This document shows positions 1 through 64,000 of a stretch of 64,000 nt of DNA, piece by piece. The notes under the pieces were generated by a model. It ran no database searches. It was not told where the DNA came from and saw only the letters and a program-made list of their open reading frames with translations. The stretch's first letter is position 1; every line of letters begins with the position of its first letter. Origin of the DNA: a virus (taxonomy: Duplodnaviria; Caudoviricetes); the IMG/VR virus record IMGVR_UViG_3300032227_001172, positions 166,692-230,691 of that record. The stretch is one strand, 5' to 3'. The position numbers were made by a program, and so were the translations under genes.

Positions 1-139
1 CCGTGAAATCAAAGACAAAGGAACTTTGTTACTGGTAAACGATGAAACCGTAGGTTATCGTTCAATCTATCAACACAAAATCGTTGGAAATATTTTGTAT
101 CGTGAGGCAGGATTGATTCACGCAGACTAGAAATAGGGC

Positions 140-376
140 TTGACAATGACCAACTTTCCGCATATGATGGCTTTTGTTCTTACCACCCCAAAGGAAAACC
201 ATATGTTTGACTTCGACGACATGAATCGAATTCTGAATGAGCTGGCCGAACAGGGTATCGTAGAACCGATGGTCGAACCGATTGACGATCCCAGTGTGGA
301 AGTCAACTTTTGGGATTGGGCAGAGGTCGTGGGTGCTGTTGACGATTTTGTACCAGAGGAGTATACTAATGTTTAG
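140..376 (+). CDS. hypothetical acidic protein (likely start at the internal ATG after AAGGA)
   Basis: ORF track; RBS-like aaggaaa before MFDFDD. Confidence 0.6.
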   Translation: MTMTNFPHMMAFVLTTPKENHMFDFDDMNRILNELAEQGIVEPMVEPIDDPSVEVNFWDWAEVVGAVDDFVPEEYTNV

Positions 377-450
377 TGCAATTGCATTTGTAGTGGGATA
401 CGTTGGGTTGTTTTACATTACTACTATTGTAAGAGATTGAACACTCACCC

Positions 451-528
451 TAAACCCTTTGTGTGTAAGCACTTAGGGCAAACGGGGCGGGCCGGCCTTG
501 ACGTAAATCCTTTAGTAGTAAGGACTTA
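451..528. repeat. 78-bp double-palindrome element, copy 1
   Basis: taaaccctt-N7-aagcactta, 28-bp GC-rich spacer (centre ggcgggcc), taaatcctt-N7-aaggactta. Confidence 0.95.
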
Positions 529-584
529 TGTCCGATAGCAAATACCGTACCAAAAAAATCTTTTCTTTTTCTAAAATTTTCTGC

Positions 585-613
585 TTGACATCTAAAGTTT
601 TATCTGCTAAAAT
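585..613 (+). promoter_or_regulatory. sigma70-type promoter
   Basis: TTGACA-17-TAAAAT downstream of element copy 1 and an A/T tract. Confidence 0.75.
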
Positions 614-1005
614 GTCGATATAAGAGAAAGAGAAAGAGAAAGTGAATGATGAAAAGTGAAGAAGAAAAGCGTATCGAAGAGTATAACCAATTCATGGACG
701 AATGGGAAAAGCGTCCTAAGAATCGTGATCTGTATGGCAATAACTGCTATCGCCCCGATGAAGTGGCGTTGACGGATGAAGAGTACGAGATGTTTGGCTA
801 GGAGTAAATAAAATGGATAATCCAGAAATCAAACCAATTGAACCATGTCGAACCACCAAGCGTCGAAAGACTCGGTATGGTTCTGCTGGTCGTAACTATT
901 ATGGTGAGTTGAGAAGGTTTAGGGGCTATCGTGGCCCGTTGAAAAAAGATAGCTTGACAACCTAAAATTTTTCTGGTAGACTGCCGATATAAGAAAGAAA
1001 GGAAG

Positions 1006-1329
1006 ATGATGAGTCACCCTGATCCGTGCTACGATCCCTATAACTCTTACGAGGATGATCATATGGCTACTAACTACAGCGATTACCACTACGATTACCA
1101 CGATGCTTTCTACGGAGAAGATAGTGCGAGCTATCATCCCGATGCAGACCATGAAGTTGCGTCACAGTTTGATGAAGAAGAGGAAGAGAATGAAGAATGG
1201 TCTGACGATTATAATGATAGTATGGATGGAGATCACGAGTCCGGCCTTGCGAGTGCGGGTTGGGGCTTGGACGAATCATATGATCCGTCATACGACCACG
1301 ACGACTACGATCACGGAGGAGATTGGTGA
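1006..1329 (+). CDS. very acidic D/E/Y-rich hypothetical protein
   Basis: ORF with aaggaag RBS; extreme Asp/Glu/Tyr/His bias. Confidence 0.7.
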   Translation: MMSHPDPCYDPYNSYEDDHMATNYSDYHYDYHDAFYGEDSASYHPDADHEVASQFDEEEEENEEWSDDYNDSMDGDHESGLASAGWGLDESYDPSYDHDDYDHGGDW

Positions 1330-1511
1330 TTATGTAGAATATTGTGGCAGTTGTGACATAAACAGATACACTTATTGATTTCTACTAATATTGTATTCCA
1401 TGCCATATGTTTGCCTATAAGTTGAATTACTCCATTTTTTTTATTAGATGGTTCTAGATGATGCCAAACTAGTGATCTAACGTCAGAATAGCCACAGAAG
1501 GAGAAAATTGA

Positions 1512-1718
1512 ATGAGTACGCACAGATTCTTTGATATCGTGGTCGAAAATGAAATGGGCGATATGCTTATTGATAAGGAATATGTTCTCGACTTGCCAGA
1601 ACATAATATGGATGATGCTGTTGACAGGCAAGAGTTTTTGGGTATCATGTTTGATAGTGTGATTGCTGCTAGTGGATTGAATATTTGTTCCTTTAGTTCT
1701 CAGGAGATTTTGGCATGA
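1512..1718 (+). CDS. hypothetical protein
   Basis: ORF with aggag RBS; stop overlaps next start. Confidence 0.65.
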   Translation: MSTHRFFDIVVENEMGDMLIDKEYVLDLPEHNMDDAVDRQEFLGIMFDSVIAASGLNICSFSSQEILA

Positions 1719-1945
1719 AGGTTGTTGTAACACATACTGATACTTTTGGTGGCGAACCTAACTATGGCTGGGTCAAAAGTTTTGATTTCGTTGCTCATAA
1801 TGATGCCTCTCAGCGAAGTATTGTTCGCACAGCAAAGGCTGCTGTTGGTATGACAGGCGTAAGGTCTACGACCTATGATTATGGTGATAGTTTGACTATC
1901 AAGCCTCGTGGATATAATCAAGTTATTTTCGTAGATTTCGAGTAA
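1715..1945 (+). CDS. conserved small phage protein (TDTFGGEPNYGWV motif)
   Basis: ORF coupled to upstream gene; ends 9 nt before element copy 2. Confidence 0.7.
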   Translation: MKVVVTHTDTFGGEPNYGWVKSFDFVAHNDASQRSIVRTAKAAVGMTGVRSTTYDYGDSLTIKPRGYNQVIFVDFE

Positions 1946-1954
1946 GCCTCGTCG

Positions 1955-2032
1955 CAAACCCTTTGTGCATAAGCACTTAGGGCGAGCGGGGCGCGCCGAA
2001 TTTGACGTAAGTTCTGAATCTACAACACTTTA
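1955..2032. repeat. 78-bp double-palindrome element, copy 2
   Basis: caaaccctt-N7-aagcactta / centre ggcgcgcc / taagttctg-N7-aacacttta. Confidence 0.9.
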
Positions 2033-2095
2033 GATCAAAAAAAATTTATTAAGTTCTTCTTGACTTTGGTCGATAAATGCAGTAGAGTAAGAGAT

Positions 2096-2266
2096 ATGAG
2101 CAAACGCAAGAAAAATATCGTGCTGAGTCTGAACGTACGTCCAGTTTGGGAATTGGGCAAGGGTCATAGCTGTCATCTTTCTGGTGGCGGTCAACATGAC
2201 AATCGTCCCAAAAAACTTAGGACTAGGGGAGATAAGAACCGTAACGCTATCGGTGATGGCTGGTAG
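2096..2266 (+). CDS. small basic protein (DNRPKKLRTR motif), paralog of 11055-11216
   Basis: In-frame ATG at 2096 just after a TTGACT-17-TAGAGT promoter; motif shared with second copy. Confidence 0.7.
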   Translation: MSKRKKNIVLSLNVRPVWELGKGHSCHLSGGGQHDNRPKKLRTRGDKNRNAIGDGW

Positions 2267-2748
2267 TCTCTGCTAATCCTTCAGATTTGGGCTGATGGGT
2301 ATAGTCAGCCTAAAGTTAGAGCACTTGACTTGTCGATACTTATAGTATAGAATGGTACAGAAGGAGAGTTATTATGTTGGGTGATTTTATTCTGGTGTGG
2401 GTTTGGATGGGTGCTACTCTTTTAATGTTGGGTTTTGTCTACTTTCTCTCTATTGTAGGGGAAGTTTGGCAGAGAATAAATGAGTATGAGGCTATGAGGG
2501 CCAGGGGTTATACTCTTATGAAAAATGATAAGAATGATGATTTCTGGGTAGGATACGGGGATTGACCACTTAAACAAAATGGAGATACAGGGATGTATCA
2601 GTTTGATTTTATCAGTGTGGCTTTTGGGTATATTGCTGGTATTATTCTGTATGCTAGTATGTCAAATATCATGTATATGGAGGAAAGTGATGAAAGCGAG
2701 TGACTACATATTGTGGGGGTGTGTTTTGTTATTGGTTGCACTATGACG

Positions 2749-2826
2749 TATCTCCTTCATCTGTAAGGACTTACGTCGAGTTCGGCCCGCCCCGGAAAGC
2801 GTAAGTGCTTATGCTGCAACACTTTA
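2749..2826. repeat. 78-bp double-palindrome element, copy 3
   Basis: tatctcctt-N7-aaggactta / centre ggcccgcc / taagtgctt-N7-aacacttta. Confidence 0.9.
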
Positions 2827-2923
2827 CGTCAATTCTTACAATCTCGTAAGATTTAAGTTTACCCCTTGCATTAGACGATAATAGATAGTAGAATACGATA
2901 TAGAAGAAAGGCAAGGGTAAGAC

Positions 2924-3187
2924 ATGAGTCCAGATGGAAGCTATAACGGTTATGCAAACTATCAAACGTGGAATGTTTGCTTGTGGCTGAGTAATGATGA
3001 ACTTCTGTATAGTATAGCTAAACAGTGTATCTCTTACGACCATTTCAGAATTTTGATTCGTGAGATTTTCGAGAAAGATAATCTGAGATTTGAAACTCCC
3101 GATGGTGTGGCTTGGAATGATAGCGGCATCAACATTGCCGAAATGGTAGAGTATTGGGAAGAAAATTTTTCTAAAGTTCCCGCTTGA
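2924..3187 (+). CDS. conserved phage protein (YNGYANYQTWNVCLWLSNDE motif)
   Basis: ORF; N-terminal motif resembles a common phage hypothetical family. Confidence 0.75.
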   Translation: MSPDGSYNGYANYQTWNVCLWLSNDELLYSIAKQCISYDHFRILIREIFEKDNLRFETPDGVAWNDSGINIAEMVEYWEENFSKVPA

Positions 3188-3218
3188 CAAGTGTCGATAT
3201 ATAGTGTAGACTTAGCGT

Positions 3219-3665
3219 ATGGATGTTTTGACTAGTTTTCAATTTGAAAGGTTTCTTATGAACGATGTGATTTTGTTTGGTTCGATTCTTGCGGCTGTTG
3301 CCGCTGCTGTTGTTAGTTTTGTCTTCTATTCGGTCTATGGTGGATCGAAGGCTAGTTTGGTGAATGCCCAAGAGGGTCAGATTTTCAATTTTGAATATGA
3401 ACAGCCTTTGCATGGTGAATCAAAGCGTTTCCTTGCTAAGGTGATTGAGCCGGTTTATACTCTGAGTGATTCGTCCATCAAGGCTCTGAATCGTCGTAGT
3501 CGATATCGTAGAAATGATCCAGTGTTTCAGCGGACAAGTCATCTGGTGACTTGTCAGACTCCTGACGGTAAGATTCGCCAATTCTATGCTGAGAGAGTTA
3601 AGAATTGCCGAAAGCCTTTGCTGGCTGGTGCTCTCTTTAAGAGTGGTGTTGCTAGTCTGCTCTAA
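3219..3665 (+). CDS. membrane-anchored hypothetical protein, possible WYL-like C-terminal domain
   Basis: Hydrophobic N-terminal helix; C-terminal RQFYAERV resembles the WYL-type RxF motif. Confidence 0.55.
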   Translation: MDVLTSFQFERFLMNDVILFGSILAAVAAAVVSFVFYSVYGGSKASLVNAQEGQIFNFEYEQPLHGESKRFLAKVIEPVYTLSDSSIKALNRRSRYRRNDPVFQRTSHLVTCQTPDGKIRQFYAERVKNCRKPLLAGALFKSGVASLL

Positions 3666-3701
3666 AAATTAGCAGTCTCTGCCTACTAGTTGACCAACCC
3701 C

Positions 3702-3779
3702 TAACCCTTTGACACCAAAGGACTTAGGGCGAGGTCGGCCGGCACGCTTCGTCGTAAGTCTTTATATGTCAACGCTTTA
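3702..3779. repeat. 78-bp double-palindrome element, copy 4
   Basis: taacccttt-N7-aaggactta / centre ggccggca / taagtcttt-N7-aacgcttta. Confidence 0.92.
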
Positions 3780-3808
3780 CGACAATTTTTTTTATCAAGT
3801 TTTTCCTC

Positions 3809-3837
3809 TTGACAAGCCGATAATAGTAGTGTAGAAT
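3809..3837 (+). promoter_or_regulatory. sigma70-type promoter with CGATA in spacer
   Basis: TTGACA agccgataatagtagtg TAGAAT (17-bp spacer, extended TG). Confidence 0.85.
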
Positions 3838-3862
3838 ACAAGGAATCAAAAGGAGAAAGAAG

Positions 3863-4126
3863 ATGCTATTTAAGCCTTATGCTTTGAGAGATTCTGTGAA
3901 GCGGACTGTGGAAGGTGATATGATTAGGTTTAGCGGTTACAGTGTTGGTGGTCGTCCATTCTGTATCTCAACCAAACTCAGCGATGCCAACGAGTGGCTG
4001 AATGGTGGATTGATTCAGAATTGCTTCCCGTATCTTGATGCTGATGATCGTGAGATTCTCAAAACGGGGTTTGATGCTCAGGATTGGGAAACGATGTTCG
4101 CAGGAACTAGGGAGGAAGAAGAATGA
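3863..4126 (+). CDS. conserved phage protein (LIQNCFPYLDADDREILKTG)
   Basis: ORF with aggag RBS downstream of promoter. Confidence 0.75.
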   Translation: MLFKPYALRDSVKRTVEGDMIRFSGYSVGGRPFCISTKLSDANEWLNGGLIQNCFPYLDADDREILKTGFDAQDWETMFAGTREEEE

Positions 4127-4581
4127 ATACCGATACCTATATGGTGATGAAGGGTAATAAAGTTGTAGGCTATGTGGAAGCATATAGTACCTATCATGCA
4201 CTGGCTATGGCCGAAAAGTTGTATGGGAAGAATTTGCTCATTGAGCGAATCTCCAATGTTTGTCCTGCCTAACCCTAGCGGGTCGGGCTGGATGGGTTTA
4301 GTCAGCCAATAGTCGGGACTTGACAAAGAGTCTTTAATAGAGTATATTGTGCAGAAAGGGAGAGAATTATGTTGACGAGTGATGAACGAGACGCTGTTTG
4401 TGGGTGTGTGGCTGATTTTGCTACTCGTTTGCTTACCGCTGCTACTATTGATGAGAAGTCTATGCACCAAGAACTAGATATTTTTTTTGAGTTCTTTTGT
4501 AAGGCTCTTGAGATTGCCGAAAGAGATGGGGCGGGTAAGTTCCGTGAGTCTATTGGGGCTAGTAATAACTAAGGGGATATC

Positions 4582-4761
4582 ATGAGAGTTTGTCCATGTG
4601 GGTCTGGCAAGAAAAGCTGGTGGGAAACTGATGCTCGTGGAATTCCACTGGGTAGGGTTTGTTTGGAGTGTTTGGATAAAAAGTTGAGTAAGTATAGGCC
4701 AGAAGTGTTGACCAACTCCAACTACTGTGCTGATGAACCTATTGAGGCAGAAGACTATTAA
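4582..4761 (+). CDS. small Cys-rich protein (CPCGSGK...CxxC), likely zinc-binding
   Basis: Hand-translated 59-aa ORF MRVCPCGSGKKSWWETDARGIPLGRVCLEC; below ORF-track cut-off. Confidence 0.7.
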   Translation: MRVCPCGSGKKSWWETDARGIPLGRVCLECLDKKLSKYRPEVLTNSNYCADEPIEAEDY

Positions 4762-4764
4762 TCG

Positions 4765-4842
4765 TAAGTCCTTATCCTTAAACAACTTAGGGATAGGGCG
4801 GGCGGCCGAATTTGATGTAAGTGCTTGTGTATCATAGGGTTA
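4765..4842. repeat. 78-bp double-palindrome element, copy 5
   Basis: taagtcctt-N7-aacaactta / centre gggcggcc / taagtgctt-N7-atagggtta. Confidence 0.92.
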
Positions 4843-4883
4843 CGTCAATGCTAAAAAATTTTTGGAATTCCTATAGATAGCTC

Positions 4884-4912
4884 TTGACAAGTGACGATAA
4901 TAGATGTATACT
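4884..4912 (+). promoter_or_regulatory. sigma70-type promoter positioned to drive the ncRNA array
   Basis: TTGACA agtgacgataatagatg TATACT. Confidence 0.85.
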
Positions 4913-4920
4913 TAGCACAT

Positions 4921-5484
4921 AAGCAGATGAGGGCCGCTGGCAGAATGATATCAAAGTAGCCACGGTTAAATGCAAGGCCGAGTATGGCATAACCCTATCT
5001 GTTTTATAATACAAAACTCGTGGGTCCATGCCTTGGACTAGGTTGGGTAACTCATTACGATAAGCATCGCATGTCGCGGCAGCGATGATGCTGACAGTGC
5101 CGGTTACGCACTGGATAGTAGTGCCAATCTATGGGGGATCGCGTCCTCACCACGTTATAATACAATGTGTAGGTTAAGCGTTAAGCAGCCAACGGTTGGC
5201 GGGAGTACTACCACAACCGTCCGTTAGACCAGCATAGGAAAGTGTGGGTAAAATCCCACCACATTGACAATACAACCAGTAGCCGCTTTGAAACAGCATG
5301 GTGATGAGATACTGATCATATCTCTAGGGACCAATGTCGTGGGCGGTTTCCAACGAGAGAGCCCCATTGGGAGGGTGGGTTTGAGGATCCCAACAACAAA
5401 CCTAACTAGCGTTGGAGCATAGAACCGGATCGTCAATGGTTCGCTGGTGATAAGCAGGGGTCGGATAGAAACCAAGTTTACTGG
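4921..5484 (+). ncRNA. array of four putative structured ncRNAs separated by AATACAA linkers
   Basis: No long + strand ORF; each unit closed by a terminal stem (4921-5004, 5019-5154, 5163-5266, 5276-5484) with internal hairpins. Confidence 0.7.
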
Positions 5485-5531
5485 CTGGGTTGGATAATGC
5501 GTGATACCGGACATTATTTGTAAAACTATCG

Positions 5532-5604
5532 CTGGATATAACTCAAATGGCAGAGTTCCACTCAGAGATGAGAGGAGTTACAGGTTCGAACCCTGTTATC
5601 TGGT
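5532..5604 (+). ncRNA. tRNA-like RNA with non-canonical anticodon arm (GAGA tetraloop)
   Basis: Acceptor ctggata/tatctgg, D arm actc/gagt, T arm acagg-TTCGAAC-cctgt; anticodon arm pairs only as tcc-a-ctca-GAGA-tgag-a-gga. Confidence 0.7.
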
Positions 5605-5809
5605 AAGTCGATCCATTAACAGCCGGTATACAATACAAAGGAAAAAAGATGAATAAAAACGAGGCGATCATTAAGGTTCTTAGGGTTTTAAGGAGCCAAT
5701 CGGCTGCTGTAAATAAACCTAATCGGGAAGAGGCATTGACTTTAGCAGAAGAGCATGGTATAACTGCTAAGGAATTGATTGACACTTGGGTGGAAATTTG
5801 TAGGAACAT

Positions 5810-6040
5810 ATGATGAACTGGCATTACGATAATCCTATTTTGAACGGTCAATATCTGTGTTGTGTTAAGGATTATTCTTTCCCCTTTCCTTTGTTCTGGA
5901 GTGTGGAGAATGGAGGTTGGGGTGAATGGTGGCATGGCGAACAAGATGATGGGTTGGTAGAATGGAATCAGTTTGACAACTCGTTAGTGGTGTGCTATAC
6001 TAGCTTTCAAGAAATTCCTATGCCAGAGGGTTGGAAATGA
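5810..6040 (+). CDS. hypothetical Trp-rich protein
   Basis: ORF track. Confidence 0.6.
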   Translation: MMNWHYDNPILNGQYLCCVKDYSFPFPLFWSVENGGWGEWWHGEQDDGLVEWNQFDNSLVVCYTSFQEIPMPEGWK

Positions 6041-6331
6041 TCTACTTAAATATTAATGAGATTGAGAGATTGGCCGAAATTGTGGCTGAACTGGTTAAGT
6101 TGGGCATGAGTGTTACTGCTGAACTCCGTGGGACAAAGTGGCATATTGAGGTAACTGAGTGATGAAAACTAAAACTCTTGAGCTGACCAAAGTAGAACTT
6201 AATTATCTGTATAATCTCGTTTGTGAAAATATAGAGCGCGGTGAGTATTGGGGAAATCAGAATCAGTTTATGAAGATGCAAGAACGTGTTTTTAATAAAC
6301 TGATGGACTGCGAAACAGAGGTGGCATCCTA

Positions 6332-6589
6332 ATGGAATGGATTAGTTTCCACGGGCCTCGTCGCCCTATTAATGGTCAAAAGATCATCTATTATGGTGAG
6401 CCTATTGGTGTGTGGCGTGGAAAGTATAGAATAAACTATAATGATCCTTTTTGTATTCACAATATTGATTGTGGTGAAGCTCCCGGTAATGTAGATTATT
6501 TCGACGCTCCTTGGTGGATGCCAGATGAGGGACAACCAAAACCACCACCACCAAAAGAACATTATCCAAAAGACTATCCTAGAGATTGA
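6332..6589 (+). CDS. hypothetical protein
   Basis: ORF with gaggt RBS. Confidence 0.6.
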   Translation: MEWISFHGPRRPINGQKIIYYGEPIGVWRGKYRINYNDPFCIHNIDCGEAPGNVDYFDAPWWMPDEGQPKPPPPKEHYPKDYPRD

Positions 6590-6705
6590 AATTATGAAAA
6601 CTATCAGTAATATTTGTGATTGTGGTATGTGCAGTGAAGCATATTACACTATAGATAAGTACGGTGTGTGCTGGAGTATGTGCAGCGAGTGTGGTTGGTG
6701 GTACT

Positions 6706-6783
6706 TAAACTATTGATACATAAGAACTTAGGGCAAGGTTGGCCGGCCCCGTTCGTCATAAGTCCTTACTACTAAAGACTTTA
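6706..6783. repeat. 78-bp double-palindrome element, copy 6
   Basis: taaactatt-N7-aagaactta / centre ggccggcc / taagtcctt-N7-aagacttta. Confidence 0.92.
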
Positions 6784-6863
6784 CGTTTAAAAAGATTTTT
6801 TCAAGATTCCTCCTTGACTTGTCGATAATAGTAGTGTAAGATGGTGGTAACACGAAAGGGAAT

Positions 6864-7109
6864 ATGATGACTGTTGCTGAATTGATTGAAGAACTGAACA
6901 AGCTACCCCAAGATATGCTTGTGCTTGTGCCGGGTTATGAGGGTGGGTACGACAATATCGAAGTTCAGAGGAATGGGGCTGTTGTTGTGGACGATAATTG
7001 GGATGGACAAGAAAAGTTTTATTGGTATAATGGGCGACACGCCTCATACTACAAGGATATGGAAGGCGACGAGCCTACGTCATGCGTTGTTATCGGGAGA
7101 GGTAAATGA
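6864..7109 (+). CDS. conserved small phage protein (MTVAELIEELNKLPQD...GYEGGY)
   Basis: ORF after promoter 6814-6842. Confidence 0.75.
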   Translation: MMTVAELIEELNKLPQDMLVLVPGYEGGYDNIEVQRNGAVVVDDNWDGQEKFYWYNGRHASYYKDMEGDEPTSCVVIGRGK

Positions 7110-7615
7110 AAACGGTTGAAAAACACGCCGAAGTACGATTTCATCTACTAAACGGGCCTAATTATAAAAAATGGCAGGTAAACGTGATGCAAGGAAAGAA
7201 AAGGGTTGACCAATTTTATGTAGACCCTACAGAATACCAGTTAGAGATGCGTGGTTGCAAGCTGGTAAATAAGGTAGCTAGGGCGAAATGGGTCAATAAG
7301 AAACAGAAAAAGAATGTGAGTGGATGGGTTCAGTGTGAAGAAGTTATGCTTCGCAAGGATTTTTATCCCTCTTTGCCTATTGACAATCTTGAGAAGTTGT
7401 ATTATAATCCCATTCGTGATGTTCACTGGCGACGAGAGAGTGATTGTGGTGAACATGTTTGGGATAACAGTGAGTATGACACCTTAGTTACCGATGGGCG
7501 ACAGGTTCATATTCTGGAAGAACGTAACGGAAATTTTGACGGTATTTACGAGATAGACCCTAAGTATACAGAAAGTTTTGGAATTTATGATCAAGATCGA
7601 AATGAGCGTTCGTGA
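7106..7615 (+). CDS. hypothetical phage protein
   Basis: 169-aa ORF coupled to upstream gene. Confidence 0.7.
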   Translation: MKTVEKHAEVRFHLLNGPNYKKWQVNVMQGKKRVDQFYVDPTEYQLEMRGCKLVNKVARAKWVNKKQKKNVSGWVQCEEVMLRKDFYPSLPIDNLEKLYYNPIRDVHWRRESDCGEHVWDNSEYDTLVTDGRQVHILEERNGNFDGIYEIDPKYTESFGIYDQDRNERS

Positions 7616-7961
7616 GTCGCTGAACATGATTGCAAACGGTTGCAGTCTCGATATGTTCGATAAGATTGTGTGTGCATTGGAAGTGGCACTTGGTGTGAAT
7701 CAGCGTTGCATGGTAACGATCACCGGAGGCTTGACTCTGGACAATCGTATTCATTCCATAAAGGCTATTCGTCAGCACACAGGATGGGGTCTCAAAGAGG
7801 CCAAGGATTGGAGCGACTATCTGGTTGGCGGCTGGCATTACGATAAATTCGTTCCTGCCAAGCCCGGAGCCAAACAGAGCATCACTCTGAAAACGCCAGA
7901 AGCGGCAGAGGCACTGCTGCGTGATCTGGTTGGGCTGGGTTGTGAGGGTTATCTCTCATGA
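7578..7961 (+). CDS. ribosomal protein bL12 (L7/L12) C-terminal-domain-like protein
   Basis: RIHSIKAIRQHTGWGLKEAKDW matches the bL12 CTD signature KIxVIKxVRxxTGLGLKEAKxxV. Confidence 0.7.
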   Translation: MEFMIKIEMSVRESLNMIANGCSLDMFDKIVCALEVALGVNQRCMVTITGGLTLDNRIHSIKAIRQHTGWGLKEAKDWSDYLVGGWHYDKFVPAKPGAKQSITLKTPEAAEALLRDLVGLGCEGYLS

Positions 7962-7963
7962 CC

Positions 7964-8041
7964 TAAAGCCTTGTCCCTAAAGAACTTAGGGCGAGGCGGG
8001 CCGGCCGAATTTGATGTAAGTCCTTATCAGCAAACAACTTA
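7964..8041. repeat. 78-bp double-palindrome element, copy 7
   Basis: taaagcctt-N7-aagaactta / centre ggccggcc / taagtcctt-N7-aacaactta. Confidence 0.95.
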
Positions 8042-8236
8042 GGAAAAAGAAAAAATTTTTGAGGTTCACTCAAGTGTAGACTTGACAATGACGATACTAT
8101 ACTGTAGAATGATAGAACAAGCGAGACAAGTGGCTGCCCAAGAAGCCAACATAAGAAACCTTCTGGGCAGACTTGACAAGCGGTAATCGGTTGTGTATAC
8201 TGATTATGTTGGGTATGACTACTTTTACTTTGGAGG

Positions 8237-8503
8237 TTGATTATGAAGGCTTTTAGTTTCAACGTGACGATTGCTGCCGATGGTCTTGATTGCGAAGTGA
8301 TTGAGGATACGATTCGTGAGGCTCTGTCCTCTGGTCTGCCTGAAGAAACTCTGGCTCTTGTCAAGGCAGATGGTGTGAAGGAGTATAGTGAGCAAGGTTG
8401 GAAGGTTGCTCGTAATCGTAAGTTCGGTATCGGTGTCAAGGAAGCCGGTGACGGTCACAAGGCCAAGGCAACCAAGAATGTTACCGAGGAGGCTGTTGCC
8501 TAA
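8237..8503 (+). CDS. hypothetical protein
   Basis: ORF with ggagg RBS. Confidence 0.7.
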   Translation: MIMKAFSFNVTIAADGLDCEVIEDTIREALSSGLPEETLALVKADGVKEYSEQGWKVARNRKFGIGVKEAGDGHKAKATKNVTEEAVA

Positions 8504-8511
8504 TCAAAAAA

Positions 8512-8790
8512 CTGGACTATGCCAGTATAAAGGGCTAACGCCCCACCGATAAGAGTGATAACATTCGTCGGATGAGATTTTAGGCATAGTGCGGCGGGGT
8601 CAAACCCGCGTAATGATGGTTAGTTGCAAGACCAAAAGGTGCAACTTAGAGGGTCTAACCAACCAGATAAGTCGGGTGGTTCCGTCGAAGTTATCGACCT
8701 CTAGCGTATATTACTAATGACGATGGTAAGACGATAACGCCATCAAACCGTAATGCCTACATGGGACGCCATGTGGGCTTGCGGCGTTGA
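8512..8790 (+). ncRNA. putative structured ncRNA(s) upstream of tRNA-Arg
   Basis: ORF-free stretch with successive stems: actatgcc/ggcatagt, agttgca/tgcaact, tagagg/cctcta, gcctacatgg/ccatgtgggc. Confidence 0.55.
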
Positions 8791-8814
8791 GTGGGTATGT
8801 TATAATAGACACGC

Positions 8815-8886
8815 GGCCCCATAGTTAAATGGATATAATAAGTGACTTCTAATCTCTAGTTGCAGGTTCGATTCCTGCTGGGGCTA
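8815..8886 (+). tRNA. tRNA-Arg(TCT)
   Basis: Cloverleaf; loop CTTCTAA; T arm gcagg-TTCGATT-cctgc. Confidence 0.9.
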
Positions 8887-8891
8887 TTGTT

Positions 8892-8965
8892 GGGGGTGTA
8901 GATCAATTGGTTAGATCGCTAGCTTGTCACGCTAGAGGTTGCGGGTTCGAGTCCCGTCACTCTCG
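8892..8965 (+). tRNA. tRNA-Asp(GTC)
   Basis: Cloverleaf; ctagc-TTGTCAC-gctag. Confidence 0.93.
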
Positions 8966-8972
8966 TTTGTCG

Positions 8973-9050
8973 TAAACCCTTACTGTATAAGCACTTAGGG
9001 CAAATGCGGAGGGCCGGGGTCGTCGTAAGTCCTTATGTCACAACAACTTG
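8973..9050. repeat. 78-bp double-palindrome element, copy 8
   Basis: taaaccctt-N7-aagcactta / centre ggagggcc / taagtcctt-N7-aacaacttg. Confidence 0.93.
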
Positions 9051-9130
9051 CATCAAGAATAATTTTTTGAAGTTTTTCGCTTGACTATGCCGATACTATA
9101 GTGTAGAATCGGTAGACACAGGAGAAGAAC

Positions 9131-9835
9131 ATGAAAACTGCTGATGGTAATGATAAGTTGGGTAAGGGTTGCATTGTGGTTTCGCGTCCGGTTGGCGATA
9201 CTTGCCCGCCCGATTGCGACTATCTTGGAAACGGCTGCTATGCCGAAGCTACTGAAAACCAGTATAAAAATGCTCGCACTGCCGGGTTTGCTAATGTCAT
9301 AACGGAAAAGAATAAAATCCGTGCTATGATTCTGGAAGCAAAACGTCGTGAGAAGTCTATCCGTTGGCATGAACGTGGCGATTGGTTTCTCAATGGCGAA
9401 CTTGACCTAGACTATGTTGCTAATGTAACGTGGGCTTGTGAGAGTATTCTTGCCGATGGTGATACGTTGCCCGATATGTGGTTTTATACTCATATCTATG
9501 ATTCTCGGCTTGTGAGTCTGGAAAAGTATATGAATGTATATGCTAGTGTGCATGACGATAACGATATGGGAGAAGCACTATCACAGGGTTTCAAGCTGTT
9601 CGCATGGTGTGACAGCGATATGAAGATTGCTCCGAAGCGTCCTAAGAGCAAAGCAAAAGCCGAAGCATGGCGACAAGCACTGCCGAAGCTGGTGGTTCTT
9701 AATGCCACAAAGTTTGTAGTATGTCCCGAAATTCGTCGTGGTCGTTCGGAAATCACTTGCACTGGCACTAAAGATAGTATATCATGTGACTTGTGTGTTC
9801 GTGGTTTGGCTAATGTTTTGTTTCCAGCCCATTGA
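9131..9835 (+). CDS. GP88-like protein (radical-SAM-like Cys cluster)
   Basis: TCPPDCDYLGNGCYA, IRWHERGD, WFYTH and C-terminal CxxC motifs. Confidence 0.7.
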   Translation: MKTADGNDKLGKGCIVVSRPVGDTCPPDCDYLGNGCYAEATENQYKNARTAGFANVITEKNKIRAMILEAKRREKSIRWHERGDWFLNGELDLDYVANVTWACESILADGDTLPDMWFYTHIYDSRLVSLEKYMNVYASVHDDNDMGEALSQGFKLFAWCDSDMKIAPKRPKSKAKAEAWRQALPKLVVLNATKFVVCPEIRRGRSEITCTGTKDSISCDLCVRGLANVLFPAH

Positions 9836-10410
9836 AAGGAATAAAAATGAGCTACGTTGGATTGTATGATGATGCAGGAAGTAAGAATGCTTTCTATATT
9901 ATCAAAGACAAAAAGATTAACCGTAAGCGGGTGGGTTTTAAAGAGTTTGAGAATGAGCAAGAGGCTAAGTTTGCCCATCGTGTTCAGTCTCATTTGGCTC
10001 AGTTTGATTTGGCCCCTATGGTATATGGGGATGTTGGTATGATTCGTAGGCATGATGGTGAAATGACTTGTTATGGTTATTTGACCGAAGTTGCTCGACC
10101 CATGCCAGTATGTCACGATGACGAATATTGTGATGGTGAATGTTTTGAGAGTAGTTGTAAGAATGGTATTGCTATCATGGGAATAGTATCTGATTTAGAT
10201 GAGCATGGTTTATCGTACAATGATGCTCATAGAGGAAACTTTGGTTATGTTCGACGTAAAGGGTCGTGGGTTCCGGTTGTGATTGACCTTGGGATTGAGA
10301 GTTTTAGTGACTGGGATGAAGATATTTATGGGAAGTTCGATTATGATAAGTACGACTATGATAATGAATGTAATTGTGTTTACTGCCAAAAATTTAGAGA
10401 CAGAGGATAA
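9832..10410 (+). CDS. atypical protein-kinase-like protein, paralog of 57610-58164
   Basis: GFKEF (catalytic Lys), DAHRGN catalytic loop, IDLG. Confidence 0.65.
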   Translation: MKGIKMSYVGLYDDAGSKNAFYIIKDKKINRKRVGFKEFENEQEAKFAHRVQSHLAQFDLAPMVYGDVGMIRRHDGEMTCYGYLTEVARPMPVCHDDEYCDGECFESSCKNGIAIMGIVSDLDEHGLSYNDAHRGNFGYVRRKGSWVPVVIDLGIESFSDWDEDIYGKFDYDKYDYDNECNCVYCQKFRDRG

Positions 10411-10412
10411 TT

Positions 10413-10643
10413 ATGGCAAAGTATTATATCAAATCTGGAACACTAGAACTAATTTATTCCTGCAACAAATGTCCAAGAGATGCTGCGATGGATGCTATAT
10501 GGGAAATAAATGATTATGATACACTAGATGAGTATATCTATCTTGATGAACGTGGATATAAAGACTATACAAATGCTGATGGATTAACTTGTGTGTTACA
10601 TACTACCCATATTCTAAAAGACGCCGGATGGACTTTGGAATGA
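10413..10643 (+). CDS. hypothetical protein
   Basis: ORF with gagga RBS. Confidence 0.65.
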   Translation: MAKYYIKSGTLELIYSCNKCPRDAAMDAIWEINDYDTLDEYIYLDERGYKDYTNADGLTCVLHTTHILKDAGWTLE

Positions 10644-10652
10644 AGCTAACCG

Positions 10653-10730
10653 CAAACCCTTACTGCGTAAGCACTTAGGGCGAGCGGGGCCGCCCGGCTT
10701 TGACGTAAGTCCTTAGCCCACAACACTTTA
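10653..10730. repeat. 78-bp double-palindrome element, copy 9
   Basis: caaaccctt-N7-aagcactta / centre ggccgccc / taagtcctt-N7-aacacttta. Confidence 0.93.
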
Positions 10731-10768
10731 GAGCAAATCCAAAAATCTTCTAAAGTTTCTACGCCGGA

Positions 10769-11182
10769 TTGGTCGATAATATAGGTATGAGAACGACACG
10801 CATATCAACGAGGGGTGAGAGGATGATCCAGTGGGTTGGAATTGTGATTACGATTTTGGGTCTGGCGTATACGGGAATCAAAGATTATCAAAAAGGTGAT
10901 ATAAAATTCCCTCCTATGCCTCAGAAACCGGTCTTGACAAAGGTAGTTTATCCGGTACAATACTGTCTGATGGCTTACGACCCTAATGTTGACAAAGTTT
11001 TTTACCTACACGAAAATGGACAATGGCATGATTACGCTCCACAACAACGACGATATGAGGCCCAAACGCAACCATATCAAGCTCAAGGTTCGACCGCAGT
11101 GGCAGGTTCCTACGGGTCACAAGGAACACCGGCATACCGTTATGGACAATCGCCCCAAGCGTCAACGAACCCGATCCGCTGA
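10769..11182 (+). CDS. membrane-anchored hypothetical protein (likely start at MIQWVG)
   Basis: N-terminal hydrophobic helix; gagagg RBS. Confidence 0.55.
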   Translation: MVDNIGMRTTRISTRGERMIQWVGIVITILGLAYTGIKDYQKGDIKFPPMPQKPVLTKVVYPVQYCLMAYDPNVDKVFYLHENGQWHDYAPQQRRYEAQTQPYQAQGSTAVAGSYGSQGTPAYRYGQSPQASTNPIR

Positions 11183-11216
11183 AAATCGCAGGGCTTGCGA
11201 GAATGGGGACTATTGA
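11055..11216 (+). CDS. small basic protein, paralog of 2096-2266
   Basis: VRPQWQVPTGH...DNRPKRQRTR aligns with VRPVWELGKGH...DNRPKKLRTR. Confidence 0.7.
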   Translation: MRPKRNHIKLKVRPQWQVPTGHKEHRHTVMDNRPKRQRTRSAENRRACENGDY

Positions 11217-11232
11217 CTATAATACTTTGATT

Positions 11233-11305
11233 GCCGCTGTAGCTCAATTGGCAGAGCAACGCTTTTGTAAAGCGTAGGTTATCCGTTCGATTCGGATGAG
11301 CGGCT
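11233..11305 (+). tRNA. tRNA-Thr(TGT)
   Basis: acgct-TTTGTAA-agcgt; T arm present. Confidence 0.9.
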
Positions 11306-11306
11306 C

Positions 11307-11377
11307 TCCGGGATAGTGTAACGGTAGCACCAGAGATTTTGGTTCTCTTTGTCTGGGTTCGAATCCTAGTCCCGGAA
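11307..11377 (+). tRNA. tRNA-Gln(TTG)
   Basis: agaga-TTTTGGT-tctct; acceptor tccggga/tcccgga. Confidence 0.92.
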
Positions 11378-11387
11378 TTGTAAATAT

Positions 11388-11459
11388 TGTCCGATAGCTC
11401 AACGGTAGAGTAGGCGGCTGTTAACCGCTTGGTTCTAGGTTCGAATCCTAGTCGGACAG
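11388..11459 (+). tRNA. tRNA-Asn(GTT)
   Basis: ggcgg-CTGTTAA-ccgct. Confidence 0.92.
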
Positions 11460-11462
11460 CTT

Positions 11463-11549
11463 GGAATCTTGGCCGAGTGGTTTAAGGCAGCGGTTTACTA
11501 AACCGTCGAGGGTTAAAATCCTCCGTGGGTTCGAATCCCTCAGATTCCG
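11463..11549 (+). tRNA. tRNA-Ser with unusual ACT anticodon
   Basis: gcggt-TTACTAA-accgt, long variable arm, G discriminator. Confidence 0.88.
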
Positions 11550-11600
11550 CTAAAGATTCTCTTGACAACAGACGATAACTATGGTATCATCGAACAACAC

Positions 11601-11676
11601 GGGGCGTAAGGTAAGCCGGTTGCATCCGACACTCTTATAAGGTGTTCATAGGTCTGTTCGACTCAGACACGCCCTA
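11601..11676 (+). tRNA. tRNA-Ile(TAT)
   Basis: acact-CTTATAA-ggtgt; T arm gtctg-TTCGACT-cagac; atypical D arm. Confidence 0.8.
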
Positions 11677-11707
11677 TTCGGAGGCTGACGATTGAGTTAC
11701 GATGGCT

Positions 11708-11779
11708 GGCCCTATAGTCTAACGGCTAGGACGACAGCCTTTCACGCTGTAGATTGGAGTTCGATTCTCCATAGGGTCA
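11708..11779 (+). tRNA. tRNA-Glu(TTC)
   Basis: acagc-CTTTCAC-gctgt. Confidence 0.92.
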
Positions 11780-11818
11780 CTTGACAACAAAGGAAAGTTC
11801 CGGTATACTGTAAAACAC

Positions 11819-11891
11819 GGGTCATTAGCTCAGTTGGTAGAGCAAGGAGCTTTTAACTCTTTGGCCGTAGGTTCGAGTCCTACATGACCCA
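11819..11891 (+). tRNA. tRNA-Lys(TTT)
   Basis: aggag-CTTTTAA-ctctt. Confidence 0.93.
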
Positions 11892-12124
11892 CTTGACAGT
11901 TTTGGTTGCTAGATATAGACGAGATAAGAAAGGGAGTAAAATATGAGATATGAAGATTACTATGATGGCTACAACTATAACTATGACGAACTAGTAGAAG
12001 ATACTGAAGATCTTGGTCTGGATGAAGAACCTTGGATGCAAGATGCCGAGAACGAAGATGATGAAGTTCCGTCCTATGGTAAAAATTACTATCCTTGTAT
12101 TGACGACGAAAACGAATAATTTTT

Positions 12125-12206
12125 GTGTGTGCTTCTAGGTGGGACTAGAACCTAATATATTATCTTTTCATGTAACGGGTTGTTGGTTCAAATCCAACCA
12201 CACACT
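12125..12206 (+). ncRNA. tRNA-like element (intact acceptor and T arm, no anticodon arm)
   Basis: gtgtgtg/cacacac stem; gttgg-TTCAAAT-ccaac; ttctag/ctagaa hairpin at D position. Confidence 0.6.
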
Positions 12207-12208
12207 TT

Positions 12209-12712
12209 ATGAATACTTTTCAGCAAGAGCTTGATGATTTCCGGCGTACTCCAGACGGTAAAATCATTCAAGGTGCTGCTCATACTAGCCGGATATTAAA
12301 TCACAAATATAGAAATAGTGTGATTATCAAGGCTATCTGTTCTCTGCGTAAGATTGAGAATGATTTTGATAGTATTGCTTGTTGTGGCGTAAGTGGTTTG
12401 ATGGTAGTACCACAGATTGCAGAGATTCTGAATAAGAATATTATTATCGTTCGTAAAGGAGAACGAAGGTACAGCGAATTCTTTATCGAAGGCGTTGCTC
12501 CATCTAGTTATGTGATTGTAGACGATTTGATTTGTTCGGGCGGAACGGTTAAGCGAATTATGAGTAATATTCATGATGATGTTCCGAAAGCAAAATGTAT
12601 TGGTGCATATTTCTATATGGGTGAGGAGTGTGCCTACAATGCTTCAAATTCTAAACTTTTTGAGAAGCAGTTTGGGACAGTTCTTCTAAATCCTTACCAG
12701 CTAACGACTTAG
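12209..12712 (+). CDS. type I phosphoribosyltransferase
   Basis: PRPP-binding loop VIVDDLICSGGT. Confidence 0.85.
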   Translation: MNTFQQELDDFRRTPDGKIIQGAAHTSRILNHKYRNSVIIKAICSLRKIENDFDSIACCGVSGLMVVPQIAEILNKNIIIVRKGERRYSEFFIEGVAPSSYVIVDDLICSGGTVKRIMSNIHDDVPKAKCIGAYFYMGEECAYNASNSKLFEKQFGTVLLNPYQLTT

Positions 12713-12764
12713 GGCGAGGCCGGCCGGCCCCGGTCGCCATAAGTCCTTATCTGACAACCACTTA
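12687..12764. repeat. 78-bp double-palindrome element, copy 10
   Basis: taaatcctt-N7-aacgactta / centre ggccggcc / taagtcctt-N7-aaccactta; overlaps PRTase 3' end. Confidence 0.93.
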
Positions 12765-12864
12765 GGATTAGTATTTTTTTTCAAGATACCCCCTTGACAT
12801 AGCCGATACTAGAGTGTAGAATCGAAAGACGTAACGAAGGTTCAGTAACACGAAAGGATAGATT

Positions 12865-13812
12865 ATGCCTGCTATGGTTGAAAAGATGATGTTCGTTGGT
12901 GCCACCCCTTGGCATGGTGAAGGTACACAGTTGGATGAAAATCCGTCGATCAGCGAAGCGATTACCGCTGCTGGTCTGGATTGGGAGGTTGGTACTAAAC
13001 CACTCTTTACGGCTGAAGGTACGGAGGTCAATGCAAAAGCGACCTATCGTAAAACCGACAGTCGTGTTCTGGGTGTGGTTGGTCCGCGTTATACTCCGCT
13101 CCAGAATCAAGATGCGTTCGATTGGTTCCAGCCATTTCTCGACGCAGGTGAGTGCCAACTGCACACTGCCGGTTCGCTCAGTGAGGGCGAGAAGGTTTGG
13201 GTGCTGGCTCAACTCAATCGTGACAACTGCGAGATCGTAAAGAACGACGAGGTGAGCAAGTTTATCCTGCTTTCCAACAGCCATGATGGCACAACGTCGA
13301 TTCGTGTTGGCTATACGCCGATTCGGGTCGTGTGTGTGAATACTCTTGCGGCTGCTCATAACAGCAAAGAGAGTTCGCTCATTCGGATTCGCCATACCCG
13401 CTCCAGCAAGACGAATCTCGACAATGTTCGTGATATCATGGATAATATCAATGCTCAGTTTGAAGCGACTGCGGAGCAGTATAGGTTTCTCGCTAGTCGA
13501 GACTTCAACCAGAATGACGTTCGCAAGTACGTCAAGGTTCTGCTGGGAATCGATAAGACTCCAGACGAGGATATCAAAACTCGTACTCGAAATATCATGG
13601 ACGAGATTTTGACTCTCGTTGAAGGTCCGAAACAGTCTGCTGTTGGCGTTCGTGGAACGTGGTGGGCTGCCTACAACGGCTTCAATGAATATCTGAACTA
13701 CAGCAAGGGTCGCACGGTGAGCAACCGACTCGACTCTCTCTGGTTCGGACAAAACGGAGTCGATAATCTCAAGGCACTCAATACCGCAGTTGAGTTTGCC
13801 AACGCTATCTAG
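12865..13812 (+). CDS. DUF932 family phage/plasmid protein
   Basis: PWHGEG, LDWEV, YTPLQN, LLSNSHDG, TPIRVVCVNTL, GTWWAAYNGFNEY motifs. Confidence 0.88.
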   Translation: MPAMVEKMMFVGATPWHGEGTQLDENPSISEAITAAGLDWEVGTKPLFTAEGTEVNAKATYRKTDSRVLGVVGPRYTPLQNQDAFDWFQPFLDAGECQLHTAGSLSEGEKVWVLAQLNRDNCEIVKNDEVSKFILLSNSHDGTTSIRVGYTPIRVVCVNTLAAAHNSKESSLIRIRHTRSSKTNLDNVRDIMDNINAQFEATAEQYRFLASRDFNQNDVRKYVKVLLGIDKTPDEDIKTRTRNIMDEILTLVEGPKQSAVGVRGTWWAAYNGFNEYLNYSKGRTVSNRLDSLWFGQNGVDNLKALNTAVEFANAI

Positions 13813-13840
13813 TCGCTCTCCTTTCGTGGTGCGTGGCAGG

Positions 13841-13880
13841 GGAAGCCGTCCCTCAGAAATGGGGGGCGGCTTTCTCTATT
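13841..13880 (+). terminator. rho-independent terminator
   Basis: aagccgtccctca-GAAA-tggggggcggcttt followed by pyrimidine-rich run. Confidence 0.75.
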
Positions 13881-13900
13881 TCTAAATATAGGAAATTACC

Positions 13901-13978
13901 TAAGTGCTTGACACATAAGGACTTACGACAAACCCGGCCCGCAAACTTTGTCATAAGTTTAAGATACCAAAGGACTTA
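13901..13978. repeat. 78-bp double-palindrome element, copy 11 (last)
   Basis: taagtgctt-N7-aaggactta / centre ggcccgca / taagtttaa-N7-aaggactta. Confidence 0.9.
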
Positions 13979-14506
13979 CGAACAAAAGGTAATGGACAGA
14001 CGGGAGGATAGACGATATACTGTATGTAAGTGCAATGGTGGCAATGGGTTAGGTTAAAATAGTAATAGAAAAGTAAAAATCTAATGATTATTGTATCGGC
14101 TAAAGTAGCCGGTTTGCTGGTCATGCTGATAGTCAGCCAGTAATTAGACCAACTAATGTGATGTAACTCTATGATTCTCAACACCTTGCGTCAAATAGTA
14201 ACAAGTGGTATACTATGGTTGTCGGCCACCAGAAGTATAGATTATACTATGATGATAATATGTCTCAACATAAGATATTATCATAGTCCCACCTAATCCT
14301 CTGGATTTGAGGTCGTGGAGATAGTCAGCAAAAATATGCCATCACTTGAGTTGTGCAGGGAAAAATGAGAATTAATGTAGAGATAAATAGTTCTGAGAAT
14401 TTTGACTATGAATATTTTATTGACTGGCTCAACGATCAGCTTAGTGACAGTTCTATGTGTGGTATGGATTCTTATGCTAGTATTGTAAAAATTATGGAGA
14501 CTGAAG

Positions 14507-14701
14507 ATGATAACCAAAGTCAACGATAGTAATCGGGCTGATATTACCAGTGTCTATTGTCATCGTTTGTTGGATGATATGGACTTTGATACTCTTTACA
14601 ATTTTGCTTATCAAATGCTGGTTGATAATAAGAGTGGGTTGACTAATCAGATGTTGGCAGAACAGATTGTTGACTACTATCCTGACCTACTGGATAACTA
14701 A
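14507..14701 (+). CDS. hypothetical protein, paralog of 14836-15024
   Basis: Shared DMD..LY..AY...VD.K...YYP.LLD. Confidence 0.7.
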   Translation: MITKVNDSNRADITSVYCHRLLDDMDFDTLYNFAYQMLVDNKSGLTNQMLAEQIVDYYPDLLDN

Positions 14702-14835
14702 ATTAGTGTATTATAATACGTCCTTAAGGGGGATGTATTATGATATTCTTGCAAAGTCCAAGAAACTTCTGGTATATAACTATACTATTCTTGTGGATTA
14801 CTTTTCTCTTTATGTATGCCTAATTCTGAAATAAT

Positions 14836-15024
14836 ATGACTAAAATTACTCAGGACAACAAGAATAAAATTATAGAGCATTATGTTGCTAATATACTTAG
14901 TGACATGGATAATAATTCTCTTTATGCTCTGGCCTATGATTATGTTGTAGATACTAAAATTTCTATGACTCTTGAGAGTCTTGAAAAAGAGATACTACAA
15001 TATTATCCTCATCTTCTGGATTAG
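14836..15024 (+). CDS. hypothetical protein, paralog of 14507-14701
   Basis: Shared motif with 14507-14701. Confidence 0.7.
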   Translation: MTKITQDNKNKIIEHYVANILSDMDNNSLYALAYDYVVDTKISMTLESLEKEILQYYPHLLD

Positions 15025-15813
15025 TTTGACGTACCCAAGTGGTTTTGACTGAACACAACCTCTTGTCATTGCCGATGTTACAGCTATGTGGTACAATGGA
15101 CAGTGTGAGCCGGGCTAGTAGCCCACAATGTTATAATAACTTGAACCAAAGGAATGTCAATGCCTATCATTCTGATCCTGTTGGTATTTTTCCTGATTGA
15201 CTAAGAAAGTGTATAACTAAGAGTATAGATTACTAAGTATTATTCATCCCTGGTCCTGCATAATATATAACACTTTCCAAAGTATGTGTCAAGGTGCGAG
15301 TGACCCTTATTATGAATTCTAAACATTTTGTATAACAAAACTCTTTATTGCAAAAGCGCGTACAACCGTCTGATTTAATTACAACCAGTAGAGAGGCTAG
15401 GGTTTAAAAATGAAACCGCAGAAACAAAGTATGGAACCAATGGTGGACGTTTGCGATCTTCTATGGAAGCAAATTGACAAGCCATCGAATCTGGAGATGT
15501 GCAAAGCTATTAATGTTTACGATAATAGATATCGTATTAATATTTATACTCGTAAATATGATCAAGAGTTTGATATTGAAAGAGTAAGAATTACTCAGAG
15601 TTATTTTGCTCAATTGGATGGTCAAGATCTAATTATTAAAGCATAATTACTCCGCGCCATGCCGGTGGCGTTTTATAGTTATTCAACTATAATAAAACTA
15701 TTCATGCAAATATAGCATAAGAATAGTACCGGCATTTTTTATTTATATTTTTTTGTAACACCTAATATAACAAGATTGCCCAAGATGCTCACAGTCAGCT
15801 AAAAAGTGTCAAC

Positions 15814-16314
15814 TTGCATAGTCTGGCCGATTTTCTATTATATGAGTACCAAGAGTCATGCTGGGCTAGTATGATACGAGGATTCAATATAATGACAAAA
15901 ATAGATATCAATTCTTTTCAGATCAATCATTCATCTTCAGTGGATGATAATAGTTCTGAAATTTATTATACAGGAATTAAAGATAGCGAGTTTATGGATG
16001 AGAATAATTTTCCACGATCATCCATAGAGAATGACAAAGTATTAGCTAAAGCTATCAAAAATAAGAAGTCTAAAAATATTAGTAGTAGTAATATAGGATA
16101 TGGTTATTATTTACGAATATTACCTAGTAAAACTTTAATTGATAGCCGCAAACTGTACAAGGTTCAAGATAAAGAATATTCTCATATTGATTTTGTGTGT
16201 CGTTCGGATAAAGAGTTTCTAGAAGTTTCTCATGATACTTTTCAAAAGTATATTAACTTTCTAAAAACTGAAAATATTCAATGGCTTAACAAAGCTCAAC
16301 AGGATATTAAGTAA
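15814..16314 (+). CDS. hypothetical protein
   Basis: ORF track; likely start at MTKIDIN. Confidence 0.6.
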   Translation: MHSLADFLLYEYQESCWASMIRGFNIMTKIDINSFQINHSSSVDDNSSEIYYTGIKDSEFMDENNFPRSSIENDKVLAKAIKNKKSKNISSSNIGYGYYLRILPSKTLIDSRKLYKVQDKEYSHIDFVCRSDKEFLEVSHDTFQKYINFLKTENIQWLNKAQQDIK

Positions 16315-16412
16315 ATACTTGTTGGTCGTACCAGCAAGCTTATGATAGTGGACAACCAAAAATGGTTATGTGGTCGAAGGATCGACAATAATTTTTAACT
16401 CTTAATTAGGAG

Positions 16413-16631
16413 ATGATAATGAAGTATTTACTAATGATCGCTCTAGCTTGTTCCAGTAATTTTGCCTTTGCTGGAGAATGTGCTAATGGTTCATGTAGGC
16501 TACGAAGTCGAGTAGTTAATGTTACTCGTGAAGTGGTTAGTGTTCCAGTAGCAGTAACTCGTCGTACAGTTCAAGCAACACGAAATCTAGGACGAAAAAC
16601 AGTTAATGTTGTTCGTAATGTTGTTCGTTGA
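16413..16631 (+). CDS. small secreted Cys/Arg/Val-rich protein
   Basis: Signal peptide ending AFA, then GECANGSC and an R/V-rich tail. Confidence 0.7.
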   Translation: MIMKYLLMIALACSSNFAFAGECANGSCRLRSRVVNVTREVVSVPVAVTRRTVQATRNLGRKTVNVVRNVVR

Positions 16632-16658
16632 ATATTAAGTTAATAACAAACTAAGCAA

Positions 16659-16696
16659 ACCCCCGATGCCTCTTAGCAATGCACACTTTCGGGGGT
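16659..16696 (+). repeat. 38-nt structured motif, copy 1 of 2
   Basis: acccccga-tgc-ctcttagcaat-gca-cactt-tcgggggt; near-identical copy at 45803. Confidence 0.8.
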
Positions 16697-16740
16697 ATTG
16701 TTTGGAATAATAGGATTATATTTTATCAAGGAGGATAATT

Positions 16741-17082
16741 ATGAGAATTACAGTATTAGCTATATTAATGATTTTAACCATGTCTCCAATTTATGCCAAG
16801 CCCCGCTACTATTATAGTCAGCCAAATGTTGTGACCCAAAGTTATACTAGTCACAAAGTTTCTGGGTCTGATCAGGATCGTTGTCAAGCAGAAGCTAATC
16901 ATATGGCAGCTAATAATATAACTAGTCATGTGTGGGGTGTTATTGGCAACTTTGAAGGTGTAGGTTATGGTTCGTCTCCCAATTGTAACACTTGTACTCC
17001 AAGTAACAATATGAGTCTAACCGGAGATGCTTCAGCACAAGGTCGAAATGGTATGTGGTATAGAGTAAGGTCGTGGAGGTAA
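16741..17082 (+). CDS. secreted protein, possibly minimal CAP-like fold
   Basis: Signal peptide; A..A..MA.....H......EGVG...WY pattern. Confidence 0.6.
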   Translation: MRITVLAILMILTMSPIYAKPRYYYSQPNVVTQSYTSHKVSGSDQDRCQAEANHMAANNITSHVWGVIGNFEGVGYGSSPNCNTCTPSNNMSLTGDASAQGRNGMWYRVRSWR

Positions 17083-17161
17083 TATGGTAATAGATACCCA
17101 TAGTATAAGCTATAGTATAGATATGTACTGTAAGTTTTTTATGGATAATCTAGATACTTTA

Positions 17162-17233
17162 GCAAGAGTAGCTCAATGGTAGAGCGTTAGGTTTCCAACC
17201 TGAATGTTGAGAGTTCGAGTCTCTTCTCTTGCT
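17162..17233 (+). tRNA. tRNA-Gly(TCC)
   Basis: ttagg-TTTCCAA-cctga; acceptor gcaagag/ctcttgc. Confidence 0.92.
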
Positions 17234-19580
17234 TTGTAATACCTAATATATTAGGATTGGTTTTTATGGTACAGTCAGTCAAAAGTCATTAGGTTTAATT
17301 ATTATGGTGGGAATTAAATTAGAACAAAATATGGACTGTACAAATATCTGTAAGGTCGCACAGTCTATTATTAATACCTATATGAAAGAATATGGTGCTA
17401 GTGACAATCTGATGCTAGTTTTACAGATTCAAAGGATACAGGATGGATCGTTAAATCTGACACAAAATCTCCCTTTTTCACCACTTTCCTCATCAGAACC
17501 ATCATAAACCATACAAGAACCACTGTCAATAGGCTGTTTTTTGTTAAATTACTATATTTTCTCCACGTTTTACCCCCTATTTTTCACCTTTCCTCTCTGC
17601 ATAATGCTAGTATTACTGGCTTTTTTAGCCCCTAAAAGCTAATTTGCGACAAAAAAACTAAATTTTTTACTTATTGTAAGTGCCGGTGGTTGAAATTGGC
17701 TAAAGAACTAAGCAGGGTTGTGTCGATAACTCCCTATTGACACTCTACTGTCTGTGTTGTATACTGATATGGATGCTAGGGGTAATAAAAGTAATAATTT
17801 GAGGGGAAAATGTATAAAAACGTATTGTTGACTGATAAGGAAATTGCTCTCCTGAAAAGGGTTGTAGGTGATTATCTTCATGAGAAAATTGTTCCAGAAG
17901 CTACTAATTTGACTATTATTCTGAATCGACTAAGGGACATTAAACCTACGATTACTAATAATCAGTTCTTCAATTATGGGTAATGGGGGACAAATGGGAA
18001 AGAAATCAAAAAACTATATCGTCTTGTGGGCTTTCATCCCACGAATCTGATTTTTTCAAGTTTTCTATAGCCCATAATGAATGAAATCAAATAATCTTTC
18101 TTTTAATCAGTTTATGTTGGCTGTTGCTGATTATATTGATGATGAATATGGGGGAAATCGGTCATCTTCATTGAGGAATTTAACTCATGACGAAAGATAT
18201 ACTATAAAGCATATGTTGCATATTCATTATGAGAACTATAATAGTATAAATAATACGGCTAATGATATAATGAAATATTTGTCAGATAATAAAGCTTGGA
18301 CAAGTAAAAATGACTAAAGATACTATAACTTTTACCAAGGCTGAAATAGGCTATTTACTTGATCTGGTCTTAACTAATATTGGTGATGAGATTTATTATG
18401 GAAATCGTGAACAGTTTGTTAAACGACAAAATAAAGTCCACCATAAATTACTAACTTCTTATACTAAAATGGAATGTATTAAACAGGAAAAATATTAAAT
18501 GAGTAGCATTGTAATCAAAGATAGTTATAAGGCTGATGTTTTCAATTTTGATATGGAATGTTGGAAGCAGGAAGATCCAAAGGGAGAATTGTTTAACTTT
18601 ACGATCAATAATGTTATATCTTGGGAATGGACTAAGATGAAGTTAACGAGAAGTGAGATTAAGGGTTTGGCCGATTTTCTTAACCAGTTTATTGAGGAGA
18701 ACTAATGGTAATTCAAAAAACTTGGACAGACCTTTTGGGCAAGCCTCAAGGTAATGAAAGTGTTGATGGGAAAGATATTGTGAGGGAAGTTAGTCTTCAT
18801 CAATTTAGAATATTGTGGTCATTTAATAGTAATCAAGAAGCTAATTGGGTTTATACTTATTGGACAACTATGGAGAATAACTAATGACTAGATTAAATTT
18901 GGATTTGACAACCAGACAGATTAATATTCTATTTGAGGCTTTGGAAACATTACAGGCTTACTACAAGACAACTAATACTAATACTATAAATATTGAACGG
19001 GAAATTATTAATTTTACTAGGTATTTGGACAGTAAAGTATTTAAAGGAGAATAAATAATGGAAAACGGGACAGTTGTGGCATTTGAACCCAAAAATTTTA
19101 ATCCAGAGTTTTGGAATAGTCTTCCAGAAAATGACAAGATTAAGTATTACGGGCCTTTGGGTTATGGATCGGACAAGAAGAAGTTTTTTGTATTTTTGAC
19201 CGAAATTAAAAATGCTCCCGGCCATTGTGTTCTTGTTGATCTTGATGATGGACATTTAGAGGTTATGCGTCATGTTTCTGATTTTAGAGAAGTTAATGAA
19301 GAAGAATTTTAGGAGAAGAAATAATGCCCACTCCAAAAGTAACAAAAGTAAGAGAATTAGTTGCCTCATACTGGTATAAAAACTCAAAAACTATTCCAGT
19401 AGAGTTTACTATTTATGGAGGCAGTAATGATGTTAGTTCTAATGAGTATAGCTATTATGATGTTTATGATCGTGGTGGAATTCTTATGGGAATTAATCTA
19501 ACCCCATATTCGCCATTTGATCACTTTCCTTCATACGATGAAGTATACGATTTGATTAAAGACAATCTGGAGAACAATAC

Positions 19581-19955
19581 ATGAATAAAAAAGTAATGAA
19601 AAAGTGGGTCAAGGCTTTACTATCTGGAAAGTATAAACAGGGTCAAGGTCTACTTAAACAAACGGATCATAAAAACGCTATCAGGCATTGTTGCTTAGGT
19701 GTTCTTTGTGAACTATATAACGAGGATATGAAAGAGAAGAAAAAGAAAAAACTCACAGAAAAAGTAGATAATTATGGTGTTTGTAGATTTAATAAACAGC
19801 CAGAACATCTTCCAAATATTGTTAAAAATTGGGCTGATTTAAACGATAGTGTTGGGTCTATTGGAGCTTTTGATAGTTTGGCGACCATAAATGATGACGG
19901 TAAAACATTCAAGACTATTTCTAAAATTATTGAAAAAAACTGGGAGAATCTCTAA
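19581..19955 (+). CDS. conserved phage protein (KWVKALLSGKYKQG...CCLGVLCEL)
   Basis: Motif typical of a widespread phage hypothetical family. Confidence 0.75.
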   Translation: MNKKVMKKWVKALLSGKYKQGQGLLKQTDHKNAIRHCCLGVLCELYNEDMKEKKKKKLTEKVDNYGVCRFNKQPEHLPNIVKNWADLNDSVGSIGAFDSLATINDDGKTFKTISKIIEKNWENL

Positions 19956-20093
19956 TGGCTGGACTTGTATTGTTTGGTATACTAGGATATATGGCTTGTA
20001 TACGAATTTATGATTGGTGGAATGGACGCGGAGAGTTATTTTAGTGTAATATTTAATTGAAAGAATATCCAGCCTCAATTTTAATAAATAATT

Positions 20094-20762
20094 ATGGACG
20101 ATGCTATAATCATTAGTGATATTCATTTAGGAAGCAATGTTTGCGAAAGTAAAAGATTGTACAATTTTTTAGAATTGGTATATACTAAGACTAATAGATT
20201 AATTATCAATGGTGACTTTTTTGATAATTTAGATTTTCGCAGATTAAAGAAAAACCATTGGAAAATACTCTCTTTACTCAGAAGAATGAGCAAACATATT
20301 GATATAGTGTGGATAAGAGGTAATCATGATGGAGATGCCGAATTAGTATCTCATCTAATAGGACTAGACTTTAAAGATGAGTATCTTTTTAATAGTGGGG
20401 ATCAAAAAATATTATGCTTGCATGGTGACAGATTTGATGATTTTATCTACAAATACCCAAATACTTCTAAAATAGCAGATACAATCTATCGCTGTATACA
20501 AAGAATAGATAAAAGATTCTTATCAAAATTTATCAAACAAAGATCAAAAACCTATTTAAGATGCACAGAAAATATGATTAATAACTCCAGAGAATATGCG
20601 TTATCAAAAAATGTAGATATTGTATGTTTAGGACATACACATCATCCTATGGTTGACACAGACCATTCAGTAGTTTATGCTAATAGTGGATGCTGGACAG
20701 AAAAAATTTGCACTTTTTTATCTATCAAAAATGGACAAGTAGAACTTAAAACTTTTAGCTAA
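20094..20762 (+). CDS. calcineurin-like metallophosphoesterase, LpxH-like
   Basis: ISDIHLG, NGDFFD, RGNHD, LHGDRFD, GHTH, ANSGCW. Confidence 0.9.
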   Translation: MDDAIIISDIHLGSNVCESKRLYNFLELVYTKTNRLIINGDFFDNLDFRRLKKNHWKILSLLRRMSKHIDIVWIRGNHDGDAELVSHLIGLDFKDEYLFNSGDQKILCLHGDRFDDFIYKYPNTSKIADTIYRCIQRIDKRFLSKFIKQRSKTYLRCTENMINNSREYALSKNVDIVCLGHTHHPMVDTDHSVVYANSGCWTEKICTFLSIKNGQVELKTFS

Positions 20763-23127
20763 AGCAGAGAGAATAAATGACTAAAGCTGAATACAAGAAG
20801 TATCATTCTAAGATAAGATCTTGAAAAATGAGTGTACCATATAAAGGAAACTGTGAACATCTTAAAGAAGGATATTGTATAGCTTGCATATCCAAAATTA
20901 GAGATAGTTGGGGCGCTACTGCTATGACTTTTTCTAAAGATTCAAAATGCTATATTAATGTATGGGACGGAGATTATCCGAAGTGGATTGAGATAACCGA
21001 TGACACTAGTAAGAACCTTAATTCTTGATTATGATCTTATTGAGGTTCATTACAATGAACTTTTAAAGAACAAACCTTACTTGATCAGGGTTTTTAGCTA
21101 TAATAGTAGTGACCCTACTGAACTCAGAGTGGATGAAAATCAAGTCAACAATCTATATCAAACTCTTAAAGAATACTATCTATTATGACAATGTTTTACA
21201 GAGCGGTATGTAAAATTTGTGGGGGTAACTGGAAAAGATGTCCTAAATGTCAATTCGGAGCTTAAATGGAAATCCAAAATAAGAAAGAGATTACTCTAAG
21301 TGTTGAAGATGTTCAGAATATTCTGTTTGATCATTTGACAAGACAATATAGGCTGGATGGGGATTTTAATTTTGATTTTGTTGTCGTCAATAAACCATTT
21401 CGTAGTGGTATTCATGATTCTTGTGATCGTCATGAATTTGATGGAGTAAAGATTGTGGTGACTCATGATTAACTTAAAAGTTTTGGAAAAAATGATAAAG
21501 GACAAAATAATGGGCTGGCAATACCGAATTAGCAAAGAAATACAAACACATAAGCATCTTCGCTATGATCCTAAGATAGTTTTTGGGATTAAAAAAGTAT
21601 TTGTTGGCGAGAATGGGGATATTACTTATATTCGCTCTATGCCTGTATTTATGTGTGAAACTGTTGACGAGTTGAAAACTGAGATTCAAAATATGCTGGA
21701 GGGTTGTAATAAACCAATGATTGACTATAATACTGGAGAAGAAGTGAAACAACACTCGCCACCGACTTGATCACCGGGAGGTAACGTCCTGTTGCTCTAA
21801 TACTCGTATAGTTGAGATTCCTCACAAGAGTATTAATCAACAATAATGGGGGCGTTTTCAATACAAAAAATCATGGTAAGACAAGGAAAAGGAGAATGGG
21901 ATTTGACCGATATGAGAAAATAAAGCTTAAGTCTGGAACATTGACCTTGGATATCAGTGTTATTTTTAGAGTATTAGTAATGATACCTCACCTGCCATGA
22001 TACAATATTTGCTATCTTGTTGTTTTTTTAGTTTTTTGATACTACAAATAGTATTTTTATCTTTTGTTTTACTTTACGAACTTTATGAATTGTTTTACTA
22101 TTTGGTTAATCCGAACTTTAAAACTAATGATGTGGGACCAAAATGAGACTATTTTTTGATATTATTGTATTCTTGCTAATACTTTGTTGTTTTCAAAGAA
22201 TTGCTGAATTAAGCAACAGATTAGGAATGAATATTATTGTTGTTCAAGGTTTACAAGACAGAGTAAATGAACTGGAGAAAAAATGAAAAAAACTTGGCAA
22301 CAAAAACAAAAAGAAAGTATTCAATCTGGTTGTGACCGAGCCAAAGAATTAGCACAAGAAATATGGATAGATGGAGATCACGAAGGAACTCCTAATGATT
22401 TTTATTATTTCCAATGTGGATTTGCGGCGGGTTTGAACTATCAGCGACTACAAGCACTAAATAAATTGAGCCAACTTGATCAAGAACTAGGACTAGAATA
22501 ACATAAAAATGTTAACCCTGTTCCCGTCGAATGTTTACGCTTAGTGCGTAGATCAGCTAGGCTAATTGCCGACAGCGTAGGCGGGGCGGGGTTAACTATA
22601 GGAACATTACAAGTAGTATGAGAATCATTAACGAAAGACGATCTCAAATAGATGGCAATACCCTAATATCTTGTATATTAGAATATAATGGTAAATTGTT
22701 TAAGATTTCTGATTGTCCAACTAAATTATTTATATGGTCAGAATTGAATGGATGGCTATTTATAGATTATGGAGACACAAAAGAAACTACACAAAAAAGT
22801 ATAGAACAATTTTTGTCGATAATCAAAGCATATACCAATAACAGCTAAACATGGAATTGAAATGTGGTATTATTATTTGGTACAAGAAGTTATAATGAAC
22901 CAAAAATGGTTAGAAGAAAATGGAACTAACTGGGCGGCTGGACGAGTAGAATGTCACAGCGAAGATTCTATGGGTTATTCTGAAAGAGAATATTGGTTAA
23001 TGATAGACAAAAAAGATTGGAACAAGTTTGATGATTATCTTAGAAGTTTAAACTCAACCTCTTTACAAAGCTTAGACGAACTGATACAATCTAGTAAGTT
23101 GCCCATAGTCCAATTCCAGAGCAAAAC

Positions 23128-23541
23128 ATGATCAAACATTATCCTATAACTAACATTGAAACTGTTACTAAATACTACTCCCAAAAAGATGGCGTACCCA
23201 TCAAATACGTCTGCACAACTGATTTTGGTGCTAGTAATCGTCCAGTAGATATTTTCTACAGAGACTCTCCACACCCAGAATTTGGTAATAAATATTTTGG
23301 AATTGCTCCAAGTTACGAAAGTGATGATTTTGTTATATTCAGTGCTGATAAGGTTGAAAGTTTCACTTTTGCTATGGTAGAAGATGATGACGGCAATCTT
23401 CAATATAGCGAATATCACCATAGGTGTAAATTTTTTGGAAATGGTAACATGATTGATGGTGGGCGAGAGTATGTTCGTTCATCCTTAAATGCTAAAACTT
23501 ATGTTGTTCGTAATGGAGAGATGGTGATTAAAAATGACTGA
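23128..23541 (+). CDS. conserved phage protein (MIDGGREY motif)
   Basis: 137-aa ORF in coupled gene run. Confidence 0.7.
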   Translation: MIKHYPITNIETVTKYYSQKDGVPIKYVCTTDFGASNRPVDIFYRDSPHPEFGNKYFGIAPSYESDDFVIFSADKVESFTFAMVEDDDGNLQYSEYHHRCKFFGNGNMIDGGREYVRSSLNAKTYVVRNGEMVIKND

Positions 23542-24888
23542 AGAAGACATAATTGATTTGCGATCAGTTCTTAATGAACAATTTGACTATATTAATAGAC
23601 TAATGCCGTTGGTATATGCTGCAAACAAAGACCCCAAAGATTTTCAAACAATATATGAATCCATAGTAGATTGTAATAAAATTATGATGGAGATAATTAG
23701 TGGCCCTACTGGTGGAATTGAAAAATTAGTAGAAAGAACAAAATGAATAACTTAGAATCTAAATTAGCACAAGCAGAACAACTAAGACAAAAAGATATTG
23801 ATGAACTGTGGGAAACACGAATTACTCCATTACAAAATGAAGTTAAAGATAAAAAGATACAACTAGAATCAGCATACAAATCTAGTGAATATCAAAAAGA
23901 TAGAATTGAAGCATTAGAAATGACTGTTGCTGCCCTTAAAAGTAAAATAGATTATGCTATTGGTTACATTAGTGCTACTCCATATATGAGAGACAAGCAT
24001 CCAGATGAAGTTAAACGATGGCTATTTAAGGAGTTTGAATGACAAAACAATTTGATATATCAAAAGATAATGACATTTATCTACAATCTCCAACTCTAAA
24101 AGAAGTATTAAGAGCTTGTGAGGATTTGTGTCATCACTTAAAAGTTCCTTATGATCCTTATAAGATTAGAATAACTACTGATTATGGAACCAAGGTAGTA
24201 ATTTACTACAAAGAAAATAATGAAATTTAGAACAACAATAGAAATAGATATTACTGGTAACGGTAAACTATCAGAACAAGATGTGCAAGATTTGATGCAA
24301 AAAATAATTGAGCATGGATCGCTACATACCAATCAAAACATCCAGCATATTCCCATCAAACAAGTATCGTTCAATGTTACAAAAACAGAAGATATAACAT
24401 GGACTACTAAATCTGGTATTAAAGTCTGGATTAGAAAACCAATTGTGATGTAGAACTTTATAGAATCACGCAAACGATAATGACTAAAGATTTTCAAAAA
24501 CAATTACTCTATCTTATCACTAAAATAGAAAAGATAGAAGATTTATGCAAAGAAGAGGCCGCTGAACCATTCGGGCCTTATGTTGATACTATAGACTTTA
24601 TGAAGGTGCTTGAAGGTAGTAAAAAATTAACATATTCAGAAGGATTAGAGGACGGAATATCTCACATTGCAAGTAAAATATTAAGGATACTCTACTCATG
24701 AAATATAAAATCGAAATATTTCCACAACGCAGTAATATTGTAAAAAACTTAATGTTTGATTTCAAATGTTCTCCTTGGGAAACTATTCTTAATGTGTGGG
24801 CATTTTGTAGTTGTATAATTGGAACTTATATGATTTTTTATTGGATATCATATTATATCAATGTAATGATTAGGAGTGCGGTAGAAAT

Positions 24889-25446
24889 ATGAGAAAAGAA
24901 GAATTAGCCGTTGACAACATCATGTTTTTTGGGGGACTAGTTATAGTTACAGCAGTATTATGTACTCTTGTTCTTAATCCTATCCACAAAAAAAATATAA
25001 CAAAACTAAAATCAAACAAACCAATAGATAGACAGAAAATTATCATCGACAATATTGTTGGTACTGTAGAGAGTATTCATCCTTGGGGACGTACAGAAGT
25101 TGTTTCCATAAATGGGATAGAATTAGAATATTTTGAATATTGTGATCAATGGGTTATGTATGGTGATGTTGTTCAACCAGTTGGTCGTAAAGGTTATTTT
25201 ATGCCGGTCATGAGGGGCAGGCTAAATCTTGACGTTAAAGATTTTACCCAAACATGGATTGAATATGGTGGTTACGAAACTGGTTCCTTAGAAAAACCAG
25301 AAACCTATGAGGACTTTAGATTAGCTCACATAAGAGTGAAATTAGGAAAAATTACCAATATAGAATATACTCACTATAGACTATTACCAAATAATACTTG
25401 GAGTATAATATCTTCATGGGAGTCAAAATATAATGAAACCCATTGA
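24889..25446 (+). CDS. membrane-anchored hypothetical protein
   Basis: N-terminal hydrophobic helix. Confidence 0.65.
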   Translation: MRKEELAVDNIMFFGGLVIVTAVLCTLVLNPIHKKNITKLKSNKPIDRQKIIIDNIVGTVESIHPWGRTEVVSINGIELEYFEYCDQWVMYGDVVQPVGRKGYFMPVMRGRLNLDVKDFTQTWIEYGGYETGSLEKPETYEDFRLAHIRVKLGKITNIEYTHYRLLPNNTWSIISSWESKYNETH

Positions 25447-25666
25447 AGTTGGATTTGATGGAAGTTTTGATATAACTTCTGGTGGAATACGCTCATTAAA
25501 AGTAAGACTAACTAGAAGTGGTTCAAATCCTAAAGATTGGAAAAATCCTCCTATTGACAACACATTCGTCTGGTTGTATACTGATCCAGACAACCCTCAG
25601 TTGTTATACAAGAATAAAGAGGGTAAGCTTTATAGTGTGAATTTTGAGCCTTTTGGACAATAGCAC

Positions 25667-25879
25667 ATGAATAAAGACTATAATACTATCATATCTTTAG
25701 TAGGTGGGCCTTTGTGCGGGGAAAGTCTCACAATGAAAGATGGTCGCATACCAAATAGTGTTCCAGTCTTTAATAAGGGGAAATTTTATGTCTATAATCT
25801 TTTCATAGAACAAACTGAAGATTGGACTACCTTATATTATGAATATGGGAATGAAATTCTGGAGACTAATACTAAGTGA
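25667..25879 (+). CDS. hypothetical protein, paralog of 27356-27571
   Basis: Shared ISLVGGPLCGES...PNS.P.F..GKFY.YNL...EDWT..YYEY. Confidence 0.75.
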   Translation: MNKDYNTIISLVGGPLCGESLTMKDGRIPNSVPVFNKGKFYVYNLFIEQTEDWTTLYYEYGNEILETNTK

Positions 25880-26256
25880 TCGGTTTAAATGTACAGTCGC
25901 CTTGGTCTACCCTTTTAATTAATGGTCAGAAAACGGTCGAAACCCGCTCCTATCGACTCCCCACAAGATTAGAGGGAGTTGAGTTGGCACTAATTGAAAC
26001 ACCGGGGAAATCGGCCAAGTTTAAGAGTAGAATTATCGGAACAATTACTTTTAGTTCTTGTGTTCAATACTCTTCTAAAGAACAGTGGGAAGCTGATGGC
26101 AATAGGCATAAAGTTGATATTAATGATAAGACCTATGGTTGGAAGGATAAGCCTAAGTTTGGATGGATTGTAAAATCCGTTAAAATGTTTGAAAATCCTA
26201 TTGACCCTCCAGCTAAACGTGGTATAATCTACGCAAGAGACTGTGTTTGTTATTAG
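25876..26256 (+). CDS. ASCH domain protein
   Basis: LNVQSPWSTLLINGQKTVETRS. Confidence 0.85.
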   Translation: MIGLNVQSPWSTLLINGQKTVETRSYRLPTRLEGVELALIETPGKSAKFKSRIIGTITFSSCVQYSSKEQWEADGNRHKVDINDKTYGWKDKPKFGWIVKSVKMFENPIDPPAKRGIIYARDCVCY

Positions 26257-27355
26257 GAGATTAAGAGTGAGCGAAATATATAAAACAGAATATTCTAATC
26301 TGGAACTATCCGACGATAGAGTAGGCAAATTTCAATACGAACTAGGTATTCATCTACATAAGAAAAAGTTGGTTTTAATTTTTTCTGAGGAAGAGCTTAA
26401 AGGCTTTGCTGATTTTATCAATAACTTTTTGGAGAGTAAAGCATGAGATGGGTTTTTATTGTGGCTAGAAATTCTACGATTGAAAAAGTTAAAGTCTTTG
26501 GTAATTACTTTGAAGGAGAAACTCATACTAATGAATATCTTAGGATAGCATTTGGAGTCAATGAAGTTGATTTTCCAGAATATCGTAAGGGAGAGTATTA
26601 TCAAAGTGCTGATTCTGGAGTGAGTATTGGTCTTTATAAGGACAATACATAAAAACCTAAAGAAACTATTGACAAACGCCGATACTGTGATATACTAGGG
26701 CATATCTTGGAGAAAATCTAATGAGTCCAACAGTTCAACAAAAAGTTCAAAATTTGCTTGACAAGTATTTTATCGGTCAGAATAACTGTGAACTAGTTAT
26801 TAAACAAGATGATCTAAATAGTTTTTTGCAAGAATATAATACTATTATTATCACTCGTACAGTGGAAGTTTGTGGCCTACACTAATAAATTGGAGAAAAA
26901 ATGACAGTTCAACAGCTTCGTAATAGCGGATATAAGGTTAGGGTTCTTCACAATCGTCTCTACAACGGCTATTATAAATGGCAAGTGGGTAGCAAGCCTA
27001 GTGGTGATCATGGCTATGGGCCTATTGATCCAGACACTAAGGGTGGGTCAACTCAAATTGTAATTGACAGTCCATCTGGTGATCATTATGAGGGGCTGGC
27101 TATTTGCAGTAAGAAAGAGAATTATAATAAGAAACTAGGCGTGAGAATTGCTCTTGGAAGATGCAATATTAATCAAACCTTTTATACTCAATCAGAGACA
27201 ACAAATGAGTAATGAAGAAAAGATGGAAGAAATTAGGAGAATGTGTTTGGGTATTATGCAATGCTGGAGCCAAAAATCTAGTTATAATGATCCTTATGAG
27301 GATGGAAGAATAGTTGGTCGTTCAACTCTAGCTGAAACCATTTTAGACATCATTA

Positions 27356-27571
27356 ATGAATCAAAAACCTAATACTGTTATAAGTTTGGTTGGTGGGCCT
27401 TTGTGTGGTGAAAGCGTTACTATGGAAGGTAACAGGGTTCCTAATAGTATTCCTATGTTTTCAGAGGGTAAATTTTATACATACAATCTGATTTTCAACC
27501 AAGAAGAAGATTGGACAAGCATTTATTATGAATATTCTAATGAAATAATGGAGATCACTACTAATGGCTAA
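27356..27571 (+). CDS. hypothetical protein, paralog of 25667-25879
   Basis: Shared motif with 25667-25879. Confidence 0.75.
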   Translation: MNQKPNTVISLVGGPLCGESVTMEGNRVPNSIPMFSEGKFYTYNLIFNQEEDWTSIYYEYSNEIMEITTNG

Positions 27572-28773
27572 GAGTTTTGAAGATTTGTTGAAGAAAACTT
27601 GTTCCAAAGACGTTATTATTGATGGATATAAGAAAACTATGGACTATTTTGCAGAATATATTGGTCTTTCTAAAGATCAATACAATACAGTACCATACGG
27701 TTTGTCTATGACTAAACTGAAACACAGGAAACCAAAAAGGCGTGACCCTTCACGAAGATGGTAATGAGAACATTTAAAGAAGAAATAAGAAAAGTCTTAG
27801 ACGATGTAAGTTGTGATATTTGTGGAAAAAGTACCACTAACTATCCAGATGTTGGGCCAGATTATGCTACGCTAGAATCCTATTGGGGATATGGTTCACA
27901 TAATGATGGTTCAAAGTATGAGATTCATATTTGTGAAAATTGTTTTGATGAAACTCTAAATTTTTTACGACAAAAAAGAAAAAATATTTTGGGACCATTC
28001 CAATATCCATATGATCATGATCCTCTATATGAATAAGGTTACAAAATGATATTTCACGATTATTTGCTTAAAAATTTGTCACAAACAGCAATGATTTCTT
28101 TGTCTGTAAACAACGGAGAAACTTTTCAATATAATTATTGGAACTGGTTTCATAAACTTGGAGAATTGCACCTATTAAAAGATGACTATTCTATAGGACA
28201 TATTCTACATGATGGTAATTTTACTCAAAATGAAGATGGTAGTATTACTTATTCTAGTACAAATCATCCGAAACATTCTGTCTTAAATTTTTATTTTGGT
28301 GGAGTATCTAACTAATATGATAAATAAAAATTCTGATCCGCTAGATACTATTTTAGATTTCGCTTGGGCATCTGGTGCTGATATGTTTTGGGTTAATAAT
28401 GCAAAAGACGAATTAAAAAAACTCAGAAAAGAATTGTTTGATTTCAAAGAATTAATTAAAAATCCATCAGCTTATGCTAGAATAAATAGTCGTGGTGATC
28501 TCTTTGATCTTAGGCTAAATAATAATCCATATAATGACCAAAACACGGTTATCCCATTATTTAGATTAGATGAATAAAAGTCAAACTATAATTTTAGATG
28601 ATCATGTGGTGAAGATACTATACAATGAGTATCTATCCTCAAAACCTTTTTTAGTTAGAATATATGATTGGGATAATGAGCCACAAGAATTTAGATTAAA
28701 TGAACAAGAAATAAAAAATATGATAGATTTACTAGATAGTATAGTATATCCAGACTAACAGAAAGATTCCAGT

Positions 28774-29229
28774 ATGGACAAAATCTTATATTCTTGGTCA
28801 GATTTCAATAGTGATATTAGTTTGATTTATTCACAAATTATTAATAGTAATATACCAGATTATATTGTAGGAGTTAAACGAGGAGGTCTAATACCTGCTA
28901 TAGCCTTAAGTCATCATTTGAATAAGCCTCTTATTATGATGAGTTGCCAACTTAGAGATGGTCGGGATAATGAGGTTAGACTTTATGAAGTTGAAGAAAT
29001 TTCCAGAGAGAAAAACATATTAATTGTAGATGACATATGTGATAGTGGTATTACTTTATCTAAAATTATGACTAAATTTATATCTGATGGTTTTAATATC
29101 GATAATATCAAAACATCTGCTTTATTTTATAACACAGAGCAAAATTTTGTAGTAGATTATACTGGTAGAACTATTAATAGAAATATTGATCAAAGATGGA
29201 TAATATTTCCTTGGGAAAAAACTAAATAA
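28774..29229 (+). CDS. purine phosphoribosyltransferase (Gpt-like)
   Basis: VGVKRGGLIPA, ILIVDDICDSGITL, WIIFPWE. Confidence 0.9.
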   Translation: MDKILYSWSDFNSDISLIYSQIINSNIPDYIVGVKRGGLIPAIALSHHLNKPLIMMSCQLRDGRDNEVRLYEVEEISREKNILIVDDICDSGITLSKIMTKFISDGFNIDNIKTSALFYNTEQNFVVDYTGRTINRNIDQRWIIFPWEKTK

Positions 29230-29282
29230 TTGACACTTGCCGCATCTATGCTAAAATAATACTGAGACAGGAGCTTATTAAA

Positions 29283-29723
29283 ATGGATCAAGAACTACAA
29301 AATCAATTATTTGAAAAATACCCTTCTCTATTTGAGAATAAAAATAAATCCATTCAGGAAAGCTGTATGGCATGGGGGATAGAGTGCAATGACGGGTGGT
29401 ATGATCTACTATCTGCTGTTTGTTGGAGAATTTTCCAGCATGAGAAAAATATAGCTGAAAGGATAAGGGTCAGAAATGATGCAGGAAAAGAGAATGATCA
29501 ATCTGATCTAGAGTATGTCCCGGTTAAATTCGACCAGATTAAAGAAAAGTTTGGTGGAATCCGAATCTATTACTCTGGTGGTGATGATTATATTGAGGGC
29601 GTTATTTCTTTAGCAGATGAAATGAGCTATAAGATTTGTGAAGTTTGTGGAAATGCCGGTAAACCTAATAAGGGTGGATGGATAAGTGTTTTGTGTGATG
29701 AACATAGGAAACTAACACAATGA
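29283..29723 (+). CDS. conserved phage protein (QIKEKFGGIRIYY, C-terminal CxxC)
   Basis: Motifs; promoter at 29230. Confidence 0.75.
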   Translation: MDQELQNQLFEKYPSLFENKNKSIQESCMAWGIECNDGWYDLLSAVCWRIFQHEKNIAERIRVRNDAGKENDQSDLEYVPVKFDQIKEKFGGIRIYYSGGDDYIEGVISLADEMSYKICEVCGNAGKPNKGGWISVLCDEHRKLTQ

Positions 29724-29940
29724 AAGCTATTATCGAATTTAATTTACCAGAAGATCAACGAGAATACGATCTAATGAATCAGGCAAACAAAGTTCAATCT
29801 TTTTTGTGGGATTTTAGTCAGCAACTTCGATCATGGCAGAAATATTCTAATGATTTTCAAAATGCTGGAGATGCTTTAGATAAAATTCGTACAGAATTCC
29901 ATAGACTTCTTAGTGAACAAAAAATTAATATTGATCTATA

Positions 29941-30558
29941 ATGAGTATAACAATTATTGGAGATGTACATGGTAAATATAAGCGTTATCATGAAATTATC
30001 AGAGAAAAAGATAGGCATCCATATACTATTCAATTAGGCGATTTTGGTTTTAAATATGAAACACTTGATAACGTAGACTCAAATAAACATAAAATTATAG
30101 GTGGAAATCATGACAATTATAGTTGCATCATTAATATTCCTCATTACCTTGGGGATTTTGGTTACTCATGCTTGAATGGTGTGAATTTTTTCTATTATAG
30201 AGGGGCTTACAGTATTGATCGTGGATATAGAACAGTTGGAATAGACTGGTGGGAGCAAGAGCAAGTTACTATAGATCAATTCATGAAAGCTAGAGAACTC
30301 TATAGAGAGACTAAACCTAAAATTATGATTACTCATGATTGTCCTCAAAGTATTGCTTTTCAAATGCTTTTGCCTCATCAAAGAGTTTATGAGAATATGA
30401 CAGGATGGGCATTAAATGAATTACTTAATATTCATCAGCCAGATTTATGGGTATTTGGTCATTGGCATCAATCTCGCACTATACAACATGGTAATACAAA
30501 GTTTCTTTGTCTTGACGAACTGGAAACCTATGATATAATACAGGACTCTGGTTTTTAA
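29941..30558 (+). CDS. calcineurin-like metallophosphoesterase
   Basis: IGDVHG, QLGDFG, GGNHD, THDCP, FGHWH. Confidence 0.9.
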   Translation: MSITIIGDVHGKYKRYHEIIREKDRHPYTIQLGDFGFKYETLDNVDSNKHKIIGGNHDNYSCIINIPHYLGDFGYSCLNGVNFFYYRGAYSIDRGYRTVGIDWWEQEQVTIDQFMKARELYRETKPKIMITHDCPQSIAFQMLLPHQRVYENMTGWALNELLNIHQPDLWVFGHWHQSRTIQHGNTKFLCLDELETYDIIQDSGF

Positions 30559-31780
30559 CTATGAAAAATAATGAAAAATACGATAAGCTTAAACTAACTG
30601 TAGAAAAACTTTGTGCTGAAGCTATACAAGCTCAAAGACAAAGAGAGTCCACAGTCGGTTATGGTCTGGACGATTATACAGAAGGACGCATAGTTGGTAG
30701 TGCTGCGTTGGCACGAAAGATAATTAGAGAAATTAGAACACTTAATTAAAGAAAGATTCTTATGAAGAGTAGTAGTTATTTTATTGTGGCCGCATTTGCT
30801 AGTTTTGTTTTTAGTGTTACGCTTTGGTTTATGGGTGATACTGACCTAAATAGAGATCAAGCTATTTTTGTTGGTTTATGGGTTCCTAGTATTCTTGGTC
30901 TGGGAAATCTTGTTAAATGAATAACTTTGTTATATTTATAGTTGGTATAGCAGTAACTCTTATTGCTGGTATGGGAGTTATAACTAGCCAAGTTTTTATT
31001 GGATATAAGAAATTTAAGCTACCAGAAATAATAAATGACGATACCAATACTGTAATTGAGCCGAAGGGTTAGGATTGCGGGTATTCCTTTAATCGATTTC
31101 CGTAGACTTTTAGCGAGGTTTTGTGTAAGACTGAAGAACCTCGCTTCAATACAATAAAAAGAAAAATAATGGAAATTACTACATCGAAATATAGCAGCTT
31201 GGATTTAGAATGGATGAGCGACATACATTATAAATGTTCATATGGATATTTTATACTAAGAGACGATCAATGGATATTTATTCCTTTTGAACAAGAATTT
31301 AATACGGATATCCTATTCAATATAGCCAATGCTCTAAGAAATTTAAATGAAAATATCAACAATGAGCTATGAAGAATTTATTAAGCTTGTTGATCAAACA
31401 TATAACCAATTTAATTGGAGATATGGTCAATGCCTAATGAATGTTCTTCACGGAATCTGTCCTGAAAAATATAGAGAGATTATAGAATCAGATCATGATC
31501 CATATTATATAGAAGATAATGTTTCCAAAACTCTAAAGAAACTACAAGAAGATTGGAAAAAATAAGTTATGATTGATGTTAAAAAAGAGTTGACCAATTT
31601 AGATAAAAGTGATTTTATTAAGGTTTGTAATTTGGTAGACAAAATTATAACAGATATTTGGATAACAGCAAAACAAGAAAAGAACGAAAAATGGAGAGAT
31701 GAACTAAAGATTGCTATAACAAAAGACTATATGATTGATTTAATTAATCCAGACCTATTAGACTTTGACAAAGAGGAACC

Positions 31781-32080
31781 ATGAAAGGCCCATTAATTTA
31801 TTACGAAATTAAAGATATGTACGGTAGCGATCTGAGCAGCACTAAACTTGCTACAGAATTGCGACAGTCCGTACTGGAAGAAATTGAATTAGGCTTTAAT
31901 GTAGAGATTGATTTCAAGGATGTTCGTAGTATATCCAATGGATGGGGACGAAATCTTATTGGAAAAATAGCAAAAGAACAAGGCGTGGACTTTGTTAAGA
32001 AACACATTCTGTTATCTAATATGAATAAGAATGTACGAAGAAATCTTTTAGAAGGAATATCTGATATTCTAGAGGTATAA
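31781..32080 (+). CDS. STAS-like (DUF4325-type) protein
   Basis: VEIDFKDVRSIS....NLIG pattern. Confidence 0.65.
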   Translation: MKGPLIYYEIKDMYGSDLSSTKLATELRQSVLEEIELGFNVEIDFKDVRSISNGWGRNLIGKIAKEQGVDFVKKHILLSNMNKNVRRNLLEGISDILEV

Positions 32081-32730
32081 CAATGAAAACTGATACGATG
32101 ACTTTACTATTGATACTCATAGCAATTATAGTTCTATTAATTGCTTCTCCTCTTATTAACATATTGTGCATTAACATATTGTTTAACACTAATACGCCTA
32201 TTAATCTTTGGACATATCTAGCGTCTTTATGGTTAACAAGCTTAGTTGCTGGTGGAAGCATTAGACCAAAATGAAATTAACTAATCAAGATTTAGAAATT
32301 CTGCAAAACCTATTAGAAGATAAACTAAAAGAAATAGATCTTGGGCCAGAAGGAATAGAAGTATATGAAAAGCCAGAAGTCTATATCAATATTATTAAAA
32401 AATTAGATACAATGTATTTTTCATAAGAAATAACATGACATTTTCAAAAGAAGAACTTGCTCTTTTACACTTGTTAATAGAAGATAAGCTTGAAGATAAT
32501 TTTAATGGGCCGGAGGCTTTATCCAAATATTGGAAGCCAGAAATTCTTATAGGTATACTTAAGAAGATAGATAAGCTCTACTATGAATCAATATAAATGT
32601 TATCATATAAACTATATCTGTTTAGCTCTAGTCGGATATATTTTACTTTATATGAATACGAACTGGCAAATTTGTTGGGCTATCTTTATTATACATTGGG
32701 CAATCAATCTAGAGATAGAGGCAAAAAGAA

Positions 32731-33495
32731 ATGTTAAGACATAGGATTCATCCTTGGAATTGTAGTAAATTTGCTGACCTTATAAGAGGATCGGTTAAAC
32801 CCGCAGGACTGACATTAGAGGGTTGGAAAGAATGGAAAATTGAACAAAAAACAAAACATCCTGTCAGATATTGGTTTGCTGAAAAAGGTTTGATTAAGTT
32901 ACAGAACTTTTTAATGTTTCCGCTTGATATTTATGGTGAAGCTAAATATTATATCTATAATCGCTGGATAGATAAAACTCATTATCTGCAAACAGGATTA
33001 AAGCCAGGTCATTATTATGAGTTTGACTATAGGATTCTTCATGGGATTTTTAATGAATTAGTTATTTATGTTGAAGTTGAACTGGCCCATACTATGAAAG
33101 CATATCCTGAGCGTAAATATAAATTTGTTAATGGGAGATGTGCAAAGGCAGGATTAGATCATCTAGAGTGGGCCTGTGATTTAAAGTATACTAAGGATTG
33201 GGGAGTAGATAAAAAAGACCCAAAATATGGAAAACCAACCCAGCAAGCAATTACCGCAAAAAAAATCAAAGAGCTTTATCTTTGGTGGAAAGATCGTCCA
33301 AATAGACCAGAGCCTATGGAGGTTGCTAAATTAACTTGGGATCAAGATAAAGAAGATAATTTAATGAATGGTAAGATAACAAGAAAAGAATTATCTGAAT
33401 TCAAAAAACTTGAGAAGATTGAAGCAGACTACGAAAAAGAAGATACCAAAATGCTTATTGAACTAATTAAAATCCGTAAGGAGTTGTGGTCATGA
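32731..33495 (+). CDS. conserved phage hypothetical protein
   Basis: 254-aa ORF with ELYLWWK.RP and EDTKMLIELIKIR. Confidence 0.75.
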   Translation: MLRHRIHPWNCSKFADLIRGSVKPAGLTLEGWKEWKIEQKTKHPVRYWFAEKGLIKLQNFLMFPLDIYGEAKYYIYNRWIDKTHYLQTGLKPGHYYEFDYRILHGIFNELVIYVEVELAHTMKAYPERKYKFVNGRCAKAGLDHLEWACDLKYTKDWGVDKKDPKYGKPTQQAITAKKIKELYLWWKDRPNRPEPMEVAKLTWDQDKEDNLMNGKITRKELSEFKKLEKIEADYEKEDTKMLIELIKIRKELWS

Positions 33496-34152
33496 AAGTT
33501 TATCACTTTTCTGCAAGTTGTCTTTAGCCCATAAAGGCTGAGTGTTAGTATAATGAAATAATTGAATTAATTCTTTTTCATTTTTGGCAGATGATAAAGG
33601 AACAATATGGTCTATGTGCCATTTACCATAATTATTCCAACTCATGTTTTTATCAAACATTTTAGATAGATATTCCTTATATTGCTCTAAAGATAGCCCT
33701 AAATACTCTAGTGTTGATTTGTTTTTATTTTTAACGAAATGACTAAGCCTAGCACGAAGGCTACATTTGATTCTAAAAAGTATATCTTCTTGTCTTTTCT
33801 TTTTTATGTACTGCTTGTGATATTCGTTGTTTTTTGATTTGTTTTTTTTATACCATTGTTTACAACTTGCACTGATCTTACCTTTATTTTTTAAATAACT
33901 TAGTTTTCGTTGATCTCTAATTTTGTCTTTATTATTATGTCCATATAGCTTACGTTGTTTTGCAATTTTATCTGAATTAATTTGTCTGTATTTTTTTTGG
34001 TAATCATTTAAACACTCTTTACATTCTGCGGTAACTTGAAATTTACCACTTGCCGAAAAATTAAAACATAAAATTGATTTGTCTACAGAGCATTTTTTGC
34101 ATCTCTTAATATTAAAAACTATCATCCTTGCACCTAAATACACAAAGCCCAA
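33490..34152 (-). CDS. HNH endonuclease, probable homing endonuclease
   Basis: N-terminal CxxC pairs; MSWNNYGKWHIDHIVP...HYTNTQPLWAKDNLQK; only convincing minus-strand gene. Confidence 0.85.
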   Translation of the reverse strand: MGFVYLGARMIVFNIKRCKKCSVDKSILCFNFSASGKFQVTAECKECLNDYQKKYRQINSDKIAKQRKLYGHNNKDKIRDQRKLSYLKNKGKISASCKQWYKKNKSKNNEYHKQYIKKKRQEDILFRIKCSLRARLSHFVKNKNKSTLEYLGLSLEQYKEYLSKMFDKNMSWNNYGKWHIDHIVPLSSAKNEKELIQLFHYTNTQPLWAKDNLQKSDKLS

Positions 34153-34267
34153 ACATCGTCAAATTAGGGTTGACAATGCTCAGGCTTCGTGATATAATTA
34201 AATTGTACGGTTTTATAGAAGTGGCCCTAATACACTACTACAAAAATATAATACACCAAAAAACACT

Positions 34268-34600
34268 ATGAATGAAAACCAACCAAGTTTAGAAAACGAT
34301 TTATTAAACTCAGAATATATCAAAAATAAGTGTAAAACAAGCGATGTTTATTCACAAAATTTGTATGCTGCTATGGCAAATAACTTATTCTACAAGAATG
34401 ATGAAGAATGGAGTTGTAGTTGGAGATGTGCTGGTGGCATTGTAGCTGATTTAAATGAAATAGGAGATTACATGGACTGGTATTGTTCTGGAATTTGTGC
34501 CAATGAAACAACAGGCTATGTAGTAGAAGGATATGTAACATCTGAGATATCAAATGATATACTTAATTTAGGATGGCATCATAAACCATATGAGTCGTAA
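34268..34600 (+). CDS. conserved phage protein (YSQNLYAAM, WSCSWR, GDYMDWYCSG)
   Basis: Motifs. Confidence 0.75.
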   Translation: MNENQPSLENDLLNSEYIKNKCKTSDVYSQNLYAAMANNLFYKNDEEWSCSWRCAGGIVADLNEIGDYMDWYCSGICANETTGYVVEGYVTSEISNDILNLGWHHKPYES

Positions 34601-34729
34601 TTAAAGCTTGGGCTTTATGGAAATACTTATTGAAGATCAAACCTATTGTCTTGCCACTGGTGTATAACTTCTTATAGGACAACTTTTTAGTCCTATAAAT
34701 ACTTAATAATTAAACTCATTCAATAATAT

Positions 34730-35245
34730 ATGTACAAAGACATTGATCTATATAAGGAACTACATAAAACTAACTCTGAATACGGTGCTACCGGATTCAA
34801 TTATTGTAATCTTATTAACTTTTATCTAGAACATTACAGTAATGAAATTAAAACAGCTCTAGATTTTGGTTGCGGAAAAGGAACATTGAAGCAATGTATT
34901 GATTTTCCTATTGATGAATATGATCCAGCAGTAGAGGGTAAAGAAAATATTTCACAAAATCAATATGATTTAATTATTACTACTGATGTACTAGAACACT
35001 TGTATGAGAACGAAATTTCTTTAGTGTGTACAGAATTCATGAATCTAAAACCTAAACGTATGTTACATTTTATTCACACAGTTGAGGCTAAGACAATTTT
35101 ACCAGATAACACTAATGCTCATAAGACCGTTAAGCATGGTGAGTGGTGGAAAAATACTATTTCTAAATATACTAACTTTAATATTCATATGACTCAATAT
35201 GATAAAGTTGCTGTATTGAACTGCATATATGATTCAACTAAATAG
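34730..35245 (+). CDS. class I SAM-dependent methyltransferase
   Basis: LDFGCGKG, YDP, DLIITTDVLEHL. Confidence 0.88.
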   Translation: MYKDIDLYKELHKTNSEYGATGFNYCNLINFYLEHYSNEIKTALDFGCGKGTLKQCIDFPIDEYDPAVEGKENISQNQYDLIITTDVLEHLYENEISLVCTEFMNLKPKRMLHFIHTVEAKTILPDNTNAHKTVKHGEWWKNTISKYTNFNIHMTQYDKVAVLNCIYDSTK

Positions 35246-35391
35246 TGTATCTTTCAAGATTAATAAACAAGACTCTCTCTACGAATTAAATATACAGGAA
35301 AGATCTGTATATACTAACGAGTCCACTACAATAGAACATAGTATTTCTGGATTATCTTTAGATCAATTGAGGAATTTAAGAGATTCTCTTA

Positions 35392-35886
35392 GTGATTTTT
35401 TATGGAATAAATACAATGAAGGTTTTTGATATTGAAATTCCAGACAATATATTAGAGATTATGAAAAATGAACCGGTACGAGAAAGAGGTAATTTTTCTA
35501 TCTCATTGACAAGTCCTCCACCGTCTGTTAATATAGACATAGCCGCTAATGCTAAATATATAGAGATTAATGAACAGCTTAAAGCTGATTTTTGGTTTTC
35601 TTTGAAAAACTCAATACATTATGACACTATTAAATACAGCAATTGTATTGCATATCCACCAAAAGGAGGTATGGATTGGCATACCAATGGTAATGATCCC
35701 GGCATGAGAATTTATGTGTCGTGGAGCGAAAATGGAGATAGTGGTATGATGTGGTATAAAAATAATCAAATTCTTATAGATAAAGATAGTCCCGGTTTTA
35801 ACATTAGACAATTTTTAACGCCGTGTTGGCATGGTGTGTGGTCTAATTGTTATAGATATTCAATGGGGTTTAAATTAAATATATGA
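35392..35886 (+). CDS. 2OG-Fe(II) oxygenase/cupin-like protein
   Basis: YPPKGGMDWHTN ... CWHGV...RYSMG. Confidence 0.6.
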   Translation: MIFYGINTMKVFDIEIPDNILEIMKNEPVRERGNFSISLTSPPPSVNIDIAANAKYIEINEQLKADFWFSLKNSIHYDTIKYSNCIAYPPKGGMDWHTNGNDPGMRIYVSWSENGDSGMMWYKNNQILIDKDSPGFNIRQFLTPCWHGVWSNCYRYSMGFKLNI

Positions 35887-36278
35887 TAGGTATCAATATA
35901 CAATATCCATGGTCAGAATTATTAATTAATGAAAATAAATGTGTAGAAACAAGAAGCTATCCATTGCCGACTAAATATATTGGTGAAACTTTAGCTTTAA
36001 TAGAAACTCCAGGCAAACATGGTAAGTTTGAGGCTAGAATTATTGGTACAATTGTATTTAGTCATTCATTCAAATATGATTCTTATCAAGAATGGATTAG
36101 TGATCATAATCGACATTTAGTACAAACTACCGATCCGTTATTTGGCTGGAATACTAAACCTAAATATGGTTGGGTAGTATGTCAAATTAATAAATTTGAT
36201 CAACCAATTTTAGCACCTAAACGTAAAGGTATTATTTTTACTAATGATTGTATGTCATTAAATTGTTCTGGAGTATAA
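35883..36278 (+). CDS. ASCH domain protein, paralog of 25876-26256
   Basis: INIQYPWSELLINENKCVETRS; LALIETPGK shared. Confidence 0.85.
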   Translation: MIGINIQYPWSELLINENKCVETRSYPLPTKYIGETLALIETPGKHGKFEARIIGTIVFSHSFKYDSYQEWISDHNRHLVQTTDPLFGWNTKPKYGWVVCQINKFDQPILAPKRKGIIFTNDCMSLNCSGV

Positions 36279-37547
36279 AATGCCACGAAATTATTCAATT
36301 AAAGACACTATAGAACAAGAAAAACAAAAACGATTAGGACAGAATAATGTGTCATTACCATCAATAAAACATGATAAACCACTAAATAATCAGGATAATA
36401 CTAGTATATTAAATATCCATGATACATCATCTATATCTGTGGACGATCAATCAAATGATCCTATTATAAGTAAAGGCTTTTTTGCTAAATTATTTGGTTG
36501 GAAATAAGGATTTGTTAAAGTCTGGTATTGACACTGACGATAACTGTGTTATACTTATAGAACTTAAGGGACCACTATGTGCAACAACACCATGTCTAAA
36601 TTAGACAAATTACATCTAGTAAGTTATATCTTAAAAAATTATGTGGATAACTATCCAGCAGCAAGTGATGTTTTGTTATCGGATCTAAAATTGGCACAAG
36701 CTTTTATATTAGATATGTGCGATTCATATACTCAAGACTTCAAATAGCTTATATTATCTTCTAACTATAGTAAGGGAAACATTATGAAGGACAGATTTGA
36801 TCTTGAAAATGAAATTAATGAGTTACACTTTTATATCAATCAATTAGATATGATTAATGATAATATTTTAAATCATGAGTCTGATCTTGATAAAGATACT
36901 GTGGCTAATGCTATTCAAGGAGTTAGCACTCTAATGGGTCTTTATGCTAATAAATTATTCGATACGATGCAACAAGTTTTTAAGTTAGACCATTATAAAG
37001 ATTATAAGGAGATTGTATGATTGTTTCTACAGAAAATTTTTCTCAACAGGTTTTTTCTTATATCAATCGCCAGTATGGACAAAATATATTAAGCAAAGTA
37101 CAATCCGCTAATAATCAGCATATTGTTAATAAATTATTGGATGTTTCTGTTAATCAAAAAGACACAGTAGATCACGCTGCCAATAAAGTAATCGCTATGT
37201 TGAGGATGAATCCATGAAACATATACATACTTATGCTCATGCTTTTTATTTGAGCGTTTATGCGTACATTGAAATGGAGTATAAACCTAAATACGTTAAA
37301 CTCTTTATCGACTCAGATATTTCTGAAAAACTTGTAGATCTAACTACTCAATATTATTGGGGAGGCAATACTGTTCCATTTACAGCAGCACAGATTGTCG
37401 ATTTATTGAAAAGTAAATATGGTAAATAGTTATATAAATACTATATGTATAGTACTGATTGGCTTGATTATTATCGAAACTGTCGTACATACATTATTTA
37501 ATAATCATCAGTAATACGGATATAAAATTTTACTTAAGGAGATTTAA

Positions 37548-37862
37548 ATGAAGCCAATACTTTCGCTAGTTGTATGTTTTTCTCTCATATTATTCTGTTC
37601 TCTGGATGCTCAGGCTCACAATGATTGGATACCATATACTGTAATTCCTACTCCTCCAGTTATTGAAGTGCCAATGATGCCTAGTGTTACTTATTCTACA
37701 AGAGATTATTTTAGTCCTAGACCAGCTATTTTAACTTATGATTGGGTTCCATATTATTCTACTAAAACTTTGACAGTGGAGCGGTATGGCTTACTATGTA
37801 AATATAGAACAGTGATACAGCAACCCTGTATAGAATGGGTGTATCAGCCCGTGTGGAAATAA
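37548..37862 (+). CDS. secreted hypothetical protein
   Basis: Signal peptide ending AQA. Confidence 0.65.
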   Translation: MKPILSLVVCFSLILFCSLDAQAHNDWIPYTVIPTPPVIEVPMMPSVTYSTRDYFSPRPAILTYDWVPYYSTKTLTVERYGLLCKYRTVIQQPCIEWVYQPVWK

Positions 37863-38892
37863 TATCTTTTATACCTTCAAGAAGGAATCCTTAATATGAA
37901 CAGATTTTACAGAGCGTTGGAGGCTAGGTATCAAGCTAATATTGAAGAAGCATTAGCTGTATTGGATCTTTACTTTAATAAGTCTGTAGGAGTAGGAGAA
38001 CATCCAGACATATGTGAGATTTTGGATCAGTATTTAGTAAAATTAGATGATAATAAAGGAAAGCTTGAAACATTGAGAAATCTATTTGGTCAATCAGATA
38101 CGGAAAACACCAAAACAGAATAATTCTCATGCCTAATCCAATAAAGCCATTAAAATATCTAAGCGTTTTACCAGAACGTAAAAAAGAAATTGGCTTGATA
38201 TATAAAGATCATAGGATATCAGAATATATAGAAGAACTATATGAATTAATAGAATATCAAATGCGTATCATACACGAACAACGATCTGCGATAGTGGCTG
38301 AGAAACATTGTGATGCTTGGAAACAATACTATAAAACATTAGATATCTATAATGAACAATCTCGTAGATATTTTACAAAAGAAGAACTAGAATCTAGAAA
38401 GTGCTAAAAATGTTGTGGTCTAGCGTAAGAACTTGGGCTAAAAATCAAGGATATTATACTAATCGAATAAAAATTGAGAATGAAGAAGATACTCAATATC
38501 AGTATGACTGGTATAAGCTAGATGATCCATCTATTAAGGGGCAAACTACTAGTGCTAGTAAATTAGCTACAGCAATATATAACAATATTACAAATAATAA
38601 ATATTTAGAATATCAAACACAATATAAACTTAATCAAACTAATAAAGATGTAGATCATAATGAATTCAAATGATGAATCTAAATTTAAAATTCAAACACT
38701 ACCAATCACCTTAGCATCTGCTATTGTTTCTGTTTTAAACGGTATCATAGGATACATCGCCGTTTATTTTTTTAAACCATTATGGGAAAAAATTGTATCT
38801 AAGTGGAACAATAAATCATAATGTATTCGCTTTGGTGCTAATCTAATGCAAAATCTACAAAAACCAAACACTCTATCAGAAAGGGTCGTATA

Positions 38893-39546
38893 TTGAGTAA
38901 TTATCTTAATCTAGATATTCCAATTTTTATTGCATATCTTGATACTGGTTTTTTATATAATAAACCAGCTAATATTGATAATCCAAGAATACCTGTAGAG
39001 ATTTTTTCTTTTACTTCCATACCACAAAGATGTGCTATGTTCAGTATTATGACTGAATATGGAAGTCAACACGCCAGAGTGCCTATACATTATTTAAGAG
39101 CCAACGAGACAGGCGGCTCAAAGTTTCCCTTAGATTGGATAGAACTTTGGGATTGTCTGAGCTATTATGCTTCTTGTCATATTAATGCTTATACAAAAAA
39201 TAGAGCAGCCAATATTATGTTAAAAGATAAAACATTACACAAATGTAAATATCTATTTACTATAGATTGGTGTTTTGGTCCTCAATATGAAAATGGCTAT
39301 GGTGAAATAGCAGCAGGGCATAAGTGTGGACATTTTTTTGAAGGAGAAGGTGGACAATATTTTATGCAACCAAATAATAGGGTGTTGTGGATGGATGGAG
39401 GTAGTTGGATTCAAAAATCTTTCGACAAAAAACCTGACTGGAAAGTATTTGGGCAAGAATTTAGTTGTGAACATACTGGTAGTAGATGGGTCAGCGAATC
39501 TTCTGAAGAATTATTCTTTTATGACTTTAAAGAGGCAAAAGAATAA
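38893..39546 (+). CDS. conserved phage hypothetical protein
   Basis: YLFTIDW, HKCGH, QPNNRVLW motifs. Confidence 0.75.
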   Translation: MSNYLNLDIPIFIAYLDTGFLYNKPANIDNPRIPVEIFSFTSIPQRCAMFSIMTEYGSQHARVPIHYLRANETGGSKFPLDWIELWDCLSYYASCHINAYTKNRAANIMLKDKTLHKCKYLFTIDWCFGPQYENGYGEIAAGHKCGHFFEGEGGQYFMQPNNRVLWMDGGSWIQKSFDKKPDWKVFGQEFSCEHTGSRWVSESSEELFFYDFKEAKE

Positions 39547-39775
39547 TGTATGTCAAATTTGTGTCTAAATCAGACGAATGGTTTGATGCTGGAACAGAAG
39601 TTTTTGATGCTACAATATGTGATTGGGGCAGAATCACCAAAAGAATGGCTGTTGATGACTATACGGTTTGGCTAAAAGCTGGACATATTCTTGGTAGAGG
39701 ACTAAGGAATGGGTTTTGGGATGAGGAACTTTGTCCATTAGAAGAGTTTGAAATATCATATACAGAGGATCAATT

Positions 39776-40429
39776 ATGAGTGTAAAATTAATAAGTATAA
39801 CACCAGACGCAGAAAAAAATATTGCTTATTGTGCTAGAGTGTCCAATCCAAACAACCAAGATAGCGATAATATTTCTGGCTTGTTGGGATATTGTATTAA
39901 ACACAAACATTGGAGCATATTTGAAATGGCAAGTATGTGTTTAGAATTAAATACCACTAGAGGCTTGGCTGCACAGATTCTAAGACACAGAAGTTTTAAT
40001 TTTCAAGAATTTAGCCAAAGATATGCCGATACTACCTTCTTGTCTGAAGAAATTCCTATGTTTGAATTAAGAAGACAAGACAACAAAAATAGACAAAATA
40101 GTATTTCTGATATTTCTGATGAAATTAAATCTAAATGGGGATCTAAAATTAGAGAACATTTTGCTAAGGGAAAGGCTATTTATGATGGAATGATTGCTGA
40201 TGGTATAGCAAAAGAATGTGCTAGATTTGTTTTGCCACTAGCAACGCCGACTAGACTGTATATGAATGGTACTATTCGCAGTTGGATTACCTATATAGCA
40301 CTCAGAGAAAAAAATGGAACTCAAAAAGAACATATAGATATAGCAAAAGAATGTAAAAAGATTTTTTGTGAACAATTTCCAGTAATTAGCAAGGCATTGG
40401 GTGGTGAAGAAAATTTATGGCAAATATAA
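39776..40429 (+). CDS. thyX: flavin-dependent thymidylate synthase
   Basis: HWSIFE, QILRHRSFNFQEFSQRY, KECARFVLP. Confidence 0.97.
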   Translation: MSVKLISITPDAEKNIAYCARVSNPNNQDSDNISGLLGYCIKHKHWSIFEMASMCLELNTTRGLAAQILRHRSFNFQEFSQRYADTTFLSEEIPMFELRRQDNKNRQNSISDISDEIKSKWGSKIREHFAKGKAIYDGMIADGIAKECARFVLPLATPTRLYMNGTIRSWITYIALREKNGTQKEHIDIAKECKKIFCEQFPVISKALGGEENLWQI

Positions 40430-40962
40430 TATCTATACCAATTACTACAGAGATATATCAAGAGGCCGAAAAAAGAAATAATCAATATTTATCCAGATTA
40501 GGTCATTTAGGCACTCACAGAACAGACAAAAGTAGACAACGAATGACGGGATATTTAGCAGAGGCTTCGATCATCTTTACATTTCCTACTATACAGTATA
40601 GTACTAATGATAATGTCGATTTTGTTTTAGATTCTTCTATTACCATAGATTCTAAAGCCCAAGGATGCAATGTTAAGCCACAAGACTATTTTAGTGCTAC
40701 ATTATATGAAGAACAAAAAAATAGGACTACAGACTATTACATTTTTAGTCGAGTAAAAAATGATTTTAGCGTTGCCTGGATATGTGGTATTATTTCTAAG
40801 AAAAAATTTTTCCAGATTGCACAATTAAAAGAGGCTGGGCATCAGACAAACAATTTTACTTACGATCAAAGCAGATATGAAGTACAATACAAAGATCTAA
40901 AAGGAGTAGGTGAATTTATCACATGGTACAATGGCGTTACAAATCAAAAAGCAACCATTTAA
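40417..40962 (+). CDS. PD-(D/E)XK-like nuclease-fold protein
   Basis: G.LAE...VDF...IDSK pattern. Confidence 0.5.
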   Translation: MANIISIPITTEIYQEAEKRNNQYLSRLGHLGTHRTDKSRQRMTGYLAEASIIFTFPTIQYSTNDNVDFVLDSSITIDSKAQGCNVKPQDYFSATLYEEQKNRTTDYYIFSRVKNDFSVAWICGIISKKKFFQIAQLKEAGHQTNNFTYDQSRYEVQYKDLKGVGEFITWYNGVTNQKATI

Positions 40963-41545
40963 TTCTGTTTGGGTTTGTGCCGACTCGCAAGAAGAGCTAG
41001 GTAATACTTTTATACGTTTTCAAGAATATTATGAAAGCCCTAATAAGGATTTTAGGAACAAAATCTTTACTGTTGGTCAGGTTAGAGCGTGGTATTCTAT
41101 AGAATACGGAGCAGATACCTATCATCATGATTGGACTGGTTTTAATTTTCCAAGTCAAATTTTAGAACCTTTTCGCAAAGGATTATTCGATCCGCTTACT
41201 AGCGAAGAAAAATATTTGTTGGATGTGCTTAGATATAGACACGATAATTTCTATATTATAGGTGCTCAAACACAGGCAGTGTTAAGACATGAACTATCTC
41301 ATGCGTTGTATTCTTATTGTGTTAAATATAAGATATCTATTGATCAATTATGTCATAAATATAAAAAAGATCTTAAAAAAATATCACAGTATATTCTGGA
41401 TAAAGGCTACGATACAAGCGTGATCAACGATGAATTACAAGCATATGTAACAGATAATGACGATGATTTTATCCAAACAAATACTCCTGCATTTATTATT
41501 GATCAAATCAATCAGCTATATCTTTACCATAGCAAACAATGCTAA
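40910..41545 (+). CDS. hypothetical protein with HExxH zincin-like motif
   Basis: RFQEYYESP, LRHELSHALY, DELQAY. Confidence 0.6.
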   Translation: MNLSHGTMALQIKKQPFNSVWVCADSQEELGNTFIRFQEYYESPNKDFRNKIFTVGQVRAWYSIEYGADTYHHDWTGFNFPSQILEPFRKGLFDPLTSEEKYLLDVLRYRHDNFYIIGAQTQAVLRHELSHALYSYCVKYKISIDQLCHKYKKDLKKISQYILDKGYDTSVINDELQAYVTDNDDDFIQTNTPAFIIDQINQLYLYHSKQC

Positions 41546-41581
41546 AGTATCGGTTGACAAATGCCGATATGTCTGTTATGA

Positions 41582-42514
41582 TTGAACCAAGGAGCGACTA
41601 TGAATAAATTTGGCCTTTGCTGTATTTCTCTCAAACTCAAAGAACAAGGATTTAGTCATCAAACGATGACTTATAAGCGTTTTAGTGCTTTGCCCAGAGC
41701 AGAAGCACTTGATATTCTTGGATCACGCATCCTCAACAATCTTGTTGTAACAAACAGAACTATTCAGTTTTGTGCAGAAAACCATTACGTTTATAGGGTT
41801 AGTAGTGATATTTTTCCTCTTATTACTTATGATCAAGCCAATGTTAATCTAGAAGATTTGCCTAATCATGACGAAATACAAGATGAGTTTGATAATATTG
41901 CAGAAACTATTTCCTCTACTAGCGTTCGTGTTTCTGCTCATCCAAGTGAATTTAACAGTTTGTCTAGTCTCTCCGAAAAAGTTGTCGAAAAAACCATCAC
42001 AGAACTCAATTTCTACAGCAGTTTCTTTGACAGAATTGGACTTCCAGCAGATACTAGATCACCAATGAATCTTCATGTTCATAACAATAATGGAACTAGA
42101 GAAGAAATATCTAATAGATTTTACCAAAATTTTAAAAAGCTGGACGAGAATTGTCAGGCTAGACTAACTATTGAAAATGACGATAAACTTAACTGTTGGA
42201 GTGTGCGTGAACTGGTAGATATTTTTCATCCTATTACTCGTATACCAATATGTTTCGACTATCTTCACCATAAATGTCATCCTAATAACACAACAGAAGT
42301 TGAAGCTATTAATATGTGCTGGGACACTTGGCAAACCAGACCTCTTTTTCATTATAGTGAAAGTCGTCCCGGTAATAATCCACGCGCCCATGCAGACTAT
42401 GCTGAACAACCGTTTGATAATTATGGCTTAGAATTCGATATAGATATGGAATTAAAAGCAAAAGATTTAGCAATAGAATCTTATCAAAATATCCTTAAAG
42501 GAGCAGTTGTATGA
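41582..42514 (+). CDS. uvsE: UV damage endonuclease (likely start at MNKFGL)
   Basis: YRVSSDIFP, SAHPSEF, LTIENDD, FDYLHH, FHYSES, AHADY, ELKAKD. Confidence 0.95.
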   Translation: MNQGATMNKFGLCCISLKLKEQGFSHQTMTYKRFSALPRAEALDILGSRILNNLVVTNRTIQFCAENHYVYRVSSDIFPLITYDQANVNLEDLPNHDEIQDEFDNIAETISSTSVRVSAHPSEFNSLSSLSEKVVEKTITELNFYSSFFDRIGLPADTRSPMNLHVHNNNGTREEISNRFYQNFKKLDENCQARLTIENDDKLNCWSVRELVDIFHPITRIPICFDYLHHKCHPNNTTEVEAINMCWDTWQTRPLFHYSESRPGNNPRAHADYAEQPFDNYGLEFDIDMELKAKDLAIESYQNILKGAVV

Positions 42515-42794
42515 GTGCATGGTTAATTGCTTTAAGCGGGTGTATATATTTGTATGTAGCATTGGAACAAGCACATAAGGGTAATATTGGAATGTTTATA
42601 ACTTATATAGGATACGCATTTGCGAATATAGGCTTATATCTTCTAGCATCAAAATAGGATACAACTTATGAATGAACCAATAAGACTATCAATGTCAACT
42701 GGACAACCAATAGTAGATAAAATAAAACACTATCCATTGAAAAGCATAGAATCAGAACTGTGGGATTTAATCAGAGAAAGTTTGGATCACAAGA

Positions 42795-43220
42795 ATGAAG
42801 ATCATCAAAAAAGCAATCAAGTTGAGTTTCGACCGATTTCTACCAAATCAATATCAACGTAGATATCACTTTGCTATTGCTTTTGATGGCAATAGACCAA
42901 TTTTAGTTTCACAAAATAATCCTATCAAAGTTAATTCTAAAGCTTATAGAATAGGACAACAGTTTAATATCAAAACCTATATAGATTTCCCATATGTTCA
43001 TGCTGAAAGTCATCTTGTTTCTAAATTACTTGATCGCTATAATACCATTGATCCTAATTGGTCAATTGTTGTATTACGCATTAATAGACAAGGAAAAATA
43101 CTTTTAAGTAAGCCGTGTGAAAATTGTCAAAAAATTTTAGATGTTGTTGGATTAACCAAGGTTTTTTGGAGTATTAATGAATTAAATTTTTCAAATAATC
43201 AAAAAATTATAAATGTCTAG
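42795..43220 (+). CDS. zinc-dependent deaminase (CDA superfamily)
   Basis: HAE ... SKPCENC. Confidence 0.8.
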   Translation: MKIIKKAIKLSFDRFLPNQYQRRYHFAIAFDGNRPILVSQNNPIKVNSKAYRIGQQFNIKTYIDFPYVHAESHLVSKLLDRYNTIDPNWSIVVLRINRQGKILLSKPCENCQKILDVVGLTKVFWSINELNFSNNQKIINV

Positions 43221-43863
43221 TTTCTACATTCCAAAATATAATTGCGTATTCATACATATTCCTAAAACAGCAGGAACCTCAATTAGAAATGGATTTTTTC
43301 ATGAAGAATATATTGGACCATATTTACATTTTCCCTATAAGTATAAACATTTGTATTCATTTGCTTTTGTCCGTAATCCTTATGATAGACTAATTTCTGC
43401 ATATAATTTTTTTCATATCAAAAAAAAAGAAACAGATAATAATAAAAATCTTAAACTTTCTTTTACAGAATTTCTTAATATAGTAATAGATACTTCTATA
43501 GGCTACAGAGAGTGTAGTATTTATGGCAATATTCCAGAATTTATACGTCATCATACTATTCCTCAAACGGACGATTTTAATCAGCTGCACTATGCTAAAT
43601 TTGTAGGAAGATATGAAAATCTTGAAAATGATTGGGCAAAAATTTGTCGAGATATTTCAGCAGAGTATATTTCTTTGGATAAAAATAATGTTTCAAAAAA
43701 TATGAAATGGTATGACAAATTGTATCAAGAATGGTTTCCACAATCTTATAGGATGTATTTCTATAGAAAATATTTGAATAAAAAAAACTTAGACATTATT
43801 AATGGTTTTTATGAACAGGATTTTTTAACGCTAAATTACGAAAAAATTAAAGTTTTGTCTTGA
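43213..43863 (+). CDS. sulfotransferase family 2 protein
   Basis: FIHIPKTAGTSI, FVRNPYDRLISAY, GRYENL. Confidence 0.9.
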   Translation: MSSFYIPKYNCVFIHIPKTAGTSIRNGFFHEEYIGPYLHFPYKYKHLYSFAFVRNPYDRLISAYNFFHIKKKETDNNKNLKLSFTEFLNIVIDTSIGYRECSIYGNIPEFIRHHTIPQTDDFNQLHYAKFVGRYENLENDWAKICRDISAEYISLDKNNVSKNMKWYDKLYQEWFPQSYRMYFYRKYLNKKNLDIINGFYEQDFLTLNYEKIKVLS

Positions 43864-44126
43864 CAAGACCGATTTCTATGGTAGAATCATGTCATGGAGG
43901 CACAACTATGAACTGCATATATTGTCACGCTACTATACCAGAAGGTCGTTTAGAATTTCTAATCGACTATAATAGAACAAAAACTTGTATTGATTGTTCA
44001 TCAGAACAAAAAGCTGTCGGATTTATGGATTGGGGACATAAAACTGCTCCTCAGTTGGTTTTGTGTCCAGCAAATGCTACTGAAACTAAACGTATTTTAC
44101 AAAGAGCTAATAGGAGAGCAAGATAA
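43860..44126 (+). CDS. DksA/TraR-type C4 zinc-finger protein (likely start at MNCIYC)
   Basis: CIYCHATIPEGRLE...TCIDC. Confidence 0.75.
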   Translation: MTRPISMVESCHGGTTMNCIYCHATIPEGRLEFLIDYNRTKTCIDCSSEQKAVGFMDWGHKTAPQLVLCPANATETKRILQRANRRAR

Positions 44127-44672
44127 TGGCAAGAATTTTTAAAATACCAAAACATCAAACTGGTAGAACTATTACAACAAAAACTCCATATGGAAGTACA
44201 GGAGATATGGTTGTTACAGACGAAACTATTTTGAGCAAAGTGGAGATTGATGACGGTTCGATTCTATTAAAGGATGATGAAGGATTCTATATTACTTATA
44301 AGAATAGAGTAGATAGTGGCTTAAGTGACCCATTAAGGTATTCGTCTGAATACAGAGATACGATAGCTGAAAAAATTGCTTCTCAACTAGGAGATATAAA
44401 TGAATCGACTAACATGGAATGATTTGCTACTATTTTTATTGAAGCAAAAAGAGAACGACGCTTTTCGGTCAGATGATTATGTTATGGTTTATAATGCTGA
44501 AACCGGAGATGAGCATTATTGTGATGTATGGAATACTACCACAGATTCTAGTCGCCAAGAAAGACTGGTGATTGGATATAATTTTGATTCAGACTAAAGA
44601 AATGCGGTTGACAGTGACGATAAGTATGTTATACTGGACTCTGTAACGATTTGGTACTCAAGGAGATAACTT

Positions 44673-45089
44673 ATGCCGAAGGGTCAAAAATGTTGTGATA
44701 ATTGTGGACATTGCACTGGTCCCCGTGCTTATATGTGTCCTAAATGTAATCATACTTTTGTATTTAAAGCACAGAGTAAAGAAAAAAAACATACCAAAAT
44801 TATTAAAGACTTTAATTGGAAGGACTTGGTTAAGGGAGATAAAATCAAGGTTGGTGGTGGCCCATATTTTGTCTCTAGAGGAGAATTTATCCCCATGGGA
44901 TATAGGGGAAGATTTATTGTAGAAAGTATTGATGATAAGGGTATTAGGGCTATGGGTCTTGATAAATATCAAGGTTTTTGTCATATTTATATGGGACCAG
45001 ATTGGCAAAACCCAGAAACTCAAGTTTGGAAAATCAAGCATAAGCTACTTAAACTTAAGCCTAAAAATAAAGACCATGTAGACGTATGA
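44673..45089 (+). CDS. zinc-ribbon hypothetical protein
   Basis: KCCDNCG...CPKC; own promoter at 44608 and aggag RBS. Confidence 0.7.
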   Translation: MPKGQKCCDNCGHCTGPRAYMCPKCNHTFVFKAQSKEKKHTKIIKDFNWKDLVKGDKIKVGGGPYFVSRGEFIPMGYRGRFIVESIDDKGIRAMGLDKYQGFCHIYMGPDWQNPETQVWKIKHKLLKLKPKNKDHVDV

Positions 45090-45507
45090 TCATAGTGTAA
45101 AAATAATATTGGAGAATAATATGAATCAAACTTTTTCTATATCAGATATGGATGGTTTTGTTTATGCCATTAGAGATGGTGCAGCAAAAAGCATTCACGA
45201 TAACTACACAGAAGATCTGGATAGTTTTGTTACTCTTAATCAAGTGACACAATTGGTAATAGATAATAGTTTAGGTAAAGATGAATTTGGAGAGTATTTG
45301 ATTACGGAAGAAATTTTTGATACCATATTTGAAGAAATTCGTGATGGTATTTATCAAGCCGGATTATCAAAATTAGCAGCTAAGGGATATGTAGAGTGTT
45401 CTTGGGATGACGATAATAACCAGATGGTTTTTTGGCTTTCTAGTAAAAGTGGTCAACTTGACATCAATAGTTTTCCATCTAATATAGAGTGAATCTAGTT
45501 AAGGTTT

Positions 45508-45774
45508 TTGTGCGTGGCGGCAAAAATCTTATGTTTTATGAGCCACCTATTGAGAGGTATGACTATGACTAAGCAGGACCGTGTGATTAATTATTTGTCT
45601 AAGGGTAAAACTCTAAGCCAAGATAGTGCTTTCAGTATGTTTGAGGTTGGTAATCTTAGGGCAACTATCAGTGATATTAAGCCAGCTCTAAGATCTCAAG
45701 GTTTTAATGTTATCACTTCTGTTGGTAGAAACGGCGAAACTAGATACGGTTTGTCATCTCGTAGAAGTAAGTGA
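45508..45774 (+). CDS. small winged-HTH-like protein (likely start at MTKQDRV)
   Basis: VINYL..GKTL...A...F.V.NLRATISDI. Confidence 0.6.
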   Translation: MCVAAKILCFMSHLLRGMTMTKQDRVINYLSKGKTLSQDSAFSMFEVGNLRATISDIKPALRSQGFNVITSVGRNGETRYGLSSRRSK

Positions 45775-46291
45775 AATATTATCTTTACATAGGAAAAGCT
45801 ATACCCCCGATGCCTCTCGTAGAAGCATACTTTCGGGGGTCTTTTCTTATTGGTGTATTATTATGCAACAACTAGTACTTTTCGATATTGCTAATGAAGT
45901 AGATGAAGAATCTTTATCTCTTGATAAAGAGGAGGGTCTTATTTCTGAAGATACTAAAATATGCCGTATATGTAAATTAGAAAAATCTAAAGATGATTTC
46001 TTCTTAGATCGTGGTAAACTCTATTCAAAATGTAGAGATTGCTTTAAGAAATATCATCAAGACTTAAAAGAAGTACATAAAAACGCTCCAGAAAAACCAG
46101 ATAGATGTGAATGTTGTAATAAAATTCCTACAAAATGGGCATGTGACCACCATCCAAATAGTACAATATTCAGAGGATGGGTTTGTTGGGAATGTAATAA
46201 TGCTGCTGGGTCTATTGGGGACTCTCATGAGGGAGCTTTTAAGTTATTCAATTATTTATCAGAAAGACAACTACCAAAAGACACACAATAA
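45707..46291 (+). CDS. endonuclease VII-like His-Me nuclease (likely start at MQQLVLF)
   Basis: CECC...CDHHP...FRGWVCWECNNAAG plus N-terminal CxxC pairs. Confidence 0.75.
   Translation: MLSLLLVETAKLDTVCHLVEVSEILSLHRKSYTPDASRRSILSGVFSYWCIIMQQLVLFDIANEVDEESLSLDKEEGLISEDTKICRICKLEKSKDDFFLDRGKLYSKCRDCFKKYHQDLKEVHKNAPEKPDRCECCNKIPTKWACDHHPNSTIFRGWVCWECNNAAGSIGDSHEGAFKLFNYLSERQLPKDTQ
45803..45840 (+). repeat. 38-nt structured motif, copy 2 of 2
   Basis: acccccga-tgc-ctctcgtagaa-gca-tactt-tcgggggt. Confidence 0.8.
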
Positions 46292-46296
46292 ACTAT

Positions 46297-46646
46297 GGGG
46301 GCGAAAGTATCGATTGGATAATGGCTAATAAATTTGCAAGTAGAAGTTGACCTGGAGGCTTCTTTAAAACCAGATCAAACGCTTTAACTGGCGTAAATCA
46401 GTTTGCCCTTGCTGCTTAATCAATAACAGCAACAGTCTTAGAAAGCGATGAAGGTAGCGTTCAAAAGACTGTCGTAAAATCCTTCGGCTCCTGTTAGCGG
46501 TGACGGTTAACAGGTTAAGATATGTCACTAGGATTGATGAATGTTGTTTATTCTTTATTCAAATCCGAATTATTACGAATAATCTAAACTTGTAGAAAAT
46601 TTATTACAATTTATCGCAAGACCCGATTTCGCAGTCGGCGCCTCCA
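46297..46646 (+). ncRNA. ssrA: tmRNA, tag (A)GVNQFALAA
   Basis: GGGGGCG/CGCCTCC-A acceptor with G3:U70; TAACT then tag ORF 46390-46419 ending ALAA-stop. Confidence 0.92.
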
Positions 46647-46659
46647 CTTAATATAAAGC

Positions 46660-46872
46660 ATGAAAGATATGACTATGAATAGTATAAAAGATCATCTACA
46701 AGAAAATAATATGACATATTATCAACATTTTAAATTTGCTATATTTTTTGGATTTTTATCTTTACTAGCAGGATTTTGTTTGATAATTCATGCGTTTTTT
46801 CCATGCTGGTTTCAAACTGCTGGCAGCGATTTGGTTCGGTCTATGGCGATAGTGTTTAAGAAACGAAACTGA
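46660..46872 (+). CDS. small membrane protein (HL...TY..HF...IIHAFFP family)
   Basis: Motif pattern. Confidence 0.65.
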   Translation: MKDMTMNSIKDHLQENNMTYYQHFKFAIFFGFLSLLAGFCLIIHAFFPCWFQTAGSDLVRSMAIVFKKRN

Positions 46873-46937
46873 TTAGACGATACTTGACAAGGGGACTGCC
46901 GTAGGATAGAATTGGAACAACACAGGAGAAATTAAAA

Positions 46938-48239
46938 ATGTCGTTTGAGCATCTTAATGGTTTTGTTCGTGATCTGAAAACAACCAGCAGCACACTTGAT
47001 AAGGTTGGAATTATTGAGGATTATACCGCCTCTAATGAGAGTGGAGCAAACTTTATCAAGAAAATTCTGCTCTATACCTACCATCCTCTTTGGCAATATA
47101 ATGTGACCAGCGATAATCTTAAAAAGAAAAAGCATCTGCGTGGTCATGCTTATGATTGTATTTTTAAGCTTTTGGATGATCTAAAGAGTAGGAAGATTAC
47201 TGGACATGATGCCATTGGAGCAGTAAATACGTTCATTGATAACCAAAGAGAATACGAAGAACTCGTCCACTGTATCATTGATAAAGATTTGAAAACCCGT
47301 GCTGGAGATAAGCTAATTAATAAGGCTATTCCAGATCATATTCCAACATTTAGTGTCGCCCTAGCGGACAAATATGTTCCTAAAATTGTAGACTGGAAGG
47401 ATGGATGGTATGTTAGCAGAAAGATCGACGGTGCTAGATGTATTGCTATTGTTGATAGTAATGGTGATACTACCTTTTATTCCCGCACGGGAAAAAACTT
47501 TGATACTCTTGGTGTTGTTGGCGACGGCATTAAAGCTTTGGGACTTACTAATGTAGTTCTTGATGGTGAACTTTGTTTGGTTGATGAAGATGGTAACGAG
47601 GATTTCCAAGGAGTAATGAAAGAACTTCGCAAGAAAGATCATACTATCCCTAATCCATCCTATAAGATTTTCGATATGATTACTCATGATGAGTTTTATA
47701 GTCAGAAGGGGGAGTATAATAGACCTTTTGGTATAAGGCTCAAGAATCTTACAGAAGTTATGACAAAGAATGAATGTCCATGCTTGACACTATTGGAACA
47801 ATCTTTGGTAAAGGACGAAAGCCAATTTCAAGATATGATTAAGGAATCCAGTCAGAATGGATGGGAGGGTCTTATGCTTCGATCTGACGCTCCATATAAA
47901 GGCAAGCGATCCAAAGACCTATTGAAGTATAAAGCGTTCTCTGACGATGAATACGAAGTTCTAGATACTGAAATGGGACCATTCCGTTATGTTAAGGATG
48001 GTGCAGAATGTGAGGAAACTATGCTTAGTTGTGTAACAATTAAACATAAAGGTTATAATGTTAGGGTTGGTTCCGGCTTTAGTATCGAACAAAGACAAGA
48101 GTTTTATAAGAATCCTAAGAAAATTCTTGGTAAGATCATTACTGTACAATATTTTGAGGAAACAGAGAATGAGAAGGGTGGGATTAGTCTAAGATTTCCT
48201 ACCTTTAAGATTCTTCATGGAGAAGAAAGAGACATCTAA
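46938..48239 (+). CDS. ATP-dependent DNA ligase
   Basis: KIDGAR, LDGEL, EGLMLR, KRSKDLLKYK, VGSGF, SLRFPTF. Confidence 0.96.
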   Translation: MSFEHLNGFVRDLKTTSSTLDKVGIIEDYTASNESGANFIKKILLYTYHPLWQYNVTSDNLKKKKHLRGHAYDCIFKLLDDLKSRKITGHDAIGAVNTFIDNQREYEELVHCIIDKDLKTRAGDKLINKAIPDHIPTFSVALADKYVPKIVDWKDGWYVSRKIDGARCIAIVDSNGDTTFYSRTGKNFDTLGVVGDGIKALGLTNVVLDGELCLVDEDGNEDFQGVMKELRKKDHTIPNPSYKIFDMITHDEFYSQKGEYNRPFGIRLKNLTEVMTKNECPCLTLLEQSLVKDESQFQDMIKESSQNGWEGLMLRSDAPYKGKRSKDLLKYKAFSDDEYEVLDTEMGPFRYVKDGAECEETMLSCVTIKHKGYNVRVGSGFSIEQRQEFYKNPKKILGKIITVQYFEETENEKGGISLRFPTFKILHGEERDI

Positions 48240-48782
48240 TTGATCAGTTTCCAGTATGGTGTATAAAATTGTCCCGCCTTACTGGAGACATTAAATGATC
48301 AAAAGTTATTCTTCGCTCTCTCATATATCCCTGGTTTATTTTATTTGTAGGATTTTCTATAGGTTTTATTTGTAATTCCGAATGGTTTGGATATAAGTAC
48401 GTTCTTATAGAAAGATCAGTACGAAATATATTTTTTCCAATAAAATATGACGAACGGGTAGAACAGTGGGTGAAGTCTAATGGGAGGTTAAGATTATGGG
48501 CTAATCTAGAGTGTCCAGAATATTTTGAAGTCATTGATGAGTTTGTCAAAGGTGAAGAGCATTATTGGGCTATTTATAAGATCAAAGATAACAAAGGAAA
48601 AGAAATCAAAGATATTGGCAGCGTTAGAGTAAAATGGAAAACATGGGAATATTACTACAAATTAGACGAAATTGTCGATAAATCTGGAACTAAAAAATTA
48701 GATTGATATCATTGTCTTATGGCTTAATATAATATTGTGATGCGTCGTTTTGAGACCAATAACACATTATTAATGAATCGGT

Positions 48783-50774
48783 ATGCATATAAGTATTGAC
48801 AAATTTTATCAAGATCATAAAGTGGATATAAATTTTGATGAAATTTTTTATCAAGATAAATATCCAGATACTAAGGATTTCTATCAACCATACTGTAGAG
48901 AAAATAATATTGATGATAAACATCGGTTATTTTTTCATTATGTTAATCATGGAAAAAGTATGGGGATGTCTAAAAATAGACTAATAGCAATCAAAGTCCA
49001 AAATGGATTAGCAAATAGATTACGCACTTTAAATTCATTTTTTTCTTTGTCTGAAAATAAACACACCATACTTAAAGTGTGTTGGGAGGCTGGGTCTGGT
49101 TGGTCTGATGACTCTTTTCTAGATTTGTTTTTACCTATTAACGGTATTCAATTTATTTCATCATCAGAGTTTAACTCTCTGAGAGTGTCTTTTATCAAAT
49201 TGGATGAGAAAATAACTAAAAATAATTTCGGATATTATGATTATTTTGCCCCTAAAGAAAAGATACTTTCTTGGATTGATAAAGACTGTTTTACATATGA
49301 TGGGGACTCTTGTCTTGAATACATGCTTGGAAATTTTTCTAATTCAAATAAATTATATGATTTTTTAATTCCTAAACCCCATCTTTTAAAAATTATAAAT
49401 AGCTTTCCATTAGATAATTGTATAGGAGTCCATATCAGAAGAGGAGATAGTTTATATCATCCAAATCAAGATTTATATCAACTATCTGATGATAAAGCTT
49501 TTATTAATCAAATAAATGAAGAGATAAAATTAAATCCTGAAATTAATTTTTTTTTGGCTACAGACTGTTTAAAAACACAACAGTACTTTAATGCATTATA
49601 CCCGAATAGAATCTTATATAACAAAAATAAAAGATTTAACAATAGCAAGAATTATCTAGATCCTAAGCCGTATCAAGATGATGCTGTTGTAGATTTATTT
49701 GCATTAAGTAAAACGAAAAAAATAATAGGAAATAATTACAGTAGCTTTTCTAGCATGGCTTCCAAGCTAAATAATATTCCACTGATAATAGTTAAAAATG
49801 AAAAAGAGCATATTTCTCACAGAGAAACAAATGTTATGTTTGTTAAGTATGTGAAAGATTGGCAATACCCTGCATTTACAGAAAAAGCAGCTTATATTAA
49901 TCATACAAATAAAAAACAAAATATATACGATGAAAATTTATATATTGCATTTCCTTGGGCATCATTTATTGACCATATAAATCAATACGATGATTGTGAT
50001 TTTAATTCTGTTGAATACTTATTACAAAAAATGATAAATTTTTTCGATCCAGAATTTATCAAAAAATATGAATCACATACCGTATGTCAACATATCTTGT
50101 GGAAAAAACTTTTGCCTTTATGGAATTATATTGGAATAAAAAACGCTTATATATCACACTTAACCACAGAAAAAATAGAATCAAATATCAAGCTGCATCC
50201 TTGGCATTTAATATCCTCTAATATGGAAAATCCTAATCTTAATAAGGACTTATTGTTTAAATCAATAAAAAATAAAAAATATTTATGCTCATTTATAGGT
50301 AATCATAATGAACATTATAGGTCAAATATTAGAATTAAGCTTAAAAAAATTATTGAATATTCTCCAAAATGTTTTTATTCACTGGAGGATTCATGGTTTT
50401 TAAACAAAATTGTTTATGATCATCAAATAAGAAATAAAACATATGATTTAAAAGAGGTAGAAGTTGGATCTCAAAAATATAATAAAATTCTGTCAGACAG
50501 TGTTTTTAGTTTATGTCCAGAAGGAACTGGCCCCAATACTATTAGACTTTGGGAAAGTATGAGTGTTGGATCAATACCAGTACTTTTTGAAAATGATTGG
50601 GCTAGACCGATAATACCCGATATGGATTGGAAAGACGTATCTATTACAATTAAAAACAATGAATTAGATAATATTGTAGAGATACTTGAGTCTGTTTCTA
50701 GGGATGAAATAGAATATATGCAAATTAATTGTATAAATACTTATAATAAAATTAGATTAAGAACTTGTTTTTAA
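48783..50774 (+). CDS. bifunctional glycosyltransferase: fucosyltransferase-like (GT11/GT23-type) plus exostosin (GT47) domain
   Basis: NGLANRLR, IGVHIRRGD, SSFS; FSLCPEGTGPNTIRLWESMSVGSIPV. Confidence 0.82.
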   Translation: MHISIDKFYQDHKVDINFDEIFYQDKYPDTKDFYQPYCRENNIDDKHRLFFHYVNHGKSMGMSKNRLIAIKVQNGLANRLRTLNSFFSLSENKHTILKVCWEAGSGWSDDSFLDLFLPINGIQFISSSEFNSLRVSFIKLDEKITKNNFGYYDYFAPKEKILSWIDKDCFTYDGDSCLEYMLGNFSNSNKLYDFLIPKPHLLKIINSFPLDNCIGVHIRRGDSLYHPNQDLYQLSDDKAFINQINEEIKLNPEINFFLATDCLKTQQYFNALYPNRILYNKNKRFNNSKNYLDPKPYQDDAVVDLFALSKTKKIIGNNYSSFSSMASKLNNIPLIIVKNEKEHISHRETNVMFVKYVKDWQYPAFTEKAAYINHTNKKQNIYDENLYIAFPWASFIDHINQYDDCDFNSVEYLLQKMINFFDPEFIKKYESHTVCQHILWKKLLPLWNYIGIKNAYISHLTTEKIESNIKLHPWHLISSNMENPNLNKDLLFKSIKNKKYLCSFIGNHNEHYRSNIRIKLKKIIEYSPKCFYSLEDSWFLNKIVYDHQIRNKTYDLKEVEVGSQKYNKILSDSVFSLCPEGTGPNTIRLWESMSVGSIPVLFENDWARPIIPDMDWKDVSITIKNNELDNIVEILESVSRDEIEYMQINCINTYNKIRLRTCF

Positions 50775-51574
50775 AAATTATGAAAAAAGAAACCTCTGCT
50801 TACGTAATGTGTAACGACACACAAATATTTTGGCTAGAACCTTTTATCAAAAGTTTCAAACGCTACAATGATGAATTAAAATTATTTTTGATTCCATTTA
50901 ACAACAATATGAGAGAAACCGAATATGTATGTAGCAAACATAATGTAGAAATTATTTATGATGAATTCTTAAAAGAGTGCGATGACATAGCCTTAGATTG
51001 GTTGTATAATCAAAAATACATGTTGAGAATAAAAAACGAAGAAGAAAGAAAAAAACGAATATTTAATAGAATTGGAGTACTTAGAAAGTTTTTTACATTC
51101 ATCAAAAGTGATTACGAAAAATCTATATTTTTAGACTGTGATGTTATTATAATTAAAAAATTTGATGAGTTGTTTTTTGAAAAATCAAAAGATAATGATG
51201 TTCTGTATTTTTCAGATACCGACATAAGGTATTGTTATCCCGATGAATTTATTCAAGATCACCCGCAAGAAACATCAATTCATCACTATAACACTGGTGG
51301 TTTTTTATGTAAACCAAATCTAATTTCCTTGAATGATCTAAGGGACTTTGTGACTTATGTAAAAGAAAAAAATTTGGACACACTTGCTTATGGAAACGAT
51401 CAACCAATCATTAACATGATTTCCATACTTAAAAACTTAAAAATGACAGCTAATCATAGTGTGTTATGGCCTTGCGGGGAATGTGGACTACAAGATTATA
51501 ACTATATGATCCATTGGGCTGGTGCGGACTGTAAAAAGAACTTTCCTATGAGAGAATATTATGACCAATATTAA
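50765..51574 (+). CDS. GT8-like glycosyltransferase
   Basis: IFLDCDV, YNTGGF, NDQPIIN, IHWAG. Confidence 0.8.
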   Translation: MFLKIMKKETSAYVMCNDTQIFWLEPFIKSFKRYNDELKLFLIPFNNNMRETEYVCSKHNVEIIYDEFLKECDDIALDWLYNQKYMLRIKNEEERKKRIFNRIGVLRKFFTFIKSDYEKSIFLDCDVIIIKKFDELFFEKSKDNDVLYFSDTDIRYCYPDEFIQDHPQETSIHHYNTGGFLCKPNLISLNDLRDFVTYVKEKNLDTLAYGNDQPIINMISILKNLKMTANHSVLWPCGECGLQDYNYMIHWAGADCKKNFPMREYYDQY

Positions 51575-53105
51575 AAAAAAACTAGACCCAGAATTATATT
51601 CTATCCCGGATGAGTTTGCTTCAAAAATCAAACAAATAAAAATACTATTATCTAATGTTTCTGCAATAGCCAGAAAAGAAATGAAACTTTGCCTTTTTAA
51701 TGAGGTTCTTTCATCAATAAATTTTGATACTCATTTTTTTGTTAAGTTGGCTAACTTTTATGATGACGATCCCGCCGAAAAAATTAAATTGTATAATCTA
51801 GCTCTAGAAGCAGATAGCAATAATGTTTGGGCGTTGATTGGTCTGATAAAAGTTTACATTCAAAACAATAATGAAAATTTAGCCAAAGATACATATTTTA
51901 AAATTGTATGTTTAAGAGATAGTAAAAAATTTGATGATCATACACATAACACAATAGAAGAAACATGTATAGCATACTCAACATATATACAATATTCTAA
52001 ATCGAACAGTAACCTATTGCCTTATTTTATAAACAAAGCTTTAAAACCTGTATCTTACAATATAGAAGAAAACAAGAAAACAGTAAAGTATAAAGCGGGA
52101 GATATGAGCTTCACAACCATTAAGGAAGATCAAAAAAATGGTAAGCTAAATATGCCCGCTCTTACAGGCTTTAACTCTCACAGGTCTGGTTGGAATTACG
52201 TTATAGAAAATGGTTTGATGAACTTTCATAATTCTCAATCTAAAATTATTCTTGATGGATTTTTAGAAAATACTTTTATATGGAGAAATAGAAACTTTAA
52301 AGACATGGGAATTATTCCATACAAACAAAAATGGGTTGGTTTCATTCATAATCCACCGAACACACCGGATTGGGTTACATCAATGAACCAAACTAATTCG
52401 GGACTATTCAATAACCCCGAATTCAAGAAAAGCATGGAAAATTGTTTGGGAATCTATACGCTATCAAAAAATCATGCAGATAGTGTCGAAAAACTTTTGA
52501 GAGAGTATGATGTTAAAATAAATTATCTATATCACCCAACAGAATTTCCAAATGTTAGATTTAGTATTAGTGAATTTTTAAAAAACAAAAGACCAAGAGT
52601 TATCAATATTGGACATTGGCTAAGAAAACAATATTCTTTTTACAAATTAAAAACAAAATTAATCAAGACAAAAACACAACAAGACATTAAAAAGCAAGCA
52701 GAGGTTCTAAAAAGAGAGCTAGGGTTTGGTCACATAGTTAGTGAAAATGAGTTAGATTCTGTAGTTACTCTGGAGACACTAACAGACTCAGACTATGATT
52801 ATATACTATCAAAAAATATAGTCTTTTTGGATCTCTACGACAACTCTGCCACAAATACAATTATTGAATGTATGTCCAGACAAACTCCCATCCTAGTTAA
52901 TCACTTGCCTGCTACTGTAGAGTATTTGGGAGAAGATTATCCTCTATACTATAGCGACCTAGAGGAAGCTGAACAAAAACTTAATGATATTGATTTAATT
53001 TGTAGCGCAAGTGTTTATTTGTCTCAGTATAATGTTTTAGAAAAAATAACTATAGATAAATTTATAAAGGATTTTGAAAACTCTTCAATATATAGATCTC
53101 TATGA
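51561..53105 (+). CDS. TPR-like N-terminus plus putative glycosyltransferase domain
   Basis: HRSGW, GFIHNPP, IGHWLR, NTIIEC, VEYLGEDYPLYY. Confidence 0.65.
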   Translation: MTNIKKKLDPELYSIPDEFASKIKQIKILLSNVSAIARKEMKLCLFNEVLSSINFDTHFFVKLANFYDDDPAEKIKLYNLALEADSNNVWALIGLIKVYIQNNNENLAKDTYFKIVCLRDSKKFDDHTHNTIEETCIAYSTYIQYSKSNSNLLPYFINKALKPVSYNIEENKKTVKYKAGDMSFTTIKEDQKNGKLNMPALTGFNSHRSGWNYVIENGLMNFHNSQSKIILDGFLENTFIWRNRNFKDMGIIPYKQKWVGFIHNPPNTPDWVTSMNQTNSGLFNNPEFKKSMENCLGIYTLSKNHADSVEKLLREYDVKINYLYHPTEFPNVRFSISEFLKNKRPRVINIGHWLRKQYSFYKLKTKLIKTKTQQDIKKQAEVLKRELGFGHIVSENELDSVVTLETLTDSDYDYILSKNIVFLDLYDNSATNTIIECMSRQTPILVNHLPATVEYLGEDYPLYYSDLEEAEQKLNDIDLICSASVYLSQYNVLEKITIDKFIKDFENSSIYRSL

Positions 53106-53896
53106 ATAAAGAACTTAAAATAAGCTGTGTTTGTATAACTAAAAGTGGTAGAACTTCTTTTTTAAAAAAATCAATAGGGTATTTTCAAAGTCAAACCTAC
53201 CCTAACACAGAACTAATAATAGTAAGTCAGGCAACACAAGAAGAAAATAAACAAATTGAGCAATTTATATTGGACTCAAAAGTAAAGATAAAATTATATA
53301 TTGTTGATGAACAAATGGACATAGGAACTATGAGACATACTTCTGTTCTACTTTCTCAAGGAGAAATTGTTTGTCAGTGGGATGATGATGATGTTTTTGG
53401 AAAGAATAGATTATCAAACCAGTATATTAAACTACTATCAGATACCAACAATGTTGGTTCTGCCTATTGTTCTTTGTTGTATTATTTTAAAAACGATAGG
53501 AAAATTTTTTTAAGTAATTGGTCAAAAAACGAAACAATAGATCGTAAATTTCACCAAGGAACAATAATGTTCTATAAAGATGCTTACGACGAAAGAGTTT
53601 ATTATAATCCCGTACAAGCTGGAAACTCAGAAGATTGGGCTTTTGCAAAAAAAATTGTTCTTGAGGGAAATATAGGACTTATTAATCAATTTGGCGACTT
53701 TGTTTATGTTTATCATGGTAGCAACACTATGGAATTAGGTCATCATAAAACTGCTATAGACTGGAATTTAAAGGGAGACGAGGAAACCTTAATTCAAAAT
53801 AAAGACAATATTGAAGATATTCTGAATCTATTGAAAGAAGACTTTCCTATAAGCATAGTATCAAATAACGAAAAAATAATTTTAACTAAAAACTAG
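53102..53896 (+). CDS. GT2 family glycosyltransferase
   Basis: ISCVCIT, QTYPNTELIIV, QWDDDD, SED. Confidence 0.88.
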   Translation: MNKELKISCVCITKSGRTSFLKKSIGYFQSQTYPNTELIIVSQATQEENKQIEQFILDSKVKIKLYIVDEQMDIGTMRHTSVLLSQGEIVCQWDDDDVFGKNRLSNQYIKLLSDTNNVGSAYCSLLYYFKNDRKIFLSNWSKNETIDRKFHQGTIMFYKDAYDERVYYNPVQAGNSEDWAFAKKIVLEGNIGLINQFGDFVYVYHGSNTMELGHHKTAIDWNLKGDEETLIQNKDNIEDILNLLKEDFPISIVSNNEKIILTKN

Positions 53897-54352
53897 AGAA
53901 AAATAAATGAAAATTCAAATAAACAATGCTGAAATAATAGATTTAACCATACCAGAACTATATGATTGTTGGCTTATAGATAAAGAAAGCTTTCATCACT
54001 GGCTAACTAGAAAGTCTGATATAAAAATACCCCAAGAAGCGGATACTGGCACTTGGTTTTTTGTGGAACAAGAAGAAGAAGAATCGTACAGAGTTAACCT
54101 AAAAGATTACATAGCATGGTGGAATCCTCTTGTTGCTTATGTAAGAGCCATGCCGGTCAATAATTATGAGATCATTGATGACTATATTGCATATGTAAAA
54201 TTTGAGATATACAACAACAATTATCCAGATGGATACTGGGATAACTAATTGTAGGAAGTTTGCTAGGTAATCTCAAGTTCGACGTTTGACAAGTCGATAC
54301 CAATAGTGTAGAATCGCAACATACACTTTGGAACGAACTCTTTGAGGATATT

Positions 54353-55051
54353 ATGACAGACACAGTTGTTGAGAAAAAGCCGGTAGTTATGAGTACAAGC
54401 AAGGCAGACGAATTTTTCAAGAATTTTCCCAAAGACAAGGTAATTGCTTATAAAGACTATTGGGAAACTGTTCGTCCCAAAACTGACGAAGATATTTTCC
54501 GTCGCTATCTTTTCGCATACTGCTCAGTGCATACCACTTGGCAGGGTAATGTCAAGGGATATAATGCTATTAAAAATTTTAGCGAGTGGGTGGATAGCAA
54601 AGAAATTCTTCTGGAAAAACTCCACAAAAGCGGCGTTGGATTGCACAATAATCGTACCACTTATATCTGGGATTTTAGCACCAAGTTTTGGGCCAATCCT
54701 AAAGATTTTTATTTGACCACAAAGAAGTATCATGTTAAGAAAAGAGACAGTATCCTGAATAAGATTAGTGGCATTGGATTGGCTAAGATTAGCTTTGCTC
54801 TTGAGATGATTCATCCTAATGAGGCAAGAGTGTTGTGTGGTGATATTCATCAATTGAGACTTTACGATGTTGAGGCTCTTAAATATAATAAGAGCAAGAC
54901 TGGTTCGGAAATCTACAAAAAAATGGAGCGTCATTGGATGGTTAATTGTGGCAAATTGAAAGTCCCATCTTATGTAGCAAGGTCGATCTATTGGGATGAA
55001 CTTCAAAAGAAGGAAGATAGTCGCTACTGGAGTTATGTGCTAGAATCATGA
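54353..55051 (+). CDS. helix-hairpin-helix DNA glycosylase-like protein
   Basis: ISGIGLAKISFAL HhH followed by DIHQLR (catalytic Lys/Asp as in Ogg-type enzymes). Confidence 0.65.
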   Translation: MTDTVVEKKPVVMSTSKADEFFKNFPKDKVIAYKDYWETVRPKTDEDIFRRYLFAYCSVHTTWQGNVKGYNAIKNFSEWVDSKEILLEKLHKSGVGLHNNRTTYIWDFSTKFWANPKDFYLTTKKYHVKKRDSILNKISGIGLAKISFALEMIHPNEARVLCGDIHQLRLYDVEALKYNKSKTGSEIYKKMERHWMVNCGKLKVPSYVARSIYWDELQKKEDSRYWSYVLES

Positions 55052-55617
55052 GATTTCCTAGAGTTGCTATCATTAAAAACGATGAGATAATAGAATATGG
55101 ATATCTTAATAAAGACATGCCTCAAAATGATGGGTCATATTTGTATGAAATTTATGGTGATTCATCAAAACTTTATGTTTTAACAGAAAACCAATTTTTA
55201 TATATTGGAGAAAATGATGAGTCAAAACGGTAAAGGTAGTAAACCAAGGCCAAAAGGTGTGGATCAAAAAACTTGGGAGAAAAATTATGATAAAATCTTT
55301 AAAAAGAAAAAATCCAAGTAGTGTATTGTTAATATAATTGACTATACTCATTTAGGAGATTATATGCGTAATACACACTATATTGATGCAAATAAGACAA
55401 ATAAAAATCCAGTAATCTTAGGGCGTATCTGTCATGCTCTGGTGAGACTAAAAGATATTGAGTCAGTATTGGACAAAGAAATCGAAAACAATCAAAAACT
55501 TATTCAAGAATTTTCTAATAGAGGATCTTATGTTTCATGAATTAATATGTTTATATCCGCTTGATTACATACTTCAACTGTATGGATTTTCTAATCTAGA
55601 AATAGAAAGCATAAAAA

Positions 55618-55821
55618 ATGGCACAACTGTTATACAAAAATAAAAGTAATAAAGTTTTATTCGGCGTATGTTCAGGTTTAGCTGATGTTCTGGGTATTGA
55701 TGTTACTATAGTTAGAATACTTACTATTCTAGGAACTATTGTTACTGGCAGTTTAATTTTATGGATATATATTTTACTTGGTTTATTACTACCTAATAAA
55801 GATGATATATCGAATTCCTAA
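55618..55821 (+). CDS. PspC domain membrane protein
   Basis: LYK...NKVLFGVCSGLA...GIDVTIVRI...YI..GLLLP. Confidence 0.9.
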   Translation: MAQLLYKNKSNKVLFGVCSGLADVLGIDVTIVRILTILGTIVTGSLILWIYILLGLLLPNKDDISNS

Positions 55822-56182
55822 TCTTAAACTCTTATTTGAGCTACATAATAAAGCTAGAGAACAATCCTGGCTCTGGAAAAAGAAACCATTATTATTAGAT
55901 AATTCTTTATCGGCTTATGCGTCTAAATGGGCCGAATATATGGCCGATGTAAACACGTTGTTACATAGTCCGGCATCTAGGATATTATCTATGGATTTTT
56001 CTATGGCTGGAGAAAATATAGCATCTGGTTTTAAAACTGAATATGATGTAATGACTTATTGGATGAATAGTTTATCTCATAAAAATAATATTATGAATTC
56101 TAAGTATACCCATATAGGATGTGGTTTTTCTTATTCTAATCAAGATATTTTGTACTGGTGTGTGTGTTTCGGAAAAAAGTAA
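55778..56182 (+). CDS. CAP/SCP domain protein
   Basis: HNKAR, AGENIA, WMNSLSHKNNIM, IGCG. Confidence 0.88.
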   Translation: MVYYYLIKMIYRIPNLKLLFELHNKAREQSWLWKKKPLLLDNSLSAYASKWAEYMADVNTLLHSPASRILSMDFSMAGENIASGFKTEYDVMTYWMNSLSHKNNIMNSKYTHIGCGFSYSNQDILYWCVCFGKK

Positions 56183-56292
56183 AGATCGCTGTTGACAATG
56201 CCGATCCTATAGGATAGAATACAATGCGTTATGGGTGTATCAGTCGCTTGATTGAGCCTGTATCACATATTTTTTGGTAAGGGAGAATTATT

Positions 56293-56577
56293 ATGGCAGA
56301 TGTTGTTGTTGGTGAGAAGCAAAAGAGGGTTCGTTGCAGTCATGAGCAGTTTCTTGAGGCTGTTTATTCCAGTAAGACATATGCAGAAATTTCTGTAAAG
56401 ACTGGTCAAAAAGTAGCGTCAACAATGGCTCGTTATGCCCGTGCAAAGAAGGTATTGGCGGCTAAGGGTGAAAATCTTCCTGAGATGGAAAGAAAGAAAG
56501 TTACTAAGACAGTGGATAATGTCGATATTATGTTGGAAACTGTGCGTCGTCTTAAGGCCGCTCATTCTAACGGTTGA
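56293..56577 (+). CDS. small basic, possibly DNA-binding protein
   Basis: Promoter at 56192, ggag RBS, HTH-like helices. Confidence 0.65.
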   Translation: MADVVVGEKQKRVRCSHEQFLEAVYSSKTYAEISVKTGQKVASTMARYARAKKVLAAKGENLPEMERKKVTKTVDNVDIMLETVRRLKAAHSNG

Positions 56578-56679
56578 TTTTTTAAACCAAATGCTTCCAA
56601 CTACATCTCTCATAAATATTGGTAGAGACACATAGACAAAATCTAAACAATCGTTATGATATGTAGCTTGGAAGTATAC

Positions 56680-56752
56680 GGGAGTGTAGTCCAACGGCAG
56701 AGACAGTGGACTTAAAATCCATCCAGTGTGAGTTCGATTCTCACCACTCCTA
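56680..56752 (+). tRNA. tRNA-Leu(TAA) with short variable arm
   Basis: gtgga-CTTAAAA-tccat; variable loop ccagt. Confidence 0.9.
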
Positions 56753-57609
56753 CTTAATCTTTTCTAAATGAGTTTACTCTTATGACATTTGATCACTGGA
56801 TAAATGAAATCGAAGGATATAGCGTCAGACAAGAAAGAGCCATGAGCGACATAAGAAATTGTGTTGCAAAAGGAGGAACTGACGATATAATTAAGTGGCT
56901 GATGGCTGCTTATGCTATGGGCCACGAACAAGGTTATGATACCGGATATCATGATGCTAATGAAGATTGTAAAGAAGAGTTTGATGAATATCGAATGGGT
57001 GACGACTTTTAATAAAAGGATTATATAATGACAAAAAGTTCTCTTGATGTATATAAGGTTGGTAGTAGAGTTAAGTTGACTGATGATGTTGATGGAACTA
57101 TTACTGGAATAAATATTAGCTCTAATAATACTGTTATTTATGAGTGTGGATGGTGGAACGGTCGCTCTTATACTAAAGATCATTTCCATGCAGAGCAAAT
57201 AGAATCGACAGTTGCCGATAAGGTTCGTATAGGATTTGCATGATAGAAGAATATGAAAATTGGGAAGATAGTATAAGACGTACATTTATTGAATTAGTAA
57301 CTTATATGGAAGAGATAATGGGTAACAGTCTTTGTAATGGCAGAGTTAAGAATAATAATCCAAAGTCTCCTATAGAATATTTCTTACTTGTAACAGTAAG
57401 AGAATATAGCGATTATGAGGGAGGTACTTATATAGATGAGATTAGAACTGCCGCAGAATTCTTAGAAAAAGAAAAGGATGCTTGCGACGATCCTTTTTAT
57501 CAGATTTATGGATCAGTGCCAGTTGACATTGATGGGCTACCGGGAACAGTTTTTCTTGGCGAATTTTATTCTATAGATAAAGCCAAGAACTTTTTGTATA
57601 ATCTTACTG

Positions 57610-58164
57610 GTGAAGTTCCACAGGTCATCTCTTATTAATATGGTTAATACCAAACATAAGATTGACCTATCTGACTACTATAGTGAAGATGGCGGGTATT
57701 GTACTTTATACAAAATATCTCACCAACCATTTTTAGGCTTTAAAGAATTTATTTCCAAGTCTAGGGCAGAGTATGCTAGAAAAATTCAGTTAAAATTAAG
57801 CAAGCACGATCTTGCCCCCAGAGTATGTTCTGTATTGTGTAAGATGGGTTATGAGCCTTTCTTTACCGAACAAATAAGTGGGTGGGGATATATTACTGAA
57901 TTGGCTAAACCCACTAATACAAATATACAATCGTGGAAAATACAGAAACTAGTAAATGCTATTTACGATAAAACAAAATTAAAATTTTGGGACTGTCATA
58001 CTGCAAATATTGGCTATATTATAAGAGAAGGTAAAAAGAAATTGGTTTGTATTGATACTGGCAAAGAGACTTGGGATGGATATGCTAATTATTTTGGCAA
58101 CTCTGATCCTGGCCCAAAATGTTCGTATTGTTTAAAATATCAATGTAAGTGTGAAGGAATTTAA
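57610..58164 (+). CDS. atypical protein-kinase-like protein, paralog of 9832-10410
   Basis: GFKEF, DLAPRV, GYITELA, DCHTAN, IDTG. Confidence 0.65.
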   Translation: MKFHRSSLINMVNTKHKIDLSDYYSEDGGYCTLYKISHQPFLGFKEFISKSRAEYARKIQLKLSKHDLAPRVCSVLCKMGYEPFFTEQISGWGYITELAKPTNTNIQSWKIQKLVNAIYDKTKLKFWDCHTANIGYIIREGKKKLVCIDTGKETWDGYANYFGNSDPGPKCSYCLKYQCKCEGI

Positions 58165-58474
58165 AATGCCATATATTAGTGAAGAAGAAAGACAGGAACT
58201 GGATAGTGGAATATCTATTATTGTTGGTAATATTTTAAATACAAAGGTTTCATTATCAAATCCACATGATTTTAGTAATTTCTTAGGACGAATAAATTAT
58301 TGTTTTTCTCGTATAATTATGGGTGTTATGCAAACTGTATCTTATAAGAACATTGCTATGGCTACTGGTGTATTAGAGAATATTAAGCAAGAATTATATC
58401 GTCGTGTAGCATCTCCTTATGAAGACAAAAAAATATTGGAACATGGAGATATTAAAGAATATAAACACCTATAA
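58151..58474 (+). CDS. conserved phage protein (MPYI...ELYRRVASPYEDKKI)
   Basis: Motifs. Confidence 0.75.
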   Translation: MKEFKMPYISEEERQELDSGISIIVGNILNTKVSLSNPHDFSNFLGRINYCFSRIIMGVMQTVSYKNIAMATGVLENIKQELYRRVASPYEDKKILEHGDIKEYKHL

Positions 58475-59114
58475 AAAGGGCATATTATGTCATCAGATCT
58501 AGATAAAATTAATAAATTACTAGCTCAAACAGCTAAACAAATTAGTTCAATGGAGTCTCAATACTCAAAAGATTTGTCTGACATTAAAAAAATACTCAAA
58601 CATTTGGATAAAAAAGTTACTGAAATTTCAAATAAAATTCAAGAATTTGAAGTTATCCTAGATGCTGCTGAACTATTAGAGGAACAAATAGAGCAACAAG
58701 AAGCGGAAAGAGAAGAATATAATACTGAATGGAATCCGTATGAAGATGCAGATTATGAAACAGAAGATTATGAAAATTATGATAATGATGATGAATAATG
58801 GCTAGTTTAGCTATACTTGTTACAATTATATTCGTGTCTGTCCTACTTATTGGCCCAATGAGTTATATTTTATCTTTATTTGATTGGATGCCTAGCACAA
58901 TAGTATGGATCATGGGACTACTCTGTATCCTCGTTGGAGGATGGTCTATGTTAGTCCCCGTGTCTTTATTTAAAATTTTGGGTTTGGTAGACCTTCTCAT
59001 AGGATTTAAAATAATAACCGACAAGAGGGAAAAGAAAACTGAAGCTTGACAAGACGGTTTGCCGATGATATACTTGAGCCATCACAGGAACGATAACACT
59101 TTTGGAGAATAAAG

Positions 59115-61790
59115 ATGAAGTTGGCAGATAGGACGATTGAGACTCACAGCGTTGGCGTTGCAAGCAAGAATCAGTTTAACATCGCTCAGACGAGCAAAAT
59201 GTTTAAAATCCTTTCAGACTCTCTTTATTCTGATAAGGTTATGGCTGCAATTCGTGAGCTTTCTACTAATGCTTATGATAGTCATATCTCTGCCGGGAAT
59301 AAGAATCCCTTTAAGGTGACTTTGCCCACCGCTGCCAATACCACCTTCATGGTCAGGGATTATGGCACTGGTCTTAGTCAGGCCGATATGGAGGACTTGT
59401 ATACAACCTATGGTGCATCCAACAAGAATGATAGTAATGATTTTGTTGGTTGTCTTGGTCTAGGCTCTAAGAGTCCGTTTGCATATACCAAGAGTTTTAC
59501 TACTGCATCATACTTCAACGGCAAGAAGTATACCTATATTGCAGCGATTGACGAGAGTGGTGTTCCTACTCTGAATCTTTTCAATACTTCCAATACATCT
59601 GAAGCTAATGGTCTTGAGATTAGTTTTGCGGTTAAGCAGCATGACTTCCAAGAGTTTACCGATAAGGCTAAGAGAATCTTTCACTATTTCCGCATGAAAC
59701 CCATCCTTGAGGGTGGTATTGGTGGGAATCTTCTGGATCATAAGTATAGTAATACCAATATCATCATTAGTGGTGATGGTTGGAGAGTTTGCCGACTCAA
59801 TAATGATAATAATTATTTCCCCAGCAATTACCATCGGATTGATAGTGGTATCGTAGCTATCATGGGTAATATCGCCTATCCTGTTCAGACCGCACAGATT
59901 GTGGGTCAAGAGAAGGAAGAAATGCCTGACCATATTCAGAAGTGGAATAGGGCTTTCCAGAAAGCAGATATTGATTCTTGGAAGAGTTTCGTGAGTGAAA
60001 TCATCAACTCTGGTCTTTATCTGGAACTTGATTTTGGTATCGGTGAACTGGAAATGGATGTTTCCCGTGAAGGTTTGCAGTATACCAAGGATGTTATCAA
60101 GACCCTGCGTAAAAAGACTCAAGAAATCTATATGGAGATGAAGGAAGAATTCTCCAAGAAGATTAAGTCTGCCCAGAATAAGGTAGAAGCAATTACTTCA
60201 TACTATACTATGAATGAATTGGCTGGCGGCTGGGGTGTTGGTGCTACTTGGACTGATCCCAAGGGTAAAGATCATCCTATCAACTCTGGCAATGACTTGG
60301 AATATAAAATTCCTGCCGGTAAGAGTCTGTACGTTTTTAATTATAAGACTGCTGGCTATCGTTCTCGTCGCCAAGTTGCTCTGACAGACAGAATCCATCA
60401 CGAAACCCTTACTGGTAAAGGTTCCTATTATTGGAATAACCAGAAGAAGAAGGGCAAGATGAGTTTCTTTGTGTGCGATGTTGCTAGTGAAGAAAGTGCC
60501 AAGAAGATTCTTACAAGATATTGTAATGCTAACGATTGCTTTGCCTATCTGATGATCGACACTAAGGATCATACAAAAAGCAATGAGGGTTTTGATCAAC
60601 TGATCGAAGATGTTGGGGCTGAAAATCTGCTCAAGGTTTCAGACTATAAACATCTGACACAAAGTTCTGGCCCAAGAAAGTCTTACAATAGAAACTCTAA
60701 CGGTAGCGTTAGTGATCAAGATGTATTCTTTATCCACGGCTATGATAAGGATAGTAAGCAGATTACGAATCCCTATAATGATGCTACATATCTGAGAATT
60801 CTTTCAGAAGAACAGCTAGAGAATTTTCTTGAACAAGACGAGATTGTTTATGTTCCCATGTTGAGATATGGGACTGAACCTGAGTCTGGTTGTCCAGAGA
60901 TTAGCGGTATTGCTAGAACTCTCCAAGAAGATACCCTAAAGAGTATCACGAAGGACTTGATTGGCAATAGTAAGATTTACGCTATCAAAACAGCTTTCCT
61001 TAAAAAGCTTGAGAAGGATGGTTATAATCTTGTTAACTTCAATGATTTTTTGAAGCGTCAACTCAAAATTGTAACACAAAAGCATTTTAAGAATCTTGGT
61101 TCTATTAATAAGCTTGTTGAATATTGTAAGAAAGATTATGCAACAGAAGAGAAGAATGGTGGTGGGTATAGATACTATCAGCACGGAACAACAGATAAGC
61201 AGTTTATGTTTCATATTCTGAATATCTTTGGTCTGGATTATGATAAGTTTATCAACAATAAGATTCTTGTGGATTGTTTGAATAAGACCATCCTTACAGA
61301 GTTCTTTGCTCATACTGTTCATATCAGTCCTTTTAATATTCCACGATTTAGTCAAACAGAATATCTTTCTCATATTTCTAAGCTTATGAAAGAGGTTGGA
61401 ATTGAAGATGTTGATGGCAAGGAAATTCGTAATGCTAATTTGGCTTATAATACCTTGACAAATATGATTATAAATTACTTGTATTCTAAAGATGGTAACT
61501 ACGATAGTTATATTAAGATTATTCGTGGAACTTCTACTCAAGATATTAAGACATGGAAAATATCTGAGATTAGGGAAAAGATTAAGACTGAGGTAGACAA
61601 GAATCCTATGCTCAAGGTTATTATGGGAAATCATCAAGTGTCTGGTAATCTGGTAGATCTTAAGTCTAATCAGAATCCTATCATCGAAGATCGTTCATAC
61701 TATGGAAAGCAGAGTAGGGATTGGGTTGAGCAGATGAGTCAGGAAAATATTGACCTCTTTAAGATTCAGTTGAGTAGTTTGATCAAGTAG
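59115..61790 (+). CDS. rIIA: rIIA-like protein with N-terminal GHKL ATPase fold
   Basis: LSDSLYSDK..AIRELSTNAYDSH, VRDYGTGL, GCLGLGSKSPFAY, SREGLQY; adjacent to rIIB. Confidence 0.9.
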   Translation: MKLADRTIETHSVGVASKNQFNIAQTSKMFKILSDSLYSDKVMAAIRELSTNAYDSHISAGNKNPFKVTLPTAANTTFMVRDYGTGLSQADMEDLYTTYGASNKNDSNDFVGCLGLGSKSPFAYTKSFTTASYFNGKKYTYIAAIDESGVPTLNLFNTSNTSEANGLEISFAVKQHDFQEFTDKAKRIFHYFRMKPILEGGIGGNLLDHKYSNTNIIISGDGWRVCRLNNDNNYFPSNYHRIDSGIVAIMGNIAYPVQTAQIVGQEKEEMPDHIQKWNRAFQKADIDSWKSFVSEIINSGLYLELDFGIGELEMDVSREGLQYTKDVIKTLRKKTQEIYMEMKEEFSKKIKSAQNKVEAITSYYTMNELAGGWGVGATWTDPKGKDHPINSGNDLEYKIPAGKSLYVFNYKTAGYRSRRQVALTDRIHHETLTGKGSYYWNNQKKKGKMSFFVCDVASEESAKKILTRYCNANDCFAYLMIDTKDHTKSNEGFDQLIEDVGAENLLKVSDYKHLTQSSGPRKSYNRNSNGSVSDQDVFFIHGYDKDSKQITNPYNDATYLRILSEEQLENFLEQDEIVYVPMLRYGTEPESGCPEISGIARTLQEDTLKSITKDLIGNSKIYAIKTAFLKKLEKDGYNLVNFNDFLKRQLKIVTQKHFKNLGSINKLVEYCKKDYATEEKNGGGYRYYQHGTTDKQFMFHILNIFGLDYDKFINNKILVDCLNKTILTEFFAHTVHISPFNIPRFSQTEYLSHISKLMKEVGIEDVDGKEIRNANLAYNTLTNMIINYLYSKDGNYDSYIKIIRGTSTQDIKTWKISEIREKIKTEVDKNPMLKVIMGNHQVSGNLVDLKSNQNPIIEDRSYYGKQSRDWVEQMSQENIDLFKIQLSSLIK

Positions 61791-61886
61791 TCAGAAATTG
61801 TTCAAGACCCCTTGACAAGCTTGCCGATTAGTGTAAAATGACAGTATCACAGGTATCGTAACTACAAAGTATTAGGAGTTTGGATT

Positions 61887-62765
61887 ATGGCTGTTCCGTT
61901 TATGTTTGTGGATGGTAATTTGACGCTGGTTCTTAATAATCAGAGTTATCAGGTATTGCCGGATCATATCAACTATAAGTTGATTCTGGAAAGACTTCCC
62001 TCTGCTACGGCAGAGGAACTGTTGGAAGTTGTTGATGTCCAAAAGGCTGTTGCTACTTTTAGTGATGGACTTGTGGAGATCAAGAATGGACAGGTTCTTT
62101 ATGAGGGTGAGGAAGTTCATGGTAGTATCAGTAAGCGTATTCTGGAGTTTATGAGCAAGGGATTGCCCTTTCAGCCTCTTGTTAATTTCCTGAATAATCT
62201 CATGGAAAATCCAAGTATGCAGAGTCAGAAGGAATTGTATGATTTCTTGGAGCATGAGCATCTGCCTATCACTGAGGATGGTTTCTTTCTCGCCTATAAG
62301 GCTGTTCGTTCAGACTTTAAGGATAAGTATAGGGGAGTTTTTGATAATAGGGTTGGTCAGGTCTGCCAAATGCAACGGGCAAAGGTAGATGATGATCGTG
62401 GTCGTGGTTGTTCTAATGGGCTTCATGCTGGAGCATTGAATTATGTTGCCGGTTATGGTAGTCTTGAGGCTGGCGACCGCATCGTGATTGTCAAGATTAA
62501 TCCCAAGGATGTTGTGAGTGTTCCTAGTGATTGTAACTATGAAAAGCTCCGCACTTGCCGTTACGAAGTAGTTGGTGAGTACGAGGGTGAATTGCTCAAG
62601 CCTCTTTATAAGGCTGATTTTAGTCAGGATGATTATGAGGATGACGAAGATGATTATCTAAATGACTATGATGAAAGCTATTGGGATCAGTTTGATGAAG
62701 AGGATGATGAGGATGAGGACGAGGATGAGTCAGATGATCTTGACGACGAAGGATACTATAACTAA
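61887..62765 (+). CDS. rIIB: rIIB-like protein with acidic tail
   Basis: NPS....ELYDFL, ITEDGFFLAYK, CSNGLH, VKINPKDVVSVPSD, KLRTCRYEVV. Confidence 0.92.
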   Translation: MAVPFMFVDGNLTLVLNNQSYQVLPDHINYKLILERLPSATAEELLEVVDVQKAVATFSDGLVEIKNGQVLYEGEEVHGSISKRILEFMSKGLPFQPLVNFLNNLMENPSMQSQKELYDFLEHEHLPITEDGFFLAYKAVRSDFKDKYRGVFDNRVGQVCQMQRAKVDDDRGRGCSNGLHAGALNYVAGYGSLEAGDRIVIVKINPKDVVSVPSDCNYEKLRTCRYEVVGEYEGELLKPLYKADFSQDDYEDDEDDYLNDYDESYWDQFDEEDDEDEDEDESDDLDDEGYYN

Positions 62766-62771
62766 ATAATC

Positions 62772-62853
62772 AAGGTGGTGTTTGGAACTTGTAAGATAGT
62801 ACCTATATAGTTTCTACTATCGTACAATAACGGTTCGATTCCGTTACCATCTT
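62772..62853 (+). ncRNA. tRNA-like element with extended non-canonical anticodon arm
   Basis: aaggtggt/accatctt stem; aacgg-TTCGATT-ccgtt; ttgta..gatagta/tactatc..tacaa arm. Confidence 0.6.
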
Positions 62854-62933
62854 TTAAGATATTGCTTTTGATGGTAGTGTTTACTGTCCCAATATCAAAA
62901 ATGTAGGTAAGAAGTTGGAAAAAGGAATAATAA

Positions 62934-64000
62934 ATGTTTAGCGATAATATTGGTTTTAATCCGTTCGATAAGAATAACAATGTTCATGCTAATGGTAATG
63001 CTCAAAATAGACAAAGATTTTTGAGTTCATTCAATCAGAGCCATATCTTTATTTATAATGGCAATCCCCGTAAAAAGATTAGTAGCATGAATCATACCAA
63101 CGATATCAATGAAATGCTTGAAGCAAATGTAAACAATCATTCCGATTCTTATTTTTATGTGAATGGTGGTCGCAAACTTTATGCTATCAAGCAATTTACT
63201 TGTTGCTTCTGTGATATGGATGCTGGTAGAAATGCTGATGGTACTTATTTTAAGCCTAGTGTTGTTATGCAACACAAGAAGAGGTTTCTACAAAAGATCA
63301 ACGAGTTTCCCGTTAAACCAAGCTGGGTAGTCGATACCCGTAATGGCTATCAGTGCTATTGGATTTTTGATGATGCTTCAAGAAATATTGTTGGGGCAAA
63401 TAAAACTTTCTGGAATGGTTTGCAGAAAAAACTTGTTAACTACTTTGGTGGTGATCCAAGAGCTATCAAGCCCAACCAAATTTATCGTGTTCCTTATACT
63501 TGGTGGCGTAAGGAATGGGAAAAGAAAGCTCCTTATTTTACGAGTCTCCTCCCTGGTAGCACTGGTCAACCAATTAATGTAACTGATCTAAAGTCCGCTC
63601 TTACTGGTCAACCAGCTACTCTACAGATCGTTCCTGAGAAGTGTAGTGATGAATGGTATAAGGGTTATGCCAAGGCTTATAAGCAGTCTGATATTACTGG
63701 TGTTCCAGTACCAGTGAATGTTGCAACAAACATATTGAATCAAATGAGGTCTTTGAATCCAGAAGTATATACCAATAGCACAGAAGATATTAATACTGTG
63801 TATAGTTCTACTAATGTCTTTCAAAAAGCTTATGGAGATCCAATGCCTGTACATCCTGTTGATGAGGACGCTCTGGTAGACGATATGGATGGCTCTACAG
63901 ATGCACAGGATGCTCTACCAGACGAAGATATGAATCTGGATGGTCAGCAGACCAAGCTTTTAAAGACGGTCGTGGAGTTCCTTAATCAAGTCTCAACGCC
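62934..64000 (+). CDS. RepB-like (AEP superfamily) primase-domain protein, partial
   Basis: Hand-translated open frame to window end: FCDMDAG, PSWVVDTRNGYQCYW, GDPRAIKPNQIYRVPYTWWRK; aagga RBS. Confidence 0.72.
   Translation, partial: MFSDNIGFNPFDKNNNVHANGNAQNRQRFLSSFNQSHIFIYNGNPRKKISSMNHTNDINEMLEANVNNHSDSYFYVNGGRKLYAIKQFTCCFCDMDAGRNADGTYFKPSVVMQHKKRFLQKINEFPVKPSWVVDTRNGYQCYWIFDDASRNIVGANKTFWNGLQKKLVNYFGGDPRAIKPNQIYRVPYTWWRKEWEKKAPYFTSLLPGSTGQPINVTDLKSALTGQPATLQIVPEKCSDEWYKGYAKAYKQSDITGVPVPVNVATNILNQMRSLNPEVYTNSTEDINTVYSSTNVFQKAYGDPMPVHPVDEDALVDDMDGSTDAQDALPDEDMNLDGQQTKLLKTVVEFLNQVST

Follow-up and report, generated by a model that had tools for sequence, protein, structure and literature searches.

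What is the function of the rigid 78-bp pair of palindromic sites that parts the early gene cassettes of an uncultured freshwater phage (230,691-bp genome)? A first-pass annotation of the window, by which we mean the whole 64,000-nt stretch analyzed here, had listed eleven copies of this element and left two options, an attC-like or ssDNA-hairpin site and a phased four-subunit operator/architectural site. Using a 25-bp dyad pattern with up to three mismatches tolerated and a shuffled control, we obtained 31 matches in the window, as compared to 0.33 +/- 0.68 expected from the shuffles. These matches mark all eleven noted copies, the sole other being a lone three-mismatch dyad at 44804, and together with our reading of the sequence they bear out every start that had been given. 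The copies and the promoters behind them are as follows.

451..528, + strand: element copy 1, seventh of the 17 in the genome; dyads at 451-475 (left) and 504-528 (right) flank the spacer 476-503
585..613, + strand: promoter after copy 1, TTGACA-17-TAAAAT with TG, 56 nt past the element
1955..2032, + strand: element copy 2, starting 10 nt past the stop codon of ORF 1715-1945
2060..2088, + strand: promoter after copy 2, TTGACT-17-TAGAGT, 27 nt past the element
2749..2826, + strand: element copy 3, inner half-sites in flipped arrangement
2866..2894, + strand: promoter after copy 3, TTGCAT-17-TAGAAT, 39 nt past the element
3702..3779, + strand: element copy 4
3809..3837, + strand: promoter after copy 4, TTGACA-17-TAGAAT, 29 nt past the element
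4765..4842, + strand: element copy 5, dyad types swapped (left is right-type, right is inverted left-type)
4884..4912, + strand: promoter after copy 5, TTGACA-17-TATACT, 41 nt past the element
6706..6783, + strand: element copy 6, its left dyad containing the end of upstream ORF 6525-6716
6814..6842, + strand: promoter after copy 6, TTGACT-17-TAAGAT, 30 nt past the element
7964..8041, + strand: element copy 7, starting 3 nt past the stop codon of ORF 7578-7961
8082..8110, + strand: promoter after copy 7, TTGACA-17-TAGAAT, 40 nt past the element
8973..9050, + strand: element copy 8, starting 7 nt past tRNA-Asp (8891-8966)
9081..9109, + strand: promoter after copy 8, TTGACT-17-TAGAAT, 30 nt past the element
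10653..10730, + strand: element copy 9, followed by no good -35 hexamer
12687..12764, + strand: element copy 10; ORF 12209-12712 terminates at element position 26
12794..12822, + strand: promoter after copy 10, TTGACA-17-TAGAAT, 29 nt past the element
13901..13978, + strand: element copy 11, last in the array, right dyad degenerate, no matching promoter behind; G+C content drops here from about 45% to about 34%

In all eleven window copies the sequence reads as [9-N7-9]-28-[9-N7-9], where each 25-bp dyad is pseudo-palindromic (consensus TAARNNNTT-N7-AANNAYTTA) and the core between the two dyads is G+C-rich, with a GG-N4-CC dyad of its own. Scanning the whole genome with a profile made from the copies returned exactly 17, at genome positions 161,274-180,669 (a block of about 19 kb), namely the 11 in the window and six directly upstream of it; the other 210 kb gave zero. 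The previous statement that the remaining 50 kb of the window hold no full copy stands, with six more copies to be added upstream. The geometry is rigid: the two palindromes are offset by 53 bp in 11/11 window copies and by 54 bp in one upstream copy. No two of the 34 N7 sequences in the genome are identical, in line with what had been noticed for the window copies.

Conserved columns comprise TAA (1-3), TT (8-9), AA (17-18), A-CTTA (21-25), G36, CC (42-43), TAAGT (54-58), TT (61-62), AA (70-71) and TTA (76-78), and the central GG-N4-CC seen by the first-pass annotation corresponds to the conserved G36 G37 / C42 C43. Strong half-sites (TAAGTSCTT) occupy the inner positions, and the outer half-sites are degenerate, a degeneracy which is itself conserved. 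The left dyad has conserved A.C and C.A mismatches, for which the bottom strand would give G.T wobbles, and some copies carry whole dyads inverted. Outer triplets, read at positions 2, 24, 55 and 77, are 22, 31 and 22 bp apart, or about 2, 3 and 2 helical turns.

Related phage contigs in IMG/VR contain about 400 distinct copies. Among the 365 distinct copies from relatives with a measurable spacer, this is 28 bp long in 350 (96%), 27 bp in nine (seven from a single lineage) and 29 bp in five, and one copy only deviates by more than 1 bp. Divergence is 2-6% in the half-sites versus 15-40% in the N7 and spacer, and orthologous copies with 4% flank divergence give 2-6% for the half-sites, 18% for the left N7, 15-19% for the spacer and 24% for the right N7; the half-sites are under purifying selection, whereas the N7 and spacer are not. 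The left N7 changes blockwise between orthologues, with no differences in 70 pairs and three to six in 30 pairs. The element matches no Rfam family and our literature search found no paper describing it, consistent with the earlier view of a real, specific and undescribed phage cis-element.

Selection acts on base identity and not on pairing. Over 146 copies, both the percentage of paired positions and the covariation were lower than in all 500 shuffles for either candidate structure (local dyads, long hairpin); the pairs of columns with the highest mutual information are local and non-Watson-Crick, and complementarity at the central half-site columns is limited to 20-40% of copies. Predicted folds of either strand disagree between copies and share no base pair in more than 32% of them, the inner stem of 17-25 with 54-62 being used in 5/11 window copies. 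RNA folding z-scores are mildly negative (-0.35 to -3.5), and no intrinsic terminator was predicted at any element. The element had also been described as one long foldable palindrome; its symmetry is confined to the conserved columns.

The element is polar and lies close to promoters. Its + strand scores higher in 17/17 genome copies, and most window copies start 3-10 nt past a stop codon or tRNA. Downstream, an A/T tract is followed by a strong host-type promoter (TTGACA-17-TGnTAgAAT): with at least 10 of 12 positions matched, a promoter in the same direction occurs within 140 nt in 72% of 411 copies versus 2-4% in three controls. The -35 hexamer is most often 29-31 bp away, placing the element at roughly -66 to -143 relative to the start site. 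Helical phasing with the promoter is only suggested by these distances, which have one dominant peak and off-phase peaks at 35 and 45, a 13-bp period scoring equal to 10.5. Within the same 14 kb, eight or more promoters between genes lack the element, so it is not needed for promoter activity.

Elements are the joints at which cassettes are reassorted between related phages. Flanking sequences fall into 116 upstream clusters that combine with 132 downstream clusters, a single upstream cluster (one upstream gene) joining up to 16 different downstream ones, and contigs from sister samples join different elements of this window. Sequence identity decays inside the element, which contains 62% of the inferred change points; these are scattered across the element and its edges, with no peak at an N7.

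A similar organization is known as PeSLs (promoter-early stem-loops) from the T4-like phages RB49/phi1, T4/PST and KVP40/nt-1 (Arbiol et al. 2010, PMC2839356; Comeau et al. 2014, PMC4122927), whose structured portion, a short and simple stem-loop, has been described as terminating transcription effectively (PMC2839356, PMC4122927). Like our element, PeSLs belong to a repeated composite cassette that separates small ORFan genes of the early region (structured element, A/T-rich tract, sigma70-type promoter, Shine-Dalgarno), are concentrated in the plastic early region and lie at insertion, deletion or replacement breakpoints between close relatives. Unlike PeSLs, the element consists of two dyads in a rigid 78-bp arrangement around a GC core and has no conserved fold, covariation or U run.

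Each phi29 p4 regulatory region contains a pair of imperfect inverted repeats, and every repeat is a site of its own for an elongated dimer which reads only the outer bases and A/T tracts, the centre being unspecific and the pseudo-symmetry functional; the sites are found upstream of promoters used by the host polymerase and govern the early programme (PMC3100819, PMC1904284). Paired imperfect inverted repeats upstream of host-type promoters are common to both systems, bound by p4 in phi29 and by a putative protein here. They differ in motif (CTTTTT-15-AAAATG in phi29 versus TAAGTSCTT-N7-AAGSACTTA here) and in arrangement, with four sites in one place in phi29 and 34 dyads at 17 cassette borders here.

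We put at about even the chances of a model in which the element is a polar boundary module of early cassettes, read as double-stranded DNA by a putative oligomeric protein, and also a joint for PeSL-like cassette shuffling. Rigid geometry and conservation of identity, not of pairing, make the phased four-subunit operator/architectural site the better-fitting of the two original options. Two 25-bp sites exactly 53 bp apart are the layout expected of two cooperating dimers on one helix face, and the putative binder may be phage- or host-encoded. The bound complex would insulate or block read-through between tandem strong early units, tune the next promoter, or both. The element may in addition act as a crossover patch for the PeSL-like modular shuffling, because it would be the sole homology common to otherwise unrelated cassettes.

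A search of the genome for such a protein gave no match to HTH_3, RHH_1 or HU/IHF, and a search with phi29 p4, in which the control was silent as well, detected no homologue. The resemblance of the half-sites to the IHF consensus, pointed out previously, exists but is weak, in a phage without an HU/IHF gene. No DNA-binding domain was found by Pfam in 24 early ORFs, and the best-conserved unexplained early protein has a confident fold prediction matching no solved fold. The array includes a gene for an early kinase-like protein reminiscent of T7 gp0.7, and the genome carries an rIIA-like gene.

Two alternatives act at the level of the transcript. In a PeSL-type terminator, RNA hairpin(s) would end or stabilize the upstream transcript like the stem-loop half of T4-like PeSLs, a reading that draws on the shared cassette order (PMC4122927), the start of most window copies just past a stop codon or tRNA, a region without other predicted terminators and the mildly negative z-scores. 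In bacterial genomes, moreover, perfect single dyads of the same sequence often lie just 3' of tRNA or tmRNA genes, a terminator-like position, and several are then followed by T runs. We nevertheless consider termination unlikely: neither phage dyad is adjoined by a U run, 60-80% of copies have mismatches at the stem centres, both pairing and covariation are lower than in the shuffled controls with no shared predicted fold, and loop and spacer lengths fixed within 1 bp are unneeded for termination. Least probable of all, and very improbable in itself, is an intercistronic RNase III-type processing site like those of the T7 early region, in which the inner repeat (17-62) would form a cleaved imperfect duplex of about 20 bp. 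The intercistronic position, the inner stem in 5/11 window copies and the gp0.7-like kinase agree with it; however, the distal helix half pairs at alternate positions only, covariation is absent, the inner stem occurs in just about 27% of predicted folds and, because each unit has its own promoter, processing is unneeded for cistron separation.

The other two concern exchange itself. Tyrosine-recombinase core sites have 9-bp inverted arms flanking 7 bp, and the 9-7-9 dyad could be such a core for a recombinase (perhaps host- or island-encoded), with the N7 cut and cassettes moved or swapped as in integrons. Reassortment at elements, blockwise change of the left N7, inverted dyads and two bacterial single dyads with a tRNA or tmRNA gene on one side and an integrase gene on the other would all suit this site-specific recombination, which we regard as improbable and place below termination. 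Tyrosine, serine and Y1 (transposase) recombinases are all absent from the genome, change points are unpeaked at the N7, and when the bacterial dyad loci were searched by tblastn with the two dyad-adjacent integrases, no other integrase turned up beside a dyad; furthermore, because all 34 genome N7 sequences differ, classical strand exchange is blocked, and the earlier argument against a Cre/Xer-type reaction holds. Still less credence is due to a passive homology patch that neither binds a protein nor has a part in regulation and is copied on by gene conversion and cassette exchange. That exchange makes use of the element is clear, and the element's variable parts outpace the flanks in divergence, partly in blocks, as conversion would yield, but conversion alone leaves unexplained the fixed dyad-symmetric columns versus randomized N7 and spacer, a length held within 1 bp over about 400 copies and the retained polarity towards the promoter.

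Integron attC sites vary in length, conserve structure alone, fold as a bottom-strand hairpin and need the IntI tyrosine recombinase, and their cassettes are promoterless. Four boxes, an imperfect palindrome and a place at the borders of small, reassorted mobile cassettes are shared with our element, which differs in its fixed length, conservation of sequence over pairing, absence of integrase and cassettes with their own promoters. Together with pairing and covariation below shuffles and no shared fold, these differences led us to reject the attC-like or foldable-hairpin reading.

The boundary-module reading finds further parallels in two dyad-based systems. ComK boxes of Bacillus subtilis, located upstream of promoters, are AAAA-N5-TTTT dyads, whole helical turns apart, to which a dimer of dimers binds. 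Two A/T-rich dyads whole turns apart upstream of promoters recur here, with a putative binder; ComK boxes differ in serving a host regulon, allowing several spacings, lacking a GC core and having no link to cassette borders. Baculovirus hr regions, in a eukaryotic virus, are tandem arrays of imperfect palindromes of about 30 bp, bound by dimeric IE-1; they enhance early promoters in either orientation, double as replication origins and coincide with rearrangement sites. Tandem arrays and a eukaryotic virus set them apart from our element, which has in common with them dispersed imperfect-palindrome copies, putatively protein-bound, that coincide with rearrangement sites.

The first-pass annotation described eleven copies of a 78-bp element at window positions 451 to 13978, each made of two 25-bp dyads on either side of a 28-bp spacer, with each dyad consisting of two 9-bp half-sites around a variable heptanucleotide (N7). 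All eleven were recovered here: allowing up to three mismatches, a dyad pattern search returned 31 matches in the window as compared with 0.33 ± 0.68 in dinucleotide-preserving shuffles, and when the copies were printed in register the layout [9-N7-9]-28-[9-N7-9] was present at each reported start. The source record comprises 230,691 bp, the final 64 kb of which form the window, and has a terminal repeat of just 123 bp; it holds six extra copies immediately upstream of the window:

genome 161274, element copy
genome 162123, element copy
genome 162804, element copy
genome 163910, element copy
genome 165304, element copy
genome 166381, element copy

A profile built from these 17 copies recovered exactly the same 17 and no others when the whole genome was scanned, and the plus strand outscored the minus strand in 17 of 17. 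The 19-kb block that contains all of them has a G+C content of 39–45%, as compared with about 32% in the remaining genome. Within the window, G+C amounts to 41–45% over the array (the early gene cassettes separated by the element), 30–36% just past the last element and 37–40% in the final 4 kb only; the raised G+C content of the array is seen in ORFs as well as in elements (window 1–14000 versus 14001–64000).

Relatives were gathered by searching for exact matches to part of the left-dyad pattern, yielding 88 IMG/VR contig stretches, many of 200–244 kb, in which the profile identified 494 element copies (397 distinct). No near-identical DNA to the window was found among GenBank phages, and Rfam, searched at a permissive E-value, returned no family matching the elements. 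With ~400 distinct copies in dozens of uncultured freshwater jumbo-phage contigs, the element offers a sequence tag for cassette borders.

High information is confined to the columns TAA (1–3), TT (8–9), AA (17–18), A-CTTA (21–25), G36, C42–C43, TAAGT (54–58), TT (61–62), AA (70–71) and TTA (76–78), with almost none in the left and right N7. The inner half-sites, which flank the spacer, are both strong (TAAGTSCTT), and the outer ones at the element ends deviate in a conserved fashion (left, TAAACCCTT; right, TAARKYGTT on the other strand). The outer triplets lie at element positions 2, 24, 55 and 77, and since their separations of 22, 31 and 22 bp correspond to roughly 2, 3 and 2 turns of the helix, they would fall on one helix face. 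Among 365 measurable copies the spacer is 28 bp long in 350 (96%), 27 bp in nine, 29 bp in five and 23 bp in one. Seven of the nine 27-bp cases derive from a single lineage, L029 (IMGVR_UViG_3300044949_001703), in which at least seven elements carry the shorter spacer and five of these also show the variant half-site TAACTCCTT; the lineage could help to find a co-varying binder.

To follow base changes within the element, we used 121 orthologous copy pairs located on different contigs, the 75-nt flanks of which are at least 90% identical and diverge by ~4%.

Divergence within the element in 121 orthologous copy pairs
Four half-sites: 2–6%
Left N7: 18%
Spacer: 15–19%
Right N7: 24% (33–40% at positions 65–68)

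According to this profile, the half-sites are therefore kept by selection on base identity, and the sequence between them turns over fast. Differences at the left N7 fall into two classes (none in 70 pairs, three to six in 30 pairs), a bimodal distribution that looks like block replacement.

Most window elements start 3–10 nt past a stop codon or tRNA-Asp; in two cases the upstream ORF ends within the element, and larger gaps from the stop codon are found at copy 4 (37 nt) and copy 11 (89 nt). Downstream of the element, an A/T tract is followed by a promoter with the consensus cTTGACA-17-TGTAgAAT. When matches at 10 or more of 12 positions were called as promoters, a same-direction promoter was present within 140 nt downstream in 72% of 411 distinct copies, as compared with 2–4% for three control placements. 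The distance between element and −35 box peaks at 29–31 bp, with side peaks at 19–20, 35, 41–42 and 45 (raw distances peak at 20, 30–31 and 41), and at a distance of 30 bp the centres of the right and left dyads lie near −78 and −131, respectively. With downstream clusters counted once each, periods of 11.5 and 13 score above 10.5; as the 10.5-bp period is not favoured and off-phase peaks occur at 35 and 45, the data indicate a preferred promoter distance, with helical phasing unproven. The same 14 kb also contain at least eight intergenic promoters without an element, all sigma70-type and matching at 10–11 of 12 positions:

140–168, plus strand, element-free promoter in an intergenic gap
954–982, plus strand, element-free promoter in an intergenic gap
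2325–2353, plus strand, element-free promoter in an intergenic gap
3184–3212, plus strand, element-free promoter in an intergenic gap
4320–4348, plus strand, element-free promoter in an intergenic gap
8173–8201, plus strand, element-free promoter in an intergenic gap
11562–11590, plus strand, element-free promoter in an intergenic gap
11781–11809, plus strand, element-free promoter in an intergenic gap

Judged by sequence and position, these may serve as promoters inside cassettes or inside the tRNA run. The element thus marks cassette borders, and promoters do not require it.

When the flanks of 481 copies (250 nt upstream and 190 nt downstream) were clustered, they fell into 116 upstream and 132 downstream groups. 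Individual upstream clusters were joined to as many as 16, 12 and 10 different downstream partners, and a few junctions were fixed. In pairs sharing the upstream but not the downstream flank, identity remains at about 0.9 through element position 9, is intermediate across the spacer and drops toward background from about position 44. Exchange is independently supported by contigs from three sister samples, some of which fuse the left portion of one window element with the right portion of another (4791 to 2800, 500 to 2801, 7967 to 8993 and 10714 to 3795), junctions that could also be assembly artefacts at repeats. Cassettes, each consisting of a promoter and small early gene(s), travel together with their promoters, and the breakpoints lie in the element.

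The best-supported reading of these results, which we consider about evenly poised between right and wrong, is that the element constitutes a putative double-stranded protein-docking boundary module and, at the same time, a crossover patch for cassette shuffling. Two of its main rivals, an RNA terminator and an RNase III site at the element, place the function in RNA. The setting is akin to that of the promoter-early stem-loop (PeSL) cassettes of T4-like phages (PMC2839356; PMC4122927), with the same order of structured element, A/T-rich tract, sigma70-like promoter, SD and start codon, and with the element located at the breakpoints of indels or replacements that distinguish close relatives, within a plastic stretch of small ORFs. 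In contrast to PeSL, which is a short stem-loop terminator, the present element is a rigid double dyad with no shared fold, and terminator prediction returned no terminator-like site at any copy. In intrinsic (Rho-independent) terminators a G+C-rich stem is directly followed by a U run, whereas the T tracts at the elements start 4–14 nt past the right dyad and form part of the promoter's upstream A/T tract. Predicted RNA folds vary from one window copy to another among the 11, with z-scores of −0.35 to −3.5, and the most frequent base pair of the minimum-energy folds occurs in at most 32% of copies on either strand. Across 367 copies, the half-site centre columns are complementary in just 20–40%, and the long hairpin pairs beyond its inner stem at alternate positions only. 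The proposal of the first-pass annotation that the whole element could fold as a hairpin did not hold in a gap-free alignment of 146 copies, in which all covariation measures were at or below those of shuffled controls, both for two local hairpins (70.5% paired cells versus 72.0 ± 0.3 shuffled) and for the inner long hairpin (69.2% versus 70.8 ± 0.4); the top mutual-information pairs are adjacent columns without Watson–Crick partnership. The element has no conserved fold. In the left dyad the mismatches A.C and C.A are conserved; they would read as G.T wobbles on the bottom strand and are left without explanation. The bottom-strand hairpin that they suggest was rejected as a conserved fold, since folds predicted for the minus strand are no more consistent than those of the plus strand.

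The other main rivals concern exchange itself, the element being either a site-specific recombination site or a passive homology patch. Core sites of the lox/FRT/dif type consist of inverted 9–13 bp arms and a 6–8 bp overlap which is identical between partner sites. Both dyads share this geometry (9-7-9), but their N7 overlaps are not identical: 34 of 34 differ within the genome, and among 333 elements 150 distinct left and 176 distinct right sequences occur. Integron attC sites are ssDNA hairpins of about 57–141 bp, conserved in structure over sequence and used by a cognate IntI tyrosine recombinase; the element, in contrast, shows no conserved hairpin fold, its spacer stays within 1 bp of 28 bp in all but one copy, and PF00589 (tyrosine recombinase) was not matched anywhere in the whole 230,691-bp record, the control being positive in 14 of 14 genomes. 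It is possible that a host-encoded tyrosine recombinase acts on the element. With working controls, serine recombinases and the Y1 (HUH) transposase PF01797 were likewise unmatched in the complete genome, the latter setting the element apart from REP/BIME with RAYT. Overall, the element departs from attC, lox-type sites, intrinsic terminators and REP/BIME in one or more of the defining features tested for each. In 62% of 333 pairs with shared upstream and different downstream flank, the maximum-likelihood change point lies within the 78 bp; these points are scattered across the element without pile-up at one N7.

Going further than the docking module and crossover patch, it is conceivable, if rather improbable, that the element serves as operator for a novel DNA-binding protein with two tasks, insulating tandem strong early units and permitting whole cassettes, promoter plus gene, to be exchanged by co-infecting phages. 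If so, it would represent an integron-like cassette system without integrase, the sites of which are double-stranded and have a fixed helical geometry. In phi29, each p4 region holds a pair of pseudo-palindromic sites, each of them a separate dimer site with an unspecific centre, and lies upstream of promoters used by the host polymerase (PMC3100819); the element resembles such a region, compared in layout alone, in its paired pseudo-palindromic sites upstream of promoters; the p4 family PF05464 had zero matches in the genome and zero in the control genomes too. HU/IHF (PF00216), HTH_3 and RHH_1 were not matched in the complete genome, with controls that worked, and the IHF consensus WATCAA-N4-TTR, which the half-sites had been thought to resemble in part, is not spelled by the conserved columns. 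No known DNA-binding family was detectable in the phage, and the putative binder may be host-encoded. Should a protein bind, it would count as a novel regulator or boundary factor that is sequence-specific and has a well-defined 78-bp target, and the element could be used as a portable insulator or cassette-exchange site. The early regions of large phages harbour most of the host-takeover and anti-defence unknowns, and how their genes are gained, lost and controlled is poorly understood; here the PeSL idea, known from T4-like coliphages and vibriophages, is widened to an element of another structural kind.

The early ORFs are mostly orphans in Pfam, run on 24 ORFs, and PHROGs, run on 10 of the 24. 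Matches were limited to a Kyano_Gp96-like ORF upstream of the window, a short L7/L12-like stretch and the families of the following ORFs:

2924–3187, plus strand, DUF7249
9131–9835, plus strand, GP88/DUF7227
12209–12712, plus strand, phosphoribosyltransferase-like (PRTase-like)
12865–13812, plus strand, DUF932 (E 1e-50)

The L7/L12-like stretch comprises residues 55–78 of a 127-aa protein (7578–7961, plus strand), which resemble the C-terminal domain of ribosomal protein L7/L12 at 23.8 bits, just below the Pfam cut-off. Within the array, a 187-aa protein (9847–10410, plus strand) had no Pfam match at E ≤ 0.01, and its language-model look-alikes are small protein kinases and APH/RIO/OspG-like families (scores 0.94–0.96). 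By likeness only, it recalls T7 gp0.7, an early kinase. The same look-up gave no lead for two other conserved early proteins. Among conserved early proteins, those of window ORFs 203–376, 1715–1945, 7106–7615, 8243–8503 and 10413–10643 and of the Kyano_Gp96-like ORF are candidates for the putative binder. The 169-aa protein at 7106–7615 has 377 relatives, none of them named; its model, based on a 30-sequence alignment, is confident and all-beta (pLDDT 81), and neither Foldseek (best E 0.95) nor VIA-align (best Z 2.4) retrieved a PDB match for it, so that no DNA-binding role can be claimed for it.

Elsewhere in the window, seven tRNA genes form a run at 11233–11892, among them a tRNA-Ser at 11463–11550 (plus strand) with the anticodon ACT and an unusual A34. 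Behind copy 5, ORF-poor sequence at 5532–5604 (plus strand) matched the Rfam tRNA model at 35.5 bits, above threshold, and gave no ARAGORN call. An 891-aa protein at 59115–61790 (plus strand) is, in its N-terminal part, 31–37% identical to T4-like phage rIIA.

Single perfect dyads also occur in bacteria. In 401 Planctomycetota genomes they are about five times commoner than a reversed control (33 versus 10 genomes, at most one mismatch), and the first 120 bacterial genome matches listed are rich in Planctomycetota and Spirochaetota. With 1–3 copies per genome in mixed contexts (tRNA/tmRNA 3′ ends, two integrase junctions and one groEL leader), they were set aside as a clue to host or mechanism. 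Directly 3′ of tRNA/tmRNA genes, TAAGTSCTT-N7-AAGSACTTA was found in Planctomycetota, Spirochaetota and Verrucomicrobiota (dyad-search loci L097, L107, L110, L165, L173, L178, L196, L198, L206, L215, L216 and others), often CG-flanked like the phage right dyad and in some cases with T runs behind. At two of these loci (L206:2987–4283 and L196:3066–3733) the dyad lies between the 3′ end of tmRNA or tRNA-Ala and a tyrosine-integrase gene, in an att-core-like position; tblastn with both integrases against the other dyad loci found no integrase adjoining a dyad. Short contigs in Gammaproteobacteria, Rhodobacteraceae, Pirellulales and Enterobacterales MAGs (L115 and L138, probably also L136 and L183) carry paired dyads with a 28-bp spacer or phage-type promoter spacer and are probably misbinned contigs of the same phage group; the spacer of L115 is A/T-rich, unlike the usual G+C-rich one. 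In a Phycisphaerae MAG (L184:416–2224), a dyad is located 9 nt upstream of the groEL (Cpn60) gene. CIRCE operators are found just upstream of groEL, and this dyad has a CIRCE-like position and half-sites that share AGCACT with CIRCE, in everted order.

Follow-up and report, generated by a model that had tools for sequence, protein, structure and literature searches.

Repeated boundary elements and expression cassettes in a hyperplastic region of a phage genome

Layout of the array and its cargo

The window, i.e. the whole stretch of 64,000 nucleotides analysed here, contains 11 copies of an element of ~88 bp, nine direct and two inverted according to nhmmer; the elements at 2744 and 13896 score higher on the minus strand, and the other nine on the plus strand. 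A repeat search returned an 82-nt family with 10 copies (window positions 450, 1954, 3701, 4764, 6705, 7963, 8972, 10652, 12686 and 13900) and an additional inverted copy at 2744-2839. The core motif AAGNACTTANGNC, with at most one mismatch, occurs at 27 sites in the window (4.05 expected), all of them inside 467-13982, with a distance of exactly 33 nt between paired sites. With 11 copies and this excess of the motif, the repeated boundary element proposed in the preliminary description is real. Its copies in the window are:

446..532, plus strand: boundary element, first in the window and copy 7 of 17 in the genome (nhmmer 72.4 bits; repeat family D1)
1949..2037, plus strand: boundary element (nhmmer 72.1 bits)
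2744..2832, minus strand: inverted boundary element travelling with two small membrane-protein genes at 2374-2746 (nhmmer 61.5 bits minus vs 41.1 plus; inverted in all five relatives)
3699..3784, plus strand: boundary element (nhmmer 70.0 bits)
4760..4847, plus strand: boundary element (nhmmer 63.2 bits)
6703..6787, plus strand: boundary element within which, at 6722, the alignments to all five relatives begin (nhmmer, alignments)
7959..8045, plus strand: boundary element (nhmmer 74.4 bits)
8967..9055, plus strand: boundary element directly 3' of tRNA-Asp at 8891-8966 (nhmmer 76.4 bits)
10647..10735, plus strand: boundary element with a degenerate promoter downstream (nhmmer)
12683..12768, plus strand: boundary element inside which the stop of a PRTase-like ORF falls (nhmmer, ORF list)
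13896..13982, minus strand: last array element, inverted here and in five of six genomes overall (nhmmer)

The array reaches beyond the window: it begins 5.4 kb upstream of the window start and comprises 17 elements in 19.4 kb (genome 161,269-180,673; nhmmer). A whole-genome search found no copies in the rest of the 230,691-bp genome. The part in the window forms the right two thirds of a hyperplastic, clade-specific region of expression cassettes, presumably an early one, as judged from the type of its promoters. About 85% of the element copies share one orientation. The array is a GC-rich compositional island (GC3 of 45% vs 21% in the remaining genome), and GC content falls beyond the last element.

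As first proposed, the intervals are self-contained units consisting of an element, an A/T tract, a sigma-70-type promoter and cargo, and most of the cassettes have a promoter of their own. The cargo is mixed, with nine tRNAs, conserved non-coding stretches and small proteins, and includes a tRNA-like stretch at 5532-5604. Its close fit to the following element was also borne out: ORFs end at 1945, 4761, 7961 and 10643 and tRNA-Asp at 8966, flush with the next copy, and the ORFs ending at 6716 and 12712 have their stop inside it. Three cargo regions are referred to below:

8815..8966, plus strand: tRNA-Arg and tRNA-Asp
11233..11892, plus strand: seven clustered tRNA genes, with promoters inside the cluster at 11562 and 11781
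12865..13812, plus strand: DUF932 protein of the last cassette, kept in all six genomes (Pfam E 9.7e-51)

By eye, a GC hairpin and, behind it, a T-rich run can be seen in the last cassette at ~13836-13880, just upstream of the last element; the terminator scan did not list it.

Conservation, folding and promoter spacing

The element, which is slightly longer than the unit first described, has the form TTGnCGTAA...TTACGnCAA. It is made up of two 27-bp palindromes, each consisting of two TAAGNNCTTA-like sites, around a GC-rich spacer of fixed length. A comparison of 352 distinct copies shows hardly any variation at one set of positions and free variation in the loops and the centre. Within each of the two palindromes the anchors lie 22 nt apart without exception (346/346 copies), and the spacing across the element centre is 31 nt in 331 of 350.

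One possibility is that the element acts at the RNA level: transcribed as the 3' end of its cassette, it would fold into a central helix and flanking hairpins and serve to terminate or attenuate transcription, to direct processing or to stabilise the 3' end. It would then resemble the intergenic RNase III sites of phage T7 or the stem-loops of the PeSLs (promoter-early stem-loops), which terminate transcription (PMC2839356). The position of the element directly after stop codons and tRNA-Asp, which leaves no room for another terminator, fits this idea, as does the long central hairpin predicted for several copies (-29 to -30 kcal/mol, z-scores of -2.2 to -3.7); moreover, the motif would be identical in RNA whichever its orientation, the palindromic sites being the same on both strands. 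However, no candidate helix covaries over the 352 copies, G-U is not preferred over A-C, and the paired fraction per helix is close to that expected from column composition (0.66/0.67, 0.69/0.72, 0.69/0.70 and 0.64/0.66). Whole-element z-scores range from +0.4 to -3.7, with some copies folding no better than shuffles (+0.40, -0.52, -0.70), and neither does the element centre (-7.23 vs -7.15 kcal/mol). In the central helix (positions 24-39 paired with 54-69), the bases are largely invariant, and invariant pairs are uninformative either way. The inner stems of the flanking hairpins are mostly mismatched on both sides, no stem is followed by a U-run, the terminator scan found no terminator-like site at any element, and no Rfam family matched. 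A rigid 31-nt centre of free sequence would also be unusual for a hairpin, and the last cassette apparently has a GC hairpin and T-rich run of its own (~13836-13880). An RNA-level role is therefore unlikely in our view: the sequence and geometry of the element are constrained, and a conserved structure is without support.

The combination of fixed sequence and spacing with the lack of covariation in any helix favours a protein-binding module at the level of DNA. The element would then mainly be a docking site for a putative sequence-specific protein, which may control or insulate the early promoter downstream. Most copies are followed by an A/T tract resembling an UP element and then by a strong sigma-70-type promoter. 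The eight promoters listed earlier were all found exactly where they had been placed, with 9-11 of 12 consensus positions, and the region holds 72 promoter-like sites, compared with 32.5 in shuffles. Together with one beyond the inverted element, they are as follows:

585..613, plus strand: TTGACA-17-TAAAAT, sigma-70-type, A/T tract upstream (promoter scan)
2060..2088, plus strand: TTGACT-17-TAGAGT (promoter scan)
2866..2894, plus strand: TTGCAT-17-TAGAAT, beyond the inverted element (read from the sequence; repeat family D5)
3809..3837, plus strand: TTGACA-17-TAGAAT (promoter scan)
4884..4912, plus strand: TTGACA-17-TATACT, heading non-coding cargo (promoter scan)
6814..6842, plus strand: TTGACT-17-TAAGAT (promoter scan)
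8082..8110, plus strand: TTGACA-17-TAGAAT (promoter scan)
9081..9109, plus strand: TTGACT-17-TAGAAT (promoter scan)
12794..12822, plus strand: TTGACA-17-TAGAAT (promoter scan)

Over 343 copies, the -35 hexamer lies preferentially 15, 24-26 or 33-37 nt beyond the end of the element, these clusters being 10-11 bp apart. The same clusters are seen among non-orthologous junctions inside single genomes; the counts behind the peaks include orthologous copies, so that phasing of the element to the promoter is suggestive rather than proven. Copies from the left-hand half of the array have a different, longer leader downstream and looser distances, and for 29% of copies a pattern search recognised no sigma-70 promoter within 130 nt.

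Cassette turnover among relatives

Five complete relatives carry 15-25 element copies each, in the same GC-rich island. In the distant contigs G006-G009, which share the flanking backbone (hits of 25-69% amino-acid identity), the array occupies the same genomic slot, adjoining a sigma-like gene, with unrelated cargo. Judged from these comparisons, the element is older than its cargo. Three sites in the window differ from the relatives:

2374..2839, plus strand: two small genes and the inverted element, in a slot that differs from that in all five relatives (gene-order map; homology switches within 2801-2840)
9831..9834, no strand: site, between two genes, of an extra 153-bp element-plus-promoter module in three relatives (alignment)
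11550..11560, no strand: site 3' of tRNA-Ser, with an element in all five relatives that is missing here (alignment)

The first is a cassette relocated in this genome, the homology switch lying inside the element, and the second is a clean indel of an element-plus-promoter unit between two genes. At the third, the element stands directly after tRNA-Ser in G003 and after an extra tRNA-Tyr in the other four relatives; this genome keeps the promoter at 11562 despite the missing element, making it an element-only indel. In addition, the crossover of a one-cassette indel (family 107) maps to a 19-nt zone within the element, and G004 has a 1.8-kb two-cassette insertion with elements at its bounds. 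Inversion of the third copy, at which its spacer had hinted, was confirmed for the whole copy, but as an old event, because the same inversion follows orthologous genes in all five relatives.

In a gene-order map based on a crude ORF heuristic, adjacencies are broken in 37% of comparisons at element junctions vs 14% elsewhere (odds ratio 3.6; per-junction tests p = 0.0006 to 0.05, each of the six genomes serving as reference in turn), an enrichment that could partly reflect selection, since a break between transcription units is tolerated. Junctions without an element account for about half of the broken adjacencies (83/178). Among the relatives, cassettes are gained, lost and relocated, the junctions being located in the elements or at them, and breaks are enriched there. 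However, the right-hand half of the array (window ~2840-13900) is largely collinear in all relatives, and many changes fall within cassettes. Cassette exchange at the element is supported by these genome comparisons.

Exchange might depend on a dedicated putative enzyme, either a site-specific recombinase or a nuclease specific for structure or sequence, that would direct breaks to the cassette borders and make the element a true functional analogue of attC/IntI. The four-site dyad of fixed geometry, the crossovers mapping within it, its conservation over deep divergence with wholly turned-over cargo and an ERCC4-type nuclease gene 3.2 kb from the array start are compatible with such an enzyme. 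We nevertheless consider it very improbable: Phage_integrase (tyrosine recombinase), Resolvase (serine recombinase) and Y1_Tnp (Y1 transposase) domains are absent from the genome, the crossover zones lie in shared homology, as ordinary homologous recombination predicts, many rearrangements are at promoters or inside cassettes, the right half is collinear over six genomes, and the suggested phasing to the promoter speaks for a role in transcription.

A selfish or neutral MITE- or REP-like repeat, dispersed between genes without serving the phage, or else a topological insulator or a gyrase site such as the BIMEs of bacteria, is also improbable, if marginally less so. In favour of these readings, the element is a small non-coding palindrome with terminal inverted repeats, element-only indels do occur, and supercoiling stress is to be expected between strong co-directional promoters. 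However, the copies lack target-site duplications (short direct repeats are no commoner around them than in shuffled pairs), the genome has no transposase, and the copies occupy one genomic slot, instead of being scattered, mostly in the same orientation. The persistence of invariant positions and fixed spacing where backbone proteins match at only 25-69% identity indicates purifying selection.

The same 88 bp with similar promoters, repeated 15-25 times in one orientation, constitutes portable homology, at which the general recombination machinery of the phage would add, delete, split and relocate cassettes. The reading that we regard as probable is therefore that of a promoter-phased protein-docking element that also provides portable homology for a PeSL-type exchange of cassettes.

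Comparison with known systems

Like integron cassette arrays, the region lines up cargo units of mixed kinds that share one orientation and are each closed by an imperfect palindromic element, and its cassette content turns over between relatives. The integron-like label is useful as an analogy, but does not denote membership: integrons have the IntI integrase and rely on one Pc promoter, whereas the phage array lacks an integrase and most of its cassettes bring their own promoter; and attC sites conserve structure while varying in sequence and length, whereas here sequence and length are fixed and structure is unsupported. Exchange in the array looks homology-driven, unlike that in integrons.

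The RNase III sites of phage T7 are related dyads between successive genes of a transcribed block as well. They are RNA hairpins with a defined internal loop within long polycistronic transcripts, whereas each unit here has its own promoter, and covariation gives base pairing no support. The stoperators of cluster A mycobacteriophages, about 20-30 intergenic repeats that are repressor sites, similarly place one sequence-specific protein-binding motif at many gene borders with an orientation bias relative to transcription, binding being putative in our case. They differ in being single 13-bp asymmetric sites distributed genome-wide in temperate phages, in having a known binder, the immunity repressor, and in having no tie to cassette shuffling. 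Morons of lambdoid phages are self-contained accessory promoter-gene-terminator units between genes, often of deviating base composition, but they are single, scattered and without a shared boundary sequence, in contrast to the 15-25 units with one boundary element in one slot found here.

The comparison with PeSLs drawn in the preliminary description is apt. PeSLs are known from the T4-type phages RB49/phi1, T4/PST and KVP40/nt-1 (Arbiol et al. 2010, PMC2839356; Comeau et al. 2014, PMC4122927). They too are composite modules between genes, in a hyperplastic region whose genes are small and non-essential. Each combines a dyad element on its upstream side with an AT-rich tract, a sigma-70-like promoter and a Shine-Dalgarno sequence; the modules occur in many copies of one orientation, the insertions, deletions and replacements that distinguish related phages have their junctions inside them, and no dedicated recombinase is known (PMC2839356, PMC4122927). 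The cassettes described here would functionally be PeSL-type mobile regulatory cassettes, in which a complex operator-like element replaces the simple terminator stem-loop: the upstream part of a PeSL is a short GC stem-loop terminator, and that of the present units is an 88-bp four-site double palindrome with invariant blocks, fixed spacing and an unsupported fold. Further differences from PeSLs are the helically spaced distances to the promoter, suggestive as they are, the island-like composition of the whole array, and the occurrence of such a system in a lineage without a close cultured relative (rIIA 26-37% identical).

The cassette array and its cargo

The window corresponds to the final 64 kb of a complete virus record of 230,691 bp. 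Although it contains the genes for rIIA, rIIB and DNA ligase, we dropped an assignment to the T4-type phages because the best identities of the rIIA protein to those of cultured phages are only 26-37%. No match was found among 50,697 cultured phage records, either by megablast of window positions 1-14000 or by blastn of one element together with its promoter.

Repeat finding revealed an 82-nt family of ten copies plus an inverted copy at 2744-2839. A profile built from the window copies identified 17 boundary elements in one 19.4-kb block (genome positions 161,269-180,673), and none elsewhere in the whole genome. Since 11 of the 17 are located inside the window, the interval that the preliminary description had presented as an integron-like row of exchangeable cassettes constitutes the right two thirds of the array. 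The window contains 27 occurrences of the element's core motif (4 expected), all of them within 467-13982, and its paired sites are separated by exactly 33 nt.

Boundary elements (profile search) and promoters (promoter scan and sequence reading) of the array in the window
446-532, + strand, element, direct
585, + strand, promoter
1949-2037, + strand, element, direct
2060, + strand, promoter
2744-2832, - strand, element, inverted
2866, + strand, promoter
3699-3784, + strand, element, direct
3809, + strand, promoter
4760-4847, + strand, element, direct
4884, + strand, promoter
6703-6787, + strand, element, direct
6814, + strand, promoter
7959-8045, + strand, element, direct
8082, + strand, promoter
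8967-9055, + strand, element, direct
9081, + strand, promoter
10647-10735, + strand, element, direct
12683-12768, + strand, element, direct
12794, + strand, promoter
13896-13982, - strand, element, inverted

The preliminary description of the cargo as heterogeneous and ending almost flush with the next element, as well as the positions of all eight promoters that it listed, was borne out. Four ORFs end shortly ahead of an element (stop codons at 1945, 4761, 7961 and 10643), the tRNA-Asp gene ends at 8966 next to the element whose profile match starts at 8967, and two ORFs terminate within an element. The cargo comprises DUF932, PRTase-like, DUF7227/GP88 and DUF7249 proteins, many small proteins without a family, nine tRNAs, one tRNA-like stretch and conserved non-coding stretches.

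Part of this non-coding cargo is situated behind the promoter at 4884 (4905-5166 and 5413-5625). The first stretch is 94-97% identical in three relatives, versus ~80-85% for the neighbouring genes, and the middle (5167-5412) is swapped between genomes. At its end lies a tRNA-like structure (5532-5604; Rfam tRNA, 35.5 bits); the remainder matches no Rfam family and has a fold z-score of -1.6. ARAGORN calls a tRNA-Ser (anticodon ACT, 11463-11550) and a tRNA-Ile (anticodon TAT, 11601-11676), the latter missing from the results of the Rfam tRNA model, and the tRNA repertoire varies among relatives by gain or loss of Tyr, Trp and Ile. A match to the abiF RNA family at 16660-16696 scores 34 bits, below the gathering score of 37.

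The array (window 1-13982 plus 5.4 kb upstream) is also a compositional island: its GC content is 42.6% versus 32.8% for the rest of the genome, and GC3, computed over ORFs of 100 aa or more, is 45% versus 21%. The same contrast is present in all five close relatives and weaker in the distant ones. It may stem from a foreign gene pool, from early genes with host-like codon use or from biased gene conversion, and the strength of the GC3 contrast suggests a cassette pool with another history or mutational regime than the remaining genome.

Sequence, spacing and folding of the element

The pattern ACTTAGGGC-N15-25-TAAGTCCTTA matched 82 stretches of IMG/VR contigs, in which the profile then identified 441 element copies, 352 of them distinct. 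The consensus, TTGnCGTAAanCcTTg-n5-nAAGnACTTAgGGCnaG-(GC-rich)-tTtGaCGTAAGTcCTTa-n5-cAAcnanTTACGnCA, consists of a GC-rich centre flanked by two 27-bp palindromes, each composed of two TAAGNNCTTA-like sites. Among the 352 copies the outer TAA/TTA, the inner CTT/AAG, ACTTA and TAAGT are near-invariant blocks; no such constraint applies to the seven positions that separate paired sites or to most of the centre. Within each palindrome the anchors are 22 nt apart in 346/346 copies, and the spacing across the centre is 31 nt in 331/350. Considered as an operator array, i.e. a set of sequence-specific, spacing-constrained sites, the element is thus invariant in both positions and spacing. Solitary TAAGNNCTTA operators are not enriched in the genome outside the array (5 sites versus ~8 expected by our own estimate), and a cluster near 131-132 kb returned by the same search is an unrelated coding repeat. 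Of the five matches to the motif pattern in 185,579 bacterial and archaeal genomes, only one, on a 141-kb MAG contig that we take to be a mis-binned related phage, contains real elements, the others being at chance level; this near-empty result gives no sign of a host origin for the element.

The palindromes could also reflect an RNA structure. However, for all four possible helices the fraction of the 352 copies that can pair equals the expectation from column composition, G-U is not favoured over A-C at candidate helix positions, and the top mutual-information pairs are all adjacent columns, reflecting alignment register, with no long-range signal. Applied to the 11 copies of the window, RNAalifold yielded -2.8 kcal/mol without any compensatory pair. 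Fold z-scores of whole elements range from +0.4 to -3.7, and a conserved central GC hairpin was rejected, since folding of the centres does not exceed that of shuffles. Likewise, elements do not qualify as intrinsic (rho-independent) terminators, which combine a GC hairpin with an immediate U-run: T-runs begin 10-20 nt past the last dyad, and none of the nine terminator-like sites in window 1-15000 is at an element. Rfam searches of window 1-18000 (E up to 0.1) returned tRNAs and sub-threshold noise, and nothing at the elements.

Pairing at expectation, the lack of covariation and the absence of terminator sites from the elements indicate that the constraint is on sequence and spacing rather than on pairing, as a protein-DNA interface would predict. 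It should be noted that the motif is the same on both strands, so that a sequence-specific RNA reader would be compatible with it as well; given that pairing is not what is constrained, we nevertheless regard it as rather unlikely that the element works mainly at the RNA level.

Promoter linkage and exchange at the elements

Strict promoter matches on the + strand are concentrated in the array, with 18 of the 42 in the genome falling within positions 165,874-179,485 (~6% of the genome), and nine of the 11 window intervals examined are headed by a recognisable promoter of their own. Behind each element in the right half of the array come an A/T tract and a TTGACA-17-TAgAaT promoter. Measured over 343 copies (orthologues included), the spacing between element end and -35 hexamer groups at 15, 24-26 and 33-37 nt. 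The same classes appear at non-orthologous junctions within single genomes; in the relative G002, for instance, the distances are 24, 33, 26, 36, 25, 36, 25, 15, 16 and 25. Steps of 10-11 bp are suggestive of element and promoter lying on one helix face, a phasing that we treat as suggestive because orthologous copies inflate the counts. Three relatives contain a clean 153-bp insertion of element plus promoter (at window 9831/9834, between a stop codon and the ribosome site of the next gene), indicating that the two behave as a single unit.

Elements of the left half (upstream of the window and in window 446-640) have a different, longer leader behind them: a conserved AGCAAATnCnATGCCAA ... 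TTGCAATC-17-TATAATGTCGATATAAGA replaces the A/T tract and TTGACA promoter (window 533-640, and 13269-18691 of L101, a fetched stretch with the array start 5' of the window). In one distant contig (L087, corresponding to G007 15-31 kb) the elements are followed by a conserved motif, TCTAATTACTGTACAAAAATACTTT, without a sigma-70-type promoter there; this motif may represent another promoter class. These differing sequences behind the element indicate that it is a module of its own.

Exchange was analysed in five complete relatives (228-244 kb, 70-95% nucleotide identity over the region), each of which has 15-25 elements within a 19-22 kb block with a GC content of 40-47% versus 30-35% around it. 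In a gene-family map of the six genomes, the right half of the array is collinear in all (families 30-31, 32-35, 36-40, 41-43, 44 tRNAs, 45-47, 48 tRNAs 49-50, 51, with elements as separators). The left half is strongly shuffled, and the neighbours of family 17, to take one case, differ from genome to genome. Several changes map to the elements. Only G002 and G005 have the one-gene cassette of family 107. The shorter genomes have a lone element at this site, whose left part agrees with the upstream copy and whose right part agrees with the downstream copy, the crossover falling in a 19-nt zone inside the element. In G004, two cassettes are inserted as a 1.8-kb stretch with elements at its bounds, and an indel of an element only is located after tRNA-Ser. 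The unit 2374-2839 lies between families 26 and 30 here and three cassettes further left in all five relatives; homology switches at its right edge within 2801-2840, inside the inverted element, and at its left edge near the internal promoter at 2325.

Counted over shared gene families in all ordered genome pairs, adjacency is broken in 37% of cases with an element between and in 14% without (odds ratio 3.6), counts that are not independent of one another. With every junction entered a single time and the six genomes taken in turn as reference, the broken fractions are 0.30-0.51 with and 0.11-0.22 without an element (p = 0.0006-0.05). Breaks at junctions without an element make up 83/178, many being at internal promoters that are conserved repeats (families D5-D14). 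Breaks are therefore preferential at elements, not exclusive to them. The expectation that breakpoints fall in the elements thus held as regards their enrichment and the mapped indels and relocation, but not for the collinear right half and the 83/178 breaks elsewhere. Identity to each relative varies per cassette, and different cassettes have different nearest relatives; as the differences amount to a few percent, we did not use this as evidence of mosaicism. In G005, a 620-bp AT-rich insertion between families 45 and 46 (corresponding to window 9835) separates a gene from its element, in this relative only.

Four distant contigs were fetched, two whole and two for their first 40 kb. The backbone beside their arrays is syntenic with genome 150-160.7 kb (25-69% amino-acid identity) and ends at the same sigma-like gene, directly after which the element array begins; their fetched arrays show no protein similarity to this genome. 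A shared slot and element with unrelated cargo implies that slot and element are old and that the cargo has been completely replaced. Such deep conservation and the invariance of positions speak for purifying selection acting on the element, beyond recent spread or gene conversion, and we consider it quite improbable that it is a neutral repeat or has a topological role.

The observed features of the element, namely its anatomy, single slot, rigid geometry, lack of structural covariation, link to a promoter and the junctions at it, are probably explained by a combination of roles. A putative sequence-specific protein would dock on both palindromes and control or insulate the next early promoter, and the repeated 88 bp plus promoter would provide homology for the general recombination system of the phage, leading to deletion, relocation and insertion of cassettes, possibly through excised circles.

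Three genes near the array start point away from it (L101:12082-12756, 11277-12107 and 9558-10037, all on the - strand). A 224-aa protein encoded there has weak similarity to sigma-70 region 2; a 276-aa protein has an HTH-like N-terminus, a weak match to a "D5-like regulator" and, by inspection, a long coiled-coil-like stretch; and the third gene encodes an ERCC4-type nuclease. In the four distant contigs, too, the genes for the sigma-like and the 276-aa protein are neighbours of the array. The three proteins may be partners of the element, or their adjacency could be mere backbone synteny; we do not name the 276-aa protein as the binder, as it could equally be a small terminase subunit.

Relation to integrons and PeSLs

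The integron label does not hold. Integron cassettes are promoterless and share Pc, whereas here nine of 11 intervals have their own promoter; attC sites keep their structure and vary in sequence and length (57-141 bp), whereas the element has fixed sequence blocks and length, with pairing not above expectation; and there is no counterpart of IntI. The complete genome has no match to tyrosine recombinases (PF00589), with positive controls, nor to serine recombinases (PF00239), and we regard a dedicated recombination enzyme acting on the element as very improbable. REP/BIME with RAYT was ruled out by the lack of a Y1 (IS200-like) transposase (PF01797) in the genome, and a MITE by the lack of target-site duplications at the copies, flank repeats of 3-6 nt being no commoner than in shuffled flank pairs (4-mers 0.238 vs 0.296).

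A related proposal is that the four-site dyad is recognised by a phage-encoded activity (recombination or nuclease) by which breaks and crossovers are directed to the borders of cassettes, the ERCC4-type nuclease beside the array being a candidate, with the phage branch-migration proteins. We consider this improbable; if true, the array would be functionally equivalent to an integron, but without integrase, and would in addition connect every incoming cassette to a regulated promoter.

The PeSLs (promoter-early stem-loops) of T4-type phages have been described as simple terminator-promoter joints for swapping accessory genes. Minicircles arising when flanking modules recombine are a further trait of PeSLs, for which outward-facing PCR was used in RB49 (PMC2839356). 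Several of their features are present here: an intergenic composite of AT-rich tract, sigma-70-like early promoter and Shine-Dalgarno sequence ahead of small genes; a hyperplastic region of variable small genes, with cargo that differs in relatives and is wholly different in distant ones; and indel and rearrangement junctions of related phages in the modules, here non-exclusively, about half of the breaks being elsewhere. At the position of the PeSL stem-loop terminator there is a dyad element upstream of the promoter, with weak or variable folding, no covariation and no terminator-like site. As judged from sequence, the array fits the PeSL family in architecture and evolutionary behaviour, with an apparently operator-like element instead of the stem-loop terminator.

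The evolutionary logic of PeSLs is thus now seen in a clade of uncultured jumbo phages without a close cultured relative, with two additions: features apparently typical of protein-binding sites (contacts that do not vary, constant spacing and promoter phasing), and an element that outlasted complete cargo turnover. If one regulator docks at all 15-25 boundaries, the array would be a plug-and-play platform on which an inserted gene is expressed, insulated and co-regulated at once. Such a platform would explain how large phages sample accessory genes so fast, and would make the element a sequence tag by which metagenomes could be screened for such gene pools.

Another intergenic motif, TAGTCAGC, is found on the + strand at window 2302, 4299, 14130, 14322, 16815 and 29815 (6 occurrences versus 1.3 expected). 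It is part of a small stem-loop (GGCTGA...TCAGCC) ahead of internal promoters, and looks more like the classical PeSL stem-loop than the element does.
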